From a virus (Duplodnaviria; Caudoviricetes): a DNA stretch of 64,000 nucleotides. Location: the IMG/VR virus record IMGVR_UViG_3300028372_000005, positions 359 through 64,358 of that record; one strand, written 5' to 3'. A program made the translations under genes and the position numbers. Shown here one piece after another: positions 1 to 64,000 of this stretch (positions are counted from its first letter, which is position 1; every line of letters starts with the position of its first letter). The notes under the pieces were generated by a model. The model saw only the letters and a list, made by a program, of their open reading frames with translations, had not been told where the DNA came from and searched no databases.

Positions 1-1
1 A

Positions 2-79
2 GAGATAGCACGCGAGCACAGCGCCGACGTCTCAAGAGAGGATGTTGAGAAGATACTCATGGAGGTAAGTTGTGAGTGA
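2..79 (+). CDS. 3' end of a gene truncated by the window edge; paralog of the downstream Gly-rich repeat protein
   Basis: Frame reads EIAREHSADVSREDVEKILMEVSCE*, matching EIADEHNVDVSEEDIKKVF in 72..461. Confidence 0.6.
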   Translation, partial: EIAREHSADVSREDVEKILMEVSCE

Positions 80-461
80 CACAGGGAGCAACGGCTACGG
101 CCACGGCTACGGCCACGGCACCGGCACCGGAAACGGCCACGGCTACGGCGACGGCAACGGCAGCAGATACGGCTTCGGCTTCGGCGACGGCGACGGCTAC
201 GGCTACGGCTACGGATACGGCCACGGCACCATCATCGCCACGATCGCAGGATACGAGGTTCGCCGACACACGCCGTTCGCCGTCATCGCAGTAGGATGCG
301 AAACCCACACAATCACCCACTGGAGGGAGCACTGGAGAGAAATCGCTGATGAGCACAACGTCGATGTTTCAGAAGAAGACATCAAAAAAGTATTCACTAA
401 AATCAAAGGAGACCAATGTATCACAAGAGCAACTTTGGAAAATTCGCCCCCCGTGGCGTAG
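72..461 (+). CDS. Gly/Tyr-rich (GYG/GDG) low-complexity repeat phage protein
   Basis: GNGYGHGYGHG...GDGDGYGYGYGYGHG N-terminus plus IAVGCETHTITHW C-domain; GGAGG upstream. Confidence 0.7.
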   Translation: MSDTGSNGYGHGYGHGTGTGNGHGYGDGNGSRYGFGFGDGDGYGYGYGYGHGTIIATIAGYEVRRHTPFAVIAVGCETHTITHWREHWREIADEHNVDVSEEDIKKVFTKIKGDQCITRATLENSPPVA

Positions 462-691
462 CAGACGTGGACGGCTACGTCCCAGAGCCCGACGACGATT
501 GGCGCGACATGCGTTGGGATCTCGGCCCCGACGACCCCGACGAAGAGGGTATCTCCGCCGCCGAGCGTAGAGATAGAACCAAATACTTAGACGAGGAGTG
601 GTGGGTGGCCATGGTCGACAAGGCCAGCGTCGCCACCAAGAGAGCGCAGGCGCGTGTCGAAGAATGGAGGCGGCGGGAGTCCGGCCTTTGA
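416..691 (+). CDS. hypothetical protein
   Basis: ORF with AAGGGAG RBS, overlaps both neighbours. Confidence 0.55.
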   Translation: MYHKSNFGKFAPRGVADVDGYVPEPDDDWRDMRWDLGPDDPDEEGISAAERRDRTKYLDEEWWVAMVDKASVATKRAQARVEEWRRRESGL

Positions 692-1311
692 TCATCCTTC
701 CCAAGCAGGCCTCAACAAACCAAAAACTGGGGGACGGAGTGTACACCACCTACCGCGAGGTAGGGTGTACATGCCCCCAGAGCTGCGCACTTCTTGGAAA
801 CGGCTGCTACGCCCAGCACGGCAACGTGGCGCTTCATGCGCGCCGCGGCACCCAGTCGCCGGTCGACGGCGATATGCTGCTCGGATGGATGGAGTCTCAA
901 ATTCCGCCTGAGAGGCTCGTCAGACACCATGTGTCTGGGGATCTCTTTCGAGACGACCAGCCCGACATGCCCTACATCGAAGCGTTGATGGAAGGGCACC
1001 GAAGGCGTAGCGACCTCGACGGCTGGCTGTACACACACGGGTGGCGCAAGCTGGACGCCCGACGGCTTAATTCATTAAGAAATCTCACGGTTAACGCGTC
1101 GGCCGACACGATGGACGAGGCGCTCGAGGCGCACAGGGCTGGCTGGCCTACGACGGTGGTGGTGGACCCAGACCAGGAGGGAGTCTACCTCAAGGAGGCA
1201 GACACACGCCTGGTCATATGCCCTCAACAGACCCACGACGTCAAATGCTCGGACTGCCAGCTGTGCTTGAAGTCCGAGAGAAAAGCCATCGTCGGCTTTC
1301 GAATGCACTGA
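688..1311 (+). CDS. Cys-rich phage protein (gp88-like, putative metal/Fe-S binding)
   Basis: TTG start coupled to the upstream stop; TCPQSC..GCYA, RHHVSGD, WLYTH, VNASAD, ICPQQ...CSDCQLC motifs. Confidence 0.65.
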   Translation: MIILPKQASTNQKLGDGVYTTYREVGCTCPQSCALLGNGCYAQHGNVALHARRGTQSPVDGDMLLGWMESQIPPERLVRHHVSGDLFRDDQPDMPYIEALMEGHRRRSDLDGWLYTHGWRKLDARRLNSLRNLTVNASADTMDEALEAHRAGWPTTVVVDPDQEGVYLKEADTRLVICPQQTHDVKCSDCQLCLKSERKAIVGFRMH

Positions 1312-1376
1312 AATAACCCTTGCAAAAGCGGGTGTGGGTCCACTACGGTGGGCTCATACCCCTTACTGGAGCTTGT

Positions 1377-3068
1377 ATGAAGCAGTATTTGGAACTGATG
1401 CAACGCATCCTCGACGAGGGTGTTCAAAAGAAAGATCGCACCGGCACCGGCACCCGGAGCATCCACGGTGTGCAGCTCACCCATGACCTGTCGGAGGGTT
1501 TTCCGGCCGTGACCACCAAAAAACTTTGGTTCAAAGGGGTTGTTGAAGAGTTTCTTTGGATGGTAGTTCGGGGATCTACCGACGTAAAAGAGCTCGAAGA
1601 CAGAGGGGTGGGAATTTGGTCAAACTGGCGAGGTGATGACGGCGATATAGGGCCGGGGTACGGGAAGCAATTTCGCCATCATACGCCTGCGCAAAAATTC
1701 GTTCGGGTCGAACCAAGAGTGGTAAAGACAGCGAAGCGGGTGACTAAGCACTTCTCCCTCATTGACCCCGAAGAGCGCGGTGAAGATGCGCTTATTGGAG
1801 AAACCTTACCATCTAAATCCCACGGAGAGTTCAGAGTGCTTCGCTCATACAGAAAAGGCGGTCGAAGCATGGTTGATGTTCAGTTTTTAGATACGGGCTA
1901 CGTCGCAAAAGAAGTCCGAAGGGAGAGAGTTCAAGAGGGCGGAATCAAGGACCGCTATGCACCTTCTGTGTGGGGTGTGGGCCACATGGGTGATATGCTG
2001 CTGGATAAATCCGTTCCTATTCAGGCTCACTTTTACTCCATCTGGCAATCCATGCTGGAGCGGTGCTACAACCCAAGCCATCCAGCCTATGAAAATTATG
2101 GAGGCGATGGAATTTTTGTGTGCAACAGGTGGCTCAATTTCACCAATTTTTTTAATGACCTTAAAAGGCTGCCTAATTGGCATCTCAAGAAAAACGATTG
2201 GGATGGCTATCAGTTAGACAAAGACTACTACTCTTCAAACTGCTACTCACCAAAAACGTGCGTCTGGCTATCGAAAGCACACAACGTGCTATACAGGGGC
2301 GACACGCGTAAGTTTGTCGCTACCATGCCATCAGGTCAAAAAGTCGAGCGCATAAATAGATATGCTTTTGCCAGGAATCACGACTTAAACCCTGCAAATA
2401 TATGGCATGTGCTTCAAGGGAATAGGCAGACCCACAAAGGGTATCGGTTTGAGTATGCGTCCGAAGATACAAATTGGCGCTATGCTTTGCCGTATGACCA
2501 AGTTGAGTCGGTTATCGAGGGGCTCAAAAACAACCCTCAGTCAAGACGTCACATCATCAGCCTTTGGAACGGCCCCGAGATGAACCTGACGACACTGCCT
2601 TGTTGTCATGGGAACATTGTTCAGTTTCTGACGCGACCGCGACCGATGTCCAGGGTGGCGACGGAGGTTAAGGCCACTGGAGGGAGCTGCGACGGTGAAA
2701 AACTCGTCGTGGAGTCAGCCAAAAAGCGCGGTATCCCCACCCACGTCCTCGACTGCATCATGCACCAGCGATCCGCAGACTGGTTGCTAGGAGTACCCTG
2801 GAATATCGCATTCTATGCCATATTTACCCATGTGGTATCACAGCTAACCAACATGACTCCCGGCACCCTGACGATGAACTTCGGCGACGCGCACCTGTAC
2901 AACAATCACCTCGACAAGGCTCGCGAGCAACTCAGCCGGGAGCCGCACGCGCTGTGCGAGCTTGTTCTAAATTCTGGAATACGGAACATCGACGACTTCA
3001 CCTTCGACGACATCGAGCTCGTCGGCTACGAACATCACCCCGCTATCAAAGCAGAGGTTGCTGTATGA
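1377..3068 (+). CDS. thyA: thymidylate synthase ThyA with in-frame HNH endonuclease insertion
   Basis: MKQYLELM..DRTGTGT, TTKKLW, GPGYGKQFR, SRRHIISLWN, LPCCH, HQRSAD, PWNIAFY, GDAHLY, HPAIKAEVAV; ATG at 1377 after GGAG. Confidence 0.93.
   Translation: MKQYLELMQRILDEGVQKKDRTGTGTRSIHGVQLTHDLSEGFPAVTTKKLWFKGVVEEFLWMVVRGSTDVKELEDRGVGIWSNWRGDDGDIGPGYGKQFRHHTPAQKFVRVEPRVVKTAKRVTKHFSLIDPEERGEDALIGETLPSKSHGEFRVLRSYRKGGRSMVDVQFLDTGYVAKEVRRERVQEGGIKDRYAPSVWGVGHMGDMLLDKSVPIQAHFYSIWQSMLERCYNPSHPAYENYGGDGIFVCNRWLNFTNFFNDLKRLPNWHLKKNDWDGYQLDKDYYSSNCYSPKTCVWLSKAHNVLYRGDTRKFVATMPSGQKVERINRYAFARNHDLNPANIWHVLQGNRQTHKGYRFEYASEDTNWRYALPYDQVESVIEGLKNNPQSRRHIISLWNGPEMNLTTLPCCHGNIVQFLTRPRPMSRVATEVKATGGSCDGEKLVVESAKKRGIPTHVLDCIMHQRSADWLLGVPWNIAFYAIFTHVVSQLTNMTPGTLTMNFGDAHLYNNHLDKAREQLSREPHALCELVLNSGIRNIDDFTFDDIELVGYEHHPAIKAEVAV
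1680..2495 (+). mobile_element. HNH-type homing endonuclease domain inserted in frame in thyA, without intein motifs
   Basis: WQSMLERCY, YGGDGIFVCNRW, LDKD..YSPKTCVW..N and C-terminal NUMOD1/IENR1-like FARNHDL..THKGYRFEY; AT-richer than flanks; boundaries approximate. Confidence 0.8.
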
Positions 3069-3283
3069 TGATTCACGTCAGCAATATTCAAGCACCGTGT
3101 TGCGGCGAACATATCCCGCAGCGCATCATCCACGACGGGCGTGAAACCTCCAACCTGGCCGGCTTCGACCTCGACTGGAACAACGAGGCGTTTGTTTGCC
3201 TCTCCTGCCCTGAGTGTGGCCGGGAGTTCGAGGGTGAAATCAGCGTCGGTTATTCATGTGAATTCGAGCCGGTTCAAAAATGA
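3065..3283 (+). CDS. small Zn-ribbon hypothetical protein
   Basis: PCCG and CPECG motifs; ATG overlaps the thyA stop. Confidence 0.55.
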   Translation: MMIHVSNIQAPCCGEHIPQRIIHDGRETSNLAGFDLDWNNEAFVCLSCPECGREFEGEISVGYSCEFEPVQK

Positions 3284-3782
3284 CTGACGTCATAGACATC
3301 AACTGGACCCCATCCGAACGAGCGGCCCGGGCCTGGCTCAAAGGACAAGACCTCGAGCCCTTGATGGTCAAGAGCGCGGCCGGCAAGCGCATATGGATGA
3401 CTCCACATTCGCGGCCGCCACATACGCCAAGAGGTTTCGCGAATTGCGCAAGGAGGCCGCACTTGAGATTATGGACCACGTTCACGAGTCTGCTGAATCC
3501 CCAACGCATCTTGCTCGCCTTATGCGCCGGACGGCTATCGAGAAGCACGGCCGCAAGGTCACACCACAACTCATTCACCATCGGCTCGCCAAGGAGTACT
3601 ATGACGAAAACTAAAGCCACCATCGACCCACACTCGGCGTACTGGTACGCTGAGGTCAAATCATGCCCCTTTTGTGGTGAGCGACACTACCACTGCCTGG
3701 GGCGCAAAAAAGATGAGCCCAACCTCTCGCGTCGCCGGCCGACGTGCGGTGAGGGTAACTACGACCTGGAGCTGGAGGATGC

Positions 3783-4322
3783 GTGCACGAACTGATTGGT
3801 TTTGTAGGATTCAAGCAATCGGGCAAATCGACCGCGGCAAAATACCTGGCCCAGAAACACGGCTACAATGTCATGGCGTTTGCGTACAGCCTGAAGGAGG
3901 CTGCGAAGGTCATCTTCGACCTCACCGACGAACAGGTCTATGACCGGGATGCCAAAGAGACTGTAGACCCTCGCTGGGACAAGACTCCCAGGCGACTGCT
4001 GCAGCTGCTCGGCGGCGAAGTCGGGCGCGCCATCGACAAAGATGTGTGGATTAAATCGCTGTTAGCTCGCATGGGTAACACCTACAGAGTGACCGTCGAA
4101 GACTGTCGTCACCCCAACGAGGCCGAGGCCATCCGGGAGCAAGGCGGGCTTGTGGTCGGCATCTGGCGTGGCGAGGTCGTGCCTGACCCGAGCCCCGACT
4201 TGCATGCCAGCGAGCGCAATATGCTCGACCACTGGGACGCCATGGTCGACGTCACTATCGACAACAACGGCACCTTGAAGGAGCTCTATGAAAGACTCGA
4301 CGAAGTTATTTTCGACACTTAG
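3783..4322 (+). CDS. deoxynucleoside monophosphate kinase
   Basis: IGFVGFKQSGKSTAA P-loop, FAYSLKE, TPRRLLQLLG, DCRHPNEAEAI, HASE, IDNNGT. Confidence 0.9.
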   Translation: MHELIGFVGFKQSGKSTAAKYLAQKHGYNVMAFAYSLKEAAKVIFDLTDEQVYDRDAKETVDPRWDKTPRRLLQLLGGEVGRAIDKDVWIKSLLARMGNTYRVTVEDCRHPNEAEAIREQGGLVVGIWRGEVVPDPSPDLHASERNMLDHWDAMVDVTIDNNGTLKELYERLDEVIFDT

Positions 4323-5277
4323 TAAAGTCTGGGCCGGCGAGGCCAACCCGACCTGGGACGATCTGCACGCGGTCTTTCGTGCCGGCCTGGTCAAAGCTCC
4401 TCCGGGTACGGGCAAGCCCGAGCTGACACCCAACGGGCGCAGGAAGTTCGCGCGGTACGAACTCGCGCGCGCCCGACTCCTGTACGGCAACGGCATGCCG
4501 TACGAGACGATCGACGAAGGCCTCCTGCCAGAAATCATGGAGCTGCCGTTCGTCAAGCCCGAAGAGGGCTACCTCCTGATCGACTCGATGAAATCATCGG
4601 AGCGCCTGTTCGGCCCGGTCGCCGAGGTCGCGGCCGAGGAAGTGATCGAGCGGATTCCTCACATGCGCGACGCGGCGTTGGAGATGACTCGCATTGGGAT
4701 GAAGGAGGCCCCGACCGACTGGGGCGAGTCGCCGCTGAAGAGCTTCGGGGCGAAATTCTTCAGGAAGCTCAAAGCATCCGAAGATCCTCTTGCAGATATC
4801 GCTGATGGGCTCGCTGATGGGAGTCTCGAGATCACAAGTCATAGCTTCGAGCCTGGTGAGGGTTCGACCCTCAAGACCGACCCCATCAAGGTGGGCATCT
4901 ACGAGGATGCGCTCGTCCACACCGTCTCGAGTCACGAATGCAAAAAGGAGAGCATTGTGGTCAATTCATCCGAAGTGCGCGCCAAGCTCGTCGACTTCAT
5001 TCTGGGGGACTGGAAGTGTGTCTACCCGAGGCAAAAACCGACCCAAATGTGGTCGCTCGACATCGGCGCCGGGATGCTAATCTGCGTGCTCCAATGGGAG
5101 AGCGGTGGGCAGTGGAGTGGCTTCGTCGACTTCGACAACAGTCAGATCCGATCGCACCGGTCTTCTGACAAGTTCGACGAGCCGCACGAGGCTGCCCGGC
5201 ACGCCATCGAGCTCGCCAGGGCGACCATCACGCCGGAAGCTGATGTGCTGGGCGGGTTGGAGTACACTGACCTATGA
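4288..5277 (+). CDS. hypothetical protein
   Basis: 329-aa ORF with phage-like codon usage, no recognisable motif. Confidence 0.6.
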   Translation: MKDSTKLFSTLSKVWAGEANPTWDDLHAVFRAGLVKAPPGTGKPELTPNGRRKFARYELARARLLYGNGMPYETIDEGLLPEIMELPFVKPEEGYLLIDSMKSSERLFGPVAEVAAEEVIERIPHMRDAALEMTRIGMKEAPTDWGESPLKSFGAKFFRKLKASEDPLADIADGLADGSLEITSHSFEPGEGSTLKTDPIKVGIYEDALVHTVSSHECKKESIVVNSSEVRAKLVDFILGDWKCVYPRQKPTQMWSLDIGAGMLICVLQWESGGQWSGFVDFDNSQIRSHRSSDKFDEPHEAARHAIELARATITPEADVLGGLEYTDL

Positions 5278-5485
5278 ACGCACATTTCACCAACAACGGC
5301 ATGCGGTCTACCTGGAAGCCCACCGAGGAGCTGGACATCCTGCCTTCGGTGGGCGACGAGCTGCACATCGAGCTCGAAGCTCCTGTTGATCACGACGTAA
5401 GCGTACGCCACATCAAGGTGTGGCGGCGCGTCATCGACTACGACGAAAAATTTATTGACATACACTTTCACTTTATGGACGAACA

Positions 5486-5815
5486 ATGAATTTTGACGAC
5501 TATCAGAACGCAGCATCTAAGACTGCGGTGTACCCAAACCAGGGCGACAACCTCACCTATCCCGCGTTGGGCTTAGCCGGCGAAGCCGGCGAGGTGGCCG
5601 AGAAGGTCAAGAAGATCATTCGGGATGATGGAGGTGAGCTCACTCCGTCGAGAATTTCTTCTCTCGAGAAGGAATTGGGCGACGTGCTTTGGTACGTGGC
5701 CGCGATGTGCCACGAGATTGGCGTGACGATGGAGCAAGTTGCGATGAAGAACGTGGTCAAGCTCCAGGACAGGGTAGCCCGTGGGGCTATTAAGGGTAGT
5801 GGGGACGACCGATGA
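5486..5815 (+). CDS. MazG-like nucleotide pyrophosphohydrolase
   Basis: YPALGLAGEAGEVAEKVKK, ELGDVLWY, N..KL.DR..RG.IKGSGDDR. Confidence 0.9.
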   Translation: MNFDDYQNAASKTAVYPNQGDNLTYPALGLAGEAGEVAEKVKKIIRDDGGELTPSRISSLEKELGDVLWYVAAMCHEIGVTMEQVAMKNVVKLQDRVARGAIKGSGDDR

Positions 5816-6419
5816 ATTTCAAAGCACGCATGCAAATCTCAGAAAACTGGCCCAAGTCCGACATTATTGTCGCCAATGGCCTTGTTGTCGAGCAGCACTA
5901 CAACCCCAAGCAAGCCTACGGGCCCGTGCCGGTCATGGTTGGCTGGAGCATCGACCAACTCCAGAAGTGGATTGACCAGGACTACACCGGATACCATCCG
6001 GAAAATTACTACGAGATGTTCGTGGGCGGAGAGCGTATTTCCAATATCAAGCGGAAGCTGTTGTGAAAATCATCTTCCTCGAACACGCCCCTGACAACGG
6101 GTGGGGCGATCAGATCGGCTTCGGCCGGGATGATGATAATTGGGTGCTCGAGCGCGCCATAATATAAACCTTACACCTGGGAGGCCCCAACCCCCGTACT
6201 TAGAGCGCCATCAAGCCGAGGCGCCATGATATCAAGTAGAAAGCTAGGCCATATATTTAGATGGACGGCCGAAGACGTCACAGACGCTATACCGAGCCCC
6301 GGGGGAGTGATCTCTCGGGGCTAAATATTGTGCCCATATGCGGCATAATGAAGATGCACGCCAGATCGCTGGCGTGTGAATTGTATTCGTGAATACCCAT
6401 CACCCACAAGGATCCACCT

Positions 6420-6731
6420 ATGGAACTCAAAGCACCTGATTATATCGACGCAGAGTACATCGAGATTGACATCGACTGGATGGCTGAAGGCGAGCATGGA
6501 AGCGCGACTCTCGAGCAGCCGGCCGATTGCCCCGAGGTCTGGGTCGACAGCATCGAAGTCTACGCCAACGACGGAGAAATCAAAGACGAAGAGATCATCA
6601 AGCGCATCCTCGAGGACTTCGGCGAAGAGATCGAAGAGGAGGCCTGGGAGATGGCCGAAGAAGCGCGAAGAGAGCACGAGAGCATCACGAGGATGTCCGG
6701 CCGTGACCGATCGAGGTACATGGATCTATGA
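6420..6731 (+). CDS. acidic hypothetical protein
   Basis: ORF after AAGGA RBS, coupled to the next ORF. Confidence 0.6.
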   Translation: MELKAPDYIDAEYIEIDIDWMAEGEHGSATLEQPADCPEVWVDSIEVYANDGEIKDEEIIKRILEDFGEEIEEEAWEMAEEARREHESITRMSGRDRSRYMDL

Positions 6732-6929
6732 AAATATCTGACTGTTGTGCGGCTCCAGTGAGGGTTGGAGGCGAAGGCCTCACCCACTGGTATGTGTGCA
6801 CGAAGTGTTCGAAACCCTGCGAGGGTGAAGACCTGGATAACGCCATCACCGCTGCAGTCTACGACTGGATTAATGACTACGTCAGCATCGAGCTCACCTA
6901 CCTGAAGTACGATGCACCCGAGGAGATCA

Positions 6930-7892
6930 ATGGCACTTAACGACGAACGTATCGTCACGCTTAACTGCGGCCTCGGACGCGACTCGATCGCTATGATTTG
7001 TCTGTGTGTCGAGGGGGCCCTGTGGTCCGAGGACTACGGGGTGATTCGCCCCGAGGACCTCGACTGCGTGGTGTTCTCGAACACCGGCAACGAGTGGCCG
7101 GGGACCTACAAGCATATCCTGGACGTCGGGCGCATCTGTCGCGACCACGACATCCGGTTCCTCGTCCTGGAGAAGGGCATCGCCGCGAACGACAACGACG
7201 TAGAAACCTGGGAAGATGTGGAGTGGCGCGCAGAATACGGCGCCTACCACTACCGGCCGGCCCTGATGGACGACTTCCAGTCCAGAGCCACGGTGGCGTC
7301 TTTGGGGAAAGGCGACTGCACCGATAACCATAAGATCCAGCCGATCCGCCGGATGATGAACGACATCAGCACCGTGCGGTGGGGGCTCAATAACCGCCAG
7401 TGGTCCTACCGGGTCAAGTCCGGGGAACGCGAGCCCCATATCAATATCGTCGGCATTGCGGCCGACGAGACCACACGCATCCCCGACGAGGAGATGGGGC
7501 CTCTGTACTGCACCGAGGCGTACCCGCTGGCGGAGATGGGGCTCGACAAGGCCGATGAGACGCCGATTCTCGAGCGCTGGAATCTAAATTCCGTAAGGAA
7601 ATCAGGGTGTTACATGTGCCCGTACCAACCCGCCGGATGGTACTGGGCGCTTCGGGAGACCCACCCGGGGCTGTACGCCGACGCCGTCGAATATGAGAGG
7701 GTGGCCTTGGAAAGGAACCCGCGCATGGCCGCCACCGGCTTCAAACACAAGGGCGAGCCGATGACGATTCCCGAGGTCGTGGAACGCTGGAGATCTAGGA
7801 ATCCCGACGCCGGCATCGACGAGGTGCTCGACAAGAGCTATTCACGCTGCACCAAAGAGGTGCGCAAAGAACAGAAGAAGGAGTTTTCGTGA
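6930..7892 (+). CDS. PAPS-reductase-family (PP-loop) protein
   Basis: LNCGLGRDS PP-loop, VFSNTGNEWP, CT..HKIQPI, GIAADE, YPL, KSGCYMCPY; AGGAG RBS. Confidence 0.8.
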   Translation: MALNDERIVTLNCGLGRDSIAMICLCVEGALWSEDYGVIRPEDLDCVVFSNTGNEWPGTYKHILDVGRICRDHDIRFLVLEKGIAANDNDVETWEDVEWRAEYGAYHYRPALMDDFQSRATVASLGKGDCTDNHKIQPIRRMMNDISTVRWGLNNRQWSYRVKSGEREPHINIVGIAADETTRIPDEEMGPLYCTEAYPLAEMGLDKADETPILERWNLNSVRKSGCYMCPYQPAGWYWALRETHPGLYADAVEYERVALERNPRMAATGFKHKGEPMTIPEVVERWRSRNPDAGIDEVLDKSYSRCTKEVRKEQKKEFS

Positions 7893-8234
7893 ACCTCGAA
7901 GACATGGCACAGATCCTGCGAGAGCATGACTACACCGTCATCGAACCGACCGACACCCAGACTGAAGAGGAGCTCATCAAGCAGGCCAAGATCACACATT
8001 TGGAGACCGGGGTCATGATAGCGACCGCCGAGAAGATGGGCGAGGCGCTCGGCATCTCGACGATAAGAGCCCACAAATGGTGTTTGGATAAGGAGGTTTA
8101 CTGATGAATATCAAGTACGACAACACCATCGAAAAGATCGACTACGACAAGATTGAGACCATCGACAAGCGCGGCCGTTACGACTGCGATGGCTGGTGCG
8201 TCCTCCAGGGTTTTGAGGGCGAGGATCTAGAGAT

Positions 8235-8500
8235 TTGAAACCACAACATATTGAGATCACCACGCGCCGCGCTCGCAAGCAATACAGATGCTACGAGTGC
8301 GGCTTTTCCATTGGTATCAACGATAGTTATGTCTAACACAAAGGCATCTGGGACGATGGGTGGGAGTGCTACCGGTTGTGCGTCGAGTGCGACTCGTTGA
8401 CTCAGGACTACGGTAGCATCGTGGACGTGGTGCTCGAGGGTGGGTGGGGTACCCATGGTCAAATTCGCTTCATGCCAACATCGATCGACTCACTGACATC
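8235..8500 (+). pseudogene. Zn-finger phage protein interrupted by an in-frame TAA at 8334-8336 (3' end approximate)
   Basis: Reads TRRARKQYRCYECGFSIGINDSYV*HKGIWDDGWECYRLCVECDSL across the stop in one frame. Confidence 0.6.
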
Positions 8501-9110
8501 ATCGAGGGACTTTTGGATGAAATGGACCAAGAAGAATGACCACTGCTACGAGGCCGACACACTGCATGGCATCACTTTTGAGATTTATCGCGACAAGATT
8601 CCCCGCTGCGATGCGCTCGGCCGAGGAAAAGCTCGAGTCTGGGGGCATACACTGCTTCGAGATGGTGGTGCTGAACCTGCTCAGTTTCATCCGTCCTGAC
8701 GTCGAGGGCCACAACCTGGCAGACCGAAGAGACGGAGGTCGGGGATCACCCGGGTGACCGCCTCGACTACCTCGAGCCAGATCAATTACTCGAGTGGCTC
8801 AAGGAGATTTTATGATTGAAAACAAGCACAGAAACAGCCTCGTCGTTTATAAAAAATCGAACGATGAAAAATTCAAAATAGTCATCCGCACTTTCCCAGA
8901 AAGTGAAAAAGCAAAAACTTTGTGGGTATGGACTGATTCTGGATGGTCGAAGTTTTACGAATCGTTAGACGTAAAAACTCGCAGAGAGCAAGGAGGGGCT
9001 CCGAGAGAAAATTTTGAAGAGGACATAAAATCTATCACGGGTGTCATCGACATTTTTTTCTCGTGAAATACACTATGTAAGCATACCGGCCGCTCAGTTA
9101 ACTTCAAATG

Positions 9111-9140
9111 AAAGGAGGCGCTGCGCGGCCTCTTTTTTTT
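9111..9140 (+). terminator. rho-independent terminator
   Basis: GAGGC/GCCTC stem followed by 8 T. Confidence 0.65.
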
Positions 9141-9164
9141 GCAGGAGGGGTCTGAATGGTGAGG

Positions 9165-9490
9165 GTAGACACTTCAAACTGTCTAGTAGACACTTTGTTT
9201 TTGGGCAAGTGTCTACCCCTAAGCCATTGAAAACACTAGGAAACCCATCATTAGTAGACAGTTAGACACTTCCCCCAGAGAGTCTTGAGATAGTAAACTG
9301 CATAAGAATTACCACAAGTAGAAAAAGTATATTATTTATATTGTGTAGTAGGTGGTGGTATATAGGTAGAGTGGTAGAGTATGGGCAAAGTGTCGAAGTG
9401 TCTACCATTTCCGAAAAACCCAATGATATCAATGGTTTAGGGGTAGACACTTAGGGTTTTTGGGAATTTTCGAAGTGTCTACACCTGTCT
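9165..9490. repeat. iteron-like GTAGACACTT repeats in both orientations around an AT-rich core; putative replication origin
   Basis: GTAGACACTT at 9165, 9186, 9443; its reverse complement at 9207, 9396, 9473; partial copies at 9254 and 9263; 24-bp inverted repeat 9207-9230/9429-9452 (1 mismatch). Confidence 0.75.
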
Positions 9491-9527
9491 AAAATAAAAA
9501 AAACCGCCCAGAAAATCTGAGCGGTTT
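9491..9527 (-). terminator. rho-independent terminator of the primase gene
   Basis: AAACCGC..CAG/CTG..GCGGTTT hairpin with an A-run on + (U-run on -). Confidence 0.7.
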
Positions 9528-9546
9528 GAGTGACCAATAAATTTCA

Positions 9547-12123
9547 TCAGAACACCACATCTCCTGCGTAATCAAGGTTGGTCAGAGAAACTTTTTCTCC
9601 CGGTTGGTCAACATTCCACCACAATCCTCGGTCGTCTCTGAATTTTCCTTTCTTCCATTTGATTTTCACGAATGGCTGAACGGATATTTTTTTCCAGTGG
9701 TTCCAGAACGCCTTTCCAGATCGAAGGTCTTTTCCTTTTGTGGCCCACAGGTCTCCAACGGTTTGTTTGAGGGTATCGATCGGGATATGCACCTTGTCCG
9801 TCTCAGGATCCAAGCCACGAGCACTGATGAGCTCACAGATGGCGTCGTAGGTTCGGTGGGCGTCCTTAGCCTCCTCGTCCACGTCACCCTTCCTGGAGGC
9901 GATGAGGCTCATGAGTTCATCGGCGTTCTCGAACTTGGTCATGATGTCTTCGTCCCAGGCGGGAAATCTCGAGTTTTTATCGATCGAAGATTTCGGCTCT
10001 TCGAGAAATCTTGCCTTGATGTCTGCGATGATTTGCTCGTGGTGTCGGACCAAAAAGACGCTGAACCATTTCTTGAAGTCGAAGTCGTGCTTCTTGGGTC
10101 CGATCTTGATGACGACAGATCTCGAGGCCAAATCAGTCGACAGCTCGGGGGTGTTCGCCGACATGAACCAGGTGAAGTAGTTCGGGATGGTCGCGTCGCC
10201 CTCATACATTCTCTTGCCTGAGATTTCGTCGCGAGTGATGGCTGCTTCCAGTCCGCCGCGGTCGAGCATTTTTTTCATGTTGTCGATGAAGAGCACACGT
10301 TTTTTCATCGAGCCCGGAGTCAGCAGTCGTTGGGTGACCTGATTCCACTCCTCGTCCTCCTGCACCTGAATCGAGCCGTCGTAAATCTTGGCGATGGCTT
10401 CGATGGTCGTCGACTTGCCGACGCCTCGGCCGTGGTCGGTCGTAAGCACGAAAGCTGGGCGCTGGCCGGGCGGGCCTCCCCAGAAGGGGGTGAGCACCGC
10501 CGATTCGAGGAGTTGGCGGTCGAGCTCGGTCTCGGGGTTGAGCTTGGAGATGAACTCTTCGAGATACCGCCCATCTCCTGGCTCGACGTCGGCCGTGTAG
10601 ATGGTGTTCGGCAGTGGCGGGTGGTGGGGGATGGTCTTGTAGCTCGTGTAATTGTGCTTGGATTGGTCTTTCAGCGCGCTCAAGAGTTCGCCGAAGTTGG
10701 CGGCGCGGGTTTTCTCTCCGTCCAGCCAGACCTGGGAGTCGGACCAGACGACGTTGGTGGTCAGCTGGAGCCAGGAGCTCAGGTCAGTAGAGTTTTCGAT
10801 GAAGTTGATGGCCTTGTCTGGTGCGGCGACATCTCCCCAGTGCGGGCCCTGCGCGGCCAGGTAGGGTCCGATCATACGCGGCCATTCGTCGACGAGGTTG
10901 TGGATGGTGTCAATGATCTCGCGCATCTGCACTTTGTGCTTGGAGGTCTTCGTTTTTCCCTCCTCGGTCGTTCTGCTGACTGTGTAGTAGTTTCGAACTT
11001 TGCTGTCGTCGTACCACTGGCGGGTGACCGCGAGGCTGGTCTCGGGCTCAAACTCGAAGATGTCTCGCGGGTGGACGCCGGGACGACCAAGGAACTTCTT
11101 GACGTTAAACGACGCCTCTTCGAGGAAGTCGGCGATGTCCTTGCCGTTGTTTTCCGGCAGTAGGTCGATGTTCGGGTTCGACTCGGGCCACAGCACCCGG
11201 ATGTCGTTGTGCGGCATATTGAGTGCGAGCTGGTGGGCTTTTTTTGCGCCCGGCTCGTCCATGTCCGGCACGATGATGACCTGCTTGTCGTGCAGGCAGT
11301 ACAGGTCGGTGACCCCGGCGCCGCCCTGCAGGTAGGTGGTGACGATGGCCTCGTACTTCGACTCGTCCTCGCCGGCAAAAAAGGCGTCGCCCTTGCATTT
11401 GTTGAGCGCTTTTTGGAGGGCGTGCATGCATTTTTCACCCTCGACGATGTAGACCGTCTGCTGGCCTGCGGCCGCCAGCTCGCTCAGCTTGTACAGCGGG
11501 CGCCTGTGGTTTCTGGTGATCCCCATCCCCGTCTGCCACTCGGTGCCGTCGAAGTGCATCGGGCGCACGAACTTGCCGTCGGGCAGATCCCACCGGGCCG
11601 TGGCGAAGCCGTGGAGCTTGCCGTTGTACTCGCAGGCGACCGTGTCGATGGAGGTGGCCTGGTCGAAAAATAAGGCCTCCCACCCACCCTTGTCGCGCTT
11701 TCGCATCATGCCCTGGACCTGCCGACCGTTGTACTCGATCCACTCGACGGGAGGCAGGGTCTTCTCGGTGGTCTGGGGGCGGATGACCTCGACCGGCTCG
11801 GGGCGCTTTTGGGGCACATGGGTCGAGTACCCAGTACTCTCGCCCGATCCATACTTTGCCTTGAGCTCCCCGATTGCGTCCTCGACACTCAAGCCTCGCT
11901 CGACCATCCACAGGTCGATGATGGTACCGGTGGCGTCCTCGTCGGGGATGCCGGCCGGGTTGTGGCACTTGTACCGGATGACACCGTCGGCGTCGGTCCA
12001 GATCGACAGGTGGTCGCTGCCTGCGTGCATAGGGCACGGGTTGTTGCGCGAGTTGTGGGTATGGTAGCCGAGATCCTCGAAGGGAGCCTGGAGCGTCTTG
12101 ATAGTGTCAAGTTCGTCATGCAT
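9547..12123 (-). CDS. primase-helicase (Zn-binding domain + TOPRIM + P-loop helicase)
   Basis: Likely start MHDELDT (the ORF-track extension to 12912 overlaps an opposite-strand gene); CPMH..YKCH, YIVEGEKC, PDMDEPG, GRGVGKST, LFIDN. Confidence 0.85.
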   Translation of the reverse strand: MHDELDTIKTLQAPFEDLGYHTHNSRNNPCPMHAGSDHLSIWTDADGVIRYKCHNPAGIPDEDATGTIIDLWMVERGLSVEDAIGELKAKYGSGESTGYSTHVPQKRPEPVEVIRPQTTEKTLPPVEWIEYNGRQVQGMMRKRDKGGWEALFFDQATSIDTVACEYNGKLHGFATARWDLPDGKFVRPMHFDGTEWQTGMGITRNHRRPLYKLSELAAAGQQTVYIVEGEKCMHALQKALNKCKGDAFFAGEDESKYEAIVTTYLQGGAGVTDLYCLHDKQVIIVPDMDEPGAKKAHQLALNMPHNDIRVLWPESNPNIDLLPENNGKDIADFLEEASFNVKKFLGRPGVHPRDIFEFEPETSLAVTRQWYDDSKVRNYYTVSRTTEEGKTKTSKHKVQMREIIDTIHNLVDEWPRMIGPYLAAQGPHWGDVAAPDKAINFIENSTDLSSWLQLTTNVVWSDSQVWLDGEKTRAANFGELLSALKDQSKHNYTSYKTIPHHPPLPNTIYTADVEPGDGRYLEEFISKLNPETELDRQLLESAVLTPFWGGPPGQRPAFVLTTDHGRGVGKSTTIEAIAKIYDGSIQVQEDEEWNQVTQRLLTPGSMKKRVLFIDNMKKMLDRGGLEAAITRDEISGKRMYEGDATIPNYFTWFMSANTPELSTDLASRSVVIKIGPKKHDFDFKKWFSVFLVRHHEQIIADIKARFLEEPKSSIDKNSRFPAWDEDIMTKFENADELMSLIASRKGDVDEEAKDAHRTYDAICELISARGLDPETDKVHIPIDTLKQTVGDLWATKGKDLRSGKAFWNHWKKISVQPFVKIKWKKGKFRDDRGLWWNVDQPGEKVSLTNLDYAGDVVF

Positions 12124-12199
12124 TGGCAGGATGTTGGCCTTATGGGGGATGGGGAATGGTCGCGTTTGTAGCACCTCGAAATGCGCCGAGTCAATGATG

Positions 12200-12440
12200 G
12201 TATCATCTATGAGGCGTGCAAAAAAAACACTTGACGTCCGGCACGCACATACACTACATAAAGGAAGGTCCCAACATAAGCGTAGTGTAAAAGCGATGTT
12301 TTTCGCATTGTGGGAGTTCGAGAAAATTTTGTTTTGATGTGGGTTTAGAGGTATGTGCTCGCCCCCCCTTCCAGACTCACGATCAAAATCCACGATTAAA
12401 GCGGTTAGTTGACCGAAAAAATGATACTTGAAAAATTTTC
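12200..12440. promoter_or_regulatory. AT-rich divergent intergenic region between the primase and the rightward early genes
   Basis: AT-rich spacer with TTGACG (12231) and TTGACC (12409) -35-like hexamers; -10 boxes weak. Confidence 0.4.
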
Positions 12441-12960
12441 TGACACTGTGGCCGCACTCACCCCATTTTTTGTGGGCGCCTCGTTCCGTGAGGAAGTCCT
12501 CTACCACCACAAAGAGGTGAAATATCACCAGGTGGCCTGGATGAAGGCTCACGAGGAAATGAAAAAATTCGTCAGCGACGACCCCGATGTCGATCTGATT
12601 CCGGCCAATCTCACCCAGCGCATCGTCACCCCGTGCACCTTCCTGGCGATCCACAGCGTCGCCGTCGCGCGCATGCTGGGCGTGCAGATCCGTTGGCGAG
12701 ACGACGACGAACCGGTGGTGGGCAACGCCATGCAGTTCGACAAGATTCTGATCGACCACCTGTTCAGTGGCGCCCCACTCGATGTCGACGAATACGGCGA
12801 GTACCTGTCGGGATACATCCAGATGGCCCGCCGCGCCGAGGACATGGTCAACCACTCGATCGATTTCTGGCACAACTTGTGCCAAGAGCAGGTGATTTTG
12901 ACCTGCGTGCACGGCGTCGACCCCGAGATTTTGGCCGGCGTGGACGGGGAGGCGAATTGA
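12409..12960 (+). CDS. hypothetical protein (start uncertain, possibly 12421)
   Basis: ORF with phage-like codon bias in its 3' part. Confidence 0.6.
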   Translation: MTEKMILEKFSDTVAALTPFFVGASFREEVLYHHKEVKYHQVAWMKAHEEMKKFVSDDPDVDLIPANLTQRIVTPCTFLAIHSVAVARMLGVQIRWRDDDEPVVGNAMQFDKILIDHLFSGAPLDVDEYGEYLSGYIQMARRAEDMVNHSIDFWHNLCQEQVILTCVHGVDPEILAGVDGEAN

Positions 12961-13931
12961 GCATCCTGAGACAGATGGTCGGGAGCATCAAAGAGGCGAT
13001 TGACCGACACTGACACGCTCGATGCGATGGTCGAGTCGGGGTTACTCGAGAGCTGGTCGCGCGACCCGTATGACGGCGGGCCCCGTGGCGCGAGACTCAC
13101 CGAGCTCGGCGATCTGGTCTTAGAATACCTGGAGTCCCGGTGAGCTTTCTGTCACCAGACATAAACTGGATCGACGAGGAGTCGACGACCCGCCGCCTCA
13201 CCGAGGAAATCCTCGACCAGATCGGCCCGCCGGTCTCGCTTGTCGAGGTGGTGCGGCGTCACCTTTATGCCCATGCCGAGAGATACCTGCGCGAACACGC
13301 CGACGACCTCGAGGCGCCGGTGCGAATCTGGCGTGTGCACGATGGTCAGACCATGAAGATCCAGGTCGGCGGTGAGATACCCAAAGGCGAGTTCATCAGC
13401 TGCGACGTCATCGACCACGACGGCTTAGAAAAACTCAAGCAAATAGCGAGGCAGTATTGAAACTCATCACCAAAACCCAGTGGGTCGGCCACGACGCCGA
13501 CGACACCGAGATCGAACAGCCGGACACGGACGACGACACGATCATCCGTATGGCCCACATCGACACCGAGATTCACGACGAAGGCGTGCGCGTGGTGACC
13601 GTATGGTATGCCTATCCGGCGATCAAGACTCCATCGAATACGGCATTCGCCAGGCCTCTCGGGGAGCCGTCATGAGCTACAAATTCGAAACCTACAAGGG
13701 TTGGGAGATTGTCTGGGTGGCCGGTGACCGATGCTACGCCGAAAATATCCACGGCGATGTGATCAATCACGACGTGGTCAGGGCCAAGTTCGATTGGGCC
13801 CGCAGAAAGATATGCGAGCGCATCGACGAGGAGGGCCAGATGGAGCCCGTCGACCTGCACGAAGAGATCCTGACTCTCAGAGATGAAAATAAAAAACTTG
13901 AATCCAAATTGGATGTAATGCGAGGATTGTT

Positions 13932-16268
13932 ATGAATGACGCACAAAAAGCATTCGCCGAGGCGATGATCGACCAGAAGGCCGCGCCCGTCGTACGCCAC
14001 ACGATCCGTTCGATGACCGCTTCATTTGGCTCGCTGCACGACGCGGCCGACACACTCAGTCGTATCGGGTACGACGGCAACTTCGGCTACCAGCGGACGC
14101 AAGAGCCGATGGGGCACAAGATCGCCGTCAAAAACAAGGATATCGATGCGTGGTGCGCCCAGCAAAGCCTCGACGAGTCCATGGAGGCGGCCGGTCAGCA
14201 ACGACGCGACGCCGCCGAACAGGGCGAGGAGCTCAAAGCCCAGGGCCGGGCACTGCATCACATCGAGACCCTGCTCACCGAGCATCCGCTGTGCAACCGC
14301 CACGGCCGCCCGATGGACGAGATCGGCGCACGTCCGCACCTGGTGCTCGAGGAGGTGCTCGACGAGATTTATGAAAAAAACCATCGCTGCATGTCGGAGG
14401 AGGCGCACACCAAGCTGCTCGAGATTGGCCTCGACGCCATCGGGGATGAGTCGCGTGGGATGAGTGTGAACGGTCTGGTCGACCTGTTGGTGAGGGCCGT
14501 CGAAGGCATCGAGCAAGTCAGCACCGCCGAGTCCAATGAGAACGCCGTCGAGATGTATAAGATCCGCGACATCCTCGACCCGAAGGCCGAATTCAAGGAC
14601 GGGTCGCTCGAGGCTCTCGCGAAGCACGTCATGAGCAAGCTCAAGCAGTCCTGCAAAAACATGAACAGGGTTATCGGCACGCTCAATGGCCACAGCATTC
14701 GCACCACCATCAACGATGTGGTCGCCAACGTCGACACGATCGATCCGGTCGACGGTGTCGAGTCGATACTCGACGACCTCGAAAAAAGCTTCGACTTCCA
14801 CGAGCGCGATGCCAAATATTGGCAGACATTGGTCGCCACCATGCGAAATGTGCCGTTCTGGGGCGAGAAGATCGACGAGAACCCGACCGCGACGGATGTG
14901 ATGCGTGTGTTTGACAACGTGCGTGAAAAGCTCGACGTGCTCACCGACGGCGCCGCGAAATGGGCCGATCTGATGTGCGCGCTGGACGGGGTCGAGTTGT
15001 GGTCACGTGACACCACGGTCGATGCCGTGATGGATACCTTTGAGGCGCTCGCCGGTCAGGCCAGTGCGTCGTCGGAGGTCGCCACCAAAATCCAAGACAT
15101 CGCCACCACCAACCTGTTGTGCGATGACTCTCACAGCACCGACTTCTACCTCAGCCGCATCGCCGATTCGCTTCAAGAAGCGGCCTGGGAGCGAAGCGAG
15201 CTCACCCACAAGGGCCTCGAGCATGCCAAATTCGGCAGTCACGCCGAGATCGTCGGCGGGATGCGCGATGAATTCTTAAATCTGGACAATTTCGACAAGT
15301 GGTGCCAGGAAATCCTCGGCGAGGCGTACAGCTCCAAATACAACCCACCCCATGACGAGCTGCGACGCGTCGGCCAGAAGATCGTCCAACAGCTCCAGTT
15401 CGCCCAGGACTTCAAGGCCAACGCCGCGATGCTGCTGCGGGATGCCAAAAACCCGCTGCACGAAGCCTGGCAGACCGCGGCGAAGGGTCTGAGCACCCAG
15501 ACCGAGGCCGCCCAGACCTACCGCCGGATGTACTCGGAGCTTCGAGACGCCCTGATGGAGAAATTCCCGGTGTCGGTCGACCGCGAGCTCACCGAGCCGG
15601 TCACGATGGGCGAACTCAATGAGCTCAAGGGCCAGATTTTGAGCCTGCCACCGCTGGACGTCGACGATGCGCTGGTCGATAGGCTTCAAAGGACGATCAC
15701 CCGGCTTCGGAGAGCCCACGACGCCGGCCGCGTCGACAACCTGAAGCTCCAGGACGAACTCGAAGCCTGCCGTCTCGAGCTTCAGGCCCTCGACGGCGCC
15801 GAGCAGGCCTACCGAACACACTACGTCGAGCTAATCAATCAGCTCATGGAGATCGACGAGGTGCTCGCCGATAAAATCGATCGCGACGAGCACCCGGCAG
15901 CGAGCGACAATGAGCATCATGTGGTGCTCGGCCACCTCAAAGGCGCCAACGGGCTGTCGACCTTCGGCGGCTGGGATCCGAGCACCCGCCAGCGTTGGCG
16001 AGATGGCGCATCGGCCGAAGGGATCTTCGTCGAGTCCGAGCATCATGTGGTGCTCGGCCACCTCAAAGAGGTCAATCTCTGGTGCTTCCAGCGAGGCATC
16101 GAGGACTGGGTCAGCTTCTACCACAACGGCAAGCAGGTCGACCTGTATTTCCAAGAGGAATTCTTAGGGTGCTACAACACCCTGAGCCGAACCTTCAAGG
16201 TCACCGACGACCCGTCGGTCACCGACGACACCGCCAAGGAACTGATCGCATTCCTCGAGGACCTATGA
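13932..16268 (+). CDS. large acidic helical/coiled-coil hypothetical protein
   Basis: 778-aa ORF, GAGGA RBS, translationally coupled; internal EHHVVLGHLK duplication. Confidence 0.75.
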   Translation: MNDAQKAFAEAMIDQKAAPVVRHTIRSMTASFGSLHDAADTLSRIGYDGNFGYQRTQEPMGHKIAVKNKDIDAWCAQQSLDESMEAAGQQRRDAAEQGEELKAQGRALHHIETLLTEHPLCNRHGRPMDEIGARPHLVLEEVLDEIYEKNHRCMSEEAHTKLLEIGLDAIGDESRGMSVNGLVDLLVRAVEGIEQVSTAESNENAVEMYKIRDILDPKAEFKDGSLEALAKHVMSKLKQSCKNMNRVIGTLNGHSIRTTINDVVANVDTIDPVDGVESILDDLEKSFDFHERDAKYWQTLVATMRNVPFWGEKIDENPTATDVMRVFDNVREKLDVLTDGAAKWADLMCALDGVELWSRDTTVDAVMDTFEALAGQASASSEVATKIQDIATTNLLCDDSHSTDFYLSRIADSLQEAAWERSELTHKGLEHAKFGSHAEIVGGMRDEFLNLDNFDKWCQEILGEAYSSKYNPPHDELRRVGQKIVQQLQFAQDFKANAAMLLRDAKNPLHEAWQTAAKGLSTQTEAAQTYRRMYSELRDALMEKFPVSVDRELTEPVTMGELNELKGQILSLPPLDVDDALVDRLQRTITRLRRAHDAGRVDNLKLQDELEACRLELQALDGAEQAYRTHYVELINQLMEIDEVLADKIDRDEHPAASDNEHHVVLGHLKGANGLSTFGGWDPSTRQRWRDGASAEGIFVESEHHVVLGHLKEVNLWCFQRGIEDWVSFYHNGKQVDLYFQEEFLGCYNTLSRTFKVTDDPSVTDDTAKELIAFLEDL
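15912..16068 (+). repeat. 31-bp perfect direct repeat (15912-15942, 16038-16068)
   Basis: GAGCATCATGTGGTGCTCGGCCACCTCAAAG twice, 126 bp apart. Confidence 0.9.
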
Positions 16269-16636
16269 AAAACGCCACCCACTGGATCGACAAGCTAGAA
16301 GCCAACGGGTGGACACCGACTCGCATCGCCAAAGCCTGCGGCGCCTACGTCCACGAGATCGAACGGCGCCGCAGGCGGGGCACGACCATCCCGCTCAAGT
16401 ACATCCGTCAGCTCGAGGCATGCACAAAGTGCGAGCGCGTCTGGTACGTCGCCTACATGATCTTGCCCGGCCGTTGGCTGGTCGACAGCCTGCATTTTGA
16501 CAAGGCTGCGGCCGCCCGGGCGTGCGGCGCACTCAAGGACGACGAGCTGCCGGCGAGCGTCATCGAGACTGCACCCGCGCCCTGGTTCGCCGGCCAGAGC
16601 ATTCAGGAACACGATATTGAGAGGAATGAACTATGA
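16265..16636 (+). CDS. hypothetical protein, possible N-terminal HTH
   Basis: MKNATHWIDKLEANGWTPTRIAKACG; ATG overlaps the upstream stop. Confidence 0.5.
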   Translation: MKNATHWIDKLEANGWTPTRIAKACGAYVHEIERRRRRGTTIPLKYIRQLEACTKCERVWYVAYMILPGRWLVDSLHFDKAAAARACGALKDDELPASVIETAPAPWFAGQSIQEHDIERNEL

Positions 16637-17061
16637 TGATGCTCGACAACAGATTGGTTTGCTGCCCGAGATGTGGGCAAGACGATTTCTTTGAGGAGGA
16701 GAGGTGGGACGTGCGGGGCCTTCATCGCCACGACGATGGAAAAACCCACTGCACGAGAAAAAAACTGCTCGGGTCGCGGTATGTTTGCAGGGTGTGCGGC
16801 CACACATCCGAACTCAAGGATTTGATGAATCCGGCAACCTTCCTGTCCAAGGAGGATATTCTTTACTGGATGCGCGAGCACGGCTGGTCGTGGGGCGGCC
16901 CCATGAATAAAGGCGCCGTCTACCTCCACGGGGATTGGCGCGAAACGGTGCAGATAGAAAAAGCCGACGCCAACCAGACTGTTCGCAATCTCGCCAAGGT
17001 CCTCGGCCGGCGGGTCGACGATCTGGTCGAAGAAATCAAGGAGCACAGCCGTGGATCATAA
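16633..17061 (+). CDS. Zn-ribbon hypothetical protein
   Basis: CPRCG and CRVCG motifs. Confidence 0.55.
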   Translation: MMMLDNRLVCCPRCGQDDFFEEERWDVRGLHRHDDGKTHCTRKKLLGSRYVCRVCGHTSELKDLMNPATFLSKEDILYWMREHGWSWGGPMNKGAVYLHGDWRETVQIEKADANQTVRNLAKVLGRRVDDLVEEIKEHSRGS

Positions 17062-17614
17062 CTACTTGTTCATCACCCCCGACGGCGACATCATCCAGGT
17101 TCCCCGGCCGCTGCAGAAGCTCTACGCCATGATGTGTGGCTGCGGCGACCCGGCCAGTGTGTGGCGGCTCATCAAAGAGTATGTGTTCAATCCACACGAA
17201 TTCAGCACCCGCGAGTCGGCCTACCATCTGGCGTTTGCCTACATGCTCAATTACGCAGATCTGACCGAGCACGGCACATCCATCAATGGCGCCTGGGTCC
17301 GCCACGCCATCGCGGACGACGTGAAAGCATTCCTGGAGGAATTCTCGGCCGAGGAGCTCGCGATGCACGCCACCATGAACGACAGCTGGGGCCGCGGCTG
17401 GCTCGAGGAGGTCAACAGGGGGATTTTTGAGTAATCTGTGGATGCCTCCCTTTATCTTCTACATCATCTCGCTGGTCATGCTGGCCGGTGCGATGATCGA
17501 TGCTCGCACCACCGTGCTCGAGAAGTACGTCATCCGGGCGCGCATCCGCGTCGAGAAGGCTGCGCTTCTGAGTCTTTTGTTATCTTCGCTGACCATTTTT
17601 TTGCTGGTGATCCG

Positions 17615-17851
17615 ATGAGCTGGATATCCGTAAATGACAAATTGCCTGGCGGGCGTGAGAATGTGCTCGTAGCCTATCAATACGGCGGCGGGGCCGAACC
17701 AAGGGTCGGCCACATTAGTAGTGAGCCGATGATCGGGAACCGTCGAAAAACGTTCTGGTATATTCGCGGCGCCGTCGATGGCATGTGGGCTCGCAAAGAG
17801 CTCGATAAGATCTCTCACTGGATGCCCATCCCGGAGATGCCCGATGAGTAA
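17615..17851 (+). CDS. DUF551-like phage protein
   Basis: MSWISVNDKLP...VLV...ISHWMPIPEMP signature. Confidence 0.75.
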   Translation: MSWISVNDKLPGGRENVLVAYQYGGGAEPRVGHISSEPMIGNRRKTFWYIRGAVDGMWARKELDKISHWMPIPEMPDE

Positions 17852-18637
17852 TGAAACCGAAGTGATGTGTAAGGAATGGACCTACAGGAGATTAACGATG
17901 GCAGATTTCACGTTCAACCACGACCCTGAGAAGGGCCCGTCCGTAGCTTTTTCAGCAACCCTTGTAGGGGTGATGACACAATGAACCTCAAAGAATGGAT
18001 GCACCAGGCCACGCTCGGCGACATCGCCGACTGGCTCGACGGTACGGCGTGGGACGTCGAGCGCAAAGAGGAGTGGGTGGGCATCATGGCGCCTGGCTAC
18101 ATCCGCAATCTCTTGCACGGCCATCCTGCCAGAAAGCTCGGCGAGGCCGAGCTGTCAGGTATTTTTCGCTGCGCGAACCTCACCACACTGCTCGAGGCGG
18201 CCGCCGAGACACTGGGGTGCCCGACGCATCAAAATAAGCCGCGCCAAGGAGCTCTAATTGCCTATTCTTCCATTGACAGGCGGCGCCCGGCCGTCCTATT
18301 CATGACCCATCGCGTTATTTTATTGGCTCTGAGATCATTCTTGAAATGATTTCCACCATGGACACAATATGAGTAAAGCGAAAAAATACACGTATCTCAG
18401 ACTGTCTGGAAAGGGCTCTCGTGAGTCAGCCATAGAGGCTGGTTTTAATACCGGCTGCCCCGGAGGTCATGCTCTTGAGCTCTATGAGGCCGCCTTGTCG
18501 GTTCAAGACAAGACACTCGACGAACTCTTGGAGAGCGCACGAGAAGCTGAAGCTGAATTGAAAGAACAGCAACAAAAGACAAACGACCTGAGGCGCAAAG
18601 TGAGAGCGCGTCGAATTGTTCAGAAAGTGGAGTCAGA

Positions 18638-19123
18638 ATGAATATTTCAGACATTAAAGAAACCATCCAAAAGGTGCGCGACAACGTCGCCGCGGCCGAC
18701 GAGGACACCAAGATTCTGAACTGGCACTCCCAGCGCGACTGGGACGGCTTCGGCGAGGACATCTATGCGGTGTACAGCGCCGACAAGGAGACCAACCGCA
18801 ACAAGGTCGTCGGAGGCTTGAAGTCCAAGCCCACCGCCCAGCTCATCGAGCAGGCCGGCCGCATGGGCGTGAAGCTGTGCGACATGCTCGATGAATCTCT
18901 GGAAGCCTTCCAAGATCTTCGAGCCGTCGTGAAGCGCACCAAGGCGCTCGCCGAGGACGGCAACATCGGCGGCATTCAGGACCTGCTCGGAGTGCAGGGG
19001 CCGTCGCCGACGCTCGACTTCCATGAGCGGTTGCTCGAGATCTTCAACTACACCGAGAACGAGAAGGCGCTCGAGTCGCTCGATGTGCTCATCAAGGCCA
19101 CCGAGGTGCCGGATGAATCTTAA
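18638..19123 (+). CDS. hypothetical protein
   Basis: 161-aa coupled ORF with phage-like codon usage. Confidence 0.6.
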   Translation: MNISDIKETIQKVRDNVAAADEDTKILNWHSQRDWDGFGEDIYAVYSADKETNRNKVVGGLKSKPTAQLIEQAGRMGVKLCDMLDESLEAFQDLRAVVKRTKALAEDGNIGGIQDLLGVQGPSPTLDFHERLLEIFNYTENEKALESLDVLIKATEVPDES

Positions 19124-19580
19124 AAACGTAACCATGACCATCGAAAACGAATACTTCTCGGGCGTGCTCGAGATCGACTATGCAGACCTTGAGATCTCTC
19201 GCAACCACGGCATCGCGAACAACGCCGGCGAGATGCTCACCAAGATGACATGCCAGGCGACCATCGACAGCTTCGAGGTCGTTCAAACCAACGCACTTAC
19301 TGGAGAGGGAGTCGCCGATGGCCAATGAAGTAACCATTGACGGCGTGCGCTACGTGCCCGCCCCCGACGAACACGAGAGCATCCTCGACAGGGTAGAGCT
19401 CGCCGTCCAGCGCGAGCTCGTCAGCTTGTTCTGGGGTGAGGTCAACACCCCCAAAGAACTCGAGGAGATTCTCGCCGACAACAAAATCCGGGTCAACATC
19501 ACCGACGCCCCCGAGCTGCACAACATCCACAATCCGACCATCGAGACGGTGGCAAGAGCGGTGATGGGGAGGATTCAAGG

Positions 19581-20090
19581 ATGAAAAAGGCTCTCTTTTT
19601 GGACCTCGACGGCACCATTCGTTATTCGAAGAATGGTGAGTTCATCAATTCGCCGAATGATATCGCCATCTTCGATGACGTCGCCGACAAGCTCAAGCAA
19701 TATGATGACCACCTACTGCTCGGGGTCACCAATCAGGGCGGGGTGGCCTACGGATACAAGACGTGCGAGGGGGTTGAAGAGGAGGTCGATGTGACCTTCC
19801 ATCTCTTGAGAGATCAAGGGGTTGAGCTCGACCACGTTGTCTACGCGCCATTCCACCCCGACGCGGACCACGAAGTTTTCGGGGTGCGCTCGTTTTCGAG
19901 AAAGCCCGACATCGGCATGCTTGTGCTGGCGTGCAACTGGGTGATGCAATCAAAGGGAGTTATCGTCGACCTCGACCACTCCCTGATGGTCGGCGATCGC
20001 CCCGAAGACCAGGAATGTGCCCGACGGGCTGGGGTTGACTTCATGTGGGCGCACGAATTTTTCAATAGAGAGGCCCCCGATGAAGCGTAG
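19581..20090 (+). CDS. HAD-IIIA family phosphatase (GmhB/polynucleotide 3'-phosphatase-like)
   Basis: FLDLDGT, VTNQGG, RKPDIGM, MVGDRPED motifs. Confidence 0.88.
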   Translation: MKKALFLDLDGTIRYSKNGEFINSPNDIAIFDDVADKLKQYDDHLLLGVTNQGGVAYGYKTCEGVEEEVDVTFHLLRDQGVELDHVVYAPFHPDADHEVFGVRSFSRKPDIGMLVLACNWVMQSKGVIVDLDHSLMVGDRPEDQECARRAGVDFMWAHEFFNREAPDEA

Positions 20091-20538
20091 CGCCACCACC
20101 AAAACACTCGATCTCGTACGCGACCTCGCGGATGTGGAGCATCTCATCCAGTCGATCTTGTCGACTGAGATGAGTCGCATCGCCCCCTACCAAGAGGATT
20201 GGTGGGAGCGGCGGGCGAATGCCGTCCTCGAGCAGTTGGGCGAGATTCGGCGCAAAGCCGACCAGATCAAGTTCGACGCCCTCGACCGCGGCCCCTACCA
20301 GGACGTCATCGATATTGAGATTGATGGCCGCGACCGATTCAGCATCGCCTGCTGTGAGCGCCCCTGGCTCGGACCCGATGGGATGGCGGGTGGATACTTT
20401 GAAGTCGAGCTCAACCCGTCGAATATCCCCACTCATGCATGCTGCGAGGTGTGCGGTCAGCGATATATCCTCAAGCAAGGTGTGTGATGAATCTTTCGCA
20501 AGCCCTCGAGGGTGATCATCGCTACCGAAGGAGAGCGC

Positions 20539-21081
20539 ATGATTGACCTCCAACCCCTACTCGACGAACACGACATCGAGATTCGCTCGAAAGCCGACGG
20601 CCCGAAGGACATCTGGTGGCACCGGCTCGCATTCTGGGTCGGCCGCAAGTTCACGGACGGGTTCGACACCCGGTTTGCCACGGCGCTTGGCCGGACGGTG
20701 TATTTGCCCAAAAACATCGATCCAGACAGCACACGAGCTTACGCCCTTTTGCGCCACGAAGTCGTCCACGTCCTGCAGTGGCTCAAATGGGGCTGGTGGT
20801 ACAACCTGAGCCATGCGCTCATCTTTCCGATGTTTGTGACGATGCGCGCCTGGTGGGAGTTTGGCGGCTACACCCAGAATGCCCTTCTTGAGCACGAGCG
20901 CTGGGGCGACTCCCCCAGGTGGGCCATCAAGCGCGCCAAATTCGTCGACTGGATGGTCGACGTCTTCTGCACCAAGACCTACGGTTGGATGCTCCCCAGC
21001 GAGACGCTGGTGCGCCATTTGTGGAACAAACGCCTCGACGCCATCGAGCAGGGCGATATCGAAGGTTTTTCCTACCTGTAA
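20539..21081 (+). CDS. putative Zn metallopeptidase (HExxH)
   Basis: TALGRTVY...LLRHEVVHVLQW...E..GY; AAGGAG RBS. Confidence 0.6.
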   Translation: MIDLQPLLDEHDIEIRSKADGPKDIWWHRLAFWVGRKFTDGFDTRFATALGRTVYLPKNIDPDSTRAYALLRHEVVHVLQWLKWGWWYNLSHALIFPMFVTMRAWWEFGGYTQNALLEHERWGDSPRWAIKRAKFVDWMVDVFCTKTYGWMLPSETLVRHLWNKRLDAIEQGDIEGFSYL

Positions 21082-21130
21082 AATATGCTAGCCTGCCGGC
21101 GAATTCCTATTTTCCAACGTGACAAGGACC

Positions 21131-21499
21131 ATGAGCAAACGACTGACGTCTCACAATGTCAACGGCAACTCCCACCAGACGGTGATTCGGCCCGTCGAAG
21201 AATCCAAGACCGCTGGCGGCGCCCCCAGCCAGTACAAGGTGTACGGTGCCGAGGAAAAATACGCCATCCAAACCATCGACTTCCAGGACTGCTCGGTCGA
21301 GGAGTTCGGGGTGGTCGGTGTGACCAACGAGGTGCTCATCGCCATCGTGATGGACCGACTGGAGAGCTTTCAGCAGGGGGCGACCCCCTGCGACGAGAAC
21401 AAAGATGCGCTCGCCAACCTGAAGGATGCGCTGTTTTTTCTGCAGTCGCGCACCAAAGACCGCATTCGCCGCCAGGTGATTGACACTCAGGAGGCGTGA
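21131..21499 (+). CDS. Tad1-like anti-Thoeris signalling-molecule sponge
   Basis: GGAPSQY, IDFQ, GVTNEVLIAIVMDRLESFQQG...ENKDAL..L.DAL..L..RT.DRI.R.V resemble the Tad1 family pattern. Confidence 0.75.
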   Translation: MSKRLTSHNVNGNSHQTVIRPVEESKTAGGAPSQYKVYGAEEKYAIQTIDFQDCSVEEFGVVGVTNEVLIAIVMDRLESFQQGATPCDENKDALANLKDALFFLQSRTKDRIRRQVIDTQEA

Positions 21500-21577
21500 G
21501 TGATCGACACATTAGGGCTGCGCCACCATATCGTCTATTTCAATAACTGCGGCCGAGAGGCCTGACCGGAGAAAGAT

Positions 21578-21877
21578 ATGAACCTCAAGCCAACCAACGA
21601 CGTCGTCATCTTTGAGCCTATCGAGCACGACGACCAGACCAAGTCGGGCATCTACATGGGCCCCTCGGCCGGCAAAGAAGAGCCGGACTTCGGCCGAGTG
21701 GTCGCCTGCGGACCAGGCTTCCAGCGCAAAGACGGCACCCGCGAGCCCATGGCGGTCGAGGTGGGTGACACCATCGTCGTCGCCAAACACTCGGCCACCC
21801 CGGTCGAGATCGAGAGCGAAGACCTCGCGTTCATCGAAGCCACGCGGATTCTTGCGGTGGTGGAGGACGAGTGTTGA
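21578..21877 (+). CDS. groES: co-chaperonin GroES
   Basis: LKPTNDVV, TKSGIY, GRVVACGPG, PMAVEVGD, ILAVVE. Confidence 0.9.
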   Translation: MNLKPTNDVVIFEPIEHDDQTKSGIYMGPSAGKEEPDFGRVVACGPGFQRKDGTREPMAVEVGDTIVVAKHSATPVEIESEDLAFIEATRILAVVEDEC

Positions 21878-22181
21878 CTTCTCCCCCACCTACGAACCTG
21901 CCTGAAAAAAGAACGGTCTGGGTGCTGACCATCGGGGGCGGGCCTGACGGAGCAAAAATGCGCGTCGGGTTCTCATCGAAGGCTCTCCTCGAGCGCTGGA
22001 AGGAGAGAAACATCCAGCAAGGCGCGTCCTGGCAGGACACCGATGGCAGCACTCACCCCACCATCTGGGTGTGCGGCGACCCCTACGAATGGGTATTCCC
22101 CGAAGAGATCACCATGTTTGACTTGCAGGTGTGATCTAGGCGGGCTATATGTCGAACAGCCAACCAACATGTGAGGAAGAT

Positions 22182-22367
22182 ATGACATATAGCGTCAAAG
22201 AAGTTGCTCAGATGGTCGACCGCTCGGAGTACACCGTCAGGAAATGGCTCCGGGAAAAATACATCAAAGGGGCCAAGGTGGGGACGTGCTGGCGCATCAG
22301 CGCCCACGACCTCAACGCCTGGTGGCAGGAAAAGGGCGGAGACAAGCTGGTCGAGGAGGTCGCGTGA
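22182..22367 (+). CDS. excisionase-like HTH DNA-binding protein
   Basis: YSVKEVAQMV.RSEYTVRKWLR...IKGAKVG..WRIS. Confidence 0.85.
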   Translation: MTYSVKEVAQMVDRSEYTVRKWLREKYIKGAKVGTCWRISAHDLNAWWQEKGGDKLVEEVA

Positions 22368-23481
22368 AAGAAGAGCTCGAGCTTCGCAAACGAGAAATTG
22401 CCGACATTGAGTACCAGCTTGCAGATCCCGACAAAACTGATCGAAATGGTCGCCGCCTCACCCCTGAGGAGTACCGTCAGTGGCGAAAAAAGGCTCTTGG
22501 CGCCCTTCGTGCAAAAAAAGACGAGGCCTTCGAACTCAAGACCCAGCTTCGGCAGCGTGCCGCCACAGGCGCCTTCGAGCTGTTCGAGCGCCTTCGAGGC
22601 GATGGCGTCGAGTTCACCGATGAAGAGTGGGAGGTCGCTTGTGCCCTACAAGACACATGACCGAGTGTACACGACCGGCGACGACCTGCCGGACATCGAG
22701 CCATCTGAGATGCTTCGACTCAAGAATCTTGCCTCCCAGGAATTCTTTGAGCGGCAGTCCCTTCATCACTCCGGGCTCCTGGAAGAAGCTGAAAGCCTAT
22801 GGACCCGCAATCGGTATTTTCGTCGAAGATGAATCAAACCTCTATATCGTGCGTGGAAGCGACGGTCATGAGTGGCTGTCCGATCGAGATGCACCTGCAC
22901 ACCGACACCGAGGTGATGTTGGTGGGGGATTGTTCACCTCCGACTGGCAGGTTCTTGAAGGTGACGACTGCCGACGGCGACGTGTGAGTTCGTCTGCACG
23001 AGATTGATGTGGCGGTCAATTGGTGGCGCGTCACCGGCTGGATCGTCGCTCTGGAAGCCGGCGGGGTTATCTACTCCTATTTTGACAGGACCGAGCCCGT
23101 GTACTAGACATCTGTCAAACCTACTTTGACAGGAGCGAGCATGGTCTCCCACACCCCGTCCGACCTCGAAAAGATTATCGACGACCGCAGACGCCAGCTC
23201 TTCCACCTCAGGCGCCTGGACGACACGTTTTTCGAATTCGAGTGGTTTGCGCAGACCACCGACCTCGGCACCGATCTGTATGTCGGCTTTGGCGACGACG
23301 GGGCGCGTGTCCTCGTCGGCCTGGACGGTGACGAGTGGTACGCCGCCGCTACCGACGACTGCGAGGCGCGCTCCCATTCGATCACCGACGCGGTGCGTCA
23401 GGTGGCCCGATAATTTTCGACATCCCCCACCTTGTGCGATAGCATCAAGCCAGTCAGACTGATTCTGCTCAGGATAGCTCT

Positions 23482-23802
23482 ATGCACGGCTTGTTGAAAC
23501 TCGCAAATGACGACGACGCCTTCCAGGAACTCTTGCGTCGCCATGTTCTGCCAGTGGTTGAAGGATCCAACGGCAACATGGCGTCGTATTTCAAGGGCGG
23601 CGATTCGATGATGGACCAGCTTTTAAGCCAGGTCGCCACTACCGGGCGTATCCCGCCTGAATCCCACCGCGAGCTGCGCAAGCTCAAACTCAAATACAAC
23701 AACGTCCCCGACCAGCAGCTTTTGTCCAAGGCGCGCGGATCGACTGACGAGCGCACCCTCCAGATCGTGCGTGAGATCATGGAGGCGGAGGACGGGCAAT
23801 GA
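23482..23802 (+). CDS. leader-family protein 1 (MHGLLKLA)
   Basis: N-terminal MxGLxKxA leader; AGGA RBS. Confidence 0.75.
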   Translation: MHGLLKLANDDDAFQELLRRHVLPVVEGSNGNMASYFKGGDSMMDQLLSQVATTGRIPPESHRELRKLKLKYNNVPDQQLLSKARGSTDERTLQIVREIMEAEDGQ

Positions 23803-24506
23803 ACGGACTTTTGAAGACAGCGTCGGCAACCTCCATGCGCATCCCATCCGCAGGTCCACCTCCTGGGGCTGGAGGTAGCGGCGAAAAGGAAGAGAAGTCG
23901 TTTGCCGACAAGGCCAGTGACGTCTGGGACAACCACGGCGGCAAAATCACGGCCGGTGTCGGCCTGCTTGCGGCCGGCGGCCTTGCTAAACACAAAGGCT
24001 GGATTGGCGGCAAGAAAGGCCCGAAGCCTCAACCCAAGCAGCAACAACCCAAGCAGAACACAGCCAAGCAGAACACAGCCAAGCAGACGTCGACCGATCC
24101 CCGGGACAACGACTCCTTTATGGATCGCCTCAAATCGAAGGCGACTGGCAAAAAGACGCCCGGCCAGGCCGCGCACATCGAGCAAGAGTCGGCCAAGCCG
24201 GTCGCGGCCGAAAGCGTGGGGTCGAACCTCGACAAGAGCCTGACCCCCGACGTGTCGGATGCCGACCACAAGGCCATCAACCAGGCCGCGGCCGAAGAAA
24301 CCAACAGTATCTTGGCCGGCAACGAAAACAGTGGTCTCAGCCGCGCGAGCGAAAAGTCGAATGCCAAGCAGCTTCCGGACGGCCCGGATAACACCCCGCT
24401 ATGGAAAGACCCCGACGGCCAACTAAGACACCCCGACGAGAGCTCGAGAGCTCCTAATCGAGACCGGATGTCTGAGCTGTGGAATCAGGGGGATAAATCC
24501 AAGTGA
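23799..24506 (+). CDS. leader-family protein 2 (MNGLLKTA), hydrophobic Gly-rich segment plus disordered tail
   Basis: Leader; WDNHGGKITAGVGLLAAGGL; GGAGG RBS, coupled. Confidence 0.75.
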   Translation: MNGLLKTASATSMRIPSAGPPPGAGGSGEKEEKSFADKASDVWDNHGGKITAGVGLLAAGGLAKHKGWIGGKKGPKPQPKQQQPKQNTAKQNTAKQTSTDPRDNDSFMDRLKSKATGKKTPGQAAHIEQESAKPVAAESVGSNLDKSLTPDVSDADHKAINQAAAEETNSILAGNENSGLSRASEKSNAKQLPDGPDNTPLWKDPDGQLRHPDESSRAPNRDRMSELWNQGDKSK

Positions 24507-25018
24507 ACGGACTCCTCAAACTCGCCGACGTCGACAAGAGCTCGACGATGATTGCGCTGTACCCGCCCGAGGCGTGGTGCGACAAGCTGTATCCGCACGC
24601 GTCCGACGAGGCGTGGGAAGACGGCTTGCACATGACGCTGTTGTACCTTGGAAAGCTCCCCCAGGGCGACGTCGATGAATTGGTGCGCCAGGTGATGAAG
24701 GCGGCCGGCGAGCTCGAACCCATCGAAATGGTGATGAACGGGTCCGGCTGCTTCATGAACGACCAGACCGTGCGCCTGGTGATGCCCAATGGTGTGGGTC
24801 TGAGCAAATGGCGCCACAAGGTCTTCGAGGCCTGCGAATACCTGATGGATCCACCCACCCACGGATTTATTCCGCACATCACTCTGGAGTACCACGACGG
24901 TGAGCTCCCGGTGGGCTGGGAGCAGGCCGCCGACCAGACGTTCCCAGAATGGGTCTGCGATACGCTGTATGTGGTGCGCGGAAATGAGGTCGTCGGCGAG
25001 TGCCCGGTAGGGCCTTGA
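24503..25018 (+). CDS. 2H phosphoesterase (LigT/Acb1-like fold) carrying the leader (MNGLLKLA)
   Basis: Two HxT motifs: LHMTLLYLG and FIPHITLEY. Confidence 0.8.
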   Translation: MNGLLKLADVDKSSTMIALYPPEAWCDKLYPHASDEAWEDGLHMTLLYLGKLPQGDVDELVRQVMKAAGELEPIEMVMNGSGCFMNDQTVRLVMPNGVGLSKWRHKVFEACEYLMDPPTHGFIPHITLEYHDGELPVGWEQAADQTFPEWVCDTLYVVRGNEVVGECPVGP

Positions 25019-25408
25019 CCCCCCTTTTGGCGCCTGTTAAAAAAGGCGTCATGCGAAAAACCTACACACAGCGCATCAATCTCGACGATTTTGGGGAGTA
25101 CGTCGCTCGCCACCACGGCGTGCGCATGTACAAAACGTGCAGGCTCTACCGGCGCCCCCTGCGCCTGGTGTTGTACACCGACATCAAGAGCGGTGAGTTT
25201 CGTATCAGCGGGCACATCCTCATCGACGCCATCCGCGACTTCGCCGGACTCGGCGGGATGGCGATTCGAGACATCGGCGTCAACGAGGGCGAGATCGTCG
25301 TCGAGATCGCCCACAGCCTCGACGAAGAGTGGGAGCCCACCCGTCGCGACATCATCGCCATGATAGTCCTTCTTATCATCACCCTCTCCAGCTTACTTGC
25401 GGTTTTTT

Positions 25409-25930
25409 ATGCATGATTCCTGGCTCCAGACCTACACCGGCGTGCAGTTCTATCCCTTTCGGGCAACCCCCGAGATGATCAATATCGAGGACATCGCCCA
25501 CCAGCTCGCCTACCAGACGCGCTACCGCGGGGCGCTCGAGGACTACTATTCGATCGCGGAACATTGCGTGCTGGGGTCTCAAGTGATTGATCCCAATTAT
25601 GCGCTCGAGTTCCTCTTGCATGACGCCGAAGAGGCGTACCTGGGCGACATGTCGGCCCCCATCAAGCGGTTCATGCCGGACTTCGCACGGCTCGGCGACG
25701 AAATCCGAGACGTTATTTTCAACAAGTATGGCCTCACGGCCGGGGTCTCCGAGGCGGTCCACCAGCTCGACCTAGCCATCTGCATCACTGAAAAAACCGA
25801 CGGATTCGCCGACTCGCTCGACTGGGGATGGGAAAATACTGTTGACAAGCTCGAGCTGGTGCCGCAATACTGGTCACCCCAAGAGTCAGAAGACCTATTT
25901 TTATCCCGTTTTGAGGAGCTAACATCATGA
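25409..25930 (+). CDS. HD-domain phosphohydrolase (YfbR-like)
   Basis: IEDIAHQLA...RY.G...YSIAEHC, LLHDAEEAYLGD. Confidence 0.85.
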   Translation: MHDSWLQTYTGVQFYPFRATPEMINIEDIAHQLAYQTRYRGALEDYYSIAEHCVLGSQVIDPNYALEFLLHDAEEAYLGDMSAPIKRFMPDFARLGDEIRDVIFNKYGLTAGVSEAVHQLDLAICITEKTDGFADSLDWGWENTVDKLELVPQYWSPQESEDLFLSRFEELTS

Positions 25931-26148
25931 GCACCAGTTACGACGAAGCACTGCAGGCCCTTCAGGAAGCCGCCACCTCCGGCGATGTCGACGCGGCTTA
26001 TACCGGTACCAACAACGCCGCCACCGTGCGTGTGCGCAAGGCTTTCCAGACGGCCAAAGATGCACTGCACGAAGCGAAAAAAGAGGTGCAGGCGATCAAG
26101 AAGGGCGATCAGATTGGGCTCGACGTCCGCCAGTATTTCGGCGAATAG
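25927..26148 (+). CDS. small helical protein, possibly Hc1/histone-like
   Basis: NNAATVRVRKAFQ.AK..L....KEVQ pattern. Confidence 0.45.
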   Translation: MSTSYDEALQALQEAATSGDVDAAYTGTNNAATVRVRKAFQTAKDALHEAKKEVQAIKKGDQIGLDVRQYFGE

Positions 26149-26191
26149 TAATTTCGTCGAGCAGCACAGCGGGGCTCACGCCCCGCTTCAA

Positions 26192-26610
26192 GGGGCCGTA
26201 CTGGTTTCGACGTGAGTCCAGAAGCTCCTGCTACACGCCGCGGAGTCTATCCGCGTTACCAATGGACACAAGTCCTAGTTGACGAAACTAACGACGACAA
26301 TGTCATCTATGCTGACTTCAGTCAGTATGGTGGCGCCAAAACGGTCGCAGCAGCAGCATAAGTCGGCCGCGGCGGTTCAAACCCGCCCGCTCCCGCGATG
26401 TTTGCCGGTCGGTTGACCGGGAGTGAACGACAGACCGGATAAGTCTCGAGCGGAGAGCCTCTAAGCCAACCTCGAGAACGAAACAAAGAGACGAGGCACA
26501 CCGAGAGCCCCTGCCTGTGGGGAACCTCTCGGTTACACAATCACAGGACAGCGTGGACACGCAGGATGTGAAAGACATCGCACACGCGGGTTCGACTCCC
26601 GCCGGCTCCA
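26192..26610 (+). ncRNA. ssrA: tmRNA
   Basis: 5' GGGGCCGTACTGGTTTCGAC and 3' GCGGGTTCGACTCCCGCCGGCTCCA; acceptor stem with G3-U; tag ORF 26281-26361 ending AAAA*; CCA not fully encoded. Confidence 0.93.
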
Positions 26611-26848
26611 CTTTTTGTTTTGACGCACAGGGAAGATGCTAGATCAAATAGAACTCAGTGACGGAGAGAGTATAGATACGGCTCGGGCCACATCGAGATG
26701 TCGGTGACCGAGGGCTATCCGGCCGCCGAGTTTTTCGAGCCTGGTGAGACCTACAAAGTGACCTTCGAGAAGGTCAAGTAGATCAATTTAGGCGAGCAGC
26801 AGCGCCACAGTTGTAGCCCGCACCCCTCGGGTCTGCTGCAGGGGACAA

Positions 26849-26922
26849 ACACCCGTAGCTCAGTTGGTCAGAGCGTCGGCTTGTGGTGCCGAAGGTCGTG
26901 GGTTCGATACCCACCAGATACC
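26849..26922 (+). tRNA. degenerate tRNA-His(GTG) with unpaired acceptor stem
   Basis: D-arm TAGCTCAGTTGGTCAGAGC, anticodon arm TCGGC-TTGTGGT-GCCGA, T-arm GTGGG-TTCGATA-CCCAC; acceptor ACACCCG/CAGATAC pairs only 3 of 7. Confidence 0.7.
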
Positions 26923-27343
26923 CTATGAAATTCGACAAAAGCCAGCTCAATCAGACGTTTCTCGAGATGCTCAAGAATACTTCTAGCAAGAGATCCGCCG
27001 CTGTATTTGCAGACCACCTGAAGCGAAGAATTCACGAACCTTCACCCTAGAGTGCACCGAGACGAAAAAATTATGATCAATCTCAACGACATCACCCGTC
27101 TCATGAAAAAAACCGGCACGATGGGCACCAAGAAAGACCCACTGCCGATCCATCCCGACCTGTACGACGAAGCCAAGCGCGCCGGCCTGGTCGACGGCAG
27201 CGGCCGCATCCACACCCCGGCCGCGCTCATCCACATCACCCCCGACGAAGACGCGCTCGAGTACATCCCGTAAATTTTCGGATTCGGCCGACGTGGTGTT
27301 AAAGTGGTCGTGTGAACCTGTGGATTCCATCTGGGAGAATTTC

Positions 27344-27610
27344 ATGCAAGGCTTGATGAAGATTGCCAAAGAGCAAAAAACTGGCCCCGTCGGGTCGTCG
27401 GGCGTCAAGAAGACCAAACAGCGGCGCACCGACAAACGTACGCGCGAAAAGCTTCAAAAGAACATCGGTGGCCACCCCGGCCCCAATGGTCGGTACATCA
27501 GCGGGAAGTACTCGCTCAAAAATCCGCCGAAGTCCACCAAGACCAAGCAGCGCGTGGTCAACGGGCTGAAGGCCGACCATATGATCCAACCCAAGGACTC
27601 GAAGAAATAA
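27344..27610 (+). CDS. leader-family basic protein (MQGLMKIA)
   Basis: ATG at 27344 after GGGAGA; Lys/Arg-rich. Confidence 0.75.
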   Translation: MQGLMKIAKEQKTGPVGSSGVKKTKQRRTDKRTREKLQKNIGGHPGPNGRYISGKYSLKNPPKSTKTKQRVVNGLKADHMIQPKDSKK

Positions 27611-27613
27611 TCC

Positions 27614-27643
27614 TTGACACGTTGGCAAGATGTTCGATACACC
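27614..27643 (+). promoter_or_regulatory. sigma70-like promoter candidate
   Basis: TTGACA-N18-TACACC in an intergenic position. Confidence 0.4.
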
Positions 27644-28403
27644 ATGACCTCACGTTTCTCGTGGGGTCATTTTTTTATGGACAAAGACTCGCTGTACTGG
27701 TTGATCCAGACCGAGCTCGCGCTCGAGGATGTGCTCGAGATGGTCCGCAATGACTTCGCGACCGCGTGGTCGGGCAAGCAGGCAGAAGAAGATCCGCAGA
27801 TTGCGTCGAGCGCGAGATTCTTGCTGTTTTCACTGGCCCATTTTTGCTACAACACCGGCCTAGAGAAGCAGCTCGAGGGCGCTGATGTGAGCTGGCCTGC
27901 GTCGACGCTCGACCTGAGCCGAGAGGCGATGCGATGCCTTCAGATGGGGCTCAATGACGAGCTCACAGACCTCCATGAGGCCATCCACGCCGTCGCAGGC
28001 GTGGCCATACGCACCCTGGACACCCTGGCGGACCAAGATGCTTACGGAGTTCTACAAGAAGCACATAAAATCGCGTCTGGACAGGCTTCTGGGGGAGACG
28101 GTGTACCGAAGGACGCTCAACAAGGCGTTTCAGGTTCTTCTGACCCATGAAAGGGGCGTCTACCGAGCCCGAATCGAGCTCTACACCCTCGAAACAGGCC
28201 GAAAACGCCCCTCGGTCGACCATTTTGGCGTCGTGTGGTTCGAGCCGCCCTTTCCGGGCAGAAATGGGCCGATTTTGGCCCGTGATTGCGAAAAAGTGAC
28301 CCATTTGAGCCAAATTTTGGACATTTTGCGCGTCGGGATGGCCCTGGATCCGATTTCGGACCCAAAACGGCTAAAAAACGGCTCATTTTAGGGAATAATA
28401 ACC

Positions 28404-28733
28404 ATGATTCCACATAACCAACGCCGCGCTCCTGCTCAGCACCTCACAAACCTGATGCGCGAGAAGCGCACCTCGGTCGAGAGGCTGGCAAACAAAGCGA
28501 TGGTGACTCAATTTCATGTGGAGTATATGCGAAATTTTGCCACGAAGTGGCACCAGGTCGCATACCTCGGCCGCGTCCTCGATCGTCTCGAGGTGCCGGC
28601 CACCATTCAATACGACTCGCGAGTCGAGTTCAAGCTGCCCGTCGACGACGAGCTACACCGGATGCTTAAGGAGCGCGCCGGCAAGAAAAGCTTGAACAGC
28701 ACTATCATTTCTATTTTGGAGCAAGAACCATGA
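28404..28733 (+). CDS. putative DNA-binding protein (HTH-like plus ribbon-helix-helix-like)
   Basis: SVERLANKAMV.. and FKLPVDDELHRMLKERAGKKSLNSTII. Confidence 0.5.
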   Translation: MIPHNQRRAPAQHLTNLMREKRTSVERLANKAMVTQFHVEYMRNFATKWHQVAYLGRVLDRLEVPATIQYDSRVEFKLPVDDELHRMLKERAGKKSLNSTIISILEQEP

Positions 28734-29896
28734 TTTTCGATTGTCTTTCAGATGAAGCCAAGCAACGCGTCGCAGACCTCGCTGAACGTCTGCGACTCCC
28801 CAAAGAAGTCGTCGTCGCCAAAGTGGCCGAGCTCGCGCTTACCAGCGATGCCACCCTGGTGGATTCCAACCAACTGGTCGCGGTCGACAGCCGTGGCTTC
28901 TTTGCCTACAGCAAAAACAAGCGCCCCTCGCCGAAGCTCTGCAGCGGCGGCTTCACCGAGCCCGACCAGGCGCCCAAGCCGCCAAAGACCAAGACTGCTG
29001 GCAAGAAGCCCAAAAAGCAGAAGGGTTACTCCAAGCCCTCCGACGTCCCCACCAAAGCCGAGCTCGAGGCGCGAAAAGCCAAAGAGGCCGAGCAGGACGA
29101 TGTCGACGACATCCTGGAGGATGGCGGCGATTCGGAGGAGTCGGCGACTGATGAAGCCACCCCCAGCGAGGTCGAGCAATTCAACTGGGATAAAAACGTC
29201 AAGGGTCTCGGCCAGAAAAAGATCGACGAACTCCTGCCGATCCTTGCCAAGGCCGACATCACCACCCTCGAAGAGGCCTACGCCTTCGAAGGGTACGGCG
29301 CTGTCGACGGCGTCGGCGAGGGCACCATCAAGAACATCCAGGCCGCGCTCGCCGAGGCGCTGGGTGTCCAGCAAGATCGTGGTGATGTGGAGCAAGGTTC
29401 TGAAGACCCCGACGTCGACACCACCAACAAGGTCGACGACATCCTCGACGAGGCCGAAGAGGAAGCGACTCCGACGATGCTCGACGAGATGCGCGAGATC
29501 GAATGCACCCGAGACGGTGTGGTCGAGGGCGTCAAGCTGTTCATGCGCGCGGCCGACGTCACGCGAAACGACCTGGTCAAGGAAATGATCCGCGAGGTCG
29601 GCTTCGATCCCGAGGACGACACCACCTACGGCGTTGCTCTCGATTGGATGGCAGGCAACCTGCCCATCCAGGAATCCCAGATCGGCGCGATTCTGGCGGC
29701 CGGAGAGAAGCTCGGCGAAGAGCGCGAAAGCATCGAGCGCACCCGCCCCGAAGCCCTGTTCGCCAAGCCGCTGCGCGACCTGACGGTCGCCGAGGCGGAT
29801 CACTACCTCGACGAGCTCCAGGAAGAGCAGGGCGGCGACGAGGTCTCCGACCTCAACGAGGAAATTGGAGAAGACTTCTTTGCGGTCGACGAGTGA
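28730..29896 (+). CDS. acidic protein with HhH-like motif
   Basis: VKGLGQK and VDGVGEGTIKNI HhH-like segments. Confidence 0.6.
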   Translation: MIFDCLSDEAKQRVADLAERLRLPKEVVVAKVAELALTSDATLVDSNQLVAVDSRGFFAYSKNKRPSPKLCSGGFTEPDQAPKPPKTKTAGKKPKKQKGYSKPSDVPTKAELEARKAKEAEQDDVDDILEDGGDSEESATDEATPSEVEQFNWDKNVKGLGQKKIDELLPILAKADITTLEEAYAFEGYGAVDGVGEGTIKNIQAALAEALGVQQDRGDVEQGSEDPDVDTTNKVDDILDEAEEEATPTMLDEMREIECTRDGVVEGVKLFMRAADVTRNDLVKEMIREVGFDPEDDTTYGVALDWMAGNLPIQESQIGAILAAGEKLGEERESIERTRPEALFAKPLRDLTVAEADHYLDELQEEQGGDEVSDLNEEIGEDFFAVDE

Positions 29897-30179
29897 TGTA
29901 TCGCCTGCGCCTAAAGCGTGAGATTCAGCGCTGGCTGCCCAAATTTGGGCGCCAGGCGGTGCGCCATGTCCTCGGTGGGTACGACCTATCCACCGAGGGC
30001 GGGTGTCTGGAGGCAAGAGAGGCGCTTGTGCGCTATTTTGAGCCCCCACCCACCCCTATGGTGCATCGCCTGCTGAACCTCTGCGCGCACCGCGATACGC
30101 CTCACCCGTCTGTTTTTTCGTACAATACCCGCCGAAAAGCACAGATGCTCATCGACGACATCTCATCTGGCAATCTTTT

Positions 30180-30299
30180 ATGAAGAAGGTGAGCCTTTAT
30201 TTGTCCAGAGAATTCTACGAGCGCCTTTGTCGTGAGGCCGACCAACGCGACATGACCCTGGCAGAATATATCCGAGCCCTTCTCTACGAGCGATTATGA
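30180..30299 (+). CDS. small ribbon-helix-helix (CopG-like) protein, absent from the ORF track
   Basis: MKKVSLYLSREFYERLCREADQRDMTLAEYIRALLYERL*, overlaps the dnaE start. Confidence 0.65.
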   Translation: MKKVSLYLSREFYERLCREADQRDMTLAEYIRALLYERL

Positions 30300-33200
30300 T
30301 TCACCTGCACGCACACACACGATTTTCGGTGAGCGATGGACTCGCAAGCCCCGACGAGTTGGCTCAGGCCGCAACAGGCGGCGTGCTGGCAATCACTGAT
30401 CACAATACCCTCGGGGGCGCAGTCAAGCATCAGATCGCCTGCGACAGGCATGGAGTCACGCCTGTATTTGGCGTCGACCTCGACGTCCTCGACCAAAATC
30501 GACTCACCCTCCTCGCCCAGAACAAAACGGGCTACAAAAACCTGATCGAGCTCATTCGCCTGGAGCGTCGCGGCTGGGACGATCTGGACCGACACTCCGA
30601 AGGCATCATTGCGATGTCCGGCGACCTCAAAGGCGCGATCCCCCAGTCAGTCTTGAGCGAGGACGTCGAGGCGCTTCGTGCCCACACCTCAAAGCTTCGC
30701 GTCATCTACGGTGATCGTTTCTATCTGGAAAAAATAAACCACGGACTGCCCGAGCAAGAAAAGGTGTGCGCCTTTTTGGACAAACTCTCTCGCAACACCG
30801 GCATCCCGGCCGTCACGACCAACGACGTCCACTACCTGAAGCCGGAGGATGCTGTCGCGCACGCAGTTATGATCTGCGACAAACTCAACCGGTCGCTGAC
30901 GCCAGCACGCATTGAGGACATTCGGATTAACGGCGCCTGGATGACCGATCTGGAGTGCCCCATCGCTCGCGAGATCGCCCAGCGGTGCCATTTCAGGCTC
31001 GAGGTCGACCCCGACAAACCCTACCTGCCAGCCTTCACCAACCTCGAGGGGTTTGATACCGAAGAGGAATTTCTGTGGCATCTGGCCAGAAAAGGCCTGA
31101 GCGATCGACTGGATGGGGTGCTCGACGCCGAGTACACCGATCGCCTCACCCATGAGTATCAGATCATTTGCGACATGGGGTTTGCCGGCTACTTCCTGAT
31201 CGTCTGGGACTTCATCAAGCAGGCCAGAATCCAGGGCATTCCGGTGGGGCCGGGTCGCGGATCTGGCGGCGGCAGTCTGGTGTCATACTGCTTAAACATC
31301 ACCGACTTCGACCCGCTCGAGTATGGTCTTTTGTTCGAGCGATTTTTGAACCCAGAACGTGTCTCGATGCCCGACTTCGACATCGACTTTTGCATCGAGC
31401 GGCGCGATGAAATCTTCTCTCATGTACGCCGCGTCTACGGCAAAGACAACGTCGCAGGGATTGGCACCTACGGCGAGAACCGACCCCGGAGCGCCTGGGA
31501 CAACACCGGGCGCATCTTCGGGGTGAAGGCAGCCAGGCGCCAACGCATCGCCAATCAGTACCTGCCCGAGTCCGCCGACTCCAAGACGCTCAAAGATATC
31601 CTGGACGGAGATGACCTCGAGGCTCTTTTCAAAGATCGGCCGCAGTACCGGCAGGTGTTCGAGCTCGCCGAACGAATCGAGGGCACGTTTCGAAACAAGG
31701 GCAAGCACGCCGGCGGTGTCATCATCGCCGACGATCGCCTGACCAACTACGCCCCCATCCGCGCCGACGACGAAGGCGTGTTCGACCACGTCGTCGAATT
31801 CCAGATGGAGGATGCCGAGAAGATCGGCCTGGTCAAATTCGACTTTCTGGGTCTGGCCGAACTCACAGTTCTCGAGCGCGTCTCCAAGCAGGTCGGCATC
31901 GACGTGCACGACATTCCGCTCGATGACGCTAAGACCTTCGAGCTCATCGGCAGCGGCAATACGCTCGGCACTTTTCAGATGGGCTCGACCGGCTTCCAGG
32001 AGCTGATGTCGAAGATGAAGCCCTGGATGTTCAGCCACATCATCGCCGCGGTGGCGCTTTATCGCCCGGGCCCCAAAAACGCCGGCATGCTCGACAAGTT
32101 TGTCGATCGCATGCACGGCCGCGAGGAGGTGGACTACCTGCACGACGCGCTCGAGCCCATCCTAAACGATACCTACGGCGTGATTCTGTACCAGGAGCAG
32201 ATCATGCACATCGCTCAGCAGCTCGCCGACTACACACTCGGCGGCGCCGACATTCTTCGCCGCGGCATCGGAAAAAAGAAGCGCAAGGTGATCGAGGCTG
32301 AGAAGCCCAAATTCATCGACGGCGTCGAAGAGCACGGCGTTGATCGCGAGATCGGCGAGGAGCTGTGGGATCAGATCGAAACCTTTGCCGAGTACGGTTT
32401 TAATAAGTGCTTGGTCGGCGACACTCAGCTGGAAAGAGCCGGGGCCAATCAACACAGCGGGCGCTACTTGACCGTGAAAGAGCTGTATGACGCCCAATCC
32501 GAGCGGATGGACAACGGCCGGTATGCGCCGTACGCGCAAAAAATACGGGCGGGCAGGATGCGGATTCTACAGTACTGCCCCGATGGGCGCATCCGGCCTG
32601 GCAATGTGGTCAAGGTGCACGAAAACGGCACCAGGGAAGTATTCGAAGTGCTTTTATCGGATGGAAGGTCGGTCGAGGCTACCGCAAATCACCGCTTCTT
32701 AACCGACCAGGGATACGAGGAGGTCCAAAACATAGAAGTGGGCGATCTACTGATCGTGCGTAGCAACAAAGAGGGGTATCAAAAACAGGGGATTGACACC
32801 TCGAGAGCAAAAGGGATGAGCTACCAAACCTCAACACCCGGGTTTGACGCTGGAGAGAACAACCCCTCTTATATCGATGGTAGAACTCGGGCGCTCAAAG
32901 AAGCCCAGGAGAGGGCACTAGCACGCTCAGGCTGGGGGTGTGAGTTTTGCGCCTGCGAGGACGATGGCAGGTTTGAATTCGCCCACCTGAGGCCTCTTGA
33001 GCATTTTGATTTTGACTTTGTGACCTACAACAGTACCGACAACATTGCGCACCTGTGCAACTCGTGCCACAAGAAGCTCGACTATGAAAAAGGCGAGCGA
33101 AGACCAGCCTGGTCAAAGGGCAAGCCGTCGACCACCTCTGAGGTGGTTAGCATCCGGTGTGTGGGCGAAAAGATGACGTACGACGTGGAGATGGCCGACC

Positions 33201-34198
33201 CATACCACAATTTCATGGCGAACGGCATTGTCAGTCACAACTCACATTCCACCGGCTACGGGCTTCTTGCCTACTGGACGGCTTACTTCAAGGCGCACTT
33301 CCCGGCCGCCTTCTTAGCCGCCCAGATGCACGTGCGCCGAAACGATTTTGACAAGCTTTCCGACTTCATCCACAACGCACGCGAGATGGGCATCGAGGTC
33401 AAAGACGCCGACGTACGCCACTCGCCGGCGGAGTTCTGGGGCGACGACAGCAGGATCTGGGCGGGCATCAACACCATCAAGGGGTTCAATGACGAGACGG
33501 CTACTGTCATCGCTGATGCCGAGTTCGACAGCCTGATGAGCCTGCTCGAGACCATCGACCTCAAGCCCAGCGAATTGTCGATGCTCGCTGAAGCCGGCGC
33601 GCTCGACGACCTGCTCGGCATCACGTCGATGAGCGAGGCTTGCCAGAAGCGCGCCGACATCGTCGAGCAGGCCAAGGCGCTCATCAAAAATGCGTCGAAG
33701 TATGCGCACACCCACGGGCAGGCGGCGATGTTCTCGCTCAAGTCGGTCGGGATGAGCGTCAGCTGGGGGGTGTCGCCACCCTGGTCTCCCTTCGAACTTC
33801 TCGAGCTTGAGCGCCAACGCCTGGGGCGCTACCGCACCGACCACCCCTCGCGAATTGCGCGCATGAAATACTATAAAAAAACCGCGACCATCGAGATGTG
33901 GCAGCAAAAAGGCGAGCCGCAGCCCGAGGACCACGAATTCAATAAACGAACATTTTGCCTTGTCGTAGTGGTGTTCGATGTGCATAAAATCATCAACTCG
34001 AATGATGAGGAGATGGCGTTTTTGCGCGTCGAGGATGAGACCGGCGAGTACGACGTGACCGTATTTTCGGACCAGTGTGACATCAAGGCCTTCGAGGCCG
34101 CCACCGGCCCGCAACTCATTAAAGTTCAGCCCAACTTCTACAACGGGAAGTGGGGCTTGGTTTTCAGACGTATGACACCCATGGAGGAATTGCTTTGA
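30296..34198 (+). CDS. dnaE: DNA polymerase III alpha subunit (family C) containing an intein
   Basis: PHP domain HLHAHT..S..DG, ITDH, TNDVHY; GPGRGSGGGS, RVSMPDFDIDF, HAGGV, KFDFLGL, YQEQ, YGFNK|SH; C-terminal OB fold MAFLRVEDETG. Confidence 0.95.
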   Translation: MIHLHAHTRFSVSDGLASPDELAQAATGGVLAITDHNTLGGAVKHQIACDRHGVTPVFGVDLDVLDQNRLTLLAQNKTGYKNLIELIRLERRGWDDLDRHSEGIIAMSGDLKGAIPQSVLSEDVEALRAHTSKLRVIYGDRFYLEKINHGLPEQEKVCAFLDKLSRNTGIPAVTTNDVHYLKPEDAVAHAVMICDKLNRSLTPARIEDIRINGAWMTDLECPIAREIAQRCHFRLEVDPDKPYLPAFTNLEGFDTEEEFLWHLARKGLSDRLDGVLDAEYTDRLTHEYQIICDMGFAGYFLIVWDFIKQARIQGIPVGPGRGSGGGSLVSYCLNITDFDPLEYGLLFERFLNPERVSMPDFDIDFCIERRDEIFSHVRRVYGKDNVAGIGTYGENRPRSAWDNTGRIFGVKAARRQRIANQYLPESADSKTLKDILDGDDLEALFKDRPQYRQVFELAERIEGTFRNKGKHAGGVIIADDRLTNYAPIRADDEGVFDHVVEFQMEDAEKIGLVKFDFLGLAELTVLERVSKQVGIDVHDIPLDDAKTFELIGSGNTLGTFQMGSTGFQELMSKMKPWMFSHIIAAVALYRPGPKNAGMLDKFVDRMHGREEVDYLHDALEPILNDTYGVILYQEQIMHIAQQLADYTLGGADILRRGIGKKKRKVIEAEKPKFIDGVEEHGVDREIGEELWDQIETFAEYGFNKCLVGDTQLERAGANQHSGRYLTVKELYDAQSERMDNGRYAPYAQKIRAGRMRILQYCPDGRIRPGNVVKVHENGTREVFEVLLSDGRSVEATANHRFLTDQGYEEVQNIEVGDLLIVRSNKEGYQKQGIDTSRAKGMSYQTSTPGFDAGENNPSYIDGRTRALKEAQERALARSGWGCEFCACEDDGRFEFAHLRPLEHFDFDFVTYNSTDNIAHLCNSCHKKLDYEKGERRPAWSKGKPSTTSEVVSIRCVGEKMTYDVEMADPYHNFMANGIVSHNSHSTGYGLLAYWTAYFKAHFPAAFLAAQMHVRRNDFDKLSDFIHNAREMGIEVKDADVRHSPAEFWGDDSRIWAGINTIKGFNDETATVIADAEFDSLMSLLETIDLKPSELSMLAEAGALDDLLGITSMSEACQKRADIVEQAKALIKNASKYAHTHGQAAMFSLKSVGMSVSWGVSPPWSPFELLELERQRLGRYRTDHPSRIARMKYYKKTATIEMWQQKGEPQPEDHEFNKRTFCLVVVVFDVHKIINSNDEEMAFLRVEDETGEYDVTVFSDQCDIKAFEAATGPQLIKVQPNFYNGKWGLVFRRMTPMEELL
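32408..33241 (+). mobile_element. intein (278 aa) with HNH endonuclease
   Basis: Starts CLVGDT after YGFNK; ATANHRF block B; ends YDVEM..HNFMANGIVSHN before Ser; CEFC..H..N..LCNSCH HNH core. Confidence 0.93.
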
Positions 34199-34787
34199 TT
34201 TTAACCCCTGACAATATCGACGAAGAATATGTGCCGCGCATTGTGATCGCCGAGACATTTGTCGGCGATCGCCTCGAGCTGCACGCCTCAAGCTCCAGCA
34301 TCATTGAGTCCTCGCACGACGACGAGGCGAGCTACCGCGTCTCGGTGGAGGCCGACTTCGAATTCGAGGAGATCGACGCGTTCAAAGAGGGCGCCTCTCC
34401 CCACATCAAGGATTATGCGTCCGGCCGAGAGCTCGACGAGGTCGTGTTCGTGTTCACCCGCATTGTGCCCGGCCGGGAATACGATATTTTGTTCCCGATC
34501 TTTGTCCTCGAAGACATTCTCGAGCCAGACTACTTTTTGGGGGCTGTCGAGGTCTTCGCGGGATGCCAGGCATCTAAGATTACTAAGGTGACGGGTATCG
34601 AAGGCCCCAACCTGATACAAACACCCAACGGGCTCGGAAAAGCGCTTATGCAGGGTGATGATCAGATGGCCAGTCACTGGCGAGGTCGTATTCGAAAAAA
34701 CGCCACGCCGCTCGTAAAGCCCGACTACTACTCCGAATGGGAGGCGCGCCTGGGATCGTGCGAGACCCTTGAGGAAAAGGAGATGTC

Positions 34788-35681
34788 GTGGGGTATCTGA
34801 CCAATTATGTACTCGTCGAGGGCCTGATTCGACGCACCATCTACGAGCAGGTCAAGGGCGACGGTCCGCCATCGGAGCCGTTTTCGATAGTGCTCAAGGC
34901 GAGTGCCCACGCCGAGAAGTATCTCGATCGGGCGCGCGAGTATGTGAGGGCGCGCATGATGCGCGAGCATGGCCTTCTGGTGACCATCAACCGCGTCGAT
35001 GTTGTCCTGGGTGAAGCCGACCCGGACCCGGACGCCTTCGAGTGCATCGAGCGCCACGAGTTCGACTGGAATGCGCAGTGGTATACCCAGAAGATCGTGG
35101 CGATCGATGTGGAGACCACCGGCTTCGACCTCGACAAAGACCGCATCACCGAGGTGGGGTGGGCGAAATACAACCCCAAGACCAAAAAGTTCGGCGCTCC
35201 CAAAGCGCAGGTCATCGACCCAGAAACCTCCATCCCCCAGGAGCTCATTGAGCGCCAGATTGGCCCGAAGCCAGACGAGCTCGACGGCGCACCCACCTTC
35301 TGCGAATTCGCCGAAGAGTTGGCTGAAGAGCTCGACGGCGCCATTATGGTCATTCAGAACCGCGGGTTCGACACAGGATTTTTGCAAAAGGCATTCAACC
35401 GCTGTGCGCACATCAACTTCACGCTCGGGCCCTCCGCGTGCACCAAAGAGATCGCAAAACACCTGGGGTGGGACTACGAGACCAAGCTCGAGAAGCTCGC
35501 TGAGCACTACGGCATCGAGCTGTTCAACTACCACCGCGCCGGCCACGACGCGAAGTGCTGCGGCGATCTGTTTCTGGCCATGGCCCGGTGGATGATCCGC
35601 GAAGACAAGTGGTCCAAGAACATGACCCTCCGCGGATTTGTTGGTTTCTTCGACACCCAGAGGTGGCCCAACGATGACTGA
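34788..35681 (+). CDS. DEDDh 3'-5' exonuclease (DnaQ-like) with N-terminal extension
   Basis: IDVETTG, QNRGFD, HRAGHDA. Confidence 0.85.
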   Translation: MGYLTNYVLVEGLIRRTIYEQVKGDGPPSEPFSIVLKASAHAEKYLDRAREYVRARMMREHGLLVTINRVDVVLGEADPDPDAFECIERHEFDWNAQWYTQKIVAIDVETTGFDLDKDRITEVGWAKYNPKTKKFGAPKAQVIDPETSIPQELIERQIGPKPDELDGAPTFCEFAEELAEELDGAIMVIQNRGFDTGFLQKAFNRCAHINFTLGPSACTKEIAKHLGWDYETKLEKLAEHYGIELFNYHRAGHDAKCCGDLFLAMARWMIREDKWSKNMTLRGFVGFFDTQRWPNDD

Positions 35682-36336
35682 ACCACTGAGGCTGGCGATG
35701 TTCGACCTGGAGACCACCGGTCTGTACGCAGACTCGTGTGACATCACCGAGGTCGGCATCGTCGAATACGACATCAACGGCCGTGAGCTAGACCGCCACA
35801 ACTGGTTGGTCGCGATCGGCTATAAGCTGCCACAACACATCGTCGAGATTACTGGCATCACCGACAAGATGCTGCGCGAGCAAGGCCAGCCCTGGAACAA
35901 GGTGGCATCTGCTGCTTGGCGCGTGCTTCGCGAGTGCAATGTGTGGGCGGCCTACAATATCGACTTCGATATTGGGTTTTTGAGAGAGCACCTCAAGCCC
36001 GTTATTCGCGAATACGCCGAGCCTCGATTGATCGATCCGATCGAGCTGGTTAAGCGTTGGCTCCCCAAGAACAAAAAAGGCCCCATCAAGAGCCGCAGCA
36101 ACAAGGCGGTGGCCGAGTTCTTGGGGGTCGACCTGACCAACGCCCACCGGGCGACTGAAGACGCCGCTGCGAGCGGCGAATCGTTATTTAAGCTCCTTGA
36201 GCTCTTTGAGGTCACCCTCAAAGACTACCTGCTTGGGCGGCCGTTGCCGCTCGGGCCACACCTTCGGCAGGAAGACCCATTTGAGGCCTTGTACCTGGCT
36301 CGACCCTCGTGCTATGAGTACCAATCCGACTTCTAG
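35674..36336 (+). CDS. second DEDDh 3'-5' exonuclease (DnaQ-like)
   Basis: [22 protein letters not shown]. Confidence 0.87.
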
Positions 36337-36353
36337 ACTACGGAGATAAGACC

Positions 36354-36896
36354 ATGAGCGTAAATAAAGCAATTATTATTGGAAATCTCGGCGCCGACCC
36401 GGAAGTGCGCCACACGCAATCGGGCACTGCCGTCGCCAACCTGAGCATCGCCACCAACGAGAAGTGGACCGACAAGAGCGGCACCAAGCAAGAGAAGACC
36501 GAGTGGCACCGCGTCGTCGTCTTCGGCAAGACGGCCGAGAACTGCCAGAAGTACTTGAGCAAGGGACGCCAGGTCTACGTCGAAGGTCGCATCCAGACCA
36601 ACGAGTGGACCGACAACGACGGCAACACCAAGTACACCACCGAAATCGTCGCCCAGAACGTCACCTTCCTGTCTGGCGGCAATAGCAACGGCGGCGGTGG
36701 AGGCAACAGCGCTCCGAGCCAGCACCAACAGCGCCCGCAGGCGAACAATCAGCAGCAGGGTGGAGGCTACCAGCAGGGTCAGCAGCAGGGTGGCGGCTAC
36801 CAGCAGAACAACCAGCAGGGTCAGCAGCAACGCCCTCCGCAGAACAACCAGCAGCAGGGGCAACAGTCGTTCAACGACGATGATATCCCATTCTAG
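36354..36896 (+). CDS. ssb: single-stranded DNA-binding protein, bacterial type
   Basis: [32 protein letters not shown], Gln/Gly linker, C-terminal DDDIPF. Confidence 0.95.
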
Positions 36897-36910
36897 CCCA
36901 TAACCGGCAT

Positions 36911-36931
36911 CGCGGGGCCTTCGGGCCCCGC
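36911..36931 (+). terminator. GC hairpin after ssb (weak or no U-tract)
   Basis: GCGGGGCC-TTCG-GGCCCCGC with UUCG loop. Confidence 0.5.
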
Positions 36932-37226
36932 ACCCTCTCGCTGTTGGATGTATGATGTGGGTTTTTCCCGCCGTCTTTTTTTGCTGATGCGCAAGGCACG
37001 ACGCACAAATCGCATGCTCGCCTCAAAGATCTCGATCTGTCGGTGGGTGAAGAATTGCGTCGCCTGGGTTTTGATGGTCGAATAGTGGTCGACGTCATGA
37101 ACGAGTCGGCCTCATTCGAAGCTCGTCAGCCGTATTGGGTGTATGTGGGCCCGGTGCTCCTTGGTACCTACCCCGACCTCGATCAGCTCGACGAGACGTT
37201 TCATCATCTGATCAAGCGATCGTGCT

Positions 37227-37541
37227 ATGAACAAAAAAGCCAACGTCCCGGTGTACCGCCGTGGTGATTCTCGGAATCTGACCTACAGCCCGCAAAACAA
37301 CGTCCGCCAGGACAGCCCGCGGGAGAGCAACGTTGTTGAGGACGTCCTCTATCCCGTAGCTGGCGGGCTGGCCGGCGCGCTTGTAGGAGCGGGCTTGGCC
37401 GCGGCCGCCATGGGGCCCGAGCCCGAGCCGGGTCGAACCTACGACGAAGAAAAACTATTTCTGCCCGGAGCGGCCGGCGCCTACATCGGCTACAACGCGG
37501 GCAAGGCACTGGCCAAATCAAATGATTTTGACGGATTCTGA
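37227..37541 (+). CDS. glycine-zipper membrane-type protein (MNKKA start)
   Basis: VAGGLAGALVGAGLAAAAMG and GAAGAYIGYNAG. Confidence 0.6.
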   Translation: MNKKANVPVYRRGDSRNLTYSPQNNVRQDSPRESNVVEDVLYPVAGGLAGALVGAGLAAAAMGPEPEPGRTYDEEKLFLPGAAGAYIGYNAGKALAKSNDFDGF

Positions 37542-38112
37542 CATCGAGCGCGAGCTCGCCGAGGGCGCACTCCAGATCGACCCCCTCGACAACCCCGACC
37601 TCCAAATCCAACCCGCCAGCGTCGATCTTCGGCTTGGCGGGTCTTTTTTGATCCAGAACCCAAGCTACAAGTATCTGAGTATCGACGGGGAGCACGGCCC
37701 GCCCGAGCAGGGCTTGCAAGACGAGATGTTCGCGATCGAGCGTGACGAACACTTCGACCTCCTGCCTGGCAAATTCGCGCTCGCCGAGACCTTCGAGCGC
37801 ATCTGCATCCCGCCACATCTGTGCGCGCAGGTCGAGGGGCGAAGCTCGGTCGGCCGGCTTGGGGTGATGATCCACATCACGGCCGGTTACATCGATCCTG
37901 GATTCGAGGGCAAAATAACCCTCGAGCTGTACAACGCCGGTGGTGTCACGGTTCGCCTGCCCATCAAACATCGCATTTGCCAGCTCGTCCTGCACGCCAC
38001 ACAATCGAAGGCCCGCCGTCCGTACGGCTCAAGACCCGAAAGCAAATACCAGAACCAGAATGGCGTTACCGCCAGTAAAAAGGAGATTCTAAGTGTCCGT
38101 TCTTCCGATTGA
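37522..38112 (+). CDS. dcd: dCTP deaminase
   Basis: MILTDSDI, IQPASVDLRL, EGRSSVGRLG, HITAGYIDPGFEGKITLEL, ICQL, SKYQNQ. Confidence 0.93.
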   Translation: MILTDSDIERELAEGALQIDPLDNPDLQIQPASVDLRLGGSFLIQNPSYKYLSIDGEHGPPEQGLQDEMFAIERDEHFDLLPGKFALAETFERICIPPHLCAQVEGRSSVGRLGVMIHITAGYIDPGFEGKITLELYNAGGVTVRLPIKHRICQLVLHATQSKARRPYGSRPESKYQNQNGVTASKKEILSVRSSD

Positions 38113-40105
38113 AAAATATGAACCGCTCAAGCTCCCCGAAGACTTTGTTGCCGATTACTCGGAGCGAACTCCACCATGGGGCTTTGGCCCGCTGAGCTGG
38201 GTGACCTACAAACGCACCTACTCGAGGACCAAAACCCCCTCCTGGCTTCGAGGCGACGCCGAGGCCGACGGCGAGCCGGAGGACTGGTGGGAGACCTGCC
38301 GCCGCGTCATCGAGGGGATGCTCAATGTCCAGATGATTCACTGCAAGGAGCGAAGCCTGCCGTGGAACGACGGCAAGGCCATCCGCCACGGCAAGCGCGC
38401 CTACGACCGCCTGTTCAACTTCAAGTGGACCCCTCCCGGTCGCGGCCTGTGGATGATGGGGACCGACTTCATGTTCACCCGTACCGGAGCCGCTCTTAAT
38501 AATTGTGGCTTTACGTCGACCAAGAATATCAGCGAAGAGGGCAAATTTGCCGAGCCCTTCGGGTGGATGTTCGAGAATTCGATGCTCGGCGTCGGCGTCG
38601 GTTTCGACACCAAGGGCATCGGCGCGCGCACGATTGTGCGACCGGCACTCGAGCCGACCGAGGTTCATGTGGTCGAGGACAGCCGAGAAGGGTGGCGCTC
38701 AGCGCTCGAGCGGGTCCTGAACGCCTTTGTTGGCGAAGACACGATGCCAAACGGGTGGGATTTCTCCGAGGTGCGCCCCAAGGGGGCTCCCATCAAATCC
38801 TTCGGGGGCGTCGCCAGCGGGCCAGGGCCTCTCAAAAAAGCCATCGAGACACTCGAGGGGCTCTACGAGTCGTATGTCGGTAAGTCGGTCGACGCTCAGC
38901 TTATTGTCGACACGATGAACATCGCTGGCAGGTGTGTGGTCGCCGGGGGCGTGCGCCGAACCGCCCAGATCGCATTTGGCGATGAGCACGACGAGCAATT
39001 CCTCGATCTCAAGCAGGATTTTGAGAAGCTCGGCGAGTACAGGTGGGCGTCGAACAACTCCATCAACGCCGAGGTGGGGATGGATTACTCAGGGCCCGGC
39101 CGACGCACGTCCATCAACGGCGAACCGGGCTACCTGTGGCTGAAAAACGCCCAGGCCTTCGGGCGCATGAAAGACGCTCCAAACTGGGACGACGAGCAGG
39201 CCGAGGGGTCAAATCCTTGCGTCGAACAAACACTTTGGGACAAAGAGCTCTGTTGCCTGGTCGAGACCTTTCCTGCTCATCACGACTCGATCAATGACTA
39301 CAAAGAGACGCTCAAATGCGCCTATCAGTACGCCAAGACGGTCACTCTGGTGAAGACGCACGACGAAAAGACCAACGCCGTGATGCTCAAAAATCGCCGG
39401 ATCGGTTGCTCAATGACCGGTATTGTGCAGGCGATCAACAAGCACGGATATCGCGAATTCTTCGAGATGTGCGACCAGGGATACGACCGCGTTCAAGAGC
39501 TCGACAAACAGTATTCAGATTGGTTGTGCATTCCACGCTCCATCAAGACCACAAGCGTCAAGCCTAGCGGCACCGTCTCTCTCCTCGCCGGGGCTACGCC
39601 GGGCGTTCACTGGGACCACGCACCCTACTACATCCGACGGATTCGAGTACGCGATACCCATGAGCTCGTCGACCTGTGTCGCGATGCCGGATACCCTGTC
39701 GAGCCCTGCCAGTCGACCCCCAACACCACGGTCATCGAGTTCCCCGTTCAAGTCCCCCACCTCGAGCGCACAAAGTTCGACGTGAGCGTGCGAGAAAAGG
39801 TTGACCTCGCCGCCCAGATGCAGCATTACTGGTCCGACAACCAGGTCAGCTGCACCGCCGAGTTCGACCCGGAGACTGAGGGCGACGAAATCCCGAGGTT
39901 GCTAGAGGCGTACGAGACGCGACTCAAGGGCATCTCCTTTCTTCCGTCGGTGGATTCGGGGTACGCCCAGATGCCCTACGAGGCCATCTCCCAGGAGGAG
40001 TACGAGCGCCGCGCTCGATCCGTCAAGCCGCTCGAGGGCATGGTGAATCACGACCAGGAGGACAAATTTTGCAGCGGGGTGGCCTGTAAGGTAGAGTTTG
40101 AGTAA
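38093..40105 (+). CDS. nrdJ: class II (B12-dependent) ribonucleotide reductase
   Basis: RTYSR, PPGRGLW, NNC, GGVRRTA, NPCVEQ, KPSGTVS, C-terminal CSGVAC. Confidence 0.92.
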   Translation: MSVLPIEKYEPLKLPEDFVADYSERTPPWGFGPLSWVTYKRTYSRTKTPSWLRGDAEADGEPEDWWETCRRVIEGMLNVQMIHCKERSLPWNDGKAIRHGKRAYDRLFNFKWTPPGRGLWMMGTDFMFTRTGAALNNCGFTSTKNISEEGKFAEPFGWMFENSMLGVGVGFDTKGIGARTIVRPALEPTEVHVVEDSREGWRSALERVLNAFVGEDTMPNGWDFSEVRPKGAPIKSFGGVASGPGPLKKAIETLEGLYESYVGKSVDAQLIVDTMNIAGRCVVAGGVRRTAQIAFGDEHDEQFLDLKQDFEKLGEYRWASNNSINAEVGMDYSGPGRRTSINGEPGYLWLKNAQAFGRMKDAPNWDDEQAEGSNPCVEQTLWDKELCCLVETFPAHHDSINDYKETLKCAYQYAKTVTLVKTHDEKTNAVMLKNRRIGCSMTGIVQAINKHGYREFFEMCDQGYDRVQELDKQYSDWLCIPRSIKTTSVKPSGTVSLLAGATPGVHWDHAPYYIRRIRVRDTHELVDLCRDAGYPVEPCQSTPNTTVIEFPVQVPHLERTKFDVSVREKVDLAAQMQHYWSDNQVSCTAEFDPETEGDEIPRLLEAYETRLKGISFLPSVDSGYAQMPYEAISQEEYERRARSVKPLEGMVNHDQEDKFCSGVACKVEFE

Positions 40106-40129
40106 ATCACGGACTTCTGGAGGACGGTT

Positions 40130-40375
40130 ATGCAGGGATTGATGAAGATCGCCGAATGGGATACTTACGACAAACTCGATCTCCACCACAGCGGGGTGTC
40201 GGATGATGTCGCTAGAAACAACCAACCCAAGCCAGGAAAGAGCTGGCAGAAAAAGCAAGAGCTGATTCGCGCCAAGGATCACGCGAACGGAAACTACCGC
40301 CCCAAGCCTGGCAAGAAAAAAGGCCTCAAAGGCAAGGCAAAGGGACTTCTCAACAAGCTTCGGGGCAAAGGATGA
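40130..40375 (+). CDS. leader-family basic protein (MQGLMKIA)
   Basis: GGAGG RBS; leader; Lys-rich C-terminus. Confidence 0.75.
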   Translation: MQGLMKIAEWDTYDKLDLHHSGVSDDVARNNQPKPGKSWQKKQELIRAKDHANGNYRPKPGKKKGLKGKAKGLLNKLRGKG

Positions 40376-40581
40376 CCCCCTACGGTGAGCGCCGAGAGGA
40401 GAACTACTTCTGCGACGAGCCTGGATCGAAGCACTACCGCCGCATGCAGCGCGGCCGCGCTCGACGCAAAGAGCGCGGTCGACTCCGGGAGCTCACCAAG
40501 GATGCCAACTCCCACCACCGCGCCCTGTACTACGACGAAGAGCCGTCTGAACACCCGGACATAATCTTCTAGCTGCTCAGC

Positions 40582-40616
40582 CCCCACGCCACCTGCCGGC
40601 GTGGGGTATTTTTTTT
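40582..40616 (+). terminator. rho-independent terminator
   Basis: CCCCACGCC/GGCGTGGGG stem followed by a T-run. Confidence 0.8.
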
Positions 40617-41200
40617 ACTTCCGTCCAAACCCACCCCAAAATTTGCGCGTCTCTGTGCGGTGTCCTACCGTGAGGGGGGTACTTTTGTTTTGAATGGTTA
40701 TGTGTGAGACAGCCCATGGAAAAGCTCGGCGTCCAGACTTCGCTGCCGGCCGACAAGACGGCCTCAAACGACCCTCGCTGCCCAACGTGCGGCGAGAAGA
40801 TCACGCAGCACGGCGCCGTACACACCTGCATCCAATGCGGAACGGAGCCATTCGAAGATGAAGTATCTCAACCCGAAGACGATTGACGTGATGTCGGTAG
40901 AACTGATCTCCAGAGGGTACGACGGTGAGGAAAAAATCACCCGACGCGTCCCTCTGGGGCTGTTTATCCTGGGCGTCACTGACGAATCTTTTGTCAAAGC
41001 TATCGAAAAATACGGACTCGCCCCCCGCTTATTGGGCGCTGCGTCCCTGGCCGATGGTCGGTCCTGGATTCAGAAGAGACCCCAGACAATCTCGGCCGGC
41101 GTGGTGTTTGAGACCGCCGACGAGTGCTGCGCACATCTGAAGTGTGGGGTGACGTGGGAAGACATCAATGAAGGCCTGACTTTGGTCCCCGGAGAGACAC

Positions 41201-42217
41201 ATGAAGACCTGGAAGTTTGAAAAACGAGCCGGCTTGATCCTCGACCAGCAAGACGACCCGGGCGCCGGATTTCAGCTCAAGATTGCTTCCTTCTGGCCAG
41301 GCGACCTCGAGCGCCCCTCTTTTGGCACCGATGCCGAGTCGCGCCACTGCGTGGCCCACCTGTCAGACGGGCACGCCAAGATCGCACGTTACCCGATCGA
41401 CACCCCGACCAACGCGCTCGCCAGCGCGATGTATTTTGTCGCCTACGGCCAGGACTCCATCGAGAAGCAGGCGCACGTACCCATCGCAAAAGGCATCAAA
41501 AATGCGCTGGTGGTCCACGACCTGACCCTCCCGGATGGGTTTTCTGCGCATATCAAAGAGGCGTCACAGTCCACACCCGACGAGGCTTTTGCCGATGACC
41601 GGGGCGACCTGCCGGTGACGACACCGGCACAGTGCACGGAGTCGGTGGCGGTGTTCGATAAGTACGCGTCTGCGTACGCCGCCGACGATCGCATGGTGGT
41701 CGCCCGAAAGCTCCAGTTTGCCGCCGACCGGCATGGGCTGGACGTCGATCTTCCCTACGCATCCGAGCGCCTGTCGAAAACGGCGTCGGAGGCGATCGAT
41801 CGGCGCATCGAGGTGATGAGACCGCTGGAAAACCACCCCGGCCGCGCCAAGTACCTCCAGGAGATGACCAAGCTTCGCACACGTCTGTCCAAAATGAGCG
41901 ATTATCGCTCGCTGGTTAAAACTGCCGCCGACCTCGAGATGGCCGACCGAGATGCCAACATGCACACCCAGTGGGGCGGCTGGTTCCCCGACCCGGTCGA
42001 TTCGCTGCTGGTGCCGATGTACGAGGGCGATGTGTTCGACCAGTTCGACAAACAAGCGACAATCGACTGGAGCAAGGTCGATTTTGAGGGGCTTAAAGGC
42101 ACGTTCGACGACGGCGTCATCGAGAAAATCGCTTCGGACCCGGAGACCATCGTCCCGAGTCTGCCTCATGCTGAACAAAACATCATCACACAATACGCCC
42201 AAGAGCAGATGTCATGA
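41201..42217 (+). CDS. probable virion/head protein rich in K-x-A motifs
   Basis: Lies upstream of the portal; about 10 K-x-A motifs (EKRA, KIAS, EKQA, KEAS, KYAS, KTAS, VKTAA, DKQA, EKIAS). Confidence 0.6.
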   Translation: MKTWKFEKRAGLILDQQDDPGAGFQLKIASFWPGDLERPSFGTDAESRHCVAHLSDGHAKIARYPIDTPTNALASAMYFVAYGQDSIEKQAHVPIAKGIKNALVVHDLTLPDGFSAHIKEASQSTPDEAFADDRGDLPVTTPAQCTESVAVFDKYASAYAADDRMVVARKLQFAADRHGLDVDLPYASERLSKTASEAIDRRIEVMRPLENHPGRAKYLQEMTKLRTRLSKMSDYRSLVKTAADLEMADRDANMHTQWGGWFPDPVDSLLVPMYEGDVFDQFDKQATIDWSKVDFEGLKGTFDDGVIEKIASDPETIVPSLPHAEQNIITQYAQEQMS

Positions 42218-43380
42218 CTGATTACAAACCCGACCCATCTCAAGCAACCGTCGGCCCCTTCGCCGGCGGCGCCCACAACTGGGATATGGCCTACGACGAC
42301 CCGCATTTGCCCCGCGGGGTCGTCGGCGGGGACTTTGACGACCAAGAACCCATTGCTAGTGCAGACGGCCCAAGCGACTTCGGCAAGGAGGCCGACTACG
42401 GTAGCATGCACGTCGACGATGGCCCGCCGGGCGACTACAGCCCGAGCCGGTCGGTGCCGGACATGGAGGAGGGGCATGTCATTCCCGACCGCCCCACCGA
42501 CATCAATATCCATTCGGCGCCCGATACCGAGTCGATGATCGCCGATCGCGTCCAGCAGCTCGCCCGCGGCGGTGAGGTGCAGGTCAACCAGGACGAGGGC
42601 GAGATCGTCCGCGAGGAGGCCAAAAAAACCCAGGCCGAGCACGAGGCGTTCAAATCAAGCCCCACCCAGGTGTGGGTCGACCGCGACGAGCTCGAGCAAA
42701 AAGGACACAACGCCTCGTCGCACACTATCGACAGCTATGCCAAATCGATGCCCAAGTCGGCCAGCGACGCTATCGAGTCGCTAGTCAACGAGGAGATCAA
42801 TCCCATCGACGTGATGGTGGTTCTGACCCAGCGCTTCGGCCCTGAGTGGTACGACTGGGAGTACGAGACGATTCTGGAGGAGTGCCACCGCGCCGGCGCC
42901 GACGTGCCGGGCATCAACCAGAGCAAAATAGGCGCGCTCAAGGTGCTCAAAAACACCGAGAAATTCTGGAGTGCGCCCAAGGTCTTCGAGAAGGTGTGTT
43001 TGTCATTCGCCAGCAGAGTGGTCGATTTTTTCAGCATCCAAGAGCCCAGGATGCACGAAATCGCGGCGACAATTGCGCTGGTGGATCGCTACCTCGCCGA
43101 GAACGACTTCAGCGACGCGGTCAAAAATTACGTCGCCGCCGCGGCAGTTCGCGACGGGTTCATTCTGCTGCCGCCGTCGCTGCAGTTTGCGAACCTTGCC
43201 TTTTCCCGTCAGCTCGTCTCCACGATGGGCGATGAGGCGATGGACCGCCAGTCACGACTGATGAGCGCACTCGAGGACGAAGACCCCGAGGCACTCACCC
43301 CGGAAGACGTCATCCAATACATGCGCATGACGCGTTGTGAGCAACATGTGCACTCAAAAATCAACGAACTTCGTAGGTAA
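42214..43380 (+). CDS. probable virion morphogenesis protein
   Basis: 388-aa coupled ORF directly upstream of the portal; acidic N-terminus, KEAD and KSAS motifs. Confidence 0.55.
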   Translation: MTDYKPDPSQATVGPFAGGAHNWDMAYDDPHLPRGVVGGDFDDQEPIASADGPSDFGKEADYGSMHVDDGPPGDYSPSRSVPDMEEGHVIPDRPTDINIHSAPDTESMIADRVQQLARGGEVQVNQDEGEIVREEAKKTQAEHEAFKSSPTQVWVDRDELEQKGHNASSHTIDSYAKSMPKSASDAIESLVNEEINPIDVMVVLTQRFGPEWYDWEYETILEECHRAGADVPGINQSKIGALKVLKNTEKFWSAPKVFEKVCLSFASRVVDFFSIQEPRMHEIAATIALVDRYLAENDFSDAVKNYVAAAAVRDGFILLPPSLQFANLAFSRQLVSTMGDEAMDRQSRLMSALEDEDPEALTPEDVIQYMRMTRCEQHVHSKINELRR

Positions 43381-43382
43381 TC

Positions 43383-45623
43383 ATGGCGAACGCGCTCAGC
43401 CCAATGTCGCTCGGCCGGACCGAGTATCCAGATCCGTTTCTGGACGTCGCTTCGACGAAACTGCCGAAGTCTCGCCAGAAGCTTCTGGAGATGTGCTTTT
43501 TATTCGCGACCACCCACCCTCAGATTTCCCCGATCGTCAAAAAGCTGGCGAAGTACCCGATCACGCGCGTCATCGTCAACACCGAGAACAGCCAGGATTC
43601 GCTTCGAGAGAAGTGGGAGGATGCGCTCGAAAAAGAGCTCAACATCTACGAGGCGAGCGAGTCGGTGGGGCTCGATTTTTTCGGGTACGGCAACTGCTTT
43701 GTGACCATCCACAAGCCGTTCAAGCGGTTCTATACATGCAAGGCGTGCGAGTACCCGAACCGGGCCGGCACGTTCATGTACCACCTCAAGCGCGATCAGA
43801 TTCACGGCACCTGCCCCAAATGCAAGGCTGAGTCGACTTTTGAGCCGCGCGACGACAACGTCGCAAAGCTCGAGGAAATCTCAGTGGTTCGCCTGCAGCC
43901 TCAGAAGATGCGCATCGAGCGCAACGACCTGACTGGTCAGAAGTGGTTTTTTTACGACCCGTCGCACGCGCTCAAGCGCGCCGTTAAGGGGGCAAAGCCC
44001 AACCGCGACCTCATCGACACGACGCCCTGGCACTATGTCGAAGCAGCGATCAAGGGCAAGCGCATCAAATTCAAGCCCGGCCAGGTGCTCCATCTGTCGG
44101 AGCCATCCCTGTCCGGCCGCGGCATGGCGTGGGGCAACCCCATTATTATGGCCGCTCTCAAGGACGCCTATCTCAACCAGGTATACAAAAAGGCCGACGA
44201 GTCACTCGCCAACGAGCGCTCCATTCCGGCGCGCTTCGTCTTTCCGCAGGCAACAAGCCAGGACCCGCTTCGCACCATCTCACTGGCCAGATTCTCAGGC
44301 TTTTTACAGAATTCGCTCCAGCAGTGGCGACGCGACAAAAACGCGGTCATGCCCGCCCCCTTCCCGGTGGGCGTGGCCGAGGTGGGTGGTGATTCAAACC
44401 GCTTCACCACCGCGCAGCTTCGCGAGCTCGCCATCAAAGAGATTATTGGATCTACCGGCGTCCCCGAGGGCTTTTTGGCCGACGGCATGACCTGGTCGGG
44501 CGGGTCGGTGCAGCTTCGGATGCTCGAGAACATGCTCATGTCGTATCTGCGGGCGCTCAATCGCCTGGTGTGGTTTGTGGTCGACCATACCTCGAGCATT
44601 ATGGGGTGGCCAAAGGTCAAGTGCGAGTACAAGCCGTTCAGGATGGCCGACGACGTCCAGATGCTCCAGATCCTCATCCAGCTCGGCCAGATGAAGGTCG
44701 TCAGCTGGAAAGAGGTGCTCGACCGGATGGATCTGACCTGGGACGACCAGCACAACCAGGTCAAAGACGAGACCGACAAGATGCAGGAAGTCCACATTCA
44801 GGAGCAGATGCTCAACGCTCGCGCGGCGCTGCAGGCCGCCGACATCCAGACCGAGACGCAGATGCGCGGCGAGGCCTGGGGAGCTTTGTCCCAGGAGATG
44901 TTCCAGGACGATAGCGCGATGGTCTCGCACTTCAAAGGCGAAGGCGACTACCGGCAGCTCGACGAGCAGCAGGAGGCCGAGGCCGAGCAAGAGCAGCAGG
45001 CGCAGTCCGAGATGGAGCAGCGCCAGCAGCAGACCGAGATGCGCCTCGACGACGCCAAGGCGCAGAAATACCAGGCCGAGGCCGAACAAAAAGGCGTCCA
45101 CGCCGACATGGCGGCCGACTCGCTCGAGCAAAAAGTACCCCAGGTCGTTCAAGCGTACGTCGACGATCTGATGCAGATGCCGCCCAAAGAGCGTGGCAGT
45201 GAGCTCGAGATGCTCGCCCAGCAATCGCCCAGGCTCGCCCAGGCCGTCGAAGAGAGGCTCGCCGAGATGGAGCAGCGCCACGAAGCGCAGACCGAACGGC
45301 CGATGCAGCGCGAGAAGGAAGAGGGCGCCGAGCAGGCGCAGCAGCAACAACAGGAGGAGATGGAGCCTCAGCCGCAGACGCCGTCCGAGTTCGACACGTA
45401 TTTGAGGAATGAATCGAAAAATGCCAAGGAGTACGCCGAGAAGCTCCAGATGTTGCCTCGAGGCATTCGACTCCCGGTCTTTGATTATGTGCGAAAAACA
45501 GACCCGGAATTTTCGGTTCTGATCACCCAACACTTGGGGCTTGTCGGTGGGCGCGAGGCGCCGTCGACAGGATCGGTCGATATGCGGCCGATGCCCCAAC
45601 AAAAACCACCCCGACGAGGATAA
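43383..45623 (+). CDS. probable portal protein with Zn-finger insertion and Gln-rich C-terminal tail
   Basis: YPDPFLD, DFFGYGNCF, VLHL..P..SG..WGNP, TGVPEGFL..G.TWSGGSVQLRMLEN; CKAC/CPKC; position near the terminase. Confidence 0.7.
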   Translation: MANALSPMSLGRTEYPDPFLDVASTKLPKSRQKLLEMCFLFATTHPQISPIVKKLAKYPITRVIVNTENSQDSLREKWEDALEKELNIYEASESVGLDFFGYGNCFVTIHKPFKRFYTCKACEYPNRAGTFMYHLKRDQIHGTCPKCKAESTFEPRDDNVAKLEEISVVRLQPQKMRIERNDLTGQKWFFYDPSHALKRAVKGAKPNRDLIDTTPWHYVEAAIKGKRIKFKPGQVLHLSEPSLSGRGMAWGNPIIMAALKDAYLNQVYKKADESLANERSIPARFVFPQATSQDPLRTISLARFSGFLQNSLQQWRRDKNAVMPAPFPVGVAEVGGDSNRFTTAQLRELAIKEIIGSTGVPEGFLADGMTWSGGSVQLRMLENMLMSYLRALNRLVWFVVDHTSSIMGWPKVKCEYKPFRMADDVQMLQILIQLGQMKVVSWKEVLDRMDLTWDDQHNQVKDETDKMQEVHIQEQMLNARAALQAADIQTETQMRGEAWGALSQEMFQDDSAMVSHFKGEGDYRQLDEQQEAEAEQEQQAQSEMEQRQQQTEMRLDDAKAQKYQAEAEQKGVHADMAADSLEQKVPQVVQAYVDDLMQMPPKERGSELEMLAQQSPRLAQAVEERLAEMEQRHEAQTERPMQREKEEGAEQAQQQQQEEMEPQPQTPSEFDTYLRNESKNAKEYAEKLQMLPRGIRLPVFDYVRKTDPEFSVLITQHLGLVGGREAPSTGSVDMRPMPQQKPPRRG

Positions 45624-45626
45624 GCG

Positions 45627-45953
45627 ATGGACGGATTTTCACAGGGAAAGGCGAGCCCAATGGGCGACCCCATGGCCAAGATGCTTCAGGGCATGGGCGG
45701 CATGCAGGACTGGATGGAGGGCGATATCGAGGTGCACGTCGACACCTTCGAGATCGACGTGCGTCGCAAAGACGATCCTGACATTGAGCGATACCGCGCG
45801 CTCATTCAAGAAATCACCGCTTCAGACACCAAGCTCGTCGATGACGAGACGAAGAGCTGGCTGAAGTCGACATTATTTGTGGTTTTGCGCTGGATTGAGA
45901 AGATAGAGACCGCCCCGACTGACGACAAAGACGTCGATGACCTGGAGTTTTGA
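45627..45953 (+). CDS. hypothetical protein
   Basis: GAGGA RBS, coupled within the operon. Confidence 0.6.
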   Translation: MDGFSQGKASPMGDPMAKMLQGMGGMQDWMEGDIEVHVDTFEIDVRRKDDPDIERYRALIQEITASDTKLVDDETKSWLKSTLFVVLRWIEKIETAPTDDKDVDDLEF

Positions 45954-45954
45954 G

Positions 45955-46317
45955 ATGCAAGGACTGATAAAGACCGCAGATGCGACCAAGCCGGCCACGC
46001 CGAGCAACCCGCATGTATCAGGGCCCAAGAATGCCCCGAAGAGCTCGACGGTGAGCAATTCGGCCAAACCTACAGGGAAAGTGAAGGGCCTGAACAACCG
46101 CAAAATCTCATCTCCGAAATCCAGCACGTCGACCAAGGCGAAGAATTTCGCCCACAACACCAAAAACCGCGCCAACAAAGTGGTAGGCGCGGTCGGCAAG
46201 AAGTGGAGCGGCCTGGGCACGAAGAGCAAGATTGGCGTTGCCGGTACCGCCGCAGTCGGCGCGGCCGGACTCGGCGCGCTCGCAGGAAAGCTTACTGATG
46301 ACGACAAGGACGACTGA
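45955..46317 (+). CDS. leader-family protein (MQGLIKTA), basic with C-terminal Gly/Ala hydrophobic helix
   Basis: ATG at 45955 after GGAG; IGVAGTAAVGAAGLGALAG. Confidence 0.75.
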   Translation: MQGLIKTADATKPATPSNPHVSGPKNAPKSSTVSNSAKPTGKVKGLNNRKISSPKSSTSTKAKNFAHNTKNRANKVVGAVGKKWSGLGTKSKIGVAGTAAVGAAGLGALAGKLTDDDKDD

Positions 46318-46685
46318 TGAAAGGCCTGATGAAATGCGCCGAAGCGAGCTGGATGCACGCCACGTTCGATTCGCCGATCCCCAAAAACCGCGATGAGCGC
46401 ATCGACCACAACATCCCGTCGGTCATAGGCGCTGGAATTGGCGGTCTTGCGGGTGCGGGTCTCGGAGCGCTCGCGGGCCGAAAGGGGTATGCCGACAGCG
46501 CCGGCAAAGCTGTGCTTATAGGCGGCTCGACCGGCGCCGCCCTGGGCGCGACGGCGGGCCACATCTTCGGCAACAAGAAAATCCTCGACCGCCGAGACGC
46601 CGAAGGCCGGCCGTCGACGAGCGCCGAAGAAGACGAGCAGAAATTCAAGGACTGGTCGGGGCGTGAATACGGGAAGGTGGGCTAA
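46317..46685 (+). CDS. leader-family glycine-zipper protein (MKGLMKCA)
   Basis: IGAGIGGLAGAGLGALAG and IGGSTGAALGATAG. Confidence 0.75.
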   Translation: MKGLMKCAEASWMHATFDSPIPKNRDERIDHNIPSVIGAGIGGLAGAGLGALAGRKGYADSAGKAVLIGGSTGAALGATAGHIFGNKKILDRRDAEGRPSTSAEEDEQKFKDWSGREYGKVG

Positions 46686-46984
46686 TGCAGGGACTACTGA
46701 AGACAGCTGGGCAGGGTGAAGAATCGTTCTGGGATCGCCACGGCGACAAGGTGCTCTACGGGGGCGCCATCCTCGGTGCCGGCGCAGGACTTGGTGCGCT
46801 CGCGCACAACAGTATGAAGAATGAGGCGGTCCACAATGCCAAGAGGAAGCGCAACATCTCCGACCTCGAGGCGGACACGAAGGCGCTCGAGCAAAACACA
46901 TCCAAGCGCACGGACCCTCGGCGTCTTTCGACTCCAGAAGGGTTTGATCAATTCATGGCAAGCGACGAGACATTCATCCTATGA
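46685..46984 (+). CDS. leader-family glycine-zipper protein (MQGLLKTA)
   Basis: FWDRHGDKVLYGGAILGAGAGLGAL. Confidence 0.75.
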   Translation: MQGLLKTAGQGEESFWDRHGDKVLYGGAILGAGAGLGALAHNSMKNEAVHNAKRKRNISDLEADTKALEQNTSKRTDPRRLSTPEGFDQFMASDETFIL

Positions 46985-48459
46985 TTGGCCTCCTCAAAAC
47001 CGCCTCCATCACCAACCCCGCGGGTCTCAACGACGACGTGAAGCTGCAGCCGCACCAGGCGGACGCGGTGCGGCACTCTCGCGGCAAGCCCGGCGTGATT
47101 CTGAATCACGGCCTGGGAAGCGGCAAGACCCTGAGTTCGCTCGCGATCGCCGAGGACCGAGGCGGCCGAACGCTCGCGGTCACCCCCGCCTCGCTCGAGC
47201 AGAACTACAACAAAGAAATCCAGAAATTCGTCAAGCCCGACCGCCACGACTCCTACAAGACGGTCAGCTACGCAAAATTTCGCAAAGACCCGATGAAGTA
47301 CGTGCGCGAGCACAAACCCGACACGCTCATCACCGACGAGATGCATCGGCTTCGAAACCCCACTCAGGCCCAAAAAGCGATCCAGTCGGTCCGGCCGCAC
47401 GTCAAACACCACGTCGGCATGACCGCGTCGCTGGTGAACAACCACCCATCTGAGGTTGCAGGGCTGGTGAACACGGTCTCCGGGCAGCATGTGATGAGTC
47501 AGGAGGATTTCAATCGCAAGCATATCGGCACCAAGAAGAAGGGGCCGGGGCTTTGGGGTTGGCTTAAGGGCATCAAGCCCGGTGAAGAGGAAAGCATCCG
47601 AGACCCCGAGGGTCTCAACAAAGCGCTTGGTCCCTACATCCACCGCTTCTCAGGCGACCCGGAGTACCAGAAGAACCTGCCGAAGGTCGAGATGGAGAAC
47701 GTCGATGTCGAGATGGGCGACAAGCAGCAAGATCTGATGAAGGCGCTCGGCAAGTCCAATCCGAGCATGGACTACAAGCTTCGCAACAACCTGCCGCCGT
47801 CCAAACAAGAGAAGAAAAACCTCAACTCGTTTCTCACGGCGATGCGCCAGACCGCCAACTCTCCGGCGCCCTACGACAAGACCGTCAAAGACCCGATGGA
47901 GCACTCCCCGAAGATGCGCCGGATGGTCGAGGATATGCAGGGCGCGGCCAAAGACGACCCGAACTTTCGGGGGGTGATGTACTCGAACTACCTCGACGGT
48001 GGCATCAACCCGGTCTCGGAGGCGATGAAGGACGATAAGATGCTCCGGTCGGGCGTCTATCAGGGCTCACTCACTCAGAAGAAGCGCAAAGAACTCCTCG
48101 ACCAGTTCGAAAAGGGCGATGTCAACGTGCTCGGACTCAGCCCGGCCGGCGCCGAAGGCATCGATCTCAAGGGCGTGAAGCAGATGCAGGTCATGGAGCC
48201 GGACTTCAACCCCGAGACCACTGAGCAGGCCATGGGGCGTACGGCGCGCTACAAATCCCACCATCATTTGCCGGAAGACGAGCGCAAGGTTAACATCAAA
48301 AAATACCGCTCGGTGTACCCCAAAAAGTGGCACCACCGCTTCGTCGACCGCGACACATCCGTCGACGAGTATATCGATCAGATGTCGAAGGACAAAAAGC
48401 GGCTCAACGACGAATTCTACACTGCGCTCAACGCGTATACGCCTGAGGATGCGACATGA
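46981..48459 (+). CDS. SNF2-like SF2 helicase carrying the leader (MIGLLKTA)
   Basis: LQPHQ, HGLGSGKT, TDEMHRLRN, MTAS, SPAGAEGIDLKG, QAMGRTARY. Confidence 0.88.
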   Translation: MIGLLKTASITNPAGLNDDVKLQPHQADAVRHSRGKPGVILNHGLGSGKTLSSLAIAEDRGGRTLAVTPASLEQNYNKEIQKFVKPDRHDSYKTVSYAKFRKDPMKYVREHKPDTLITDEMHRLRNPTQAQKAIQSVRPHVKHHVGMTASLVNNHPSEVAGLVNTVSGQHVMSQEDFNRKHIGTKKKGPGLWGWLKGIKPGEEESIRDPEGLNKALGPYIHRFSGDPEYQKNLPKVEMENVDVEMGDKQQDLMKALGKSNPSMDYKLRNNLPPSKQEKKNLNSFLTAMRQTANSPAPYDKTVKDPMEHSPKMRRMVEDMQGAAKDDPNFRGVMYSNYLDGGINPVSEAMKDDKMLRSGVYQGSLTQKKRKELLDQFEKGDVNVLGLSPAGAEGIDLKGVKQMQVMEPDFNPETTEQAMGRTARYKSHHHLPEDERKVNIKKYRSVYPKKWHHRFVDRDTSVDEYIDQMSKDKKRLNDEFYTALNAYTPEDAT

Positions 48460-48848
48460 ATGGTTTGATGAAAGTAGCAGAGATCAATAGCGAAAGAACT
48501 TTCGACGATATGAAGAACCAGATGGCCGGCGATGCTGCAATAACTGGCACACGAGGTGCGATTATCGGGGCGTCTTTGGGGCCTATGGGCGCCTTGGGTG
48601 GTGGCGTTCTGGGTGCTGGAGCGGGTGTACTCGGGGGGGCTATGAGAGGTGGTGCTGGAACCTTGATTCATCAAATTGGTGATGGCGGCGATAGTGAAAA
48701 AAGCCTGGCGAGAAGCGCCGGGACTGGCGCCATTGGTGGTGCAGCCTTTGGGGCGGTCGGCGGCGGGCTTCCTGGGGCTGCTATAGGCGCCGGGCTTGGT
48801 GCCGCAGGTGGGGCGCTTGGTAATTACCTTCGAAGTGACGACGAGTAA
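48456..48848 (+). CDS. leader-family glycine-zipper protein, copy 1 (MNGLMKVA)
   Basis: Multiple GxxxG runs; AT-richer codon usage. Confidence 0.75.
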   Translation: MNGLMKVAEINSERTFDDMKNQMAGDAAITGTRGAIIGASLGPMGALGGGVLGAGAGVLGGAMRGGAGTLIHQIGDGGDSEKSLARSAGTGAIGGAAFGAVGGGLPGAAIGAGLGAAGGALGNYLRSDDE

Positions 48849-48880
48849 GATAACTGGTTTGTGAATAAAAAGGATACGGC

Positions 48881-49273
48881 ATGAATGGTTTGATGAAAGT
48901 GGCAGAGATCAATAGCGAAAGAACTTTCGACGATATGAAGAACCAGATGGCCGGCGATGCTGCAATAACTGGCACACGAGGTGCGATTATCGGGGCGTCT
49001 TTGGGGCCTATGGGCGCCTTGGGTGGTGGCGTTCTGGGTGCTGGAGCGGGTGTACTCGGGGGGGCTATGAGAGGTGGTGCTGGAACCTTGATTCATCAAA
49101 TTGGTGATGGCGGCGATAGTGAAAAAAGCCTGGCGAGAAGCGCCGGGACTGGCGCCATTGGTGGTGCAGCCTTTGGGGCGGTCGGCGGCGGGCTTCCTGG
49201 GGCTGCTATAGGCGCCGGGCTTGGTGCCGCAGGTGGGGCGCTTGGTAATTACCTTCGAAGTGACGACGAGTAA
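48881..49273 (+). CDS. leader-family glycine-zipper protein, copy 2 (identical protein)
   Basis: Same 130-aa translation as 48456..48848. Confidence 0.75.
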   Translation: MNGLMKVAEINSERTFDDMKNQMAGDAAITGTRGAIIGASLGPMGALGGGVLGAGAGVLGGAMRGGAGTLIHQIGDGGDSEKSLARSAGTGAIGGAAFGAVGGGLPGAAIGAGLGAAGGALGNYLRSDDE

Positions 49274-49305
49274 GATAACTGGTTTGTGAATAAAAAGGAT
49301 ACGGC

Positions 49306-49659
49306 ATGAATGGTTTGATGAAAGTGGCATCGATGGGTAAGTCCGCAAAGAACAAATGGCAGAAAATGTGGGGAGGGCTCAAGTCTGAGTCAAAATCCCG
49401 CATCATGTCTGGCAGCCGAAATAGTCCCGCCAATGCCCCGTATGGCAACAATATGGTGTTCCCCAAAAATAGAAATAGCACCCCGCCTGAGAGGAAGCGT
49501 GTAGCTGGAAGATCAAGCAAAAAGCCAGCTGGGCACAATAGGCTTTCGGATCATTTAGCTGAGAGAGCAAAATGGAAGAGTATATTAAAGTCTAGAATCA
49601 AATCAGAGCGGAAGTACGAGCGTAACGGCAAGCGAGTAAAGCCCAACCTACCCAAGTAG
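49306..49659 (+). CDS. leader-family highly basic protein (MNGLMKVA)
   Basis: Leader; Lys/Arg-rich; AAGGA RBS. Confidence 0.72.
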   Translation: MNGLMKVASMGKSAKNKWQKMWGGLKSESKSRIMSGSRNSPANAPYGNNMVFPKNRNSTPPERKRVAGRSSKKPAGHNRLSDHLAERAKWKSILKSRIKSERKYERNGKRVKPNLPK

Positions 49660-49727
49660 CAAAAACCTGAAATCCCCGCGATCTTCGATACACTGATGGC
49701 CGACTCTTATTTCTGAGGAGGCCATCG

Positions 49728-52700
49728 GTGTCCCTTCCGTACAACACGCACAAAAATCTGCTCGAGAACCTCGAGGACTACCTTCGAGACACGCTCAACA
49801 TCAAACAGGGCGACCGCGAGTTGGTCGTCAAGCGCATCGATATGCCCTCGACCGAGTCGCACGACGACCTTCGGTCACAAAAGAGTGCCAAAATTCAGGG
49901 CATCTCCTACAAAAAACCCGTGCGCGCGACACTCGAGCTCAAAGTCGACAACAAGACCGAGGACACAGCGACCGTCACGTTGCTCGACCTGCCGCAGGTG
50001 ACCACCCGCGGCACCTACATCGTCGAGGGCAACGAGTACAGCTTCCCGCTCCAAAAGCGCCTGCTTCCGGGCGTGTACACCCGTGAAAAACCAGACGGCA
50101 CGATCGAGGCGTGGATCAACTCGTCGAAGGGTAAAAACCTTCGCCTCCAGCTTCGCGAGCAGGGCGACTTCGTGCTCGATACGGGCAAAAAGATCAACCT
50201 CCTGGCCCTGCTGGTCGGACTTGGCATCGATCGCCAGCGCATCCGGCGGGTGTGGGGCGACGAGGTCTACCGCACCAACAAGGGCGCGCGGGGGGCCGGC
50301 AACGAGCTCGGGGCGCTCAAAAAGCTTTACGACTCTCTGCATTACGACGGCGACGAAGACGTCGACAAAAAAGATGTGCCGACGCTGAGGCGCTGGCTGC
50401 TGAACTACTTCGAGGAGAACAGCGAGCTCGACCCGCAAAACGTCGAGATGACACTCGGCCGGGAAGCCTCGCGGGTGTCGGCCGACCTGTTCATGGTCAT
50501 CACGAAAAAGATCCTCGAGGTCTCCCGCGGCGAGTCCGAAGAGGACAACCGCGAGTCGCTCATCCACAACGCGGTGTTCGACCTGAGCGATTTCGCCATC
50601 GAGCGGCTCAACCACCGCCAGTACCGCTCGAAGATCGCGCGCACCCTGCAACGGAACCTGCAGAAATTCGACAAGGTCAGTGACGTCGTCCAGAAGCGGC
50701 TTTTCCAGGGGCCACTCGACTCGACGTTTACCCAGACATCTCTCGCCAGGATCCCCAAGCAGAACAACCCCATGGACCTGATGGCCTCCTTTTCGGAGAT
50801 CACTTCCATGGGTGAGGGTGGCATCGAGACACGCCACGCGGTCAGCCGCGAGACGCGCGCGGTCGATCCGTCGCATCTGAACTTCATCGACCCGATGCAC
50901 ACCCCCGAGGGGCAAAGCCTGGGGACAAGTCTGCATCTGGCGAAGGGCGTCAAAAAACGCGGGAAGGACCTCGTCAAGAAGGTCTGGGACGTCAAAAAAG
51001 GCGAACAGGTCGAGGTGACTCCGCGCGAGATGTACATGAAGCCGACAGCCTTCGCAGAGTACTACAAGGAGGAAGATGGCCGTCTCGAGCCCGACGATGA
51101 CGGTAAGATCAAGGTCAGCCACAAGGGAGAAATCAGTCGCGTCTCGCCCCACGAGGTGCGCTTTGCGATGCGTCGCACCACCGACATGTTCGGGTACAAC
51201 TCGCTGGGGATGCCGTTTTTGTCACACAACAACGGCACCCGCGGGATGACGGCCTCGAAGATGCAGTCGCAGGCGAAATCGCTCGTCCACCGCGAAGTGC
51301 CCAAAGTCCAGGCCGCCATCGACGAACACTCCGGCGCCACCGTCGAGCAGCTCATGGGGAAGTTCAGCGTCCCCAAAGCCCCGGTCGACGGCAAGGTGGT
51401 CAAGCTCGAGGAGGATAACCTCGTCATCCGGGATGCGGACGGAAAGTCCCACAAGGTCAATTTCCCAAAAAGCTTCTGGCTCAATGACCACAACTTCCAG
51501 GACACCGAAATCACCGTCTCCAAGGGTGATCGGGTGACCAAAGGCCAGGCGCTGGGGGATACGAACTACACCAAAGACGGTGAGCTCGCGCTGGGGACGA
51601 ACCTCAAAACGGCGTATGTGCCATACAAGGGTTTGAACCACGAGGACGGCGTGGTCGTCAGCGAGACGGCGGCCAAAAAACTCACCTCGATGCACGCCTA
51701 TCAGAAAACGGTGCCGGTGGGCGACAACGAGGTCTTGAGCAAAAAGAAGTACCAGGCCTACTTCCCATCGCTGTATACCGCCGATCAGCTCAGCAAGCTC
51801 GACGACGACGGCGTGGTCAAAAAGGGCCAGCGCATCAAAAAGGGTGACCCGCTGGTCGTCAAGATGCGCAAGGTCGAAGAGGATACGGCCTCGAAGCAGC
51901 TCAAAAACATCAGCCGCCTTCTGACCCAGGATTTTCGCGACGGCTCGATCGTCTGGGACAAGGCAACAGAAGGCGTGGTCGAAGAGGTTCATCCCCGAAA
52001 CGACGACGTACTGGTGGTCGTCAAGACCGAAGAGCGGGCGAAAGTCGGCGACAAGCTCGTTGGGCGTCATGGAAACAAAGGCACGATTACCACGATCATC
52101 GACGACGGCGAGATGCCTCGCGGCGAGGACGAAGAGCCCCTCGAGCTCCTACTCAACCCCAACGGGGTCATCAGCCGGATGAACACCGGCCAAATCATGG
52201 AGGTCACCGCCTCGAATATCGCCAACCACGACGGCAAGCCCTACGTCTCCAAGCCCTTTGGGAAGAACCACTCCAAAGAGATTTTGGACGAGCTCAAAGA
52301 GCGGGGCTTAAAAGACCACAGTACGATCTACGACCCCACCGAAGACAAGCACATCGAGGGCGTGCTCGTCGGCGACCACTACACGCTCAAGCTCGAGCAC
52401 AAGGTCGACAAGAAGCTTAGCGCCCGCGGCGCGGGGCCCGGCGAGGCCTATTCGCTCTCTGGCCAGCCCTCCCAGGGCAAGGGTAAGGGCGGCCGGTCCA
52501 TCGGTCTTGGGGAGATGTATGCACTGCTCGCCCACGGCGCCGATGCGAACTTAAAAGAGATGTACACCTTCAAGGGTGACAAATCGATCGAGCACTGGCG
52601 CGCGATTGAAAACGGCACGGCACTACCGAAGCCGAATATGCCGAACTCGAGCAAGAAGTTCGTCTCGATGCTTCGCGGCATGGGCGTGAACCTCGAAGAG

Positions 52701-55700
52701 GACGATAAGGGAGATGTGAAGATGGCGCCGTTTCTGGACCGCCATGTGCGCGACATCTCCAACGGAGAAATCAAAGACGCGACTGCCCTGCGGGCCAAAG
52801 ACCTCAAAGAAGAGAAGGGCGGACTGTTCGACCTGGAGACCACCGGCGGACTCGAGGGCACGAAGTGGTCACACATCGAGCTCGCAGAACCTTTGCCGCA
52901 CCCGACGTTTTTGAAGGCGATCAGGGATGTCACCAAGCTCAGAGGCCACGAGATCGACGATCTGGTCGGCGGCAAGAAGGGTGTCGTCGGCGGCAAGCTC
53001 GTCGCGGCCGACAAGCCGGGCGCAACCACCGGCGGCGAGGGCCTGCGAAAACTGCTGAAGTCCATCGACCCCGACAAGCGCCTCAAAGAGATCAAGGAGA
53101 AGGCGCCCAAAGCGAGCGGCTCCAAGCTCAATAAGATGCACCGCGAGGCGCGCACACTCAAAAACTTCAAAGAGAAGGGTGTGGGTCTCGACGAGATGGT
53201 TGTCGACACCATCCCGGTCATGCCGCCGAAGTTTCGGCCGGTCATCGAGCTGCCCGGCACCGGAGACATCTCGGTCGCCGACGTCAACGAGCACTACCGC
53301 TCGACGATTCTGATGAACAACCAGCTCAAGGCGCTCAAGGGCAAGAAGGGGCTGCAAAAACAGCGCGACAAGGTCCGAAAATCCCTGTTTGATGGCTTCA
53401 GTGGTTCGATGGGGATGTCGATGGGGCTCGTCCAAGACGAAAACGTCAAGGGCCTGGCCGAGACGGTCGCCGGTACGAATCCGAAGTCGGGGTATTTCCA
53501 AAAAAGGCTTTTGAAGCGCCGCCAGGACACCTCCGGCACGGCTGTGGTTGGGCCGGACCCGGACCTCGACATGGATCAGATCGGGGTGCCCGAGCAGATG
53601 GCCTGGAAGATTTTCAAGCCCCACATCAAGCGCGAGCTTCGAGGTCAGGGGCTCACACCCCTGCAGGCCGAACAAGAGATCGAGGACCGCACCAAGCTCG
53701 GCAACGACGCGCTGCAGCGCGCCATGGGCGACCGTCATGTGATGGCGAATCGCGCGCCGACCTTGCACAAATTCTCCATTATGGCGTTCAAGCCCAAGCT
53801 TATCCCGGGCCATGCTGTGAAGCTGCCGGTCGAAGTGCTCGGCGGGTTCAACGCCGACTTCGACGGAGATACGTTCGGCATTCACGTGCCAGCGACCGAG
53901 GAAGCCAACAAGGAAGCCGAAGACCTGCTGCCGTCGAAAAATATGTACCTGCCCGGCCGCAACCGCGAGGAGATGAACCCCGGGTTGAGCCACGAGTACG
54001 TGCTCGGCCTGTTCAAAATCACCCGCAAGGGCGCGGCCAAATCGAACACCTACGACTCTCCTGAAGAGGCGATCAAGGCTGCGGACACCGAGCGCATCGA
54101 CTGGACCGACACCGTGCGAATCAGCGGAATCGGCAAGACCACCGCCGGCCGGTGCAAGGTCATGGCGGCCGTGCCCGAGAAGCTTCGCGACTACAACGCC
54201 CGGCTCGACAACGGCAAAATCAAGGATTTCTTCAAGCGTATCCAGAAAGAGGAGGGGGACGGCGCGTTCAAAGACACGTTGGGCGCCTGGAAGAAGATTG
54301 CCAAAAGCTACGCCTACACCTCCGGCTCGAGCTTTTTGCTCTCGGATATGAAGGATTCGGCGAAGCTGTCACGAGAGCGCGACAAGCTGTACGCCGACGC
54401 CGACCGTCAGGTGCAGAGCGTGCGCGGCGATCGACGCCTGTCCGACGAAGACCGAAAAAAGAAGGTCATCGACCTGTATGGCGAGGTCGACAAATACGTC
54501 AAAGACAAGTCGATCAAAATCAAAGGCAATGACGCCGGCAAATCGAACAACATCTCGGATATGGTCGAGGCCGGTGCGCGCGGAAACCCCGACCAGGTCA
54601 AACAGCTCGTCGGAAGCCTGGGGCTCATGCTCAACCATCGTCAAGAGACGATGGAGGAGCCAGTGCGCGGCAACTACGCCGAAGGCCTGAGCTCGTCGGA
54701 CTATTTTGCGCACCTGTACTCCCAGCGAAAAGGCATGATCGATAAGACCCAGTCGGTCGCGGGGCCGGGGTATCTCGCCAAAGAGCTGACCAACTCGGCG
54801 GCCGACATGAAAGTCACCGAGAAGGACTGCGGGACCAAAGAGGGGCGCTACGAGAAGGTTGATGGCCACCTCAAAGACCGCGTGCTCGCCGACTCGGTCG
54901 GCTCGACGACGCGCGGCACCGTCATCGACGACTCCGTGCTCTCGAGCATCGAGAAGCTCAAAAAGCCGAAGGTGAAGGTGCGCTCAATTCTAACCTGCGA
55001 ATCGACACAGGGAGTGTGCGCGAAGTGCTTTGGCTACGATGAGACGGGCAGCTTCCCTATGGTTGGCAAGAATGTGGGCATCTCGGAGGTGCAGGCCTTG
55101 ACCGAGCGCGCAACGCAGCTTCCCATGAAATCCTTCCACACGGGCGGCGTCGCCACCGCAGAAACTGGCCTCTCCAACGCCTTCGATCGCGCCCAGCAGA
55201 TTCTGCAGATGCCCGAGAATATCAAGGGCAAGGCCGTCCTCGCCGAAGTGAGCGGGCCGGTCCAAAAGATCAAGTCGTCTGGATACGGCGGCAAGGTGGT
55301 GGTCGTGAGCGGCAAAGACCACAAAATCCCCCAGAAGCTCGACGTCAAAGTCAAAATTGGCGAGCGCGTCAAAAAGGGTGATCCGCTGTCGACGGGTGTC
55401 ACTCAGTCCCAGGACGTGCTGCGCCTTCGCGGCATCAATGACGTGCAGACCCAGATGCGCGACGATCTGCACCAGACGTTCTCGTCGGCTGGGGTGAATC
55501 TGTCGAAGAAAAACTACGAAGTCACCGTCAAGTCACTGACCGACAAGGTGCGCGTCCAAGATTCGGGGGACTCAGAAAAGTGGGTGCCCGGCGACTACGC
55601 CAAGCTCCCTCAGGTCAAGGCGTGGAACAATCAAAACCCCACAGGCCGCCAGGTCACCTACAAGAGCGTGCTTCCTGGCGCCCAACAAAATCCCCACAAG

Positions 55701-56321
55701 GGTGACGACTGGGCGCAGCGTATGGCGCTGAGCCGTATCAAGACGACCATCGAGGAGGGCGGGCCGCAGGGGTTTTCAAGCTCCCGCACCTCCGGCTCCC
55801 CGTTCGCCGATCTGGCGCTTGGGCCGGGATCGAATCTTGTCGGTCCGGGCCTTGAGGCGATGGATAAGATGAGCTCGGCGTATTTCAGCATGCTCCCCTG
55901 GCCGACCGAAGCCAGCGCGATCGCGTGCCTGGTCGACATCGAAAAGGCCGCCGGCTTCACCTTCGAGCCCGTCGAGCTCGACGCGATCTTTGAGGCGCGC
56001 ATGAGCGTCGACCAGATGATTGAGAAGATCGCCGAGCGCTCGACGCCCGCAGAAAAAGAGCGCGCGCGTCGGTACTACCAGGAAAACAAAGACGAGATTT
56101 CCCGTAAGCGCAAGCTCCGTCAGCGCAAAATCCAGTCCGGCGTGCAGCGCAAGCGAAAGCGCATCGGCTCGCCCGGCGCCGGCTACCAGTACATCCACAG
56201 TGATGAGGAAGAAGATGGTTCGTCGCAGGGAGGCGTACGCCTGGGCGGCAATCCGAACTTCGACCCCAACGAGAATCCGCGATCGACTGAGAAGAAGCAG
56301 GACATGAAGAGGGTTACATGA
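49728..56321 (+). CDS. single-chain multisubunit-type DNA-directed RNA polymerase (beta-beta' fusion)
   Basis: beta: GDKLVGRHGNKG, NPNGVISRMN, GEM..L.AHGA; beta': GGLFD, HIEL, PVMPP.FRP, NRAPTLH, NADFDGD (53850-53870), SQRKGMID, CAKCFG, TQLPMKSFHTGG; GAGGAGG RBS. Confidence 0.95.
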   Translation: MSLPYNTHKNLLENLEDYLRDTLNIKQGDRELVVKRIDMPSTESHDDLRSQKSAKIQGISYKKPVRATLELKVDNKTEDTATVTLLDLPQVTTRGTYIVEGNEYSFPLQKRLLPGVYTREKPDGTIEAWINSSKGKNLRLQLREQGDFVLDTGKKINLLALLVGLGIDRQRIRRVWGDEVYRTNKGARGAGNELGALKKLYDSLHYDGDEDVDKKDVPTLRRWLLNYFEENSELDPQNVEMTLGREASRVSADLFMVITKKILEVSRGESEEDNRESLIHNAVFDLSDFAIERLNHRQYRSKIARTLQRNLQKFDKVSDVVQKRLFQGPLDSTFTQTSLARIPKQNNPMDLMASFSEITSMGEGGIETRHAVSRETRAVDPSHLNFIDPMHTPEGQSLGTSLHLAKGVKKRGKDLVKKVWDVKKGEQVEVTPREMYMKPTAFAEYYKEEDGRLEPDDDGKIKVSHKGEISRVSPHEVRFAMRRTTDMFGYNSLGMPFLSHNNGTRGMTASKMQSQAKSLVHREVPKVQAAIDEHSGATVEQLMGKFSVPKAPVDGKVVKLEEDNLVIRDADGKSHKVNFPKSFWLNDHNFQDTEITVSKGDRVTKGQALGDTNYTKDGELALGTNLKTAYVPYKGLNHEDGVVVSETAAKKLTSMHAYQKTVPVGDNEVLSKKKYQAYFPSLYTADQLSKLDDDGVVKKGQRIKKGDPLVVKMRKVEEDTASKQLKNISRLLTQDFRDGSIVWDKATEGVVEEVHPRNDDVLVVVKTEERAKVGDKLVGRHGNKGTITTIIDDGEMPRGEDEEPLELLLNPNGVISRMNTGQIMEVTASNIANHDGKPYVSKPFGKNHSKEILDELKERGLKDHSTIYDPTEDKHIEGVLVGDHYTLKLEHKVDKKLSARGAGPGEAYSLSGQPSQGKGKGGRSIGLGEMYALLAHGADANLKEMYTFKGDKSIEHWRAIENGTALPKPNMPNSSKKFVSMLRGMGVNLEEDDKGDVKMAPFLDRHVRDISNGEIKDATALRAKDLKEEKGGLFDLETTGGLEGTKWSHIELAEPLPHPTFLKAIRDVTKLRGHEIDDLVGGKKGVVGGKLVAADKPGATTGGEGLRKLLKSIDPDKRLKEIKEKAPKASGSKLNKMHREARTLKNFKEKGVGLDEMVVDTIPVMPPKFRPVIELPGTGDISVADVNEHYRSTILMNNQLKALKGKKGLQKQRDKVRKSLFDGFSGSMGMSMGLVQDENVKGLAETVAGTNPKSGYFQKRLLKRRQDTSGTAVVGPDPDLDMDQIGVPEQMAWKIFKPHIKRELRGQGLTPLQAEQEIEDRTKLGNDALQRAMGDRHVMANRAPTLHKFSIMAFKPKLIPGHAVKLPVEVLGGFNADFDGDTFGIHVPATEEANKEAEDLLPSKNMYLPGRNREEMNPGLSHEYVLGLFKITRKGAAKSNTYDSPEEAIKAADTERIDWTDTVRISGIGKTTAGRCKVMAAVPEKLRDYNARLDNGKIKDFFKRIQKEEGDGAFKDTLGAWKKIAKSYAYTSGSSFLLSDMKDSAKLSRERDKLYADADRQVQSVRGDRRLSDEDRKKKVIDLYGEVDKYVKDKSIKIKGNDAGKSNNISDMVEAGARGNPDQVKQLVGSLGLMLNHRQETMEEPVRGNYAEGLSSSDYFAHLYSQRKGMIDKTQSVAGPGYLAKELTNSAADMKVTEKDCGTKEGRYEKVDGHLKDRVLADSVGSTTRGTVIDDSVLSSIEKLKKPKVKVRSILTCESTQGVCAKCFGYDETGSFPMVGKNVGISEVQALTERATQLPMKSFHTGGVATAETGLSNAFDRAQQILQMPENIKGKAVLAEVSGPVQKIKSSGYGGKVVVVSGKDHKIPQKLDVKVKIGERVKKGDPLSTGVTQSQDVLRLRGINDVQTQMRDDLHQTFSSAGVNLSKKNYEVTVKSLTDKVRVQDSGDSEKWVPGDYAKLPQVKAWNNQNPTGRQVTYKSVLPGAQQNPHKGDDWAQRMALSRIKTTIEEGGPQGFSSSRTSGSPFADLALGPGSNLVGPGLEAMDKMSSAYFSMLPWPTEASAIACLVDIEKAAGFTFEPVELDAIFEARMSVDQMIEKIAERSTPAEKERARRYYQENKDEISRKRKLRQRKIQSGVQRKRKRIGSPGAGYQYIHSDEEEDGSSQGGVRLGGNPNFDPNENPRSTEKKQDMKRVT

Positions 56322-57895
56322 GCGCAGCCGAAGAGTATCCGGCCGCCTATCTATCCGAGTGGGCCGCCAACGGCATCAACGTCGCCCCGCGCGAGAAGAT
56401 GACCTACAACGGCCGTCGCTGGATGCCGGCGATGTTCGACACCCAGGCCCAGCGGCGCGTCTGCAAGATGAGTCGCCAGGTGGGAAAGTCGACCTTCGGC
56501 TCGGCGTTCTCGCTGATGCTTATGGCAAACCATCGGCGCTTCAACGTCCTGTACGCCGCCCCCGAGCAAGACCAGACCTCCAAATATAGCTGGGATAAAG
56601 TCGCCCCAATGATCGCCGGCTCGCCTGGGTTCGACAACATCATCGGGGTGCCCAACAACGTCTTCGAGAAGAAGTTCGCCAACACCGAGTCGAAGTACTA
56701 CCTGAAGTGGGCCAAGCACAACCCGGACGCCTGTCGTGGTCTGACCGTCGACATGGTCCACTACGACGAGGTCCAGGACCAGACGCTCGACGAGATCGAG
56801 CCGGTCATCAACGAGGCGATGTTCACCTCGGAGCACGAGAAGCTGTTGTACACCGGCACGCCGAAGTCACTGGTCAATCCGATCCACGGACTGTGGAAAA
56901 AGAGCGACCAGCGAGAATGGGTCATCACCTGTGGTGGGTGCTCGAAGTATGTGAATCTGGGCATCAAAAACATCGGAAAGCACGGGCCGATCTGTCACCA
57001 CTGCGGCAAGATTCTGGACGTCGACAACGGTCAGTGGATTCGTCACAACCGCGCCTCCAAGATGGCCGGATTCCACGTCCATCAGATGCACTGCAAAATC
57101 TCGTACATGAAGCTCAGGGGTGGCATCTGGGTGCCCAACCAGAACAAGTGGGACAGCATCCTCAAGAAGTTCGAGGACTATCCCCGGCCGAAATTCTTAA
57201 ATGAGGTCTTAGGCATGTCGGCCGACACCGCCGATGTTCCGATCACAGAAGCCATGCTCCGGCGCATCTGTGGGGCGCACAAAATTGTCGAGGACCCGCC
57301 GTCGTCGTACATGCGCGCGCCGATCTATGCTGGCATCGACTGGGGGCGGGGGCCTGCAGCGACCGTCTTGACGCTCGGGCAGTTCTACAAGGGGAAGTTT
57401 CGTTTTCTGTATCTGAAAAAATTCAAGGGTGACGCGGCCCACCCCCAGTACTGCATCCCGAAGATTTTGCAGACACTCAAGACCTGGAGGGTCGCCAGGG
57501 TCCACTGCGACCACGGCATGGGATTTGGCATGAACAGCCAGATCGCCGAGGGGTACGGGGATAATCGGGTCACGGCCTGCTACTACTCGAGCTCGGCGAA
57601 GTCGGCCGACTACACCTGGAAGACCAAGAACAAAGAGGTGCCGTGTCTGACGCTGAACAAATCCAACGCAGTGTCGGCCTTCATCGAGCGCATCCGCAAG
57701 CGCCACATCGTCATGCCCCGCCAGGAAGAGTTCTTTGATGAGTTCTCAGAAGACTTTTTGAACGTGCGCGCTGAAGTCGACCGCCACGACAACCTCAGGT
57801 ACTTGAAGGCCGAAGGCGAGAACGACGACGCGTTCCACGCCGCACTGTACTGCTATGTGATCGCGAACTTCGATACGGCCGGCTCTAAAATTTGA
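56318..57895 (+). CDS. terminase large subunit
   Basis: KMSRQVGKST Walker A, HYDEVQD Walker B, TGTP, CGGC..CHHC, GIDWG and DDAFHA nuclease motifs. Confidence 0.88.
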   Translation: MSAAEEYPAAYLSEWAANGINVAPREKMTYNGRRWMPAMFDTQAQRRVCKMSRQVGKSTFGSAFSLMLMANHRRFNVLYAAPEQDQTSKYSWDKVAPMIAGSPGFDNIIGVPNNVFEKKFANTESKYYLKWAKHNPDACRGLTVDMVHYDEVQDQTLDEIEPVINEAMFTSEHEKLLYTGTPKSLVNPIHGLWKKSDQREWVITCGGCSKYVNLGIKNIGKHGPICHHCGKILDVDNGQWIRHNRASKMAGFHVHQMHCKISYMKLRGGIWVPNQNKWDSILKKFEDYPRPKFLNEVLGMSADTADVPITEAMLRRICGAHKIVEDPPSSYMRAPIYAGIDWGRGPAATVLTLGQFYKGKFRFLYLKKFKGDAAHPQYCIPKILQTLKTWRVARVHCDHGMGFGMNSQIAEGYGDNRVTACYYSSSAKSADYTWKTKNKEVPCLTLNKSNAVSAFIERIRKRHIVMPRQEEFFDEFSEDFLNVRAEVDRHDNLRYLKAEGENDDAFHAALYCYVIANFDTAGSKI

Positions 57896-58122
57896 GGTTG
57901 CCGATGACTTTCCACCGGCTGGCCGACGGCGTGACATCAGGGGCGTCGAAGACGCTATCGCCCGGCAACGCCCTCGCCGACAGCTGGTCTTCGAGAGTGG
58001 GCTTGTCGTCGCCTTCCTGGCGCATCTGGGTGAACATGTCATCGGGCTCTGAGGGGTCGTCAGATGCGTTGGCATCCGCCTCAGACTCCTCCTCCAGGGC
58101 TGGCAGTCCCGCAAAAAAGTCA

Positions 58123-58938
58123 TCAGACATCGTCTTTCTCCTCGTGGCCGCTCGCCTCGAGAGGGTCGTACCCGTCGAGCTCATTGGCGTCAGTGGCAGT
58201 TTGCTCTGAGTATATGATGGTGCGTTTGAAGATGTCTGGCAAGTCGGCAGTCTGGCCGGTCTCGTTGTCTTTGAGGGTCTTGTAGGCCGACATCACGTTT
58301 TTTTGGTACTTGATGACCGTGTCGTCGGCCGCCATGCCGAAGCGTTGCAGCTCTTTGGCCCGAAAGAACCCATCCTTCATGATATCTTCGAGCATCGCCT
58401 CCGGGTCGATGTCGATGTCGGCGCCGGCGCGGTGGGCCAGGTGCTTGTCGCGCCAGGGGCCGCTCACCACAGGCTGCGTATGCCCTTTTGGGTCGGCCGA
58501 AGCGATGTCGTAGGCGCTGAGGCGGTCGGTGTCGCAGAACAGCTTTTTGTATAGCCCTATCGTCTCCTCAGAAATCGCCTCTTTGAACTTGTAGTACAGC
58601 GCATCGACGACCCACTGGGTCTCGCAGTGCTCTTTGAGCATGGCCTCGATGACGCCCGAGATGGCTTTTTCTTCGGGGAGTCTGAGCGCGCGGTCAAGGT
58701 CGGGGTCGGGCTCATTGCCGCGTTTTAGGTCACGCTCGTACTCGAGCACGCAGGTCAGCTCGAGTACATCAAACGGGGCACGCTTGGAGCTGGCCTCCTC
58801 CTTGAGCCTGCGCGCTGCGATTTTGAAGTTTTTGTCAGTGAGGTCGGGGTGGTCGCGGCCGAGCAGCGCGTGGTACATCACCCAGCGCCAGTTTGGCACC
58901 CGGGGGATGATGCTATTGAGCTTACGGTCCATATTCAC
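58123..58938 (-). CDS. hypothetical protein of the morphogenesis cluster
   Basis: 271-aa ORF, coupled with neighbours. Confidence 0.65.
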   Translation of the reverse strand: MNMDRKLNSIIPRVPNWRWVMYHALLGRDHPDLTDKNFKIAARRLKEEASSKRAPFDVLELTCVLEYERDLKRGNEPDPDLDRALRLPEEKAISGVIEAMLKEHCETQWVVDALYYKFKEAISEETIGLYKKLFCDTDRLSAYDIASADPKGHTQPVVSGPWRDKHLAHRAGADIDIDPEAMLEDIMKDGFFRAKELQRFGMAADDTVIKYQKNVMSAYKTLKDNETGQTADLPDIFKRTIIYSEQTATDANELDGYDPLEASGHEEKDDV

Positions 58939-59116
58939 CTTGCTCGATCACGTTCGGCTTGGTCTCGCCCTTGCGGGTGTTTTTGCCGATATCCTTGATG
59001 AGATCTTTTCGTTCTTTGCTGGTCGACGACGCCTCCGCCTTCGGAGGATTGGTGGGCTTTGGGGGATCCACATTCTGGGCCGGGTTCAAAAGCGCACATT
59101 TGATCAGACCTCTCAT
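58922..59116 (-). CDS. leader-family small protein (MRGLIKCA)
   Basis: Leader on the minus strand, GGGAG RBS, coupled to the upstream gene. Confidence 0.72.
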   Translation of the reverse strand: MRGLIKCALLNPAQNVDPPKPTNPPKAEASSTSKERKDLIKDIGKNTRKGETKPNVIEQGEYGP

Positions 59117-61140
59117 TGATGCTCCCTCGATTCGAGTTCGATGTTGAGCGTCTTGATGCTCTTGCGCGCCTCTCCGATGCCTTTGAGGGCTCGCTGAACA
59201 CCCTTCTCATGGATCGAGACTTCGCCCTGGCGGGCCGCCAGAAGCATACGAGCGAGCTTGTCCTCGACCATCTCGAAGAGGTTGTCAGCCTCGGAGATCT
59301 CTTCGAGGTTTTCGTCGGAGACAAACTGCAGGCTCAAAATCGCATCGAGCGCCTGCGGGTCTTCCATCGGGTCGGGCTTTTCGGCCTGCATGGCCTCGTT
59401 ATAGCCCTCCATCGCGTCGTTGGCGCACTTTTTGAGCGCGCGTACCACGCTGTTCGTGACCTCGGCACTAATTCGTGGGAGGCCGTCTTGACTGGCTAGT
59501 TTCATCCGAGACCTGCGAAGGCCGCGAAGCTCCATCTGGCCGTCACCCATCTCGCAGATCCGCTCGATGGCGTGGTCGTCGGCGCCGAGCGAGGCGAGCT
59601 TGAGGCGCATTTCGCCCTCGAGGACCTGGCCTGTGTTGACGTGTCCGCCACGCACTTTGCCGGCGAGGTGGTACCACCCGGCGTTTTTGCGCATGGTCGC
59701 CTTCGGGCGCTTGTCGCTTTTGGCCGAGATGCCGTCGCGCTCGGTGGCGTCGACCACGCCTACGCTTTCGTCTTTGAGCTCCAAAAACGTCAGGTTCGCC
59801 GGGAAGTAGTAGGCGTTGTCCGGGATGAGACGCTGGTCGTAGTGCCCACTCTCGACCTTCTGGGGTTTGAGCAGGTTGTCGACAAGCACCAGACCGATCG
59901 GCTGCATCGTGTCCATGCGCGTACCCACGAGCACAGTGCCGTCGTCGGGTAGCGTGATGGTCTTGGTGATGCGGATATTCGGAGTCGCCACAAACCCGGC
60001 CGACTCGTCGAGAAAGCAGCCGAGCGTGCCAGATCGGGGCGTGCCGACGGGGAGCTTGCCCTCGCCAGCAAGCGACCCCAACGCGACCTTGCCCTCGTCG
60101 AATTTTCCATCCGCGCAGATGACTTTTTGCCTGGGGAGGCGCCCGCCGTCGAAATCGAGCATCTGGGTGCACACGAGCCCGTCGACAGGTTTGTCTGATT
60201 TGGTCACGACCCTGTGCCACCCGCCCTCCTCGATGGGGGTCGGTAGCGTGTTGAACATCGGGACTTCGGGGCTGCGGACGGTCGGGAAATTGCGCACGAA
60301 CGCCCACCCACGATCCATGACCTCACGCATCATCGGTTTGAATTCTTCGTGCAAGAGCTCTTTGAGCTCGATGGCGCTGATAGGTTGGGTCTCGCCGCCA
60401 TCGAAGTCCACAAACAGGTGGTTGTGATCGTCTTTTCGGATCTGGACGACCGGAGAAGTGTCGAATGGGTCTTCTGTTTCGTCGCCCTCGGGCAAAAGAT
60501 TGTCCAGCGAGTCGCGAAGCCCGAGCCTCTTGGCCGCCCGGCCGATGCCGTGGTGGGAATCCAAGAGATCACTAAGCGTGGTGACCTCGGTGCGGTCGCG
60601 AAGCATGCAGCTAAGGAGTCCGCTGCCGGCGGTGCGCATGGCGTTTCCGCCACCCATGCTGTCGTAGCTCGACCACTCCAGCGGAGTCACATCACCGGTC
60701 ATGTCCCCGATGTACTCGTTCGAGGGTGGCAATTGGCTGTAGCTCTCGCCGTCGCCTTTGGGGAAGACATCGCCGACCCCTCCCTGGTCGATGGCGTCTC
60801 GAAATGAGAATTCGCTGAGGTGGCGAAATTGGCCGTCGTCTCCGTCTTTGTTGGGCACGAACATCACGTCGAGCGGGTCGAGCTCGATCTGGCCGGTCTG
60901 CTCGCTCGGCCCGATGGAGAAGACCACCGCCGCGCGCCCCGCCACAATCACTACGCCGAACGCCCGCTTTTCCTCGGGGTCCATGTAGTTGACCTTGATG
61001 TCGACATCACTCTCGTCGACATAGGGGTGCTGGCTCGCCAGGGCTTTGAGCACCTCGGCGCCCCACTGCTGGGGGTTTTTCGAGATCTTGGTGCCGGCGA
61101 GCTTGACGAGGGGTTGATATCTTTTCTGGTATAGCCGCAT
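59113..61140 (-). CDS. large probable virion protein with K-x-A motifs
   Basis: Likely start MRLYQKRYQPLVKLA; internal MRTAG, LKLAS, MKLAS, KKCA. Confidence 0.65.
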   Translation of the reverse strand: MRLYQKRYQPLVKLAGTKISKNPQQWGAEVLKALASQHPYVDESDVDIKVNYMDPEEKRAFGVVIVAGRAAVVFSIGPSEQTGQIELDPLDVMFVPNKDGDDGQFRHLSEFSFRDAIDQGGVGDVFPKGDGESYSQLPPSNEYIGDMTGDVTPLEWSSYDSMGGGNAMRTAGSGLLSCMLRDRTEVTTLSDLLDSHHGIGRAAKRLGLRDSLDNLLPEGDETEDPFDTSPVVQIRKDDHNHLFVDFDGGETQPISAIELKELLHEEFKPMMREVMDRGWAFVRNFPTVRSPEVPMFNTLPTPIEEGGWHRVVTKSDKPVDGLVCTQMLDFDGGRLPRQKVICADGKFDEGKVALGSLAGEGKLPVGTPRSGTLGCFLDESAGFVATPNIRITKTITLPDDGTVLVGTRMDTMQPIGLVLVDNLLKPQKVESGHYDQRLIPDNAYYFPANLTFLELKDESVGVVDATERDGISAKSDKRPKATMRKNAGWYHLAGKVRGGHVNTGQVLEGEMRLKLASLGADDHAIERICEMGDGQMELRGLRRSRMKLASQDGLPRISAEVTNSVVRALKKCANDAMEGYNEAMQAEKPDPMEDPQALDAILSLQFVSDENLEEISEADNLFEMVEDKLARMLLAARQGEVSIHEKGVQRALKGIGEARKSIKTLNIELESREHQ

Positions 61141-61340
61141 CAAAATACCTGTTCTTTTAGGTCTTAGGCGCACATGGGTAGTCTACCACCTGTTCTTTGG
61201 GCGTCACATTTTAGGCCGCACCGACAATTCGAGCAACCGCCCGCTCCTTGGACCCGACCCACGGACCCCCGCTAGTGAGTCTGGGTCATCCAACTAAAGT
61301 AGCACAAGGTATTCTCGAAATTTATGCACACTGTCCTAGA

Positions 61341-62483
61341 TCAATCGTCACCGTCTAGATCCATCGCATAGGGCCACGGCATGGTGTCTTTGGGATACCG
61401 AATGACGTAGTGGCGGTGAAACTTGTAGTAAACATCGCCCGCATCGTCCGAGAATAGTCGACCCATGTTTTGGTCCTGACCGCCGACTTCGCGTAGGAAC
61501 TTGGGGTTGAGGTATCCCTTATGGACGCCCCCTGAAGTCGCCGCCGTCGGCTCCCATACGTATTTTCCGTCTGAACTTCTCGGAGAATTCGCGCCCTGAA
61601 TCTCATAGTTCCCCCTGAAGTCCACGGTATGAAGTGTCCCACTGCTATCAAAGACTTGCAGCTTTCTGCCAATCTCGTTATAAGGGGTGGAATCAGTATC
61701 ATAGTGCGCCATAAACCCGCCCCACGCATGTTTATCCGTATCCGTTGGGTCGTAGGGTTCAATCAGGTTGTCGCCGCCGAATACGACGTAGGTCGGTCGG
61801 TTTGAAAATAGTTCACAATGGCTGAAAAACATCGTGAGAGATGGGTTGTCGGGGTCTGCGATGATCGCCCAACTAGTAAAGTTGTAGGGACTTGCGTTCA
61901 TGAAACCAGTCACGAAACCCTTAAATGAAGACGACGGCGGCATGAAGGAAGAAATATTGGCGTAAAGGGTAACGCCCGCTGAAGGCGCAGGGGCGTCTCC
62001 ATCCCCCGTTGTCACAGTACCGGAGGCGTCGAACTCGAATCCGGGAAATCCATCAGGAGCGTAGGCAATGAGCATCGCTTCATCATTAACAGAAGTACTG
62101 AAGCCTGAGTTGTGGTCCATGTTCCAGAGAAAATTATCCAGGTATGATTCATTATTGCCACCCCAGCCGTCGTCAGGTTCATAGAACATATCACCATTAT
62201 TGTCATAGGCCGTGGCCCCGAATAGCCACTCTGGACCCGTAGGAGCCCCATCCGATATATGGCGCACCAAAAAGCACACGCCGCTGCGACTGGAATATGC
62301 TCCGTCCCAAGCCACTACGTCAGTCACCTGCCAGTTAGCTGAATCAAGGCCGTTTCTGAGCGGGTCACGGTAAACAGCGGCGAAGGTATCGGCGGCTTCC
62401 TGTTTGCTGTCGATATCCCACGAACCGCCTCGGGGATCATTGTATCGACTAAGCCTTCCACATTTTATGTATTCAATAGCCAT
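61341..62483 (-). CDS. probable virion/tail-associated beta-rich protein, AT-richer
   Basis: AGAGGT RBS; Gly/Asp/Tyr/Trp-rich; codon usage differs from the core genes. Confidence 0.55.
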   Translation of the reverse strand: MAIEYIKCGRLSRYNDPRGGSWDIDSKQEAADTFAAVYRDPLRNGLDSANWQVTDVVAWDGAYSSRSGVCFLVRHISDGAPTGPEWLFGATAYDNNGDMFYEPDDGWGGNNESYLDNFLWNMDHNSGFSTSVNDEAMLIAYAPDGFPGFEFDASGTVTTGDGDAPAPSAGVTLYANISSFMPPSSSFKGFVTGFMNASPYNFTSWAIIADPDNPSLTMFFSHCELFSNRPTYVVFGGDNLIEPYDPTDTDKHAWGGFMAHYDTDSTPYNEIGRKLQVFDSSGTLHTVDFRGNYEIQGANSPRSSDGKYVWEPTAATSGGVHKGYLNPKFLREVGGQDQNMGRLFSDDAGDVYYKFHRHYVIRYPKDTMPWPYAMDLDGDD

Positions 62484-62493
62484 GAGTTACCTC

Positions 62494-63531
62494 TTAAGGA
62501 TTGTTCAAAAGATTGGCAGCGACTGCTGCTTCGCGAGCGTCGGGGTCTTCCGGGAGTTGATCAAGAATATGTACACAGCCGGTGAAGTGTTGGACATCAT
62601 AGGTTCCCGCAGCGGCGTCGTTAATACTCAGGACGCCATTGGACCCGCCATCCGGTAGGTTTCCGGTGAATATGCCGTCGCCGTTACTAGAAAACGAACC
62701 ACCAGGACTCCCGTTGGACGTTAACCGTACACCGTCACGGTAGCACCAAATATCACAAGTCCCGTCGCCGTTGTCTAACCTGTACCACGAGAGTAAAGAG
62801 ACCATGTGTGACTGAACCATCCCGCAAGACATCATCACTGTGTCGTTGTTTCCAGTCCCTAATTCGTGGGTGTAAAGCATCTGATTTGTGTTGTAGTTCA
62901 AAAACAATCTGTACAGCGCATTATCCGCCTGAAGCTCTGAGTTAGCGTAATAGACTCCGAAAGTGCCATACTTAACCATAGGCCCCCAGCCCCCGCCACC
63001 ATTGCGCGAGATGGTGCATAGTACCCGCACGACTAGATCACTCGTGTTTTCCAGCGATGGATCACTTGGACCACCCCATGTTCCAAACATCCAGTCATCG
63101 CCGCCGTATGGATTGACGATCTCCCCCTGAGCCGTCCAGTCGCCCGGAGAGATAAGGCCAGCGCCATCTGTGACATTGGCTGCCGATGCGCTGTCTGGGT
63201 ACAAACAAGTCACCGTACCTGTTTCTACGGCGAGGTCCGTGGTTATATAGGAGGTGTTGATCAAGAATTTATCAGATACTTCTGAATCTAGAATTATAGG
63301 GGCTGTCTGAATAGTCGGCGGTTCGTAAGCATCTATCGGGGCCATATCGTGCCCCGCATATTTCGGATGGTTGAGCGCCGAGTCAATCCCTCCGAGATGA
63401 ATCGGAGCAGTCGGGACGACAATCGAAGGGCCTACTGGCCCCTCATCTACTGGCCCCTCATCTACTGACCCCTCATCTCTTTGCCAGGGGAATAGCGCCT
63501 CATCACGATTCGTAAAGTTTGCGTCTGCCAT
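62494..63531 (-). CDS. probable virion/tail-associated protein with short tandem repeat
   Basis: AAGGAG RBS; DEGSVDEGPVDEGPVG (15-bp tandem units at about 63432-63478); possible lectin-like C-terminus. Confidence 0.55.
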   Translation of the reverse strand: MADANFTNRDEALFPWQRDEGSVDEGPVDEGPVGPSIVVPTAPIHLGGIDSALNHPKYAGHDMAPIDAYEPPTIQTAPIILDSEVSDKFLINTSYITTDLAVETGTVTCLYPDSASAANVTDGAGLISPGDWTAQGEIVNPYGGDDWMFGTWGGPSDPSLENTSDLVVRVLCTISRNGGGGWGPMVKYGTFGVYYANSELQADNALYRLFLNYNTNQMLYTHELGTGNNDTVMMSCGMVQSHMVSLLSWYRLDNGDGTCDIWCYRDGVRLTSNGSPGGSFSSNGDGIFTGNLPDGGSNGVLSINDAAAGTYDVQHFTGCVHILDQLPEDPDAREAAVAANLLNNP

Positions 63532-63773
63532 GTATTCTCCTTATGCGATTGGTCACGCCACGGATGTTAGAATATAACCAATAGAATTAACCGGGGTTAA
63601 TACTGAATTGCCGATACCACCTACCTATTGATTAGGTGTGATTATTTGGGAGCTACCGCTCCTGATTCGGAAGACGGCGAGCAAACGATAGACGCGTGCG
63701 GAGTTAAATCGCGGGGTTGAAGTTCTTAGTCTTCAGCGGTATTTTCTTTTGAATGCCGGTGCGATGGGCTCCC

Positions 63774-63886
63774 TCAGTGCATCCGAGCGGCGGTCCATGC
63801 GTGGACCCGCTGGAGCCAGCGGGTGTGCGTGATCAAAAGCGGGTGGGCGATGGCGTTATGGATGAAATGCCAGAATAATACTTCAT
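63774..63886 (-). pseudogene. small phage gene with a 1-bp frameshift (or sequencing error)
   Basis: AAAGGAG RBS then MKYY; after a frame change reads WHFIHNAIAHPLLITHTRWLQRVHAWTAARMH*. Confidence 0.45.
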
Positions 63887-64000
63887 AGATCTCCTTTGAG
63901 TGTGTGAGCGGTCGCACGCGTCGCGTATTAAGCTGTAGCACAGACCGTGCTCGCGCATAAATTCGTGGTCTTCGGCCTCGGTCCCCGGTCGCATCTCGCA

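Follow-up and report, generated by a model that had tools for sequence, protein, structure and literature searches.

An eight-residue leader, M-x-G-L-[LMI]-K-x-A, stands at the N-terminus of 13 open reading frames (ORFs) in a stretch of Caudoviricetes DNA, and the question raised by this locus is what so short a peptide does on proteins whose bodies are mostly unrelated. The stretch, referred to as the window hereafter, comprises 64,000 nt (positions 359 to 64,358 of the IMG/VR record IMGVR_UViG_3300028372_000005). The record is about 35% complete according to CheckV, so the 13 tagged ORFs are a lower bound; the genome of this phage is roughly 180 kb. Complete contigs of such large-genome phages measure about 170–190 kb.

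The motif ..GL[LMIV]K.A was found 13 times in the whole six-frame translation of the window, and a start codon underlies every match (12 ATG and one GTG, the latter at 24503). In 100 mononucleotide shuffles, the form of the motif beginning with M occurred 0.01 times on average and once at most. A GGAG-like ribosome-binding site lies 6–12 nt upstream of most tagged starts. The codons of the leaders vary synonymously: Gly is encoded by GGC, GGA, and GGT in 4, 5, and 4 leaders, respectively, Lys by AAA in 8 and AAG in 5, Leu4 by five codons, and Ala by four. Thus, a signal in the mRNA is ruled out, and the leader motif is real and selected at the peptide level. Its invariant residues are Lys and Ala, and Glu is absent from the leaders of the window.

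The tagged genes are as follows. On the plus strand, two ORFs without a family, of 106 aa (MHGLLKLA, 23482..23802) and 235 aa (MNGLLKTA, 23799..24506), are followed by a 2H phosphoesterase of 171 aa with the GTG start ((M)NGLLKLA, 24503..25018; PF13563, E 2.9e-11) and by two basic proteins sharing the leader MQGLMKIA, one of 88 aa (27344..27610; 29% Lys plus Arg) and one of 81 aa directly after the RNR gene (40130..40375). Seven more lie between the portal gene and the RNA polymerase gene: an ORF of 120 aa (MQGLIKTA, 45955..46317), a Gly/Ala-rich ORF of 122 aa (MKGLMKCA, 46317..46685), an ORF of 99 aa (MQGLLKTA, 46685..46984), a SNF2 helicase of 492 aa (MIGLLKTA, 46981..48459; Helicase_C, E 7.6e-15; SNF2-rel_dom, E 9.6e-13), a glycine-rich ORF of 130 aa (MNGLMKVA, 48456..48848), its exact copy (MNGLMKVA, 130 aa, 48881..49273), and a basic protein of 117 aa (MNGLMKVA, 49306..49659; 28% Lys plus Arg). 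An ORF of 64 aa (MRGLIKCA, 58922..59116) is on the minus strand. The Lys plus Arg content of the basic proteins starting at 27344, 40130, and 49306 is 26–29%. Five tagged genes are located amid replication or early-looking genes, outside the head module. A strain variant (L083) carries an additional paralogue of the 46317 gene and a single copy of the duplicated 48456/48881 gene, and in a relative (L170) an ORF starting with MKGLIKYA at 2560 adjoins the SSB gene, upstream of the RNR gene of that phage.

When residues 9 to the end were compared by BLASTP, the 13 bodies were unrelated save two pairs: the 48456 and 48881 bodies are 100% identical, so that 12 distinct bodies exist, and those of 46685 and 23799 match weakly over 19 residues (E 0.001). 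Motif-bearing starts were absent from the replication and nucleotide enzymes identified in the window (DnaE, class II RNR, ThyA, a primase-helicase, two exonucleases, SSB, and a dCTP deaminase). A sequence-only reading of this DNA had reported the 13 leaders, their codon variation at Gly, Leu, and Lys, and their absence from these enzymes, and it was right on all three points, down to the coordinates. Its statement that similarity essentially stops after residue 8 is accurate for most bodies, the two pairs being the exceptions. The SNF2 helicase and the 2H phosphoesterase that it named were recovered by a family-domain search covering 10 of the 13 ORFs, and its basic proteins were evident from their Lys plus Arg content; the glycine-zipper match of the 48456 protein (E 1.2e-4) lies under the curated cut-off. 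All sites that it listed are exact matches, and looser copies had been overlooked.

Such copies were found in three other genes. One encodes a scaffold/core-like protein of 338 aa (41201..42217, plus strand; N-terminus MKTWKFEKRA) with four sites, FEKRA (residues 6–10), IEKQA (87–91), LVKTA (238–242), and IEKIA (307–311), against about 0.13 expected for its length; its homologue in L170 has eight K-x-A sites. This protein matches DUF6582 weakly, and its Atlas model is of low confidence. Another gene (59113..61140, minus strand) encodes a conserved 675-aa protein, whose 15-residue leader ends in PLVKLA (..QPLVKLAG); 13 aligned relatives show a leader ..P.F[EK]K.A ahead of KLSDNP..W. The third is the gene for the fused beta-beta′ RNA polymerase (2197 aa, 49728..56321, plus strand). 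Its N-terminus carries no leader, as in all fused-polymerase relatives, and its C-terminal extension (55938..56321), which is absent from the relatives, contains the sites IEKAA (55938–55952) and MSVDQMIEKIA (56001–56033) and then a basic tail. The extension looks like a tagged small protein, which may have been fused to the polymerase or may be started internally. The gene for the large terminase subunit follows (56318..57895, plus strand). The portal protein (746 aa, 43383..45623, plus strand) matches portal gp204 of Arash (E 6.7e-55) and those of the Vibrio phages D69, D181, and D148. Salmonella phage Arash and Vibrio phages D69, D148, and D181 are cultured relatives.

Leaders of this kind were also found in related metagenomic phages, each with its own type on several genes and each type with K-x-A as its end. 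An unbiased N-terminal search was performed on 161 loci (2,538 greedy ORFs), all picked for a SNF2 helicase accompanying a phage RNA polymerase, and a leader family was defined as at least three genes with at least 5 of the 8 N-terminal residues in common. This search yielded 18 families de novo, while internal windows used as a control yielded none, and K-x-[AS] was present in all 18. In 2.19 Mb, the N-terminal motif was counted 358 times, compared with 159 for the reversed motif. Examples are MTSM[LI]EKVA on 7 genes of L145, M..F.YGFFDEL.K[IL]A on 7 genes of L103, MNKQAYLENVYNSAFNDEL.KIA on 9 genes of L125, a variant on 6 genes of L089, and the type MKYLIKxA. Glu often precedes Lys in the leaders of the relatives, at the position of L/M/I in the window. 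Among 107 SNF2 homologues with a recognizable Q motif, 67 have K-x-A upstream of it, and in 42 of these the Lys is exactly 10 residues before the motif; 13 of the other 40 start exactly 8 residues before it, with Met at the position of the Ala.

The clue to the function of the leader was provided by a protease-like family of the relatives. In an alignment of 69 sequences of the Arash gp222 family (A5), two K-x-A sites are conserved: K29 and A31 of site 1 are invariant (69/69), and K227 and A229 of site 2 occur in 67 of 69. Site 1 has the logo G-L-[VTE]-K-T-A-S and site 2 the logo [YF]-A-M-A-K-V-A-S, and the window leader equals the site-1 consensus G-L-V-K-T-A-S. Ser follows the Ala in 39 and 43 of the 69 sequences, respectively, and H102 and S158 are invariant. 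Among 74 further anchorable representatives, 72 have K-x-A upstream of an NxNGDxF block, compared with 10 in a reversed control. The proteins are about 500 aa long and contain a Zn-ribbon-like CxxC insert; many further K-x-A sites are spread over their long C-terminal half.

This family is predicted to fold like T4 gp21. For an AF2 model of residues 1–254 (pLDDT 81.1, pTM 0.78; both sites in low-confidence linkers), Foldseek returned solely two T4 gp21 chains at E ≤ 0.001 (5jbl_A, 2.7e-4; 5jbl_B, 3.9e-4), and another gp21 chain, 5jbl_C, had an E of 1.0e-3; the probability was 1.00 for all three. VIA-align gave Z 12.7 against T4 gp21 (5jbl; rmsd 2.7 Å, 149 aligned residues), followed by the proteases of VZV (Z 5.8) and HCMV (Z 4.8). 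At E ≤ 0.001, the family numbers 4,648 cluster representatives. It lacks a Pfam model; the only Pfam entries recorded on it are inteins and one PF18823 entry. The Pfam models S77 (T4 gp21), S78 (HK97), S78_2 (XkdF), and DUF2213 matched 0 of 4 or 0 of 5 records, among them two complete relatives of 172 and 181 kb, the searches with S77 and DUF2213 being weak ones that left control genomes without matches as well. In the window, about one-third of the genome, the protease-family profile matched no ORF at E ≤ 10; the capsid and protease genes of this phage lie off the contig. The link of the window phage to the protease therefore rests on relatives. One of them (G006) has the fused polymerase, the terminase, and the 675-aa family in common with the window and encodes a gene of the family with the predicted gp21 fold.

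The motif recurs in the head proteins of the relatives, where it is internal, 20–40 residues into capsid, protease, and head-module proteins. QGL[VT]KEAG occurs about 26 residues into the capsid proteins of Arash, the relative L016, and Vibrio phage D69. Among the 17 proteins of the tail/baseplate stretch of Arash (gp1–gp17), no such site was found save a trivial MKKAT in the terminase.

Based on these results, we consider it fairly probable that the leader is a recognition and cleavage site of a gp21-fold prohead protease, placed at the N-terminus of capsid-internal proteins. Most likely, the 13 leaders label cargo that is packed into the head, loses the leader in it, and is injected along with the DNA. 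In detail, the tagged proteins, produced either late or continuously, would enter the prohead during its assembly, probably by docking of the leader to the protease or the scaffold core, as with the T4 capsid-targeting sequence. The protease would then cut, probably after the Ala (K as P3, A as P1, and usually Ser, Glu, Asp, or Gly as P1′), a position that the starts of the leaderless SNF2 homologues support; a cut after the Lys is a possible alternative. The same motif would be cut in the protease propeptide, in the scaffold-like protein, and, in relatives, in the capsid protein. The mature proteins, from residue 9 onward, would remain in the head and be ejected with the DNA and the virion RNA polymerase, a set made up of the SNF2 helicase as a polymerase partner, the 2H phosphoesterase, basic DNA-binding-like proteins, and glycine-zipper proteins, which may form a channel through the envelope. 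Cleavage, its exact position, encapsidation of the window proteins, and the address function of the leader are what we infer here.

The virion data for Arash bear on this proposal. In that dataset (PMC10585845), the RNA polymerase gp206 has 3,516 spectral counts, the capsid protein 1,333, gp216 1,210, and the SNF2 helicase gp217 1,148 (38 unique peptides), and the motif-bearing gp220–gp223 were detected. Although the SNF2 homologue of Arash lacks a leader, it is abundant in virions; together with the leaderless polymerases, this means that the leader is not the sole route into the head. The reported peptide coverage reaches 100% in gp221 and gp223 and 95.8% in gp220, which would be unexpected if 20–35 N-terminal residues were quantitatively cut off; however, the coverage metric looks unreliable because several proteins reach 100% from 2 unique peptides and 116 proteins are called virion-associated (PMC10585845).

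The motif might instead be solely a processing site: the cargo would enter by binding the polymerase, the scaffold, or the DNA, the protease would trim or activate it, and the leader would hold no address information. This is an unlikely though respectable explanation. The leader is little beyond Met-x plus the site consensus, leaders in some relatives are as short as five residues (MEKVA), the Arash SNF2 helicase and the polymerases reach virions leaderless, and the SPN3US polymerase subunits enter solely as an assembled complex according to PMC5694885. However, trimming 5–8 residues off a dozen unrelated small proteins would serve no evident purpose unless the peptide acted first, and the equivalent T4 propeptide is the address in the account of PMC3012670. 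Moreover, the leaders always occupy the very N-terminus, and within each phage they co-vary well beyond the K-x-A core, with up to 23 shared residues in L125; a protease subsite would make fewer contacts than the binding partner that this suggests.

That partner could conceivably be something other than the protease, namely, the portal, the virion RNA polymerase, or a modifying enzyme that, as in RiPP systems, handles many substrates by means of one recognition sequence. The incomplete contig leaves room for an unseen partner, and the loci come from a SNF2- and polymerase-based choice; because of this choice, the linkage to the polymerase system is partly built into the sample. Nevertheless, domain searches of the window revealed no modifying enzyme beside the tagged genes, and the motif flanks the protease domain and recurs many times in the C-terminal half of that protein as well as in scaffold-like ones, a pattern of self-processing rather than docking, so we regard another partner as quite improbable. 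The ClpX-type N-degron follows the pattern polar-hydrophobic-hydrophobic-basic-hydrophobic. Least probable is a degradation signal, for example of this type, a translation-efficiency signal, or a localization signal such as a membrane-targeting helix, unrelated to the capsid: the extreme N-terminal position, the glycine-zipper or hydrophobic helices of several tagged bodies, and the five tagged genes outside the head module would suit it, but the codon variation, the lack of a hydrophobic stretch of signal-peptide type in the leader, the internal sites in the capsid, protease, and head-module proteins of relatives, and the 4–8 sites in one scaffold-like protein do not.

We return to the prohead protease. 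The sequence-only reading had proposed an address tag like the T4 capsid-targeting sequence, removed by the prohead protease. This idea is well supported by the identity of the leader with the protease-flanking motif of relatives, by the motif on their head proteins, and by the abundance of the SNF2 homologue and the RNA polymerase in Arash virions, and the evidence favors a processing site; for the eight residues as an address, the evidence goes no further than such a site. It had also called the system analogous to T4 and sequence-unrelated; given the gp21 fold predicted for the protease of the relatives, the likeness to T4 probably goes beyond analogy. A bolder version, in which the eight residues are the whole address by docking in the cleft of a scaffold-tethered gp21-fold protease with a specificity changed from Glu to Lys-x-Ala and the K-x-A code extends across thousands of uncultivated large-genome phage lineages with virion RNA polymerases, is possible though doubtful. 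If it held, the injected proteome of the clade could be readable from sequence, and M-x-G-L-L-K-x-A could load any protein into these capsids. If the proposal as such is true, a very large and almost unstudied phage group has a sequence code, hydrophobic-x-K-x-A in or close to the N-terminus, by which its capsid-internal and probably injected proteins can be recognized, and the leader is a candidate for a very short tag to bring foreign proteins into capsids. The gp21-fold proteases would then include a lineage with a likely non-Glu specificity; the characterized relatives described in PMC5694885 all cut after Glu. The injected candidates would then include the SNF2 helicase with the virion RNA polymerase, the basic and glycine-zipper proteins, and the 2H phosphoesterase, which could act on RNA or cyclic-nucleotide signals.

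We thus read the leader as a probable capsid-targeting and processing signal of the T4 type that uses a new cleavage code, and its address role would parallel that in T4. The capsid-targeting sequences of T4 are described as propeptides of 10–20 residues (PMC3012670) that are borne by the internal proteins IPI–III and Alt and removed by gp21 (PMC3012670, PMC5694885). As there, a short N-terminal propeptide is common to otherwise unrelated proteins (here 13 ORFs with 12 distinct bodies), it ends in a motif that the T4 protease also cuts in itself and in scaffold and capsid proteins and that recurs here, by sequence, in the corresponding proteins, the cargo is varied and evolves fast according to the same accounts (PMC3012670, PMC5694885), and the protease of the relatives has a predicted gp21 fold (Z 12.7). 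The T4, phiKZ, and SPN3US proteases are described as cutting after x-x-E, and this P3-x-P1 spacing matches K-x-A (PMC5694885). Unlike T4, where the motif is L/I-x-E with Glu as P1, the motif here is hydrophobic-x-K-x-A, probably with Ala as P1; the window leader, at 8 residues, is hardly more than the site; and the protease of the relatives, with its length of about 500 aa, CxxC insert, and site-rich C-terminal half, gave no match to a Pfam protease family.

The phiKZ, 201phi2-1, and SPN3US phages are likewise large phages with a multisubunit RNA polymerase and many packaged ejection proteins, and their gp21-type protease (gp175/gp245 type) is described as cutting the capsid, portal, and internal proteins and itself at one motif (PMC5694885). 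In that group, too, the polymerase genes are associated with a SNF2 helicase (PMC7824862). Cleavage there follows Glu (A-x-E, S/A/G-x-E), and propeptides of over 100 residues are frequent, whereas here the polymerase is one fused beta-beta′ chain and many small proteins bear the same short tag.

Herpesvirus assemblins cut at V/L-x-A|S maturation and release sites. They belong to the same fold superfamily (VZV second and HCMV third in the structural comparison, a match that is weak alone), and Ala is frequently followed by Ser in the present sites as well; however, Lys at P3 and hydrophobic residues at P4–P5 distinguish the latter, and the herpesvirus sites are confined to the scaffold and the protease, with no cargo set. 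In Staphylococcus phage 80alpha, the capsid protein and the scaffold protein share with ribosomal protein L27 an N-terminal extension, which is removed by the host protease Prp. That system resembles ours in a short common leader on head proteins and a fixed site ending before Ala; it differs in its host cysteine protease, its motif, and its two structural proteins, whereas here a phage protease of predicted gp21 fold itself carries the motif. Encapsulin cargo-loading peptides are usually C-terminal, stay uncleaved, and bind the shell protein directly; with the present leader, they have in common a short portable peptide, unrelated cargo, and a shell of the HK97 fold.

In the six-frame translation of the window, the pattern x-x-G-L-[LMIV]-K-x-A had 13 matches, all of which lay on a start codon (12 ATG and one GTG, at 24503), as compared with a mean of 0.01 matches in 100 shuffles of the window. 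Thus, the 13 leader ORFs of the sequence-only reading were confirmed at their positions. A GGAG-like ribosome-binding site is found at most of these starts. Synonymous codons vary at the invariant positions of the leader (Gly is encoded by three codons, Leu-4 by five, Lys by two and Ala by four), and therefore the signal is selected at the peptide level and is not a DNA repeat, as had been proposed. The same reading held that the likeness ends after residue 8. This is true of most bodies, which are unrelated to each other, but not of 48456 and 48881, which are exact duplicates beyond residue 8, nor of 46685 and 23799, which share a weak 19-residue match beyond the leader. As for the body types, the SNF2 helicase (46981) and the 2H phosphoesterase (24503) are confident Pfam assignments and three bodies are basic (26–29% Lys plus Arg), while the glycine-zipper match of 48456 falls under the cut-off. 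Five of the 13 tagged genes are located among replication or early-looking genes; in agreement with the earlier claim, none of the replication and nucleotide enzymes identified in the window has the leader at its N-terminus, for all N-termini inspected.

The record containing the window is linear, 64,358 bases long and 35% complete according to CheckV. Profile, Pfam and PHROGs searches found no capsid, protease or tail gene in the window, and no window ORF matched the profile of the capsid protein type of the cultured Salmonella phage Arash. Divergence was considered as the cause of the missing capsid match and was replaced by contig incompleteness: given the CheckV value and the 170–190-kb size of complete relatives, the capsid, protease and tail genes most likely sit off the contig. 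Because the contig is partial, the 13 tagged ORFs are a lower bound, and because the window has no protease or capsid gene, the link between leader and protease rests on relatives. The window portal is homologous to that of Arash (E 6.7e-55); a DNA search with 20 kb of the window against INPHARED phages gave no match. The plus strand encodes a ThyA split by an in-frame HNH/NUMOD-like endonuclease segment (1377–3068; PHROG and Pfam matches in two stretches), a phage-encoded tmRNA whose 26-residue tag peptide ends in ..GGAKTVAAAA (26192–26611; ARAGORN), a DnaE-type DNA polymerase III alpha with an intein and a homing-endonuclease-like insert (30296–34198; Pfam Intein_splicing at residues 752–982 and PHROG HNH) and, at 49728–56321, a 2,197-aa RNA polymerase in which beta and beta' form one chain. 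Further window genes are a primase-helicase, two DEDD exonucleases, SSB, dCTP deaminase, class II RNR and the large terminase. At 61000–64000, the G+C content is 0.52–0.53, as compared with about 0.59 elsewhere in the window, and the AT skew is almost nil; the putative long minus-strand ORFs at 61341–62483 and 62494–63531 have poor codon-usage scores.

Looser copies of the motif are also enriched. When [LIVMF][LIVMFE]K.A was scanned over the 96 predicted window proteins, 27 sites were found, whereas within-protein shuffling averaged 7.4 and never exceeded 15 in 300 rounds; 15 of the 27 sites lie in the first 12 residues, where 0.5 is expected. The 41201 protein, a scaffold-like ORF of 338 aa just upstream of the portal region, has four such sites, one of them N-terminal. 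The conserved 675-aa protein (61140 down to 59113, minus strand) has a 15-residue leader that ends in PLVKLA. The RNA polymerase has a C-terminal extension, absent in relatives, in which IEKAA and MSVDQMIEKIA are followed by a basic tail; judged from its sequence, it resembles a small tagged protein joined to the polymerase. Pfam and PHROGs searches with ten of the window's candidate head proteins, run to E values as high as 5, produced no usable match, and PDB sequence searches with the 41201 protein, the 675-aa protein and the profile of a six-sequence alignment (A4) gave no match. The ESM Atlas leads pointed to viral clusters (0.92), DUF6582 (0.87) and portal-like clusters (0.81); all were under the stated noise level, and no function is claimed from them for the 675-aa protein.

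Homologues of the tagged SNF2 helicase number in the hundreds in metagenomes, and 160 loci around such genes were collected from IMG/VR and metagenome contigs. Many of these homologues begin with a leader variant directly before the Q motif (MLALLKTAG, MKGLIKIAA, MSLIKLA, ..FW.GFEKRA). Each related phage has its own leader on several adjoining genes, and all leaders finish in K-x-A: the types include MTSM[LI]EKVA, M[ND][LI]Y.[YF]WLMEK.A, MKY[LMF][IT]K.A, M..F.YGFFDEL.K[IL]A, MNKQAYLENVYNSAFNDEL.KIA and MYKTA.QIA. in relatives. A motif-agnostic search of 2,538 ORFs from 161 loci yielded 18 families, each with three or more genes alike at the N-terminus, and none in the internal-window control; K-x-[AS] was present in all 18. 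This search used greedy ORFs, so that many small genes were dropped and three of the window's 13 were recovered. An earlier leader search over all starts and frames, which gave 104 'families' swamped by low-complexity and antisense ORFs, was discarded. A Pfam scan of 60 leader-bearing proteins assigned two to SNF2 and one to glycine zipper, with three marginal matches and no match for the rest. The strain fragment L083 (99% identical; its 2958–4340 against window 48456–49329) has a single copy of the 130-aa tagged gene duplicated in the window and, in addition, a further tagged paralogue of the 46317 gene; the small basic ORF there is a different one. The set of cargo genes therefore turns over quickly, with its hot spot in the tagged cluster. 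A portal-based locus search found a closer relative (L170; 51% portal identity) with one ORF starting MKGLIKYA and others starting MEKNA and MEKYA, and its homologue of the 41201 protein has eight K-x-A sites. When only the polymerase served as query for related loci, a single distant locus of giant-virus-like type was returned. The RNA polymerase is fused in the relatives L004, L005, L007, L109 and L125 and split into subunits in Arash and the cultured Vibrio phage D69.

The part of the Arash head module that lies between the helicase and capsid genes encodes proteins with the motif 20–30 residues from their N-termini, and the capsid protein also has it (..DQGLVKEAGA); this placement is repeated in the metagenomic locus L016 and in D69. 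No comparable site was found in the 17 proteins of the Arash tail/baseplate stretch (gp1–gp17), except a trivial MKKAT in the terminase, and the loose motif occurs in 43 of 648 Arash ORFs with chance-like scatter. Among the motif-bearing head-module proteins of Arash is gp222 (491 aa), a member of a well-conserved protease-like family. This family, for which Pfam has no model, counts 4,648 representatives at E ≤ 0.001 and still 2,371 when the threshold is tightened to E ≤ 1e-30. No change is seen across 69 aligned sequences at His102, at Ser158 or at the Lys and Ala of a first, N-terminal site whose consensus is G-L-[V/T/E]-K-T-A-S; in 67 of the 69, the conserved domain is followed by a second site, [Y/F]-A-M-A-K-V-A-S. 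At the sequence level, the window leader x-G-L-[LMI]-K-x-A is the consensus of the first site. Among 74 further anchored members, 72 have K-x-A upstream of the catalytic domain, as compared with 10 in the reversed control, and additional K-x-A sites stud the C-terminal halves of the family. The AlphaFold2 model of the first 254 residues, made with the 69-sequence alignment, reached pLDDT 81.1 and pTM 0.78 and places both K-x-A sites in low-confidence linkers; a model based on A4 (pLDDT 44.5) was not used. With this model, Foldseek found at E ≤ 0.001 only the T4 gp21 (prohead protease) chains 5jbl_A (2.7e-4) and 5jbl_B (3.9e-4), the third chain 5jbl_C having E 1.0e-3 and all three having probability 1.00. 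VIA-align against 48,161 chains gave T4 gp21 at Z 12.7 (rmsd 2.7 Å, 149 residues aligned), with two herpesvirus proteases next, that of VZV at Z 5.8 and that of HCMV at Z 4.8. A 191-kb relative (G006; 91% complete) encodes a protease of this family and has the fused polymerase, the terminase and the 675-aa protein family in common with the window. The family members P0169, P0171, P0203, P0219, P0220, P0222 and many of P0241–P0364 are 800–1,700 aa long; their profile matches break near positions 162–176, and some have intein and LAGLIDADG domains, so that inteins have repeatedly invaded the protease near the catalytic Ser region.

The distribution of the motif, on both flanks of the protease domain, in its tail, in a scaffold-like protein, near capsid N-termini and at the start of mutually unrelated small proteins, is characteristic of a prohead-protease site. 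In T4, N-terminal propeptides of 10–20 residues ending in the gp21 motif form the capsid-targeting sequence (CTS) of internal proteins, according to PMC3012670 and PMC5694885. Because the distribution matches both prohead-protease sites and this T4 pattern, our reading is that the window leader is probably a CTS-like peptide for targeting and processing and that the tagged proteins are candidate capsid-internal cargo. The main rival is that K-x-A is a processing site only, and the leaders of some relatives, which are just five residues long, do seem short for an address.

The CTS-like reading finds support in the virion proteome of Arash. The publication on this proteome (PMC10585845) lists 116 of about 250 proteins, with spectral counts of 3,516 for polymerase subunit gp206 (the most detected protein), 1,210 for polymerase subunit gp216, 1,148 for the SNF2 homologue gp217 and 1,333 for the capsid protein. 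By these data the SNF2 homologue is abundant in virions yet has no leader, and fused or untagged polymerases of relatives likewise lack one; thus, the leader is not the sole way into the head. The peptide coverage given there, 100% for gp221 and gp223 and 95.8% for gp220, does not fit quantitative N-terminal removal. We distrust this metric, because the same source reaches 100% for several proteins on two peptides and counts 116 proteins as virion-associated. Between gp240 and gp241, the Arash annotation has a gap that holds an ORF of 155 aa with the start MMEKVAS (172528–172995; L166 12529–12996, minus strand). In D69 (L167), small head-module proteins start MDKVA, MFKSAS and MDNVDTLLEKIA (26862–27041, 35745–36053 and 40316–40771), and a protease homologue is present (0270, E 3e-102), which makes this phage a second laboratory system for the motif.

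The position of the cut may be approached through the SNF2 homologues. K-x-A lies upstream in 67 of the 107 with a recognisable Q motif, and in 42 of these 67 the Lys is exactly 10 residues ahead of that motif. Among the 40 leaderless homologues, 13 begin exactly 8 residues ahead of it, which puts their Met where the tagged homologues have the Ala. The P3-x-P1 patterns in PMC5694885 are L/I-x-E for T4 and A-x-E for SPN3US. At K-x-A sites, Ser is frequently the residue next after Ala. Herpesvirus protease sites are V/L-x-A. From the leaderless starts, the Ser and the same P3-x-P1 arrangement of Lys and Ala as in these three systems, a cut after Ala (K-x-A↓S) would be favoured, although the protease may instead cut after Lys.

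In the literature outside supplementary files, the T4 and phiKZ/SPN3US systems were found, with no description of a K-x-A motif. The present system would resemble T4 CTS/gp21 in its way of working and the phiKZ-type phages in propeptide processing, and probably, through the gp222 family of relatives, both in the protease fold. It differs from them in its likely code, which is Lys-x-Ala and not x-x-Glu; all characterised relatives cut after Glu, as stated in PMC5694885. It also differs in that the window leader is extremely short and uniform, in the other architecture of the gp222-family protease, and in a different host lineage of large phages with a virion multisubunit polymerase, which in the window is one fused chain.

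Follow-up and report, generated by a model that had tools for sequence, protein, structure and literature searches.

Natural fusion of the two large RNA polymerase subunits is known from cellular Helicobacter, and the cellular beta-beta' fusions keep alpha and omega. Among phages, the polymerases of the phiKZ/AR9 type have been described in a virion form and in association with a Swi2/Snf2 helicase (PMC7824862 and PMC7598289, in the portions available); some single-chain two-barrel polymerases are virion-borne, one of them being fused to the tape measure (available portion of PMC10770324). Enzymes like crAss gp66, YonO and those of P23-45 have diverged beyond the reach of COG or Pfam models, and a further group, the RNAP-encoding Caudovirales termed mReC, comprises 97 contigs (Weinheimer and Aylward 2020; both according to the available text of PMC7481178). 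Proteomics of the particles of phage Arash detected polymerase chains, a helicase and a sigma factor (PMC10585845, in part).

The window, i.e. the whole analysed stretch of 64,000 nucleotides, represents about 35% of the ~180-kb IMG/VR genome of an uncultured lake phage (IMGVR_UViG_3300028372_000005). Its positions 49728..56321 form one open frame of 2197 aa with GTG start and without internal stop, as given by the ORF list and the translation; judged from its sequence, the product is a genuine single-chain bacterial-type beta-beta' RNA polymerase with the following parts:

49716..49722, plus strand: Shine-Dalgarno-like GAGGAGG, 5 nt ahead of the GTG start
49728..56321, plus strand: whole ORF (beta module, beta' module and fused tail; 2197 aa)
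49728..52697, plus strand: beta module (residues 1 to ~990; Rpb2_3, Rpb2_6, Rpb2_7)
52698..55859, plus strand: beta' module (residues ~991-2044; Pfam, alignment and fold)
55860..56318, plus strand: fused C-terminal tail (residues 2045-2197; encoded on its own in the nearest relatives)

The closest homologue starts at the same residue as the GTG-initiated frame. The order of the Pfam domains, Rpb2_3 (344-405), Rpb2_6 (611-919, E 3e-55) and Rpb2_7 (921-990) followed by Rpb1_1 (1119-1206), Rpb1_2 (1317-1401), Rpb1_4 (1573-1641) and Rpb1_5 (1653-1948), agrees with the first-pass annotation, which had read beta motifs followed by beta' motifs in one 2197-aa ORF; all domains exceeded their cut-off except Rpb2_7 (19.7 bits versus 32.1). 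The junction, previously placed near 52700, is located by domain boundary and predicted fold at residue ~990-993 (nt ~52700): The model of residues 930-1330 (pLDDT 82) matches E. coli beta' 16..413 from residue 993 onward (Z 23-24). A beta module of ~990 residues thus continues into a beta' module of ~1050 residues without linker. Several lineage-specific insertions are absent from the chain, which is shorter than any bacterial beta-beta' pair listed. The functional elements were located as follows:

50727..50825, plus strand: rifampicin-pocket-equivalent stretch (residues 334-366; ungapped alignment with Thermus aquaticus beta, 1hqm_C and 1ynj_C)
51885..51941, plus strand: flap-tip-equivalent segment (residues 720-738; alignment to 7l7b_C)
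52833..52856, plus strand: replacement of the N-terminal Zn ribbon (8 residues, 1036-1043, versus ~40 in bacterial beta')
53280..53411, plus strand: clamp coiled-coil helices (residues 1185-1203 and 1210-1228)
53850..53870, plus strand: NADFDGD catalytic loop (residues 1375-1381)
54693..54803, plus strand: bridge-helix region (about residues 1656-1692; alignment to bacterial beta')
54828..55028, plus strand: second Zn site (Cys1701, Cys1757, Cys1764, Cys1767)
55074..55163, plus strand: trigger-loop region (about residues 1783-1812; alignment to bacterial beta')

The second Zn site, NADFDGD, bridge helix and trigger loop, all claimed as retained, were found by alignment, the four cysteines being near-invariant across 19 family members. 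The reported lack of the beta' N-terminal Zn ribbon holds as well: Between two collinear anchors to bacterial beta' (8x6f_D), each of which alone is a weak, non-significant alignment, 8 residues stand in place of 40 (49-88), and no cysteine is present at this position in the ORF or in 34 aligned relatives. In the string quoted for this junction, WSHIEL is present; the five residues LEGTK preceding it had been dropped. The segment 720-738, which we take to be the flap tip and to act as such, has retained its length. Residues 334-366 differ in one alignment from bacterial beta at the classic resistance positions, with E. coli numbering and residue roles of the pocket as we presume them; since the pocket residues differ, the enzyme would be insensitive to rifampicin.

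An ORF of this length on a metagenomic contig, at a depth of only ~2-8 in the runs examined, raises the question whether two or three genes were joined artificially during sequencing or assembly, and one contig of run X3 carries a 34-nt opposite-strand joint at 54047/56400. Such an origin is extremely improbable: Logan contigs of four other runs contained no insertion or deletion across 49728..56321, and the 15 variant sites within the ORF comprised 9 synonymous and 6 missense changes and no stop. Both junctions are bridged gap-free by run contigs, nt 52700 by X3 (49700-53435), X4 (51695-52933) and X5 (52434-53036) and nt 55860 by X3 (55799-56400) and X9 (55795-56009); four cluster members called on separate JGI, ENA and Logan contigs each have 2197 aa, and the beta-beta' join is common to all of the best 80 relatives inspected. 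Neither these contigs nor the four gene calls contained a stop or frameshift at the junction. The gene is intact and under purifying selection. Promoter and terminator predictions around the gene remained at shuffle level (5 versus 3.3 and 25 versus 17, respectively), and no RNA runs carrying the locus were listed.

The fusion does not stand alone; it is the rule across hundreds of viral contigs. Relatives were encoded in 554 of 579 viral-contig candidates, i.e. on at least 554 stretches, and the best 80 were all single-chain, 78 with one ORF over the whole match and two interrupted only by in-frame TGA. PF00562 and PF04998 occurred together in 85 of the 119 other listed clusters, with 83 of these being at least 1900 aa long. 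In the tree (quick LG+G4 search, 1996 columns), 16 bacteria were placed on one side (SH-aLRT 100) and 21 fused polymerases plus Arash and D69 on the other (SH-aLRT 100), the split pair Arash/D69 being positioned in the basal polytomy. The comparison with bacterial RpoB/RpoC that had been proposed as a check thus separates the phage family from the bacteria: The polymerase belongs to a phage-only clade in which the single-chain form is the norm. No description of the fused form was found in the literature searched; the phage family that carries it is large and barely described. By habitat, this very large family spans lakes, oceans and guts.

The identity of 27-32% to bacterial rpoB-rpoC might suggest that a stretch of cellular rpoBC was wrongly binned with viral sequences, an origin whose probability is close to nil: The flanks consist of portal, terminase and phage replication genes, the polymerase stands outside all 16 bacteria of the tree, and the best 80 GTDB matches are all ordinary cellular loci of at most 32% identity. 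The same GTDB scan, examined for prophage copies, yielded cellular rpoBC only among these best 80 matches.

Neither a sigma domain (Sigma70_r2, Sigma70_r4) nor an alpha domain was detected in the phage's own record (~35% of the genome), in line with the earlier statement that the window holds neither an alpha nor a sigma gene. Alpha (PF01000) was likewise absent from all seven (near-)complete relatives; because it was found in none of them, the covalent beta-beta' join would replace the alpha-dimer assembly platform. The absence of sigma says little: Four of the seven encode a clear sigma-70-type gene, with Sigma70_r2 over cut-off in Arash, D69 and the genomes G003 and G005; sigma was unrecognisable in three of the five near-complete fused-type genomes, with one showing a weak r4 match only. 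Since the window covers ~35% of the genome and four of seven relatives have a sigma gene, a sigma-free window does not mean a sigma-independent enzyme, and promoter recognition may depend on a sigma-70-type factor that the phage encodes outside the window. The clamp coiled-coil helices, which the polymerase retains, are the main sigma-docking element in bacteria.

The polymerase gene sits in a morphogenesis gene block:

43383..45623, plus strand: portal homologue (746 aa; BLASTP E 3e-59 to the Arash portal)
46981..48459, plus strand: SNF2-family ATPase (N-terminal leader-like motif MIGLLKTA)
56318..57895, plus strand: terminase large subunit (start codon ATG overlapping the stop of the RNAP gene)

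The portal homologue is without Pfam or PHROG match; p388 and the small ORFs had no PHROG match either. The location between portal and terminase, as originally described, is loosely right: The portal homologue lies 4.1 kb upstream, with the SNF2 gene and eight small ORFs in between. The overlap of the polymerase stop with the terminase start is as had been reported (TGA 56319-56321, ATG at 56318); as 5-8 kb separate the two genes in most relatives, the terminase coupling is peculiar to this phage. The SNF2 ATPase and Arash gp217 are orthologues (33% identity, E 2e-81).

It is plausible, by analogy with Arash, that the polymerase is virion-associated and works with the SNF2 ATPase: It would be made late alongside the head genes, translationally coupled to the terminase, and probably packaged with the ATPase so that transcription can begin in a newly infected host. 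A polymerase made in the course of infection for middle or late transcription that remains unpackaged, its location among head genes being merely historical, is unlikely, if by no wide measure. It would agree with the absence from the polymerase of the leader-like motif that SNF2 and six of the window's small ORFs carry at the N-terminus, and with the composition of the Arash particle preparation, in which 116 proteins including ribonucleotide reductases and thus metabolic enzymes were listed and carry-over is considered possible by the authors (PMC10585845, in the part available). According to the same partial source, however, Gp206 gave the most spectra of the preparation, above the major capsid protein, and Gp216, Gp217 and the sigma factor Gp10 were present too. 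Furthermore, the portal-polymerase neighbourhood is kept in 61 of the best 80 loci, and a phage with one polymerase encoded in its late module would, if this were not packaged, need the host enzyme for its early genes.

The whole ORF had been taken as polymerase; its last ~150 residues are a small basic protein and not polymerase, with a homologue encoded as a separate ORF between the polymerase and terminase genes in the nearest relatives (L007-L011). The polymerase stop abuts the terminase gene because the small-protein gene has become fused to the polymerase end, presumably when DNA separating the polymerase and terminase genes was deleted. The tail consists of a small helical bundle, an Arg/Lys-rich helical hairpin, a beta-hairpin and a disordered end; it had no Pfam match above cut-off and no PHROG match, and its model gave no Foldseek match at E<=0.001. 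Repeated acyl-carrier-protein matches to its first ~55 residues were weak (TM 0.44-0.51 by target, probability <=0.28) and do not amount to a fold assignment. When queried with the free L007 protein, a word-based search retrieved only two proteins, and an exhaustive profile search was needed: It reached 88 representative clusters at E<=1e-3, none of them RNAP-sized with a match over the whole profile, and the small-protein family comprises 60 or more sequence clusters at E<=1e-10. No other fused copy was found by this search; the tail fusion is the new feature here and so far confined to this lineage.

The conserved core of the small protein opens with a short motif, which is also found at the head of the SNF2 ATPase and of several small proteins of these phages. 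The best guess is that the tail serves as a nucleic-acid- or particle-binding tether. That the motif and the basic hairpin of the captured domain are a particle- or DNA-targeting device, by which the polymerase is placed on the packaged genome and injected together with it, is a rather remote proposal; if true, it would represent a new way to load a cellular-type RNA polymerase onto a packaged genome, and by Rosetta-stone logic the free small protein would be a polymerase partner in the relatives. A neutral deletion accident, with a tail that is dispensable, proteolysed or also made separately from the ATG at 55860, is a tentative but serious contender. The fusion was observed in one lineage only and the first ~35 residues of the free homologues are gone; a complex prediction of residues 1200-2044 with the tail, run without controls, was uninformative at a score of 0.00; and GAGG lies 2 nt before the internal ATG, a spacing that is, however, poor for initiation. 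Against neutrality, the core motif of the family is intact in the tail, the sole tail variant among the runs is a D-to-E substitution of conservative character, and all four cluster members have the full frame. The fusion with the tail offers a handle on an uncharacterised small-protein family.

The model as a whole, a phage polymerase core in one chain that would be sigma-dependent, rifampicin-insensitive, made late, carried in the virion and extended by a fused tail, is given a probability of roughly 0.7. As read from its residues, the chain of ~2045 residues, with almost the whole bacterial catalytic architecture and without alpha and first Zn ribbon, would constitute a natural minimal version of the cellular enzyme, attractive for structural work, as a probe of the functions that really require alpha, omega and the Zn ribbon, and possibly for use as a one-gene sigma-programmable polymerase.

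The observation is real; the polymerase represents a variation on a type of phage enzyme that is known but poorly described. The polymerases of Arash (gp206 plus gp216) and of Vibrio phages D69, D148 and D181 fall into the same clade (Arash and D69 in the tree), with 28-32% identity at a query coverage of 65-83%; the beta-beta' join, the upstream portal, the SNF2 partner, the absence of alpha and a genome size of ~180-187 kb are further common features. In those phages, the first chain, beta plus beta'N, ends behind the catalytic half of beta' at 1525 aa, and beta'C is a separate gene (~606 aa), whereas here beta'C stands in the same frame as beta and beta'N, which is the fully fused majority form. 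Their terminase gene is not adjacent and a fused tail is missing, while the polymerase of the window has both; the gp217 helicase gene of Arash directly follows beta'C, and the orthologue here lies upstream of the polymerase.

The selection rules of mReC would admit a fused protein; in the available text of PMC7481178 they are described with two subunits, and a single gene is not mentioned there. Their capsid proteins matched PF07068 (T4 Gp23; same portion of PMC7481178), a domain that was found in Rhizobium phage TM30 and in none of four genomes of the present family. The phiKZ/AR9 polymerases are also phage-encoded two-barrel enzymes without alpha; they consist of four to five polypeptides, lack sigma and are very divergent, whereas beta and beta' here are not divided into multiple polypeptides and match Pfam at E 3e-55. 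No phiKZ/AR9-type record was among the 30 listed of 65 tblastn matches. The Wolbachia fusion (locus L152, 2853 aa) joins the beta C-terminus to the beta' N-terminus in one ORF, as here, but unlike the phage family it is nested inside Pseudomonadota and is thus independent; cellular fusions are about 650 aa longer than the phage chain. Finally, crAss gp66, YonO and P23-45 gp96/gp64 carry both barrels on one polypeptide, as does the polymerase of the window, which, unlike them, keeps nearly the full bacterial domain set.

The open reading frame at 49728..56321 (+) is genuine: according to the ORF listing and translation it comprises 2197 codons without a stop, opens with GTG (GAGGAGG 5 nt upstream) and begins at the start residue of its closest homologue, P0002 (75% identity). 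As the first-pass annotation had described, its stop codon (TGA, 56319-56321) overlaps the start codon (ATG, 56318) of the following gene, the terminase large subunit TerL (PHROG 675, E 4e-64). Comparison with contigs (depth 2-8) rather than raw reads of four other public sequencing runs (labeled lake water and salt lake metagenomes; none flagged as source) revealed no inserted or deleted letter within the ORF, and its 15 variant sites were 9 synonymous, 6 missense and 0 stop. The beta/beta' join was spanned by contigs of runs X3 (49700-53435), X4 (51695-52933) and X5 (52434-53036), the join between polymerase core and C-terminal tail by contigs of X3 (55799-56400) and X9 (55795-56009); these bridging contigs had no stop or frameshift at the junctions. 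One X3 contig contained a 34-nt opposite-strand joint, taken for a chance match. Four gene calls on separate JGI/ENA/Logan contigs were each 2197 aa long and near-identical.

The proposed beta-beta' composition was borne out by Pfam: three beta domains (residues 344-990) are followed, as in the canonical order, by four beta' domains (1119-1948), the best E being 3e-55. The predicted fold of residues 930-1330 (35-row alignment, pLDDT 82, pTM 0.69) matched E. coli beta' 16..413 from residue 993 on (Z 23-24, 305-327 residues, rmsd 7-8 Å); the start of beta' thus lies at most a few residues from the Rpb2_7 end (990), and the two modules are joined without linker. All elements reported as retained were located, and the following are kept:

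residues 720-738, segment of flap-tip length
residues 1185-1228, clamp coiled coil
residues 1375-1381, NADFDGD motif
residues 1701, 1757, 1764 and 1767, cysteines of the second Zn site
bridge-helix and trigger-loop stretches

The N-terminal Zn ribbon of beta' is indeed missing: eight residues (1036-1043) stand against 40 (49-88) in the bacterial beta' chain 8x6f_D, as judged from two collinear alignments flanking the gap, each weak alone; the surrounding motif was conserved and free of Cys in 34 of 34 aligned family members. The term "streamlined" holds insofar as both modules (beta approximately 990 versus 1070-1383 aa; beta' approximately 1053 versus 1161-1604 aa) are shorter than every respective chain in the comparison listing, but the reduction is moderate. 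One stretch of the polymerase aligned without gaps to the T. aquaticus (Thermus aquaticus) beta segment of the rifampicin pocket but differs from it at the positions numbered 513, 516, 526, 529 and 531 in E. coli, where it has R, K, S, E and T; the polymerase is therefore predicted to be insensitive to rifampicin.

Homologues stop near residue 2044. The five nearest IMG/VR loci encode the counterpart of the remaining tail (residues 2045-2197) as an ORF of its own, each time located between the genes for polymerase and terminase:

L007, free tail homologue of 183 aa
L009, free tail homologue as separate ORF
L010, free tail homologue of 168 aa, directly 5' of the terminase gene
L008 and L011, free tail homologues of 104 aa

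The other 75 of the best 80 loci had none. When 1.84 billion representatives were searched with a profile, 88 clusters matched at E≤1e-3 (60 at E≤1e-10), nearly all of them free-standing proteins of 80-350 aa, and the two longest matches (630 and 1237 aa) involved short repeated stretches only; the fusion therefore seems limited to the phage lineage of the window. The tail is without the first ~35 residues of its free homologues, and the polymerase-terminase gap in the relatives measures 0.9-8 kb: A deletion that took out the polymerase stop, the genes between and the beginning of the small gene would explain both the tail fusion and the abutting terminase. In the tail model (pLDDT 83, pTM 0.42; no significant structural match), three short helices precede an Arg/Lys-rich helical hairpin (18 K+R among 57 residues), a beta-hairpin and a disordered end. 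The tail is a small basic protein, fused in this lineage specifically.

The fused polymerase is not an isolated case: the single-chain layout is common to a large phage clade. Both beta PF00562 and C-terminal beta' PF04998 occurred in 85 of the 119 other clusters listed (83 with at least 1900 aa), on contigs of up to 210 kb; the remaining 34 were beta+beta'N forms of 1439-2106 aa. Many homologues contained inteins or homing-endonuclease domains, with sizes reaching 2400-3367 aa. Relatives were found in at least 554 IMG/VR stretches (554 of 579 candidates listed), and a single ORF covered the whole match in 78 of the best 80 loci; the other two were broken by in-frame TGA only (L076, 10178-12862, four TGA; L077, 12194-12196, one TGA) and are probably TGA-recoded phages within the family. 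A portal homologue was located upstream in 61 of these 80 loci and a terminase downstream in 50 (within the fetched flank; many loci end at contig ends). The best 80 of 598 GTDB matches were ordinary cellular rpoB-rpoC genes (27-32% identity) and included no prophage copy. The polymerase is a real single-chain enzyme, and the phage clade to which it belongs is large and poorly described.

The source record (64,358 bases in IMG/VR, estimated 35% complete) also encodes a class II ribonucleotide reductase and a primase-helicase, besides:

30296-34198, PolIII-alpha of 1300 aa with intein (Intein_splicing, residues 752-982)
43383-45623, portal homologue
46981..48459, SNF2 ATPase

Residues ~119-148 of the portal homologue contain a CxxC...CxxC pair, aligned with the same pattern in the portal of Salmonella phage Arash, which may represent a Zn-ribbon insertion. 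A full-length tmRNA is present at 26192-26613 (Rfam RF00023, 100 bits, E 7e-38; tag peptide ending AAAA according to ARAGORN), followed 240 nt 3' by a tRNA-like match (26855-26915; RF00005, 49.7 bits; no ARAGORN call).

The reported lack of an alpha gene extends to the relatives: Alpha (PF01000) was found neither in Arash, Vibrio phage D69 and five fused-type genomes (93-100% complete) nor in the 35%-complete record itself, while the positive control matched in all 14 named genomes. Sigma70_r2 exceeded the cut-off in Arash, D69 and the fused-type genomes G003 and G005 (Sigma70_r4 confirming the latter two and weak in G002), whereas G001 and G004 matched neither; a phage sigma is thus common among the relatives, yet not demonstrably universal.

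Arash gp217, whose gene lies directly 3' of the beta'C gene in that phage, is orthologous to the SNF2 ATPase (33% identity, E 2e-81). The SNF2 ATPase opens with MIGLLKTA, a form of the leader M-x-G-L-[ML]-K-[VIL]-A that starts six small ORFs of the window (23482, 27344, 40130, 48456, 48881, 49306) and is resembled by the motif opening the conserved core of the tail family; elsewhere the leader was restricted to small ORFs of L007, L008 and L011 (11 matches versus 0 in reversed sequences). Three tandem units with 425-nt spacing (48446-49659) share their first 39 nt (ribosome-binding site and leader). The first two encode 100% identical 130-aa glycine-zipper proteins; the product of the third carries this leader too but is a different protein of 117 aa. 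Internal proteins of T4 possess capsid-targeting leaders, of which the M-x-G-L leader is reminiscent; this leader may serve as a signal for targeting or processing.

Carriage of the polymerase in the virion appears somewhat more probable than its absence, by analogy with Arash. According to the Arash study, Gp206 ranked first in spectral count among the proteins of the purified particles, in which Gp216, helicase Gp217 and sigma Gp10 were detected as well; the particle list comprises 116 proteins, and its authors allow for carry-over of abundant enzymes (PMC10585845). The gene lies in the head-gene block, a location in keeping with a product that is made late and packaged. The observation of a single-chain polymerase stands; its original interpretation, a virion-associated enzyme perhaps working with the SNF2 ATPase, is supported in part.

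A literature search of article texts retrieved no description of a fully fused, Pfam-recognisable phage beta-beta' polymerase. In their article text, Weinheimer and Aylward 2020 describe RNAP-encoding Caudovirales from IMG/VR in terms of subunits, by a selection that would admit fused genes (PMC7481178), and Chaban et al. 2024 mention "derivatives with fused DPBB domains", unnamed in the text (PMC10770324).

The proposed phylogeny against bacterial RpoB/RpoC (IQ-TREE, LG+G4, quick search; 40 rows, 1996 columns) gave an unrooted tree, many rows of which fail the composition test and in which Rhizobium phage TM30 (beta' only) forms a long branch. The 16 bacteria (10 phyla) were separated by a branch with SH-aLRT 100 from 21 fused phage proteins and the two-chain enzymes of Arash and D69, each entered as a concatenate (SH-aLRT 100). 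The Wolbachia beta-beta' fusion nests in Pseudomonadota and is therefore independent. The Arash/D69 pair falls into a basal polytomy among the fused lineages: Both phages possess a two-chain enzyme (beta+beta'N, then beta'C) in contrast to the one chain found here, but share the same side of the tree.
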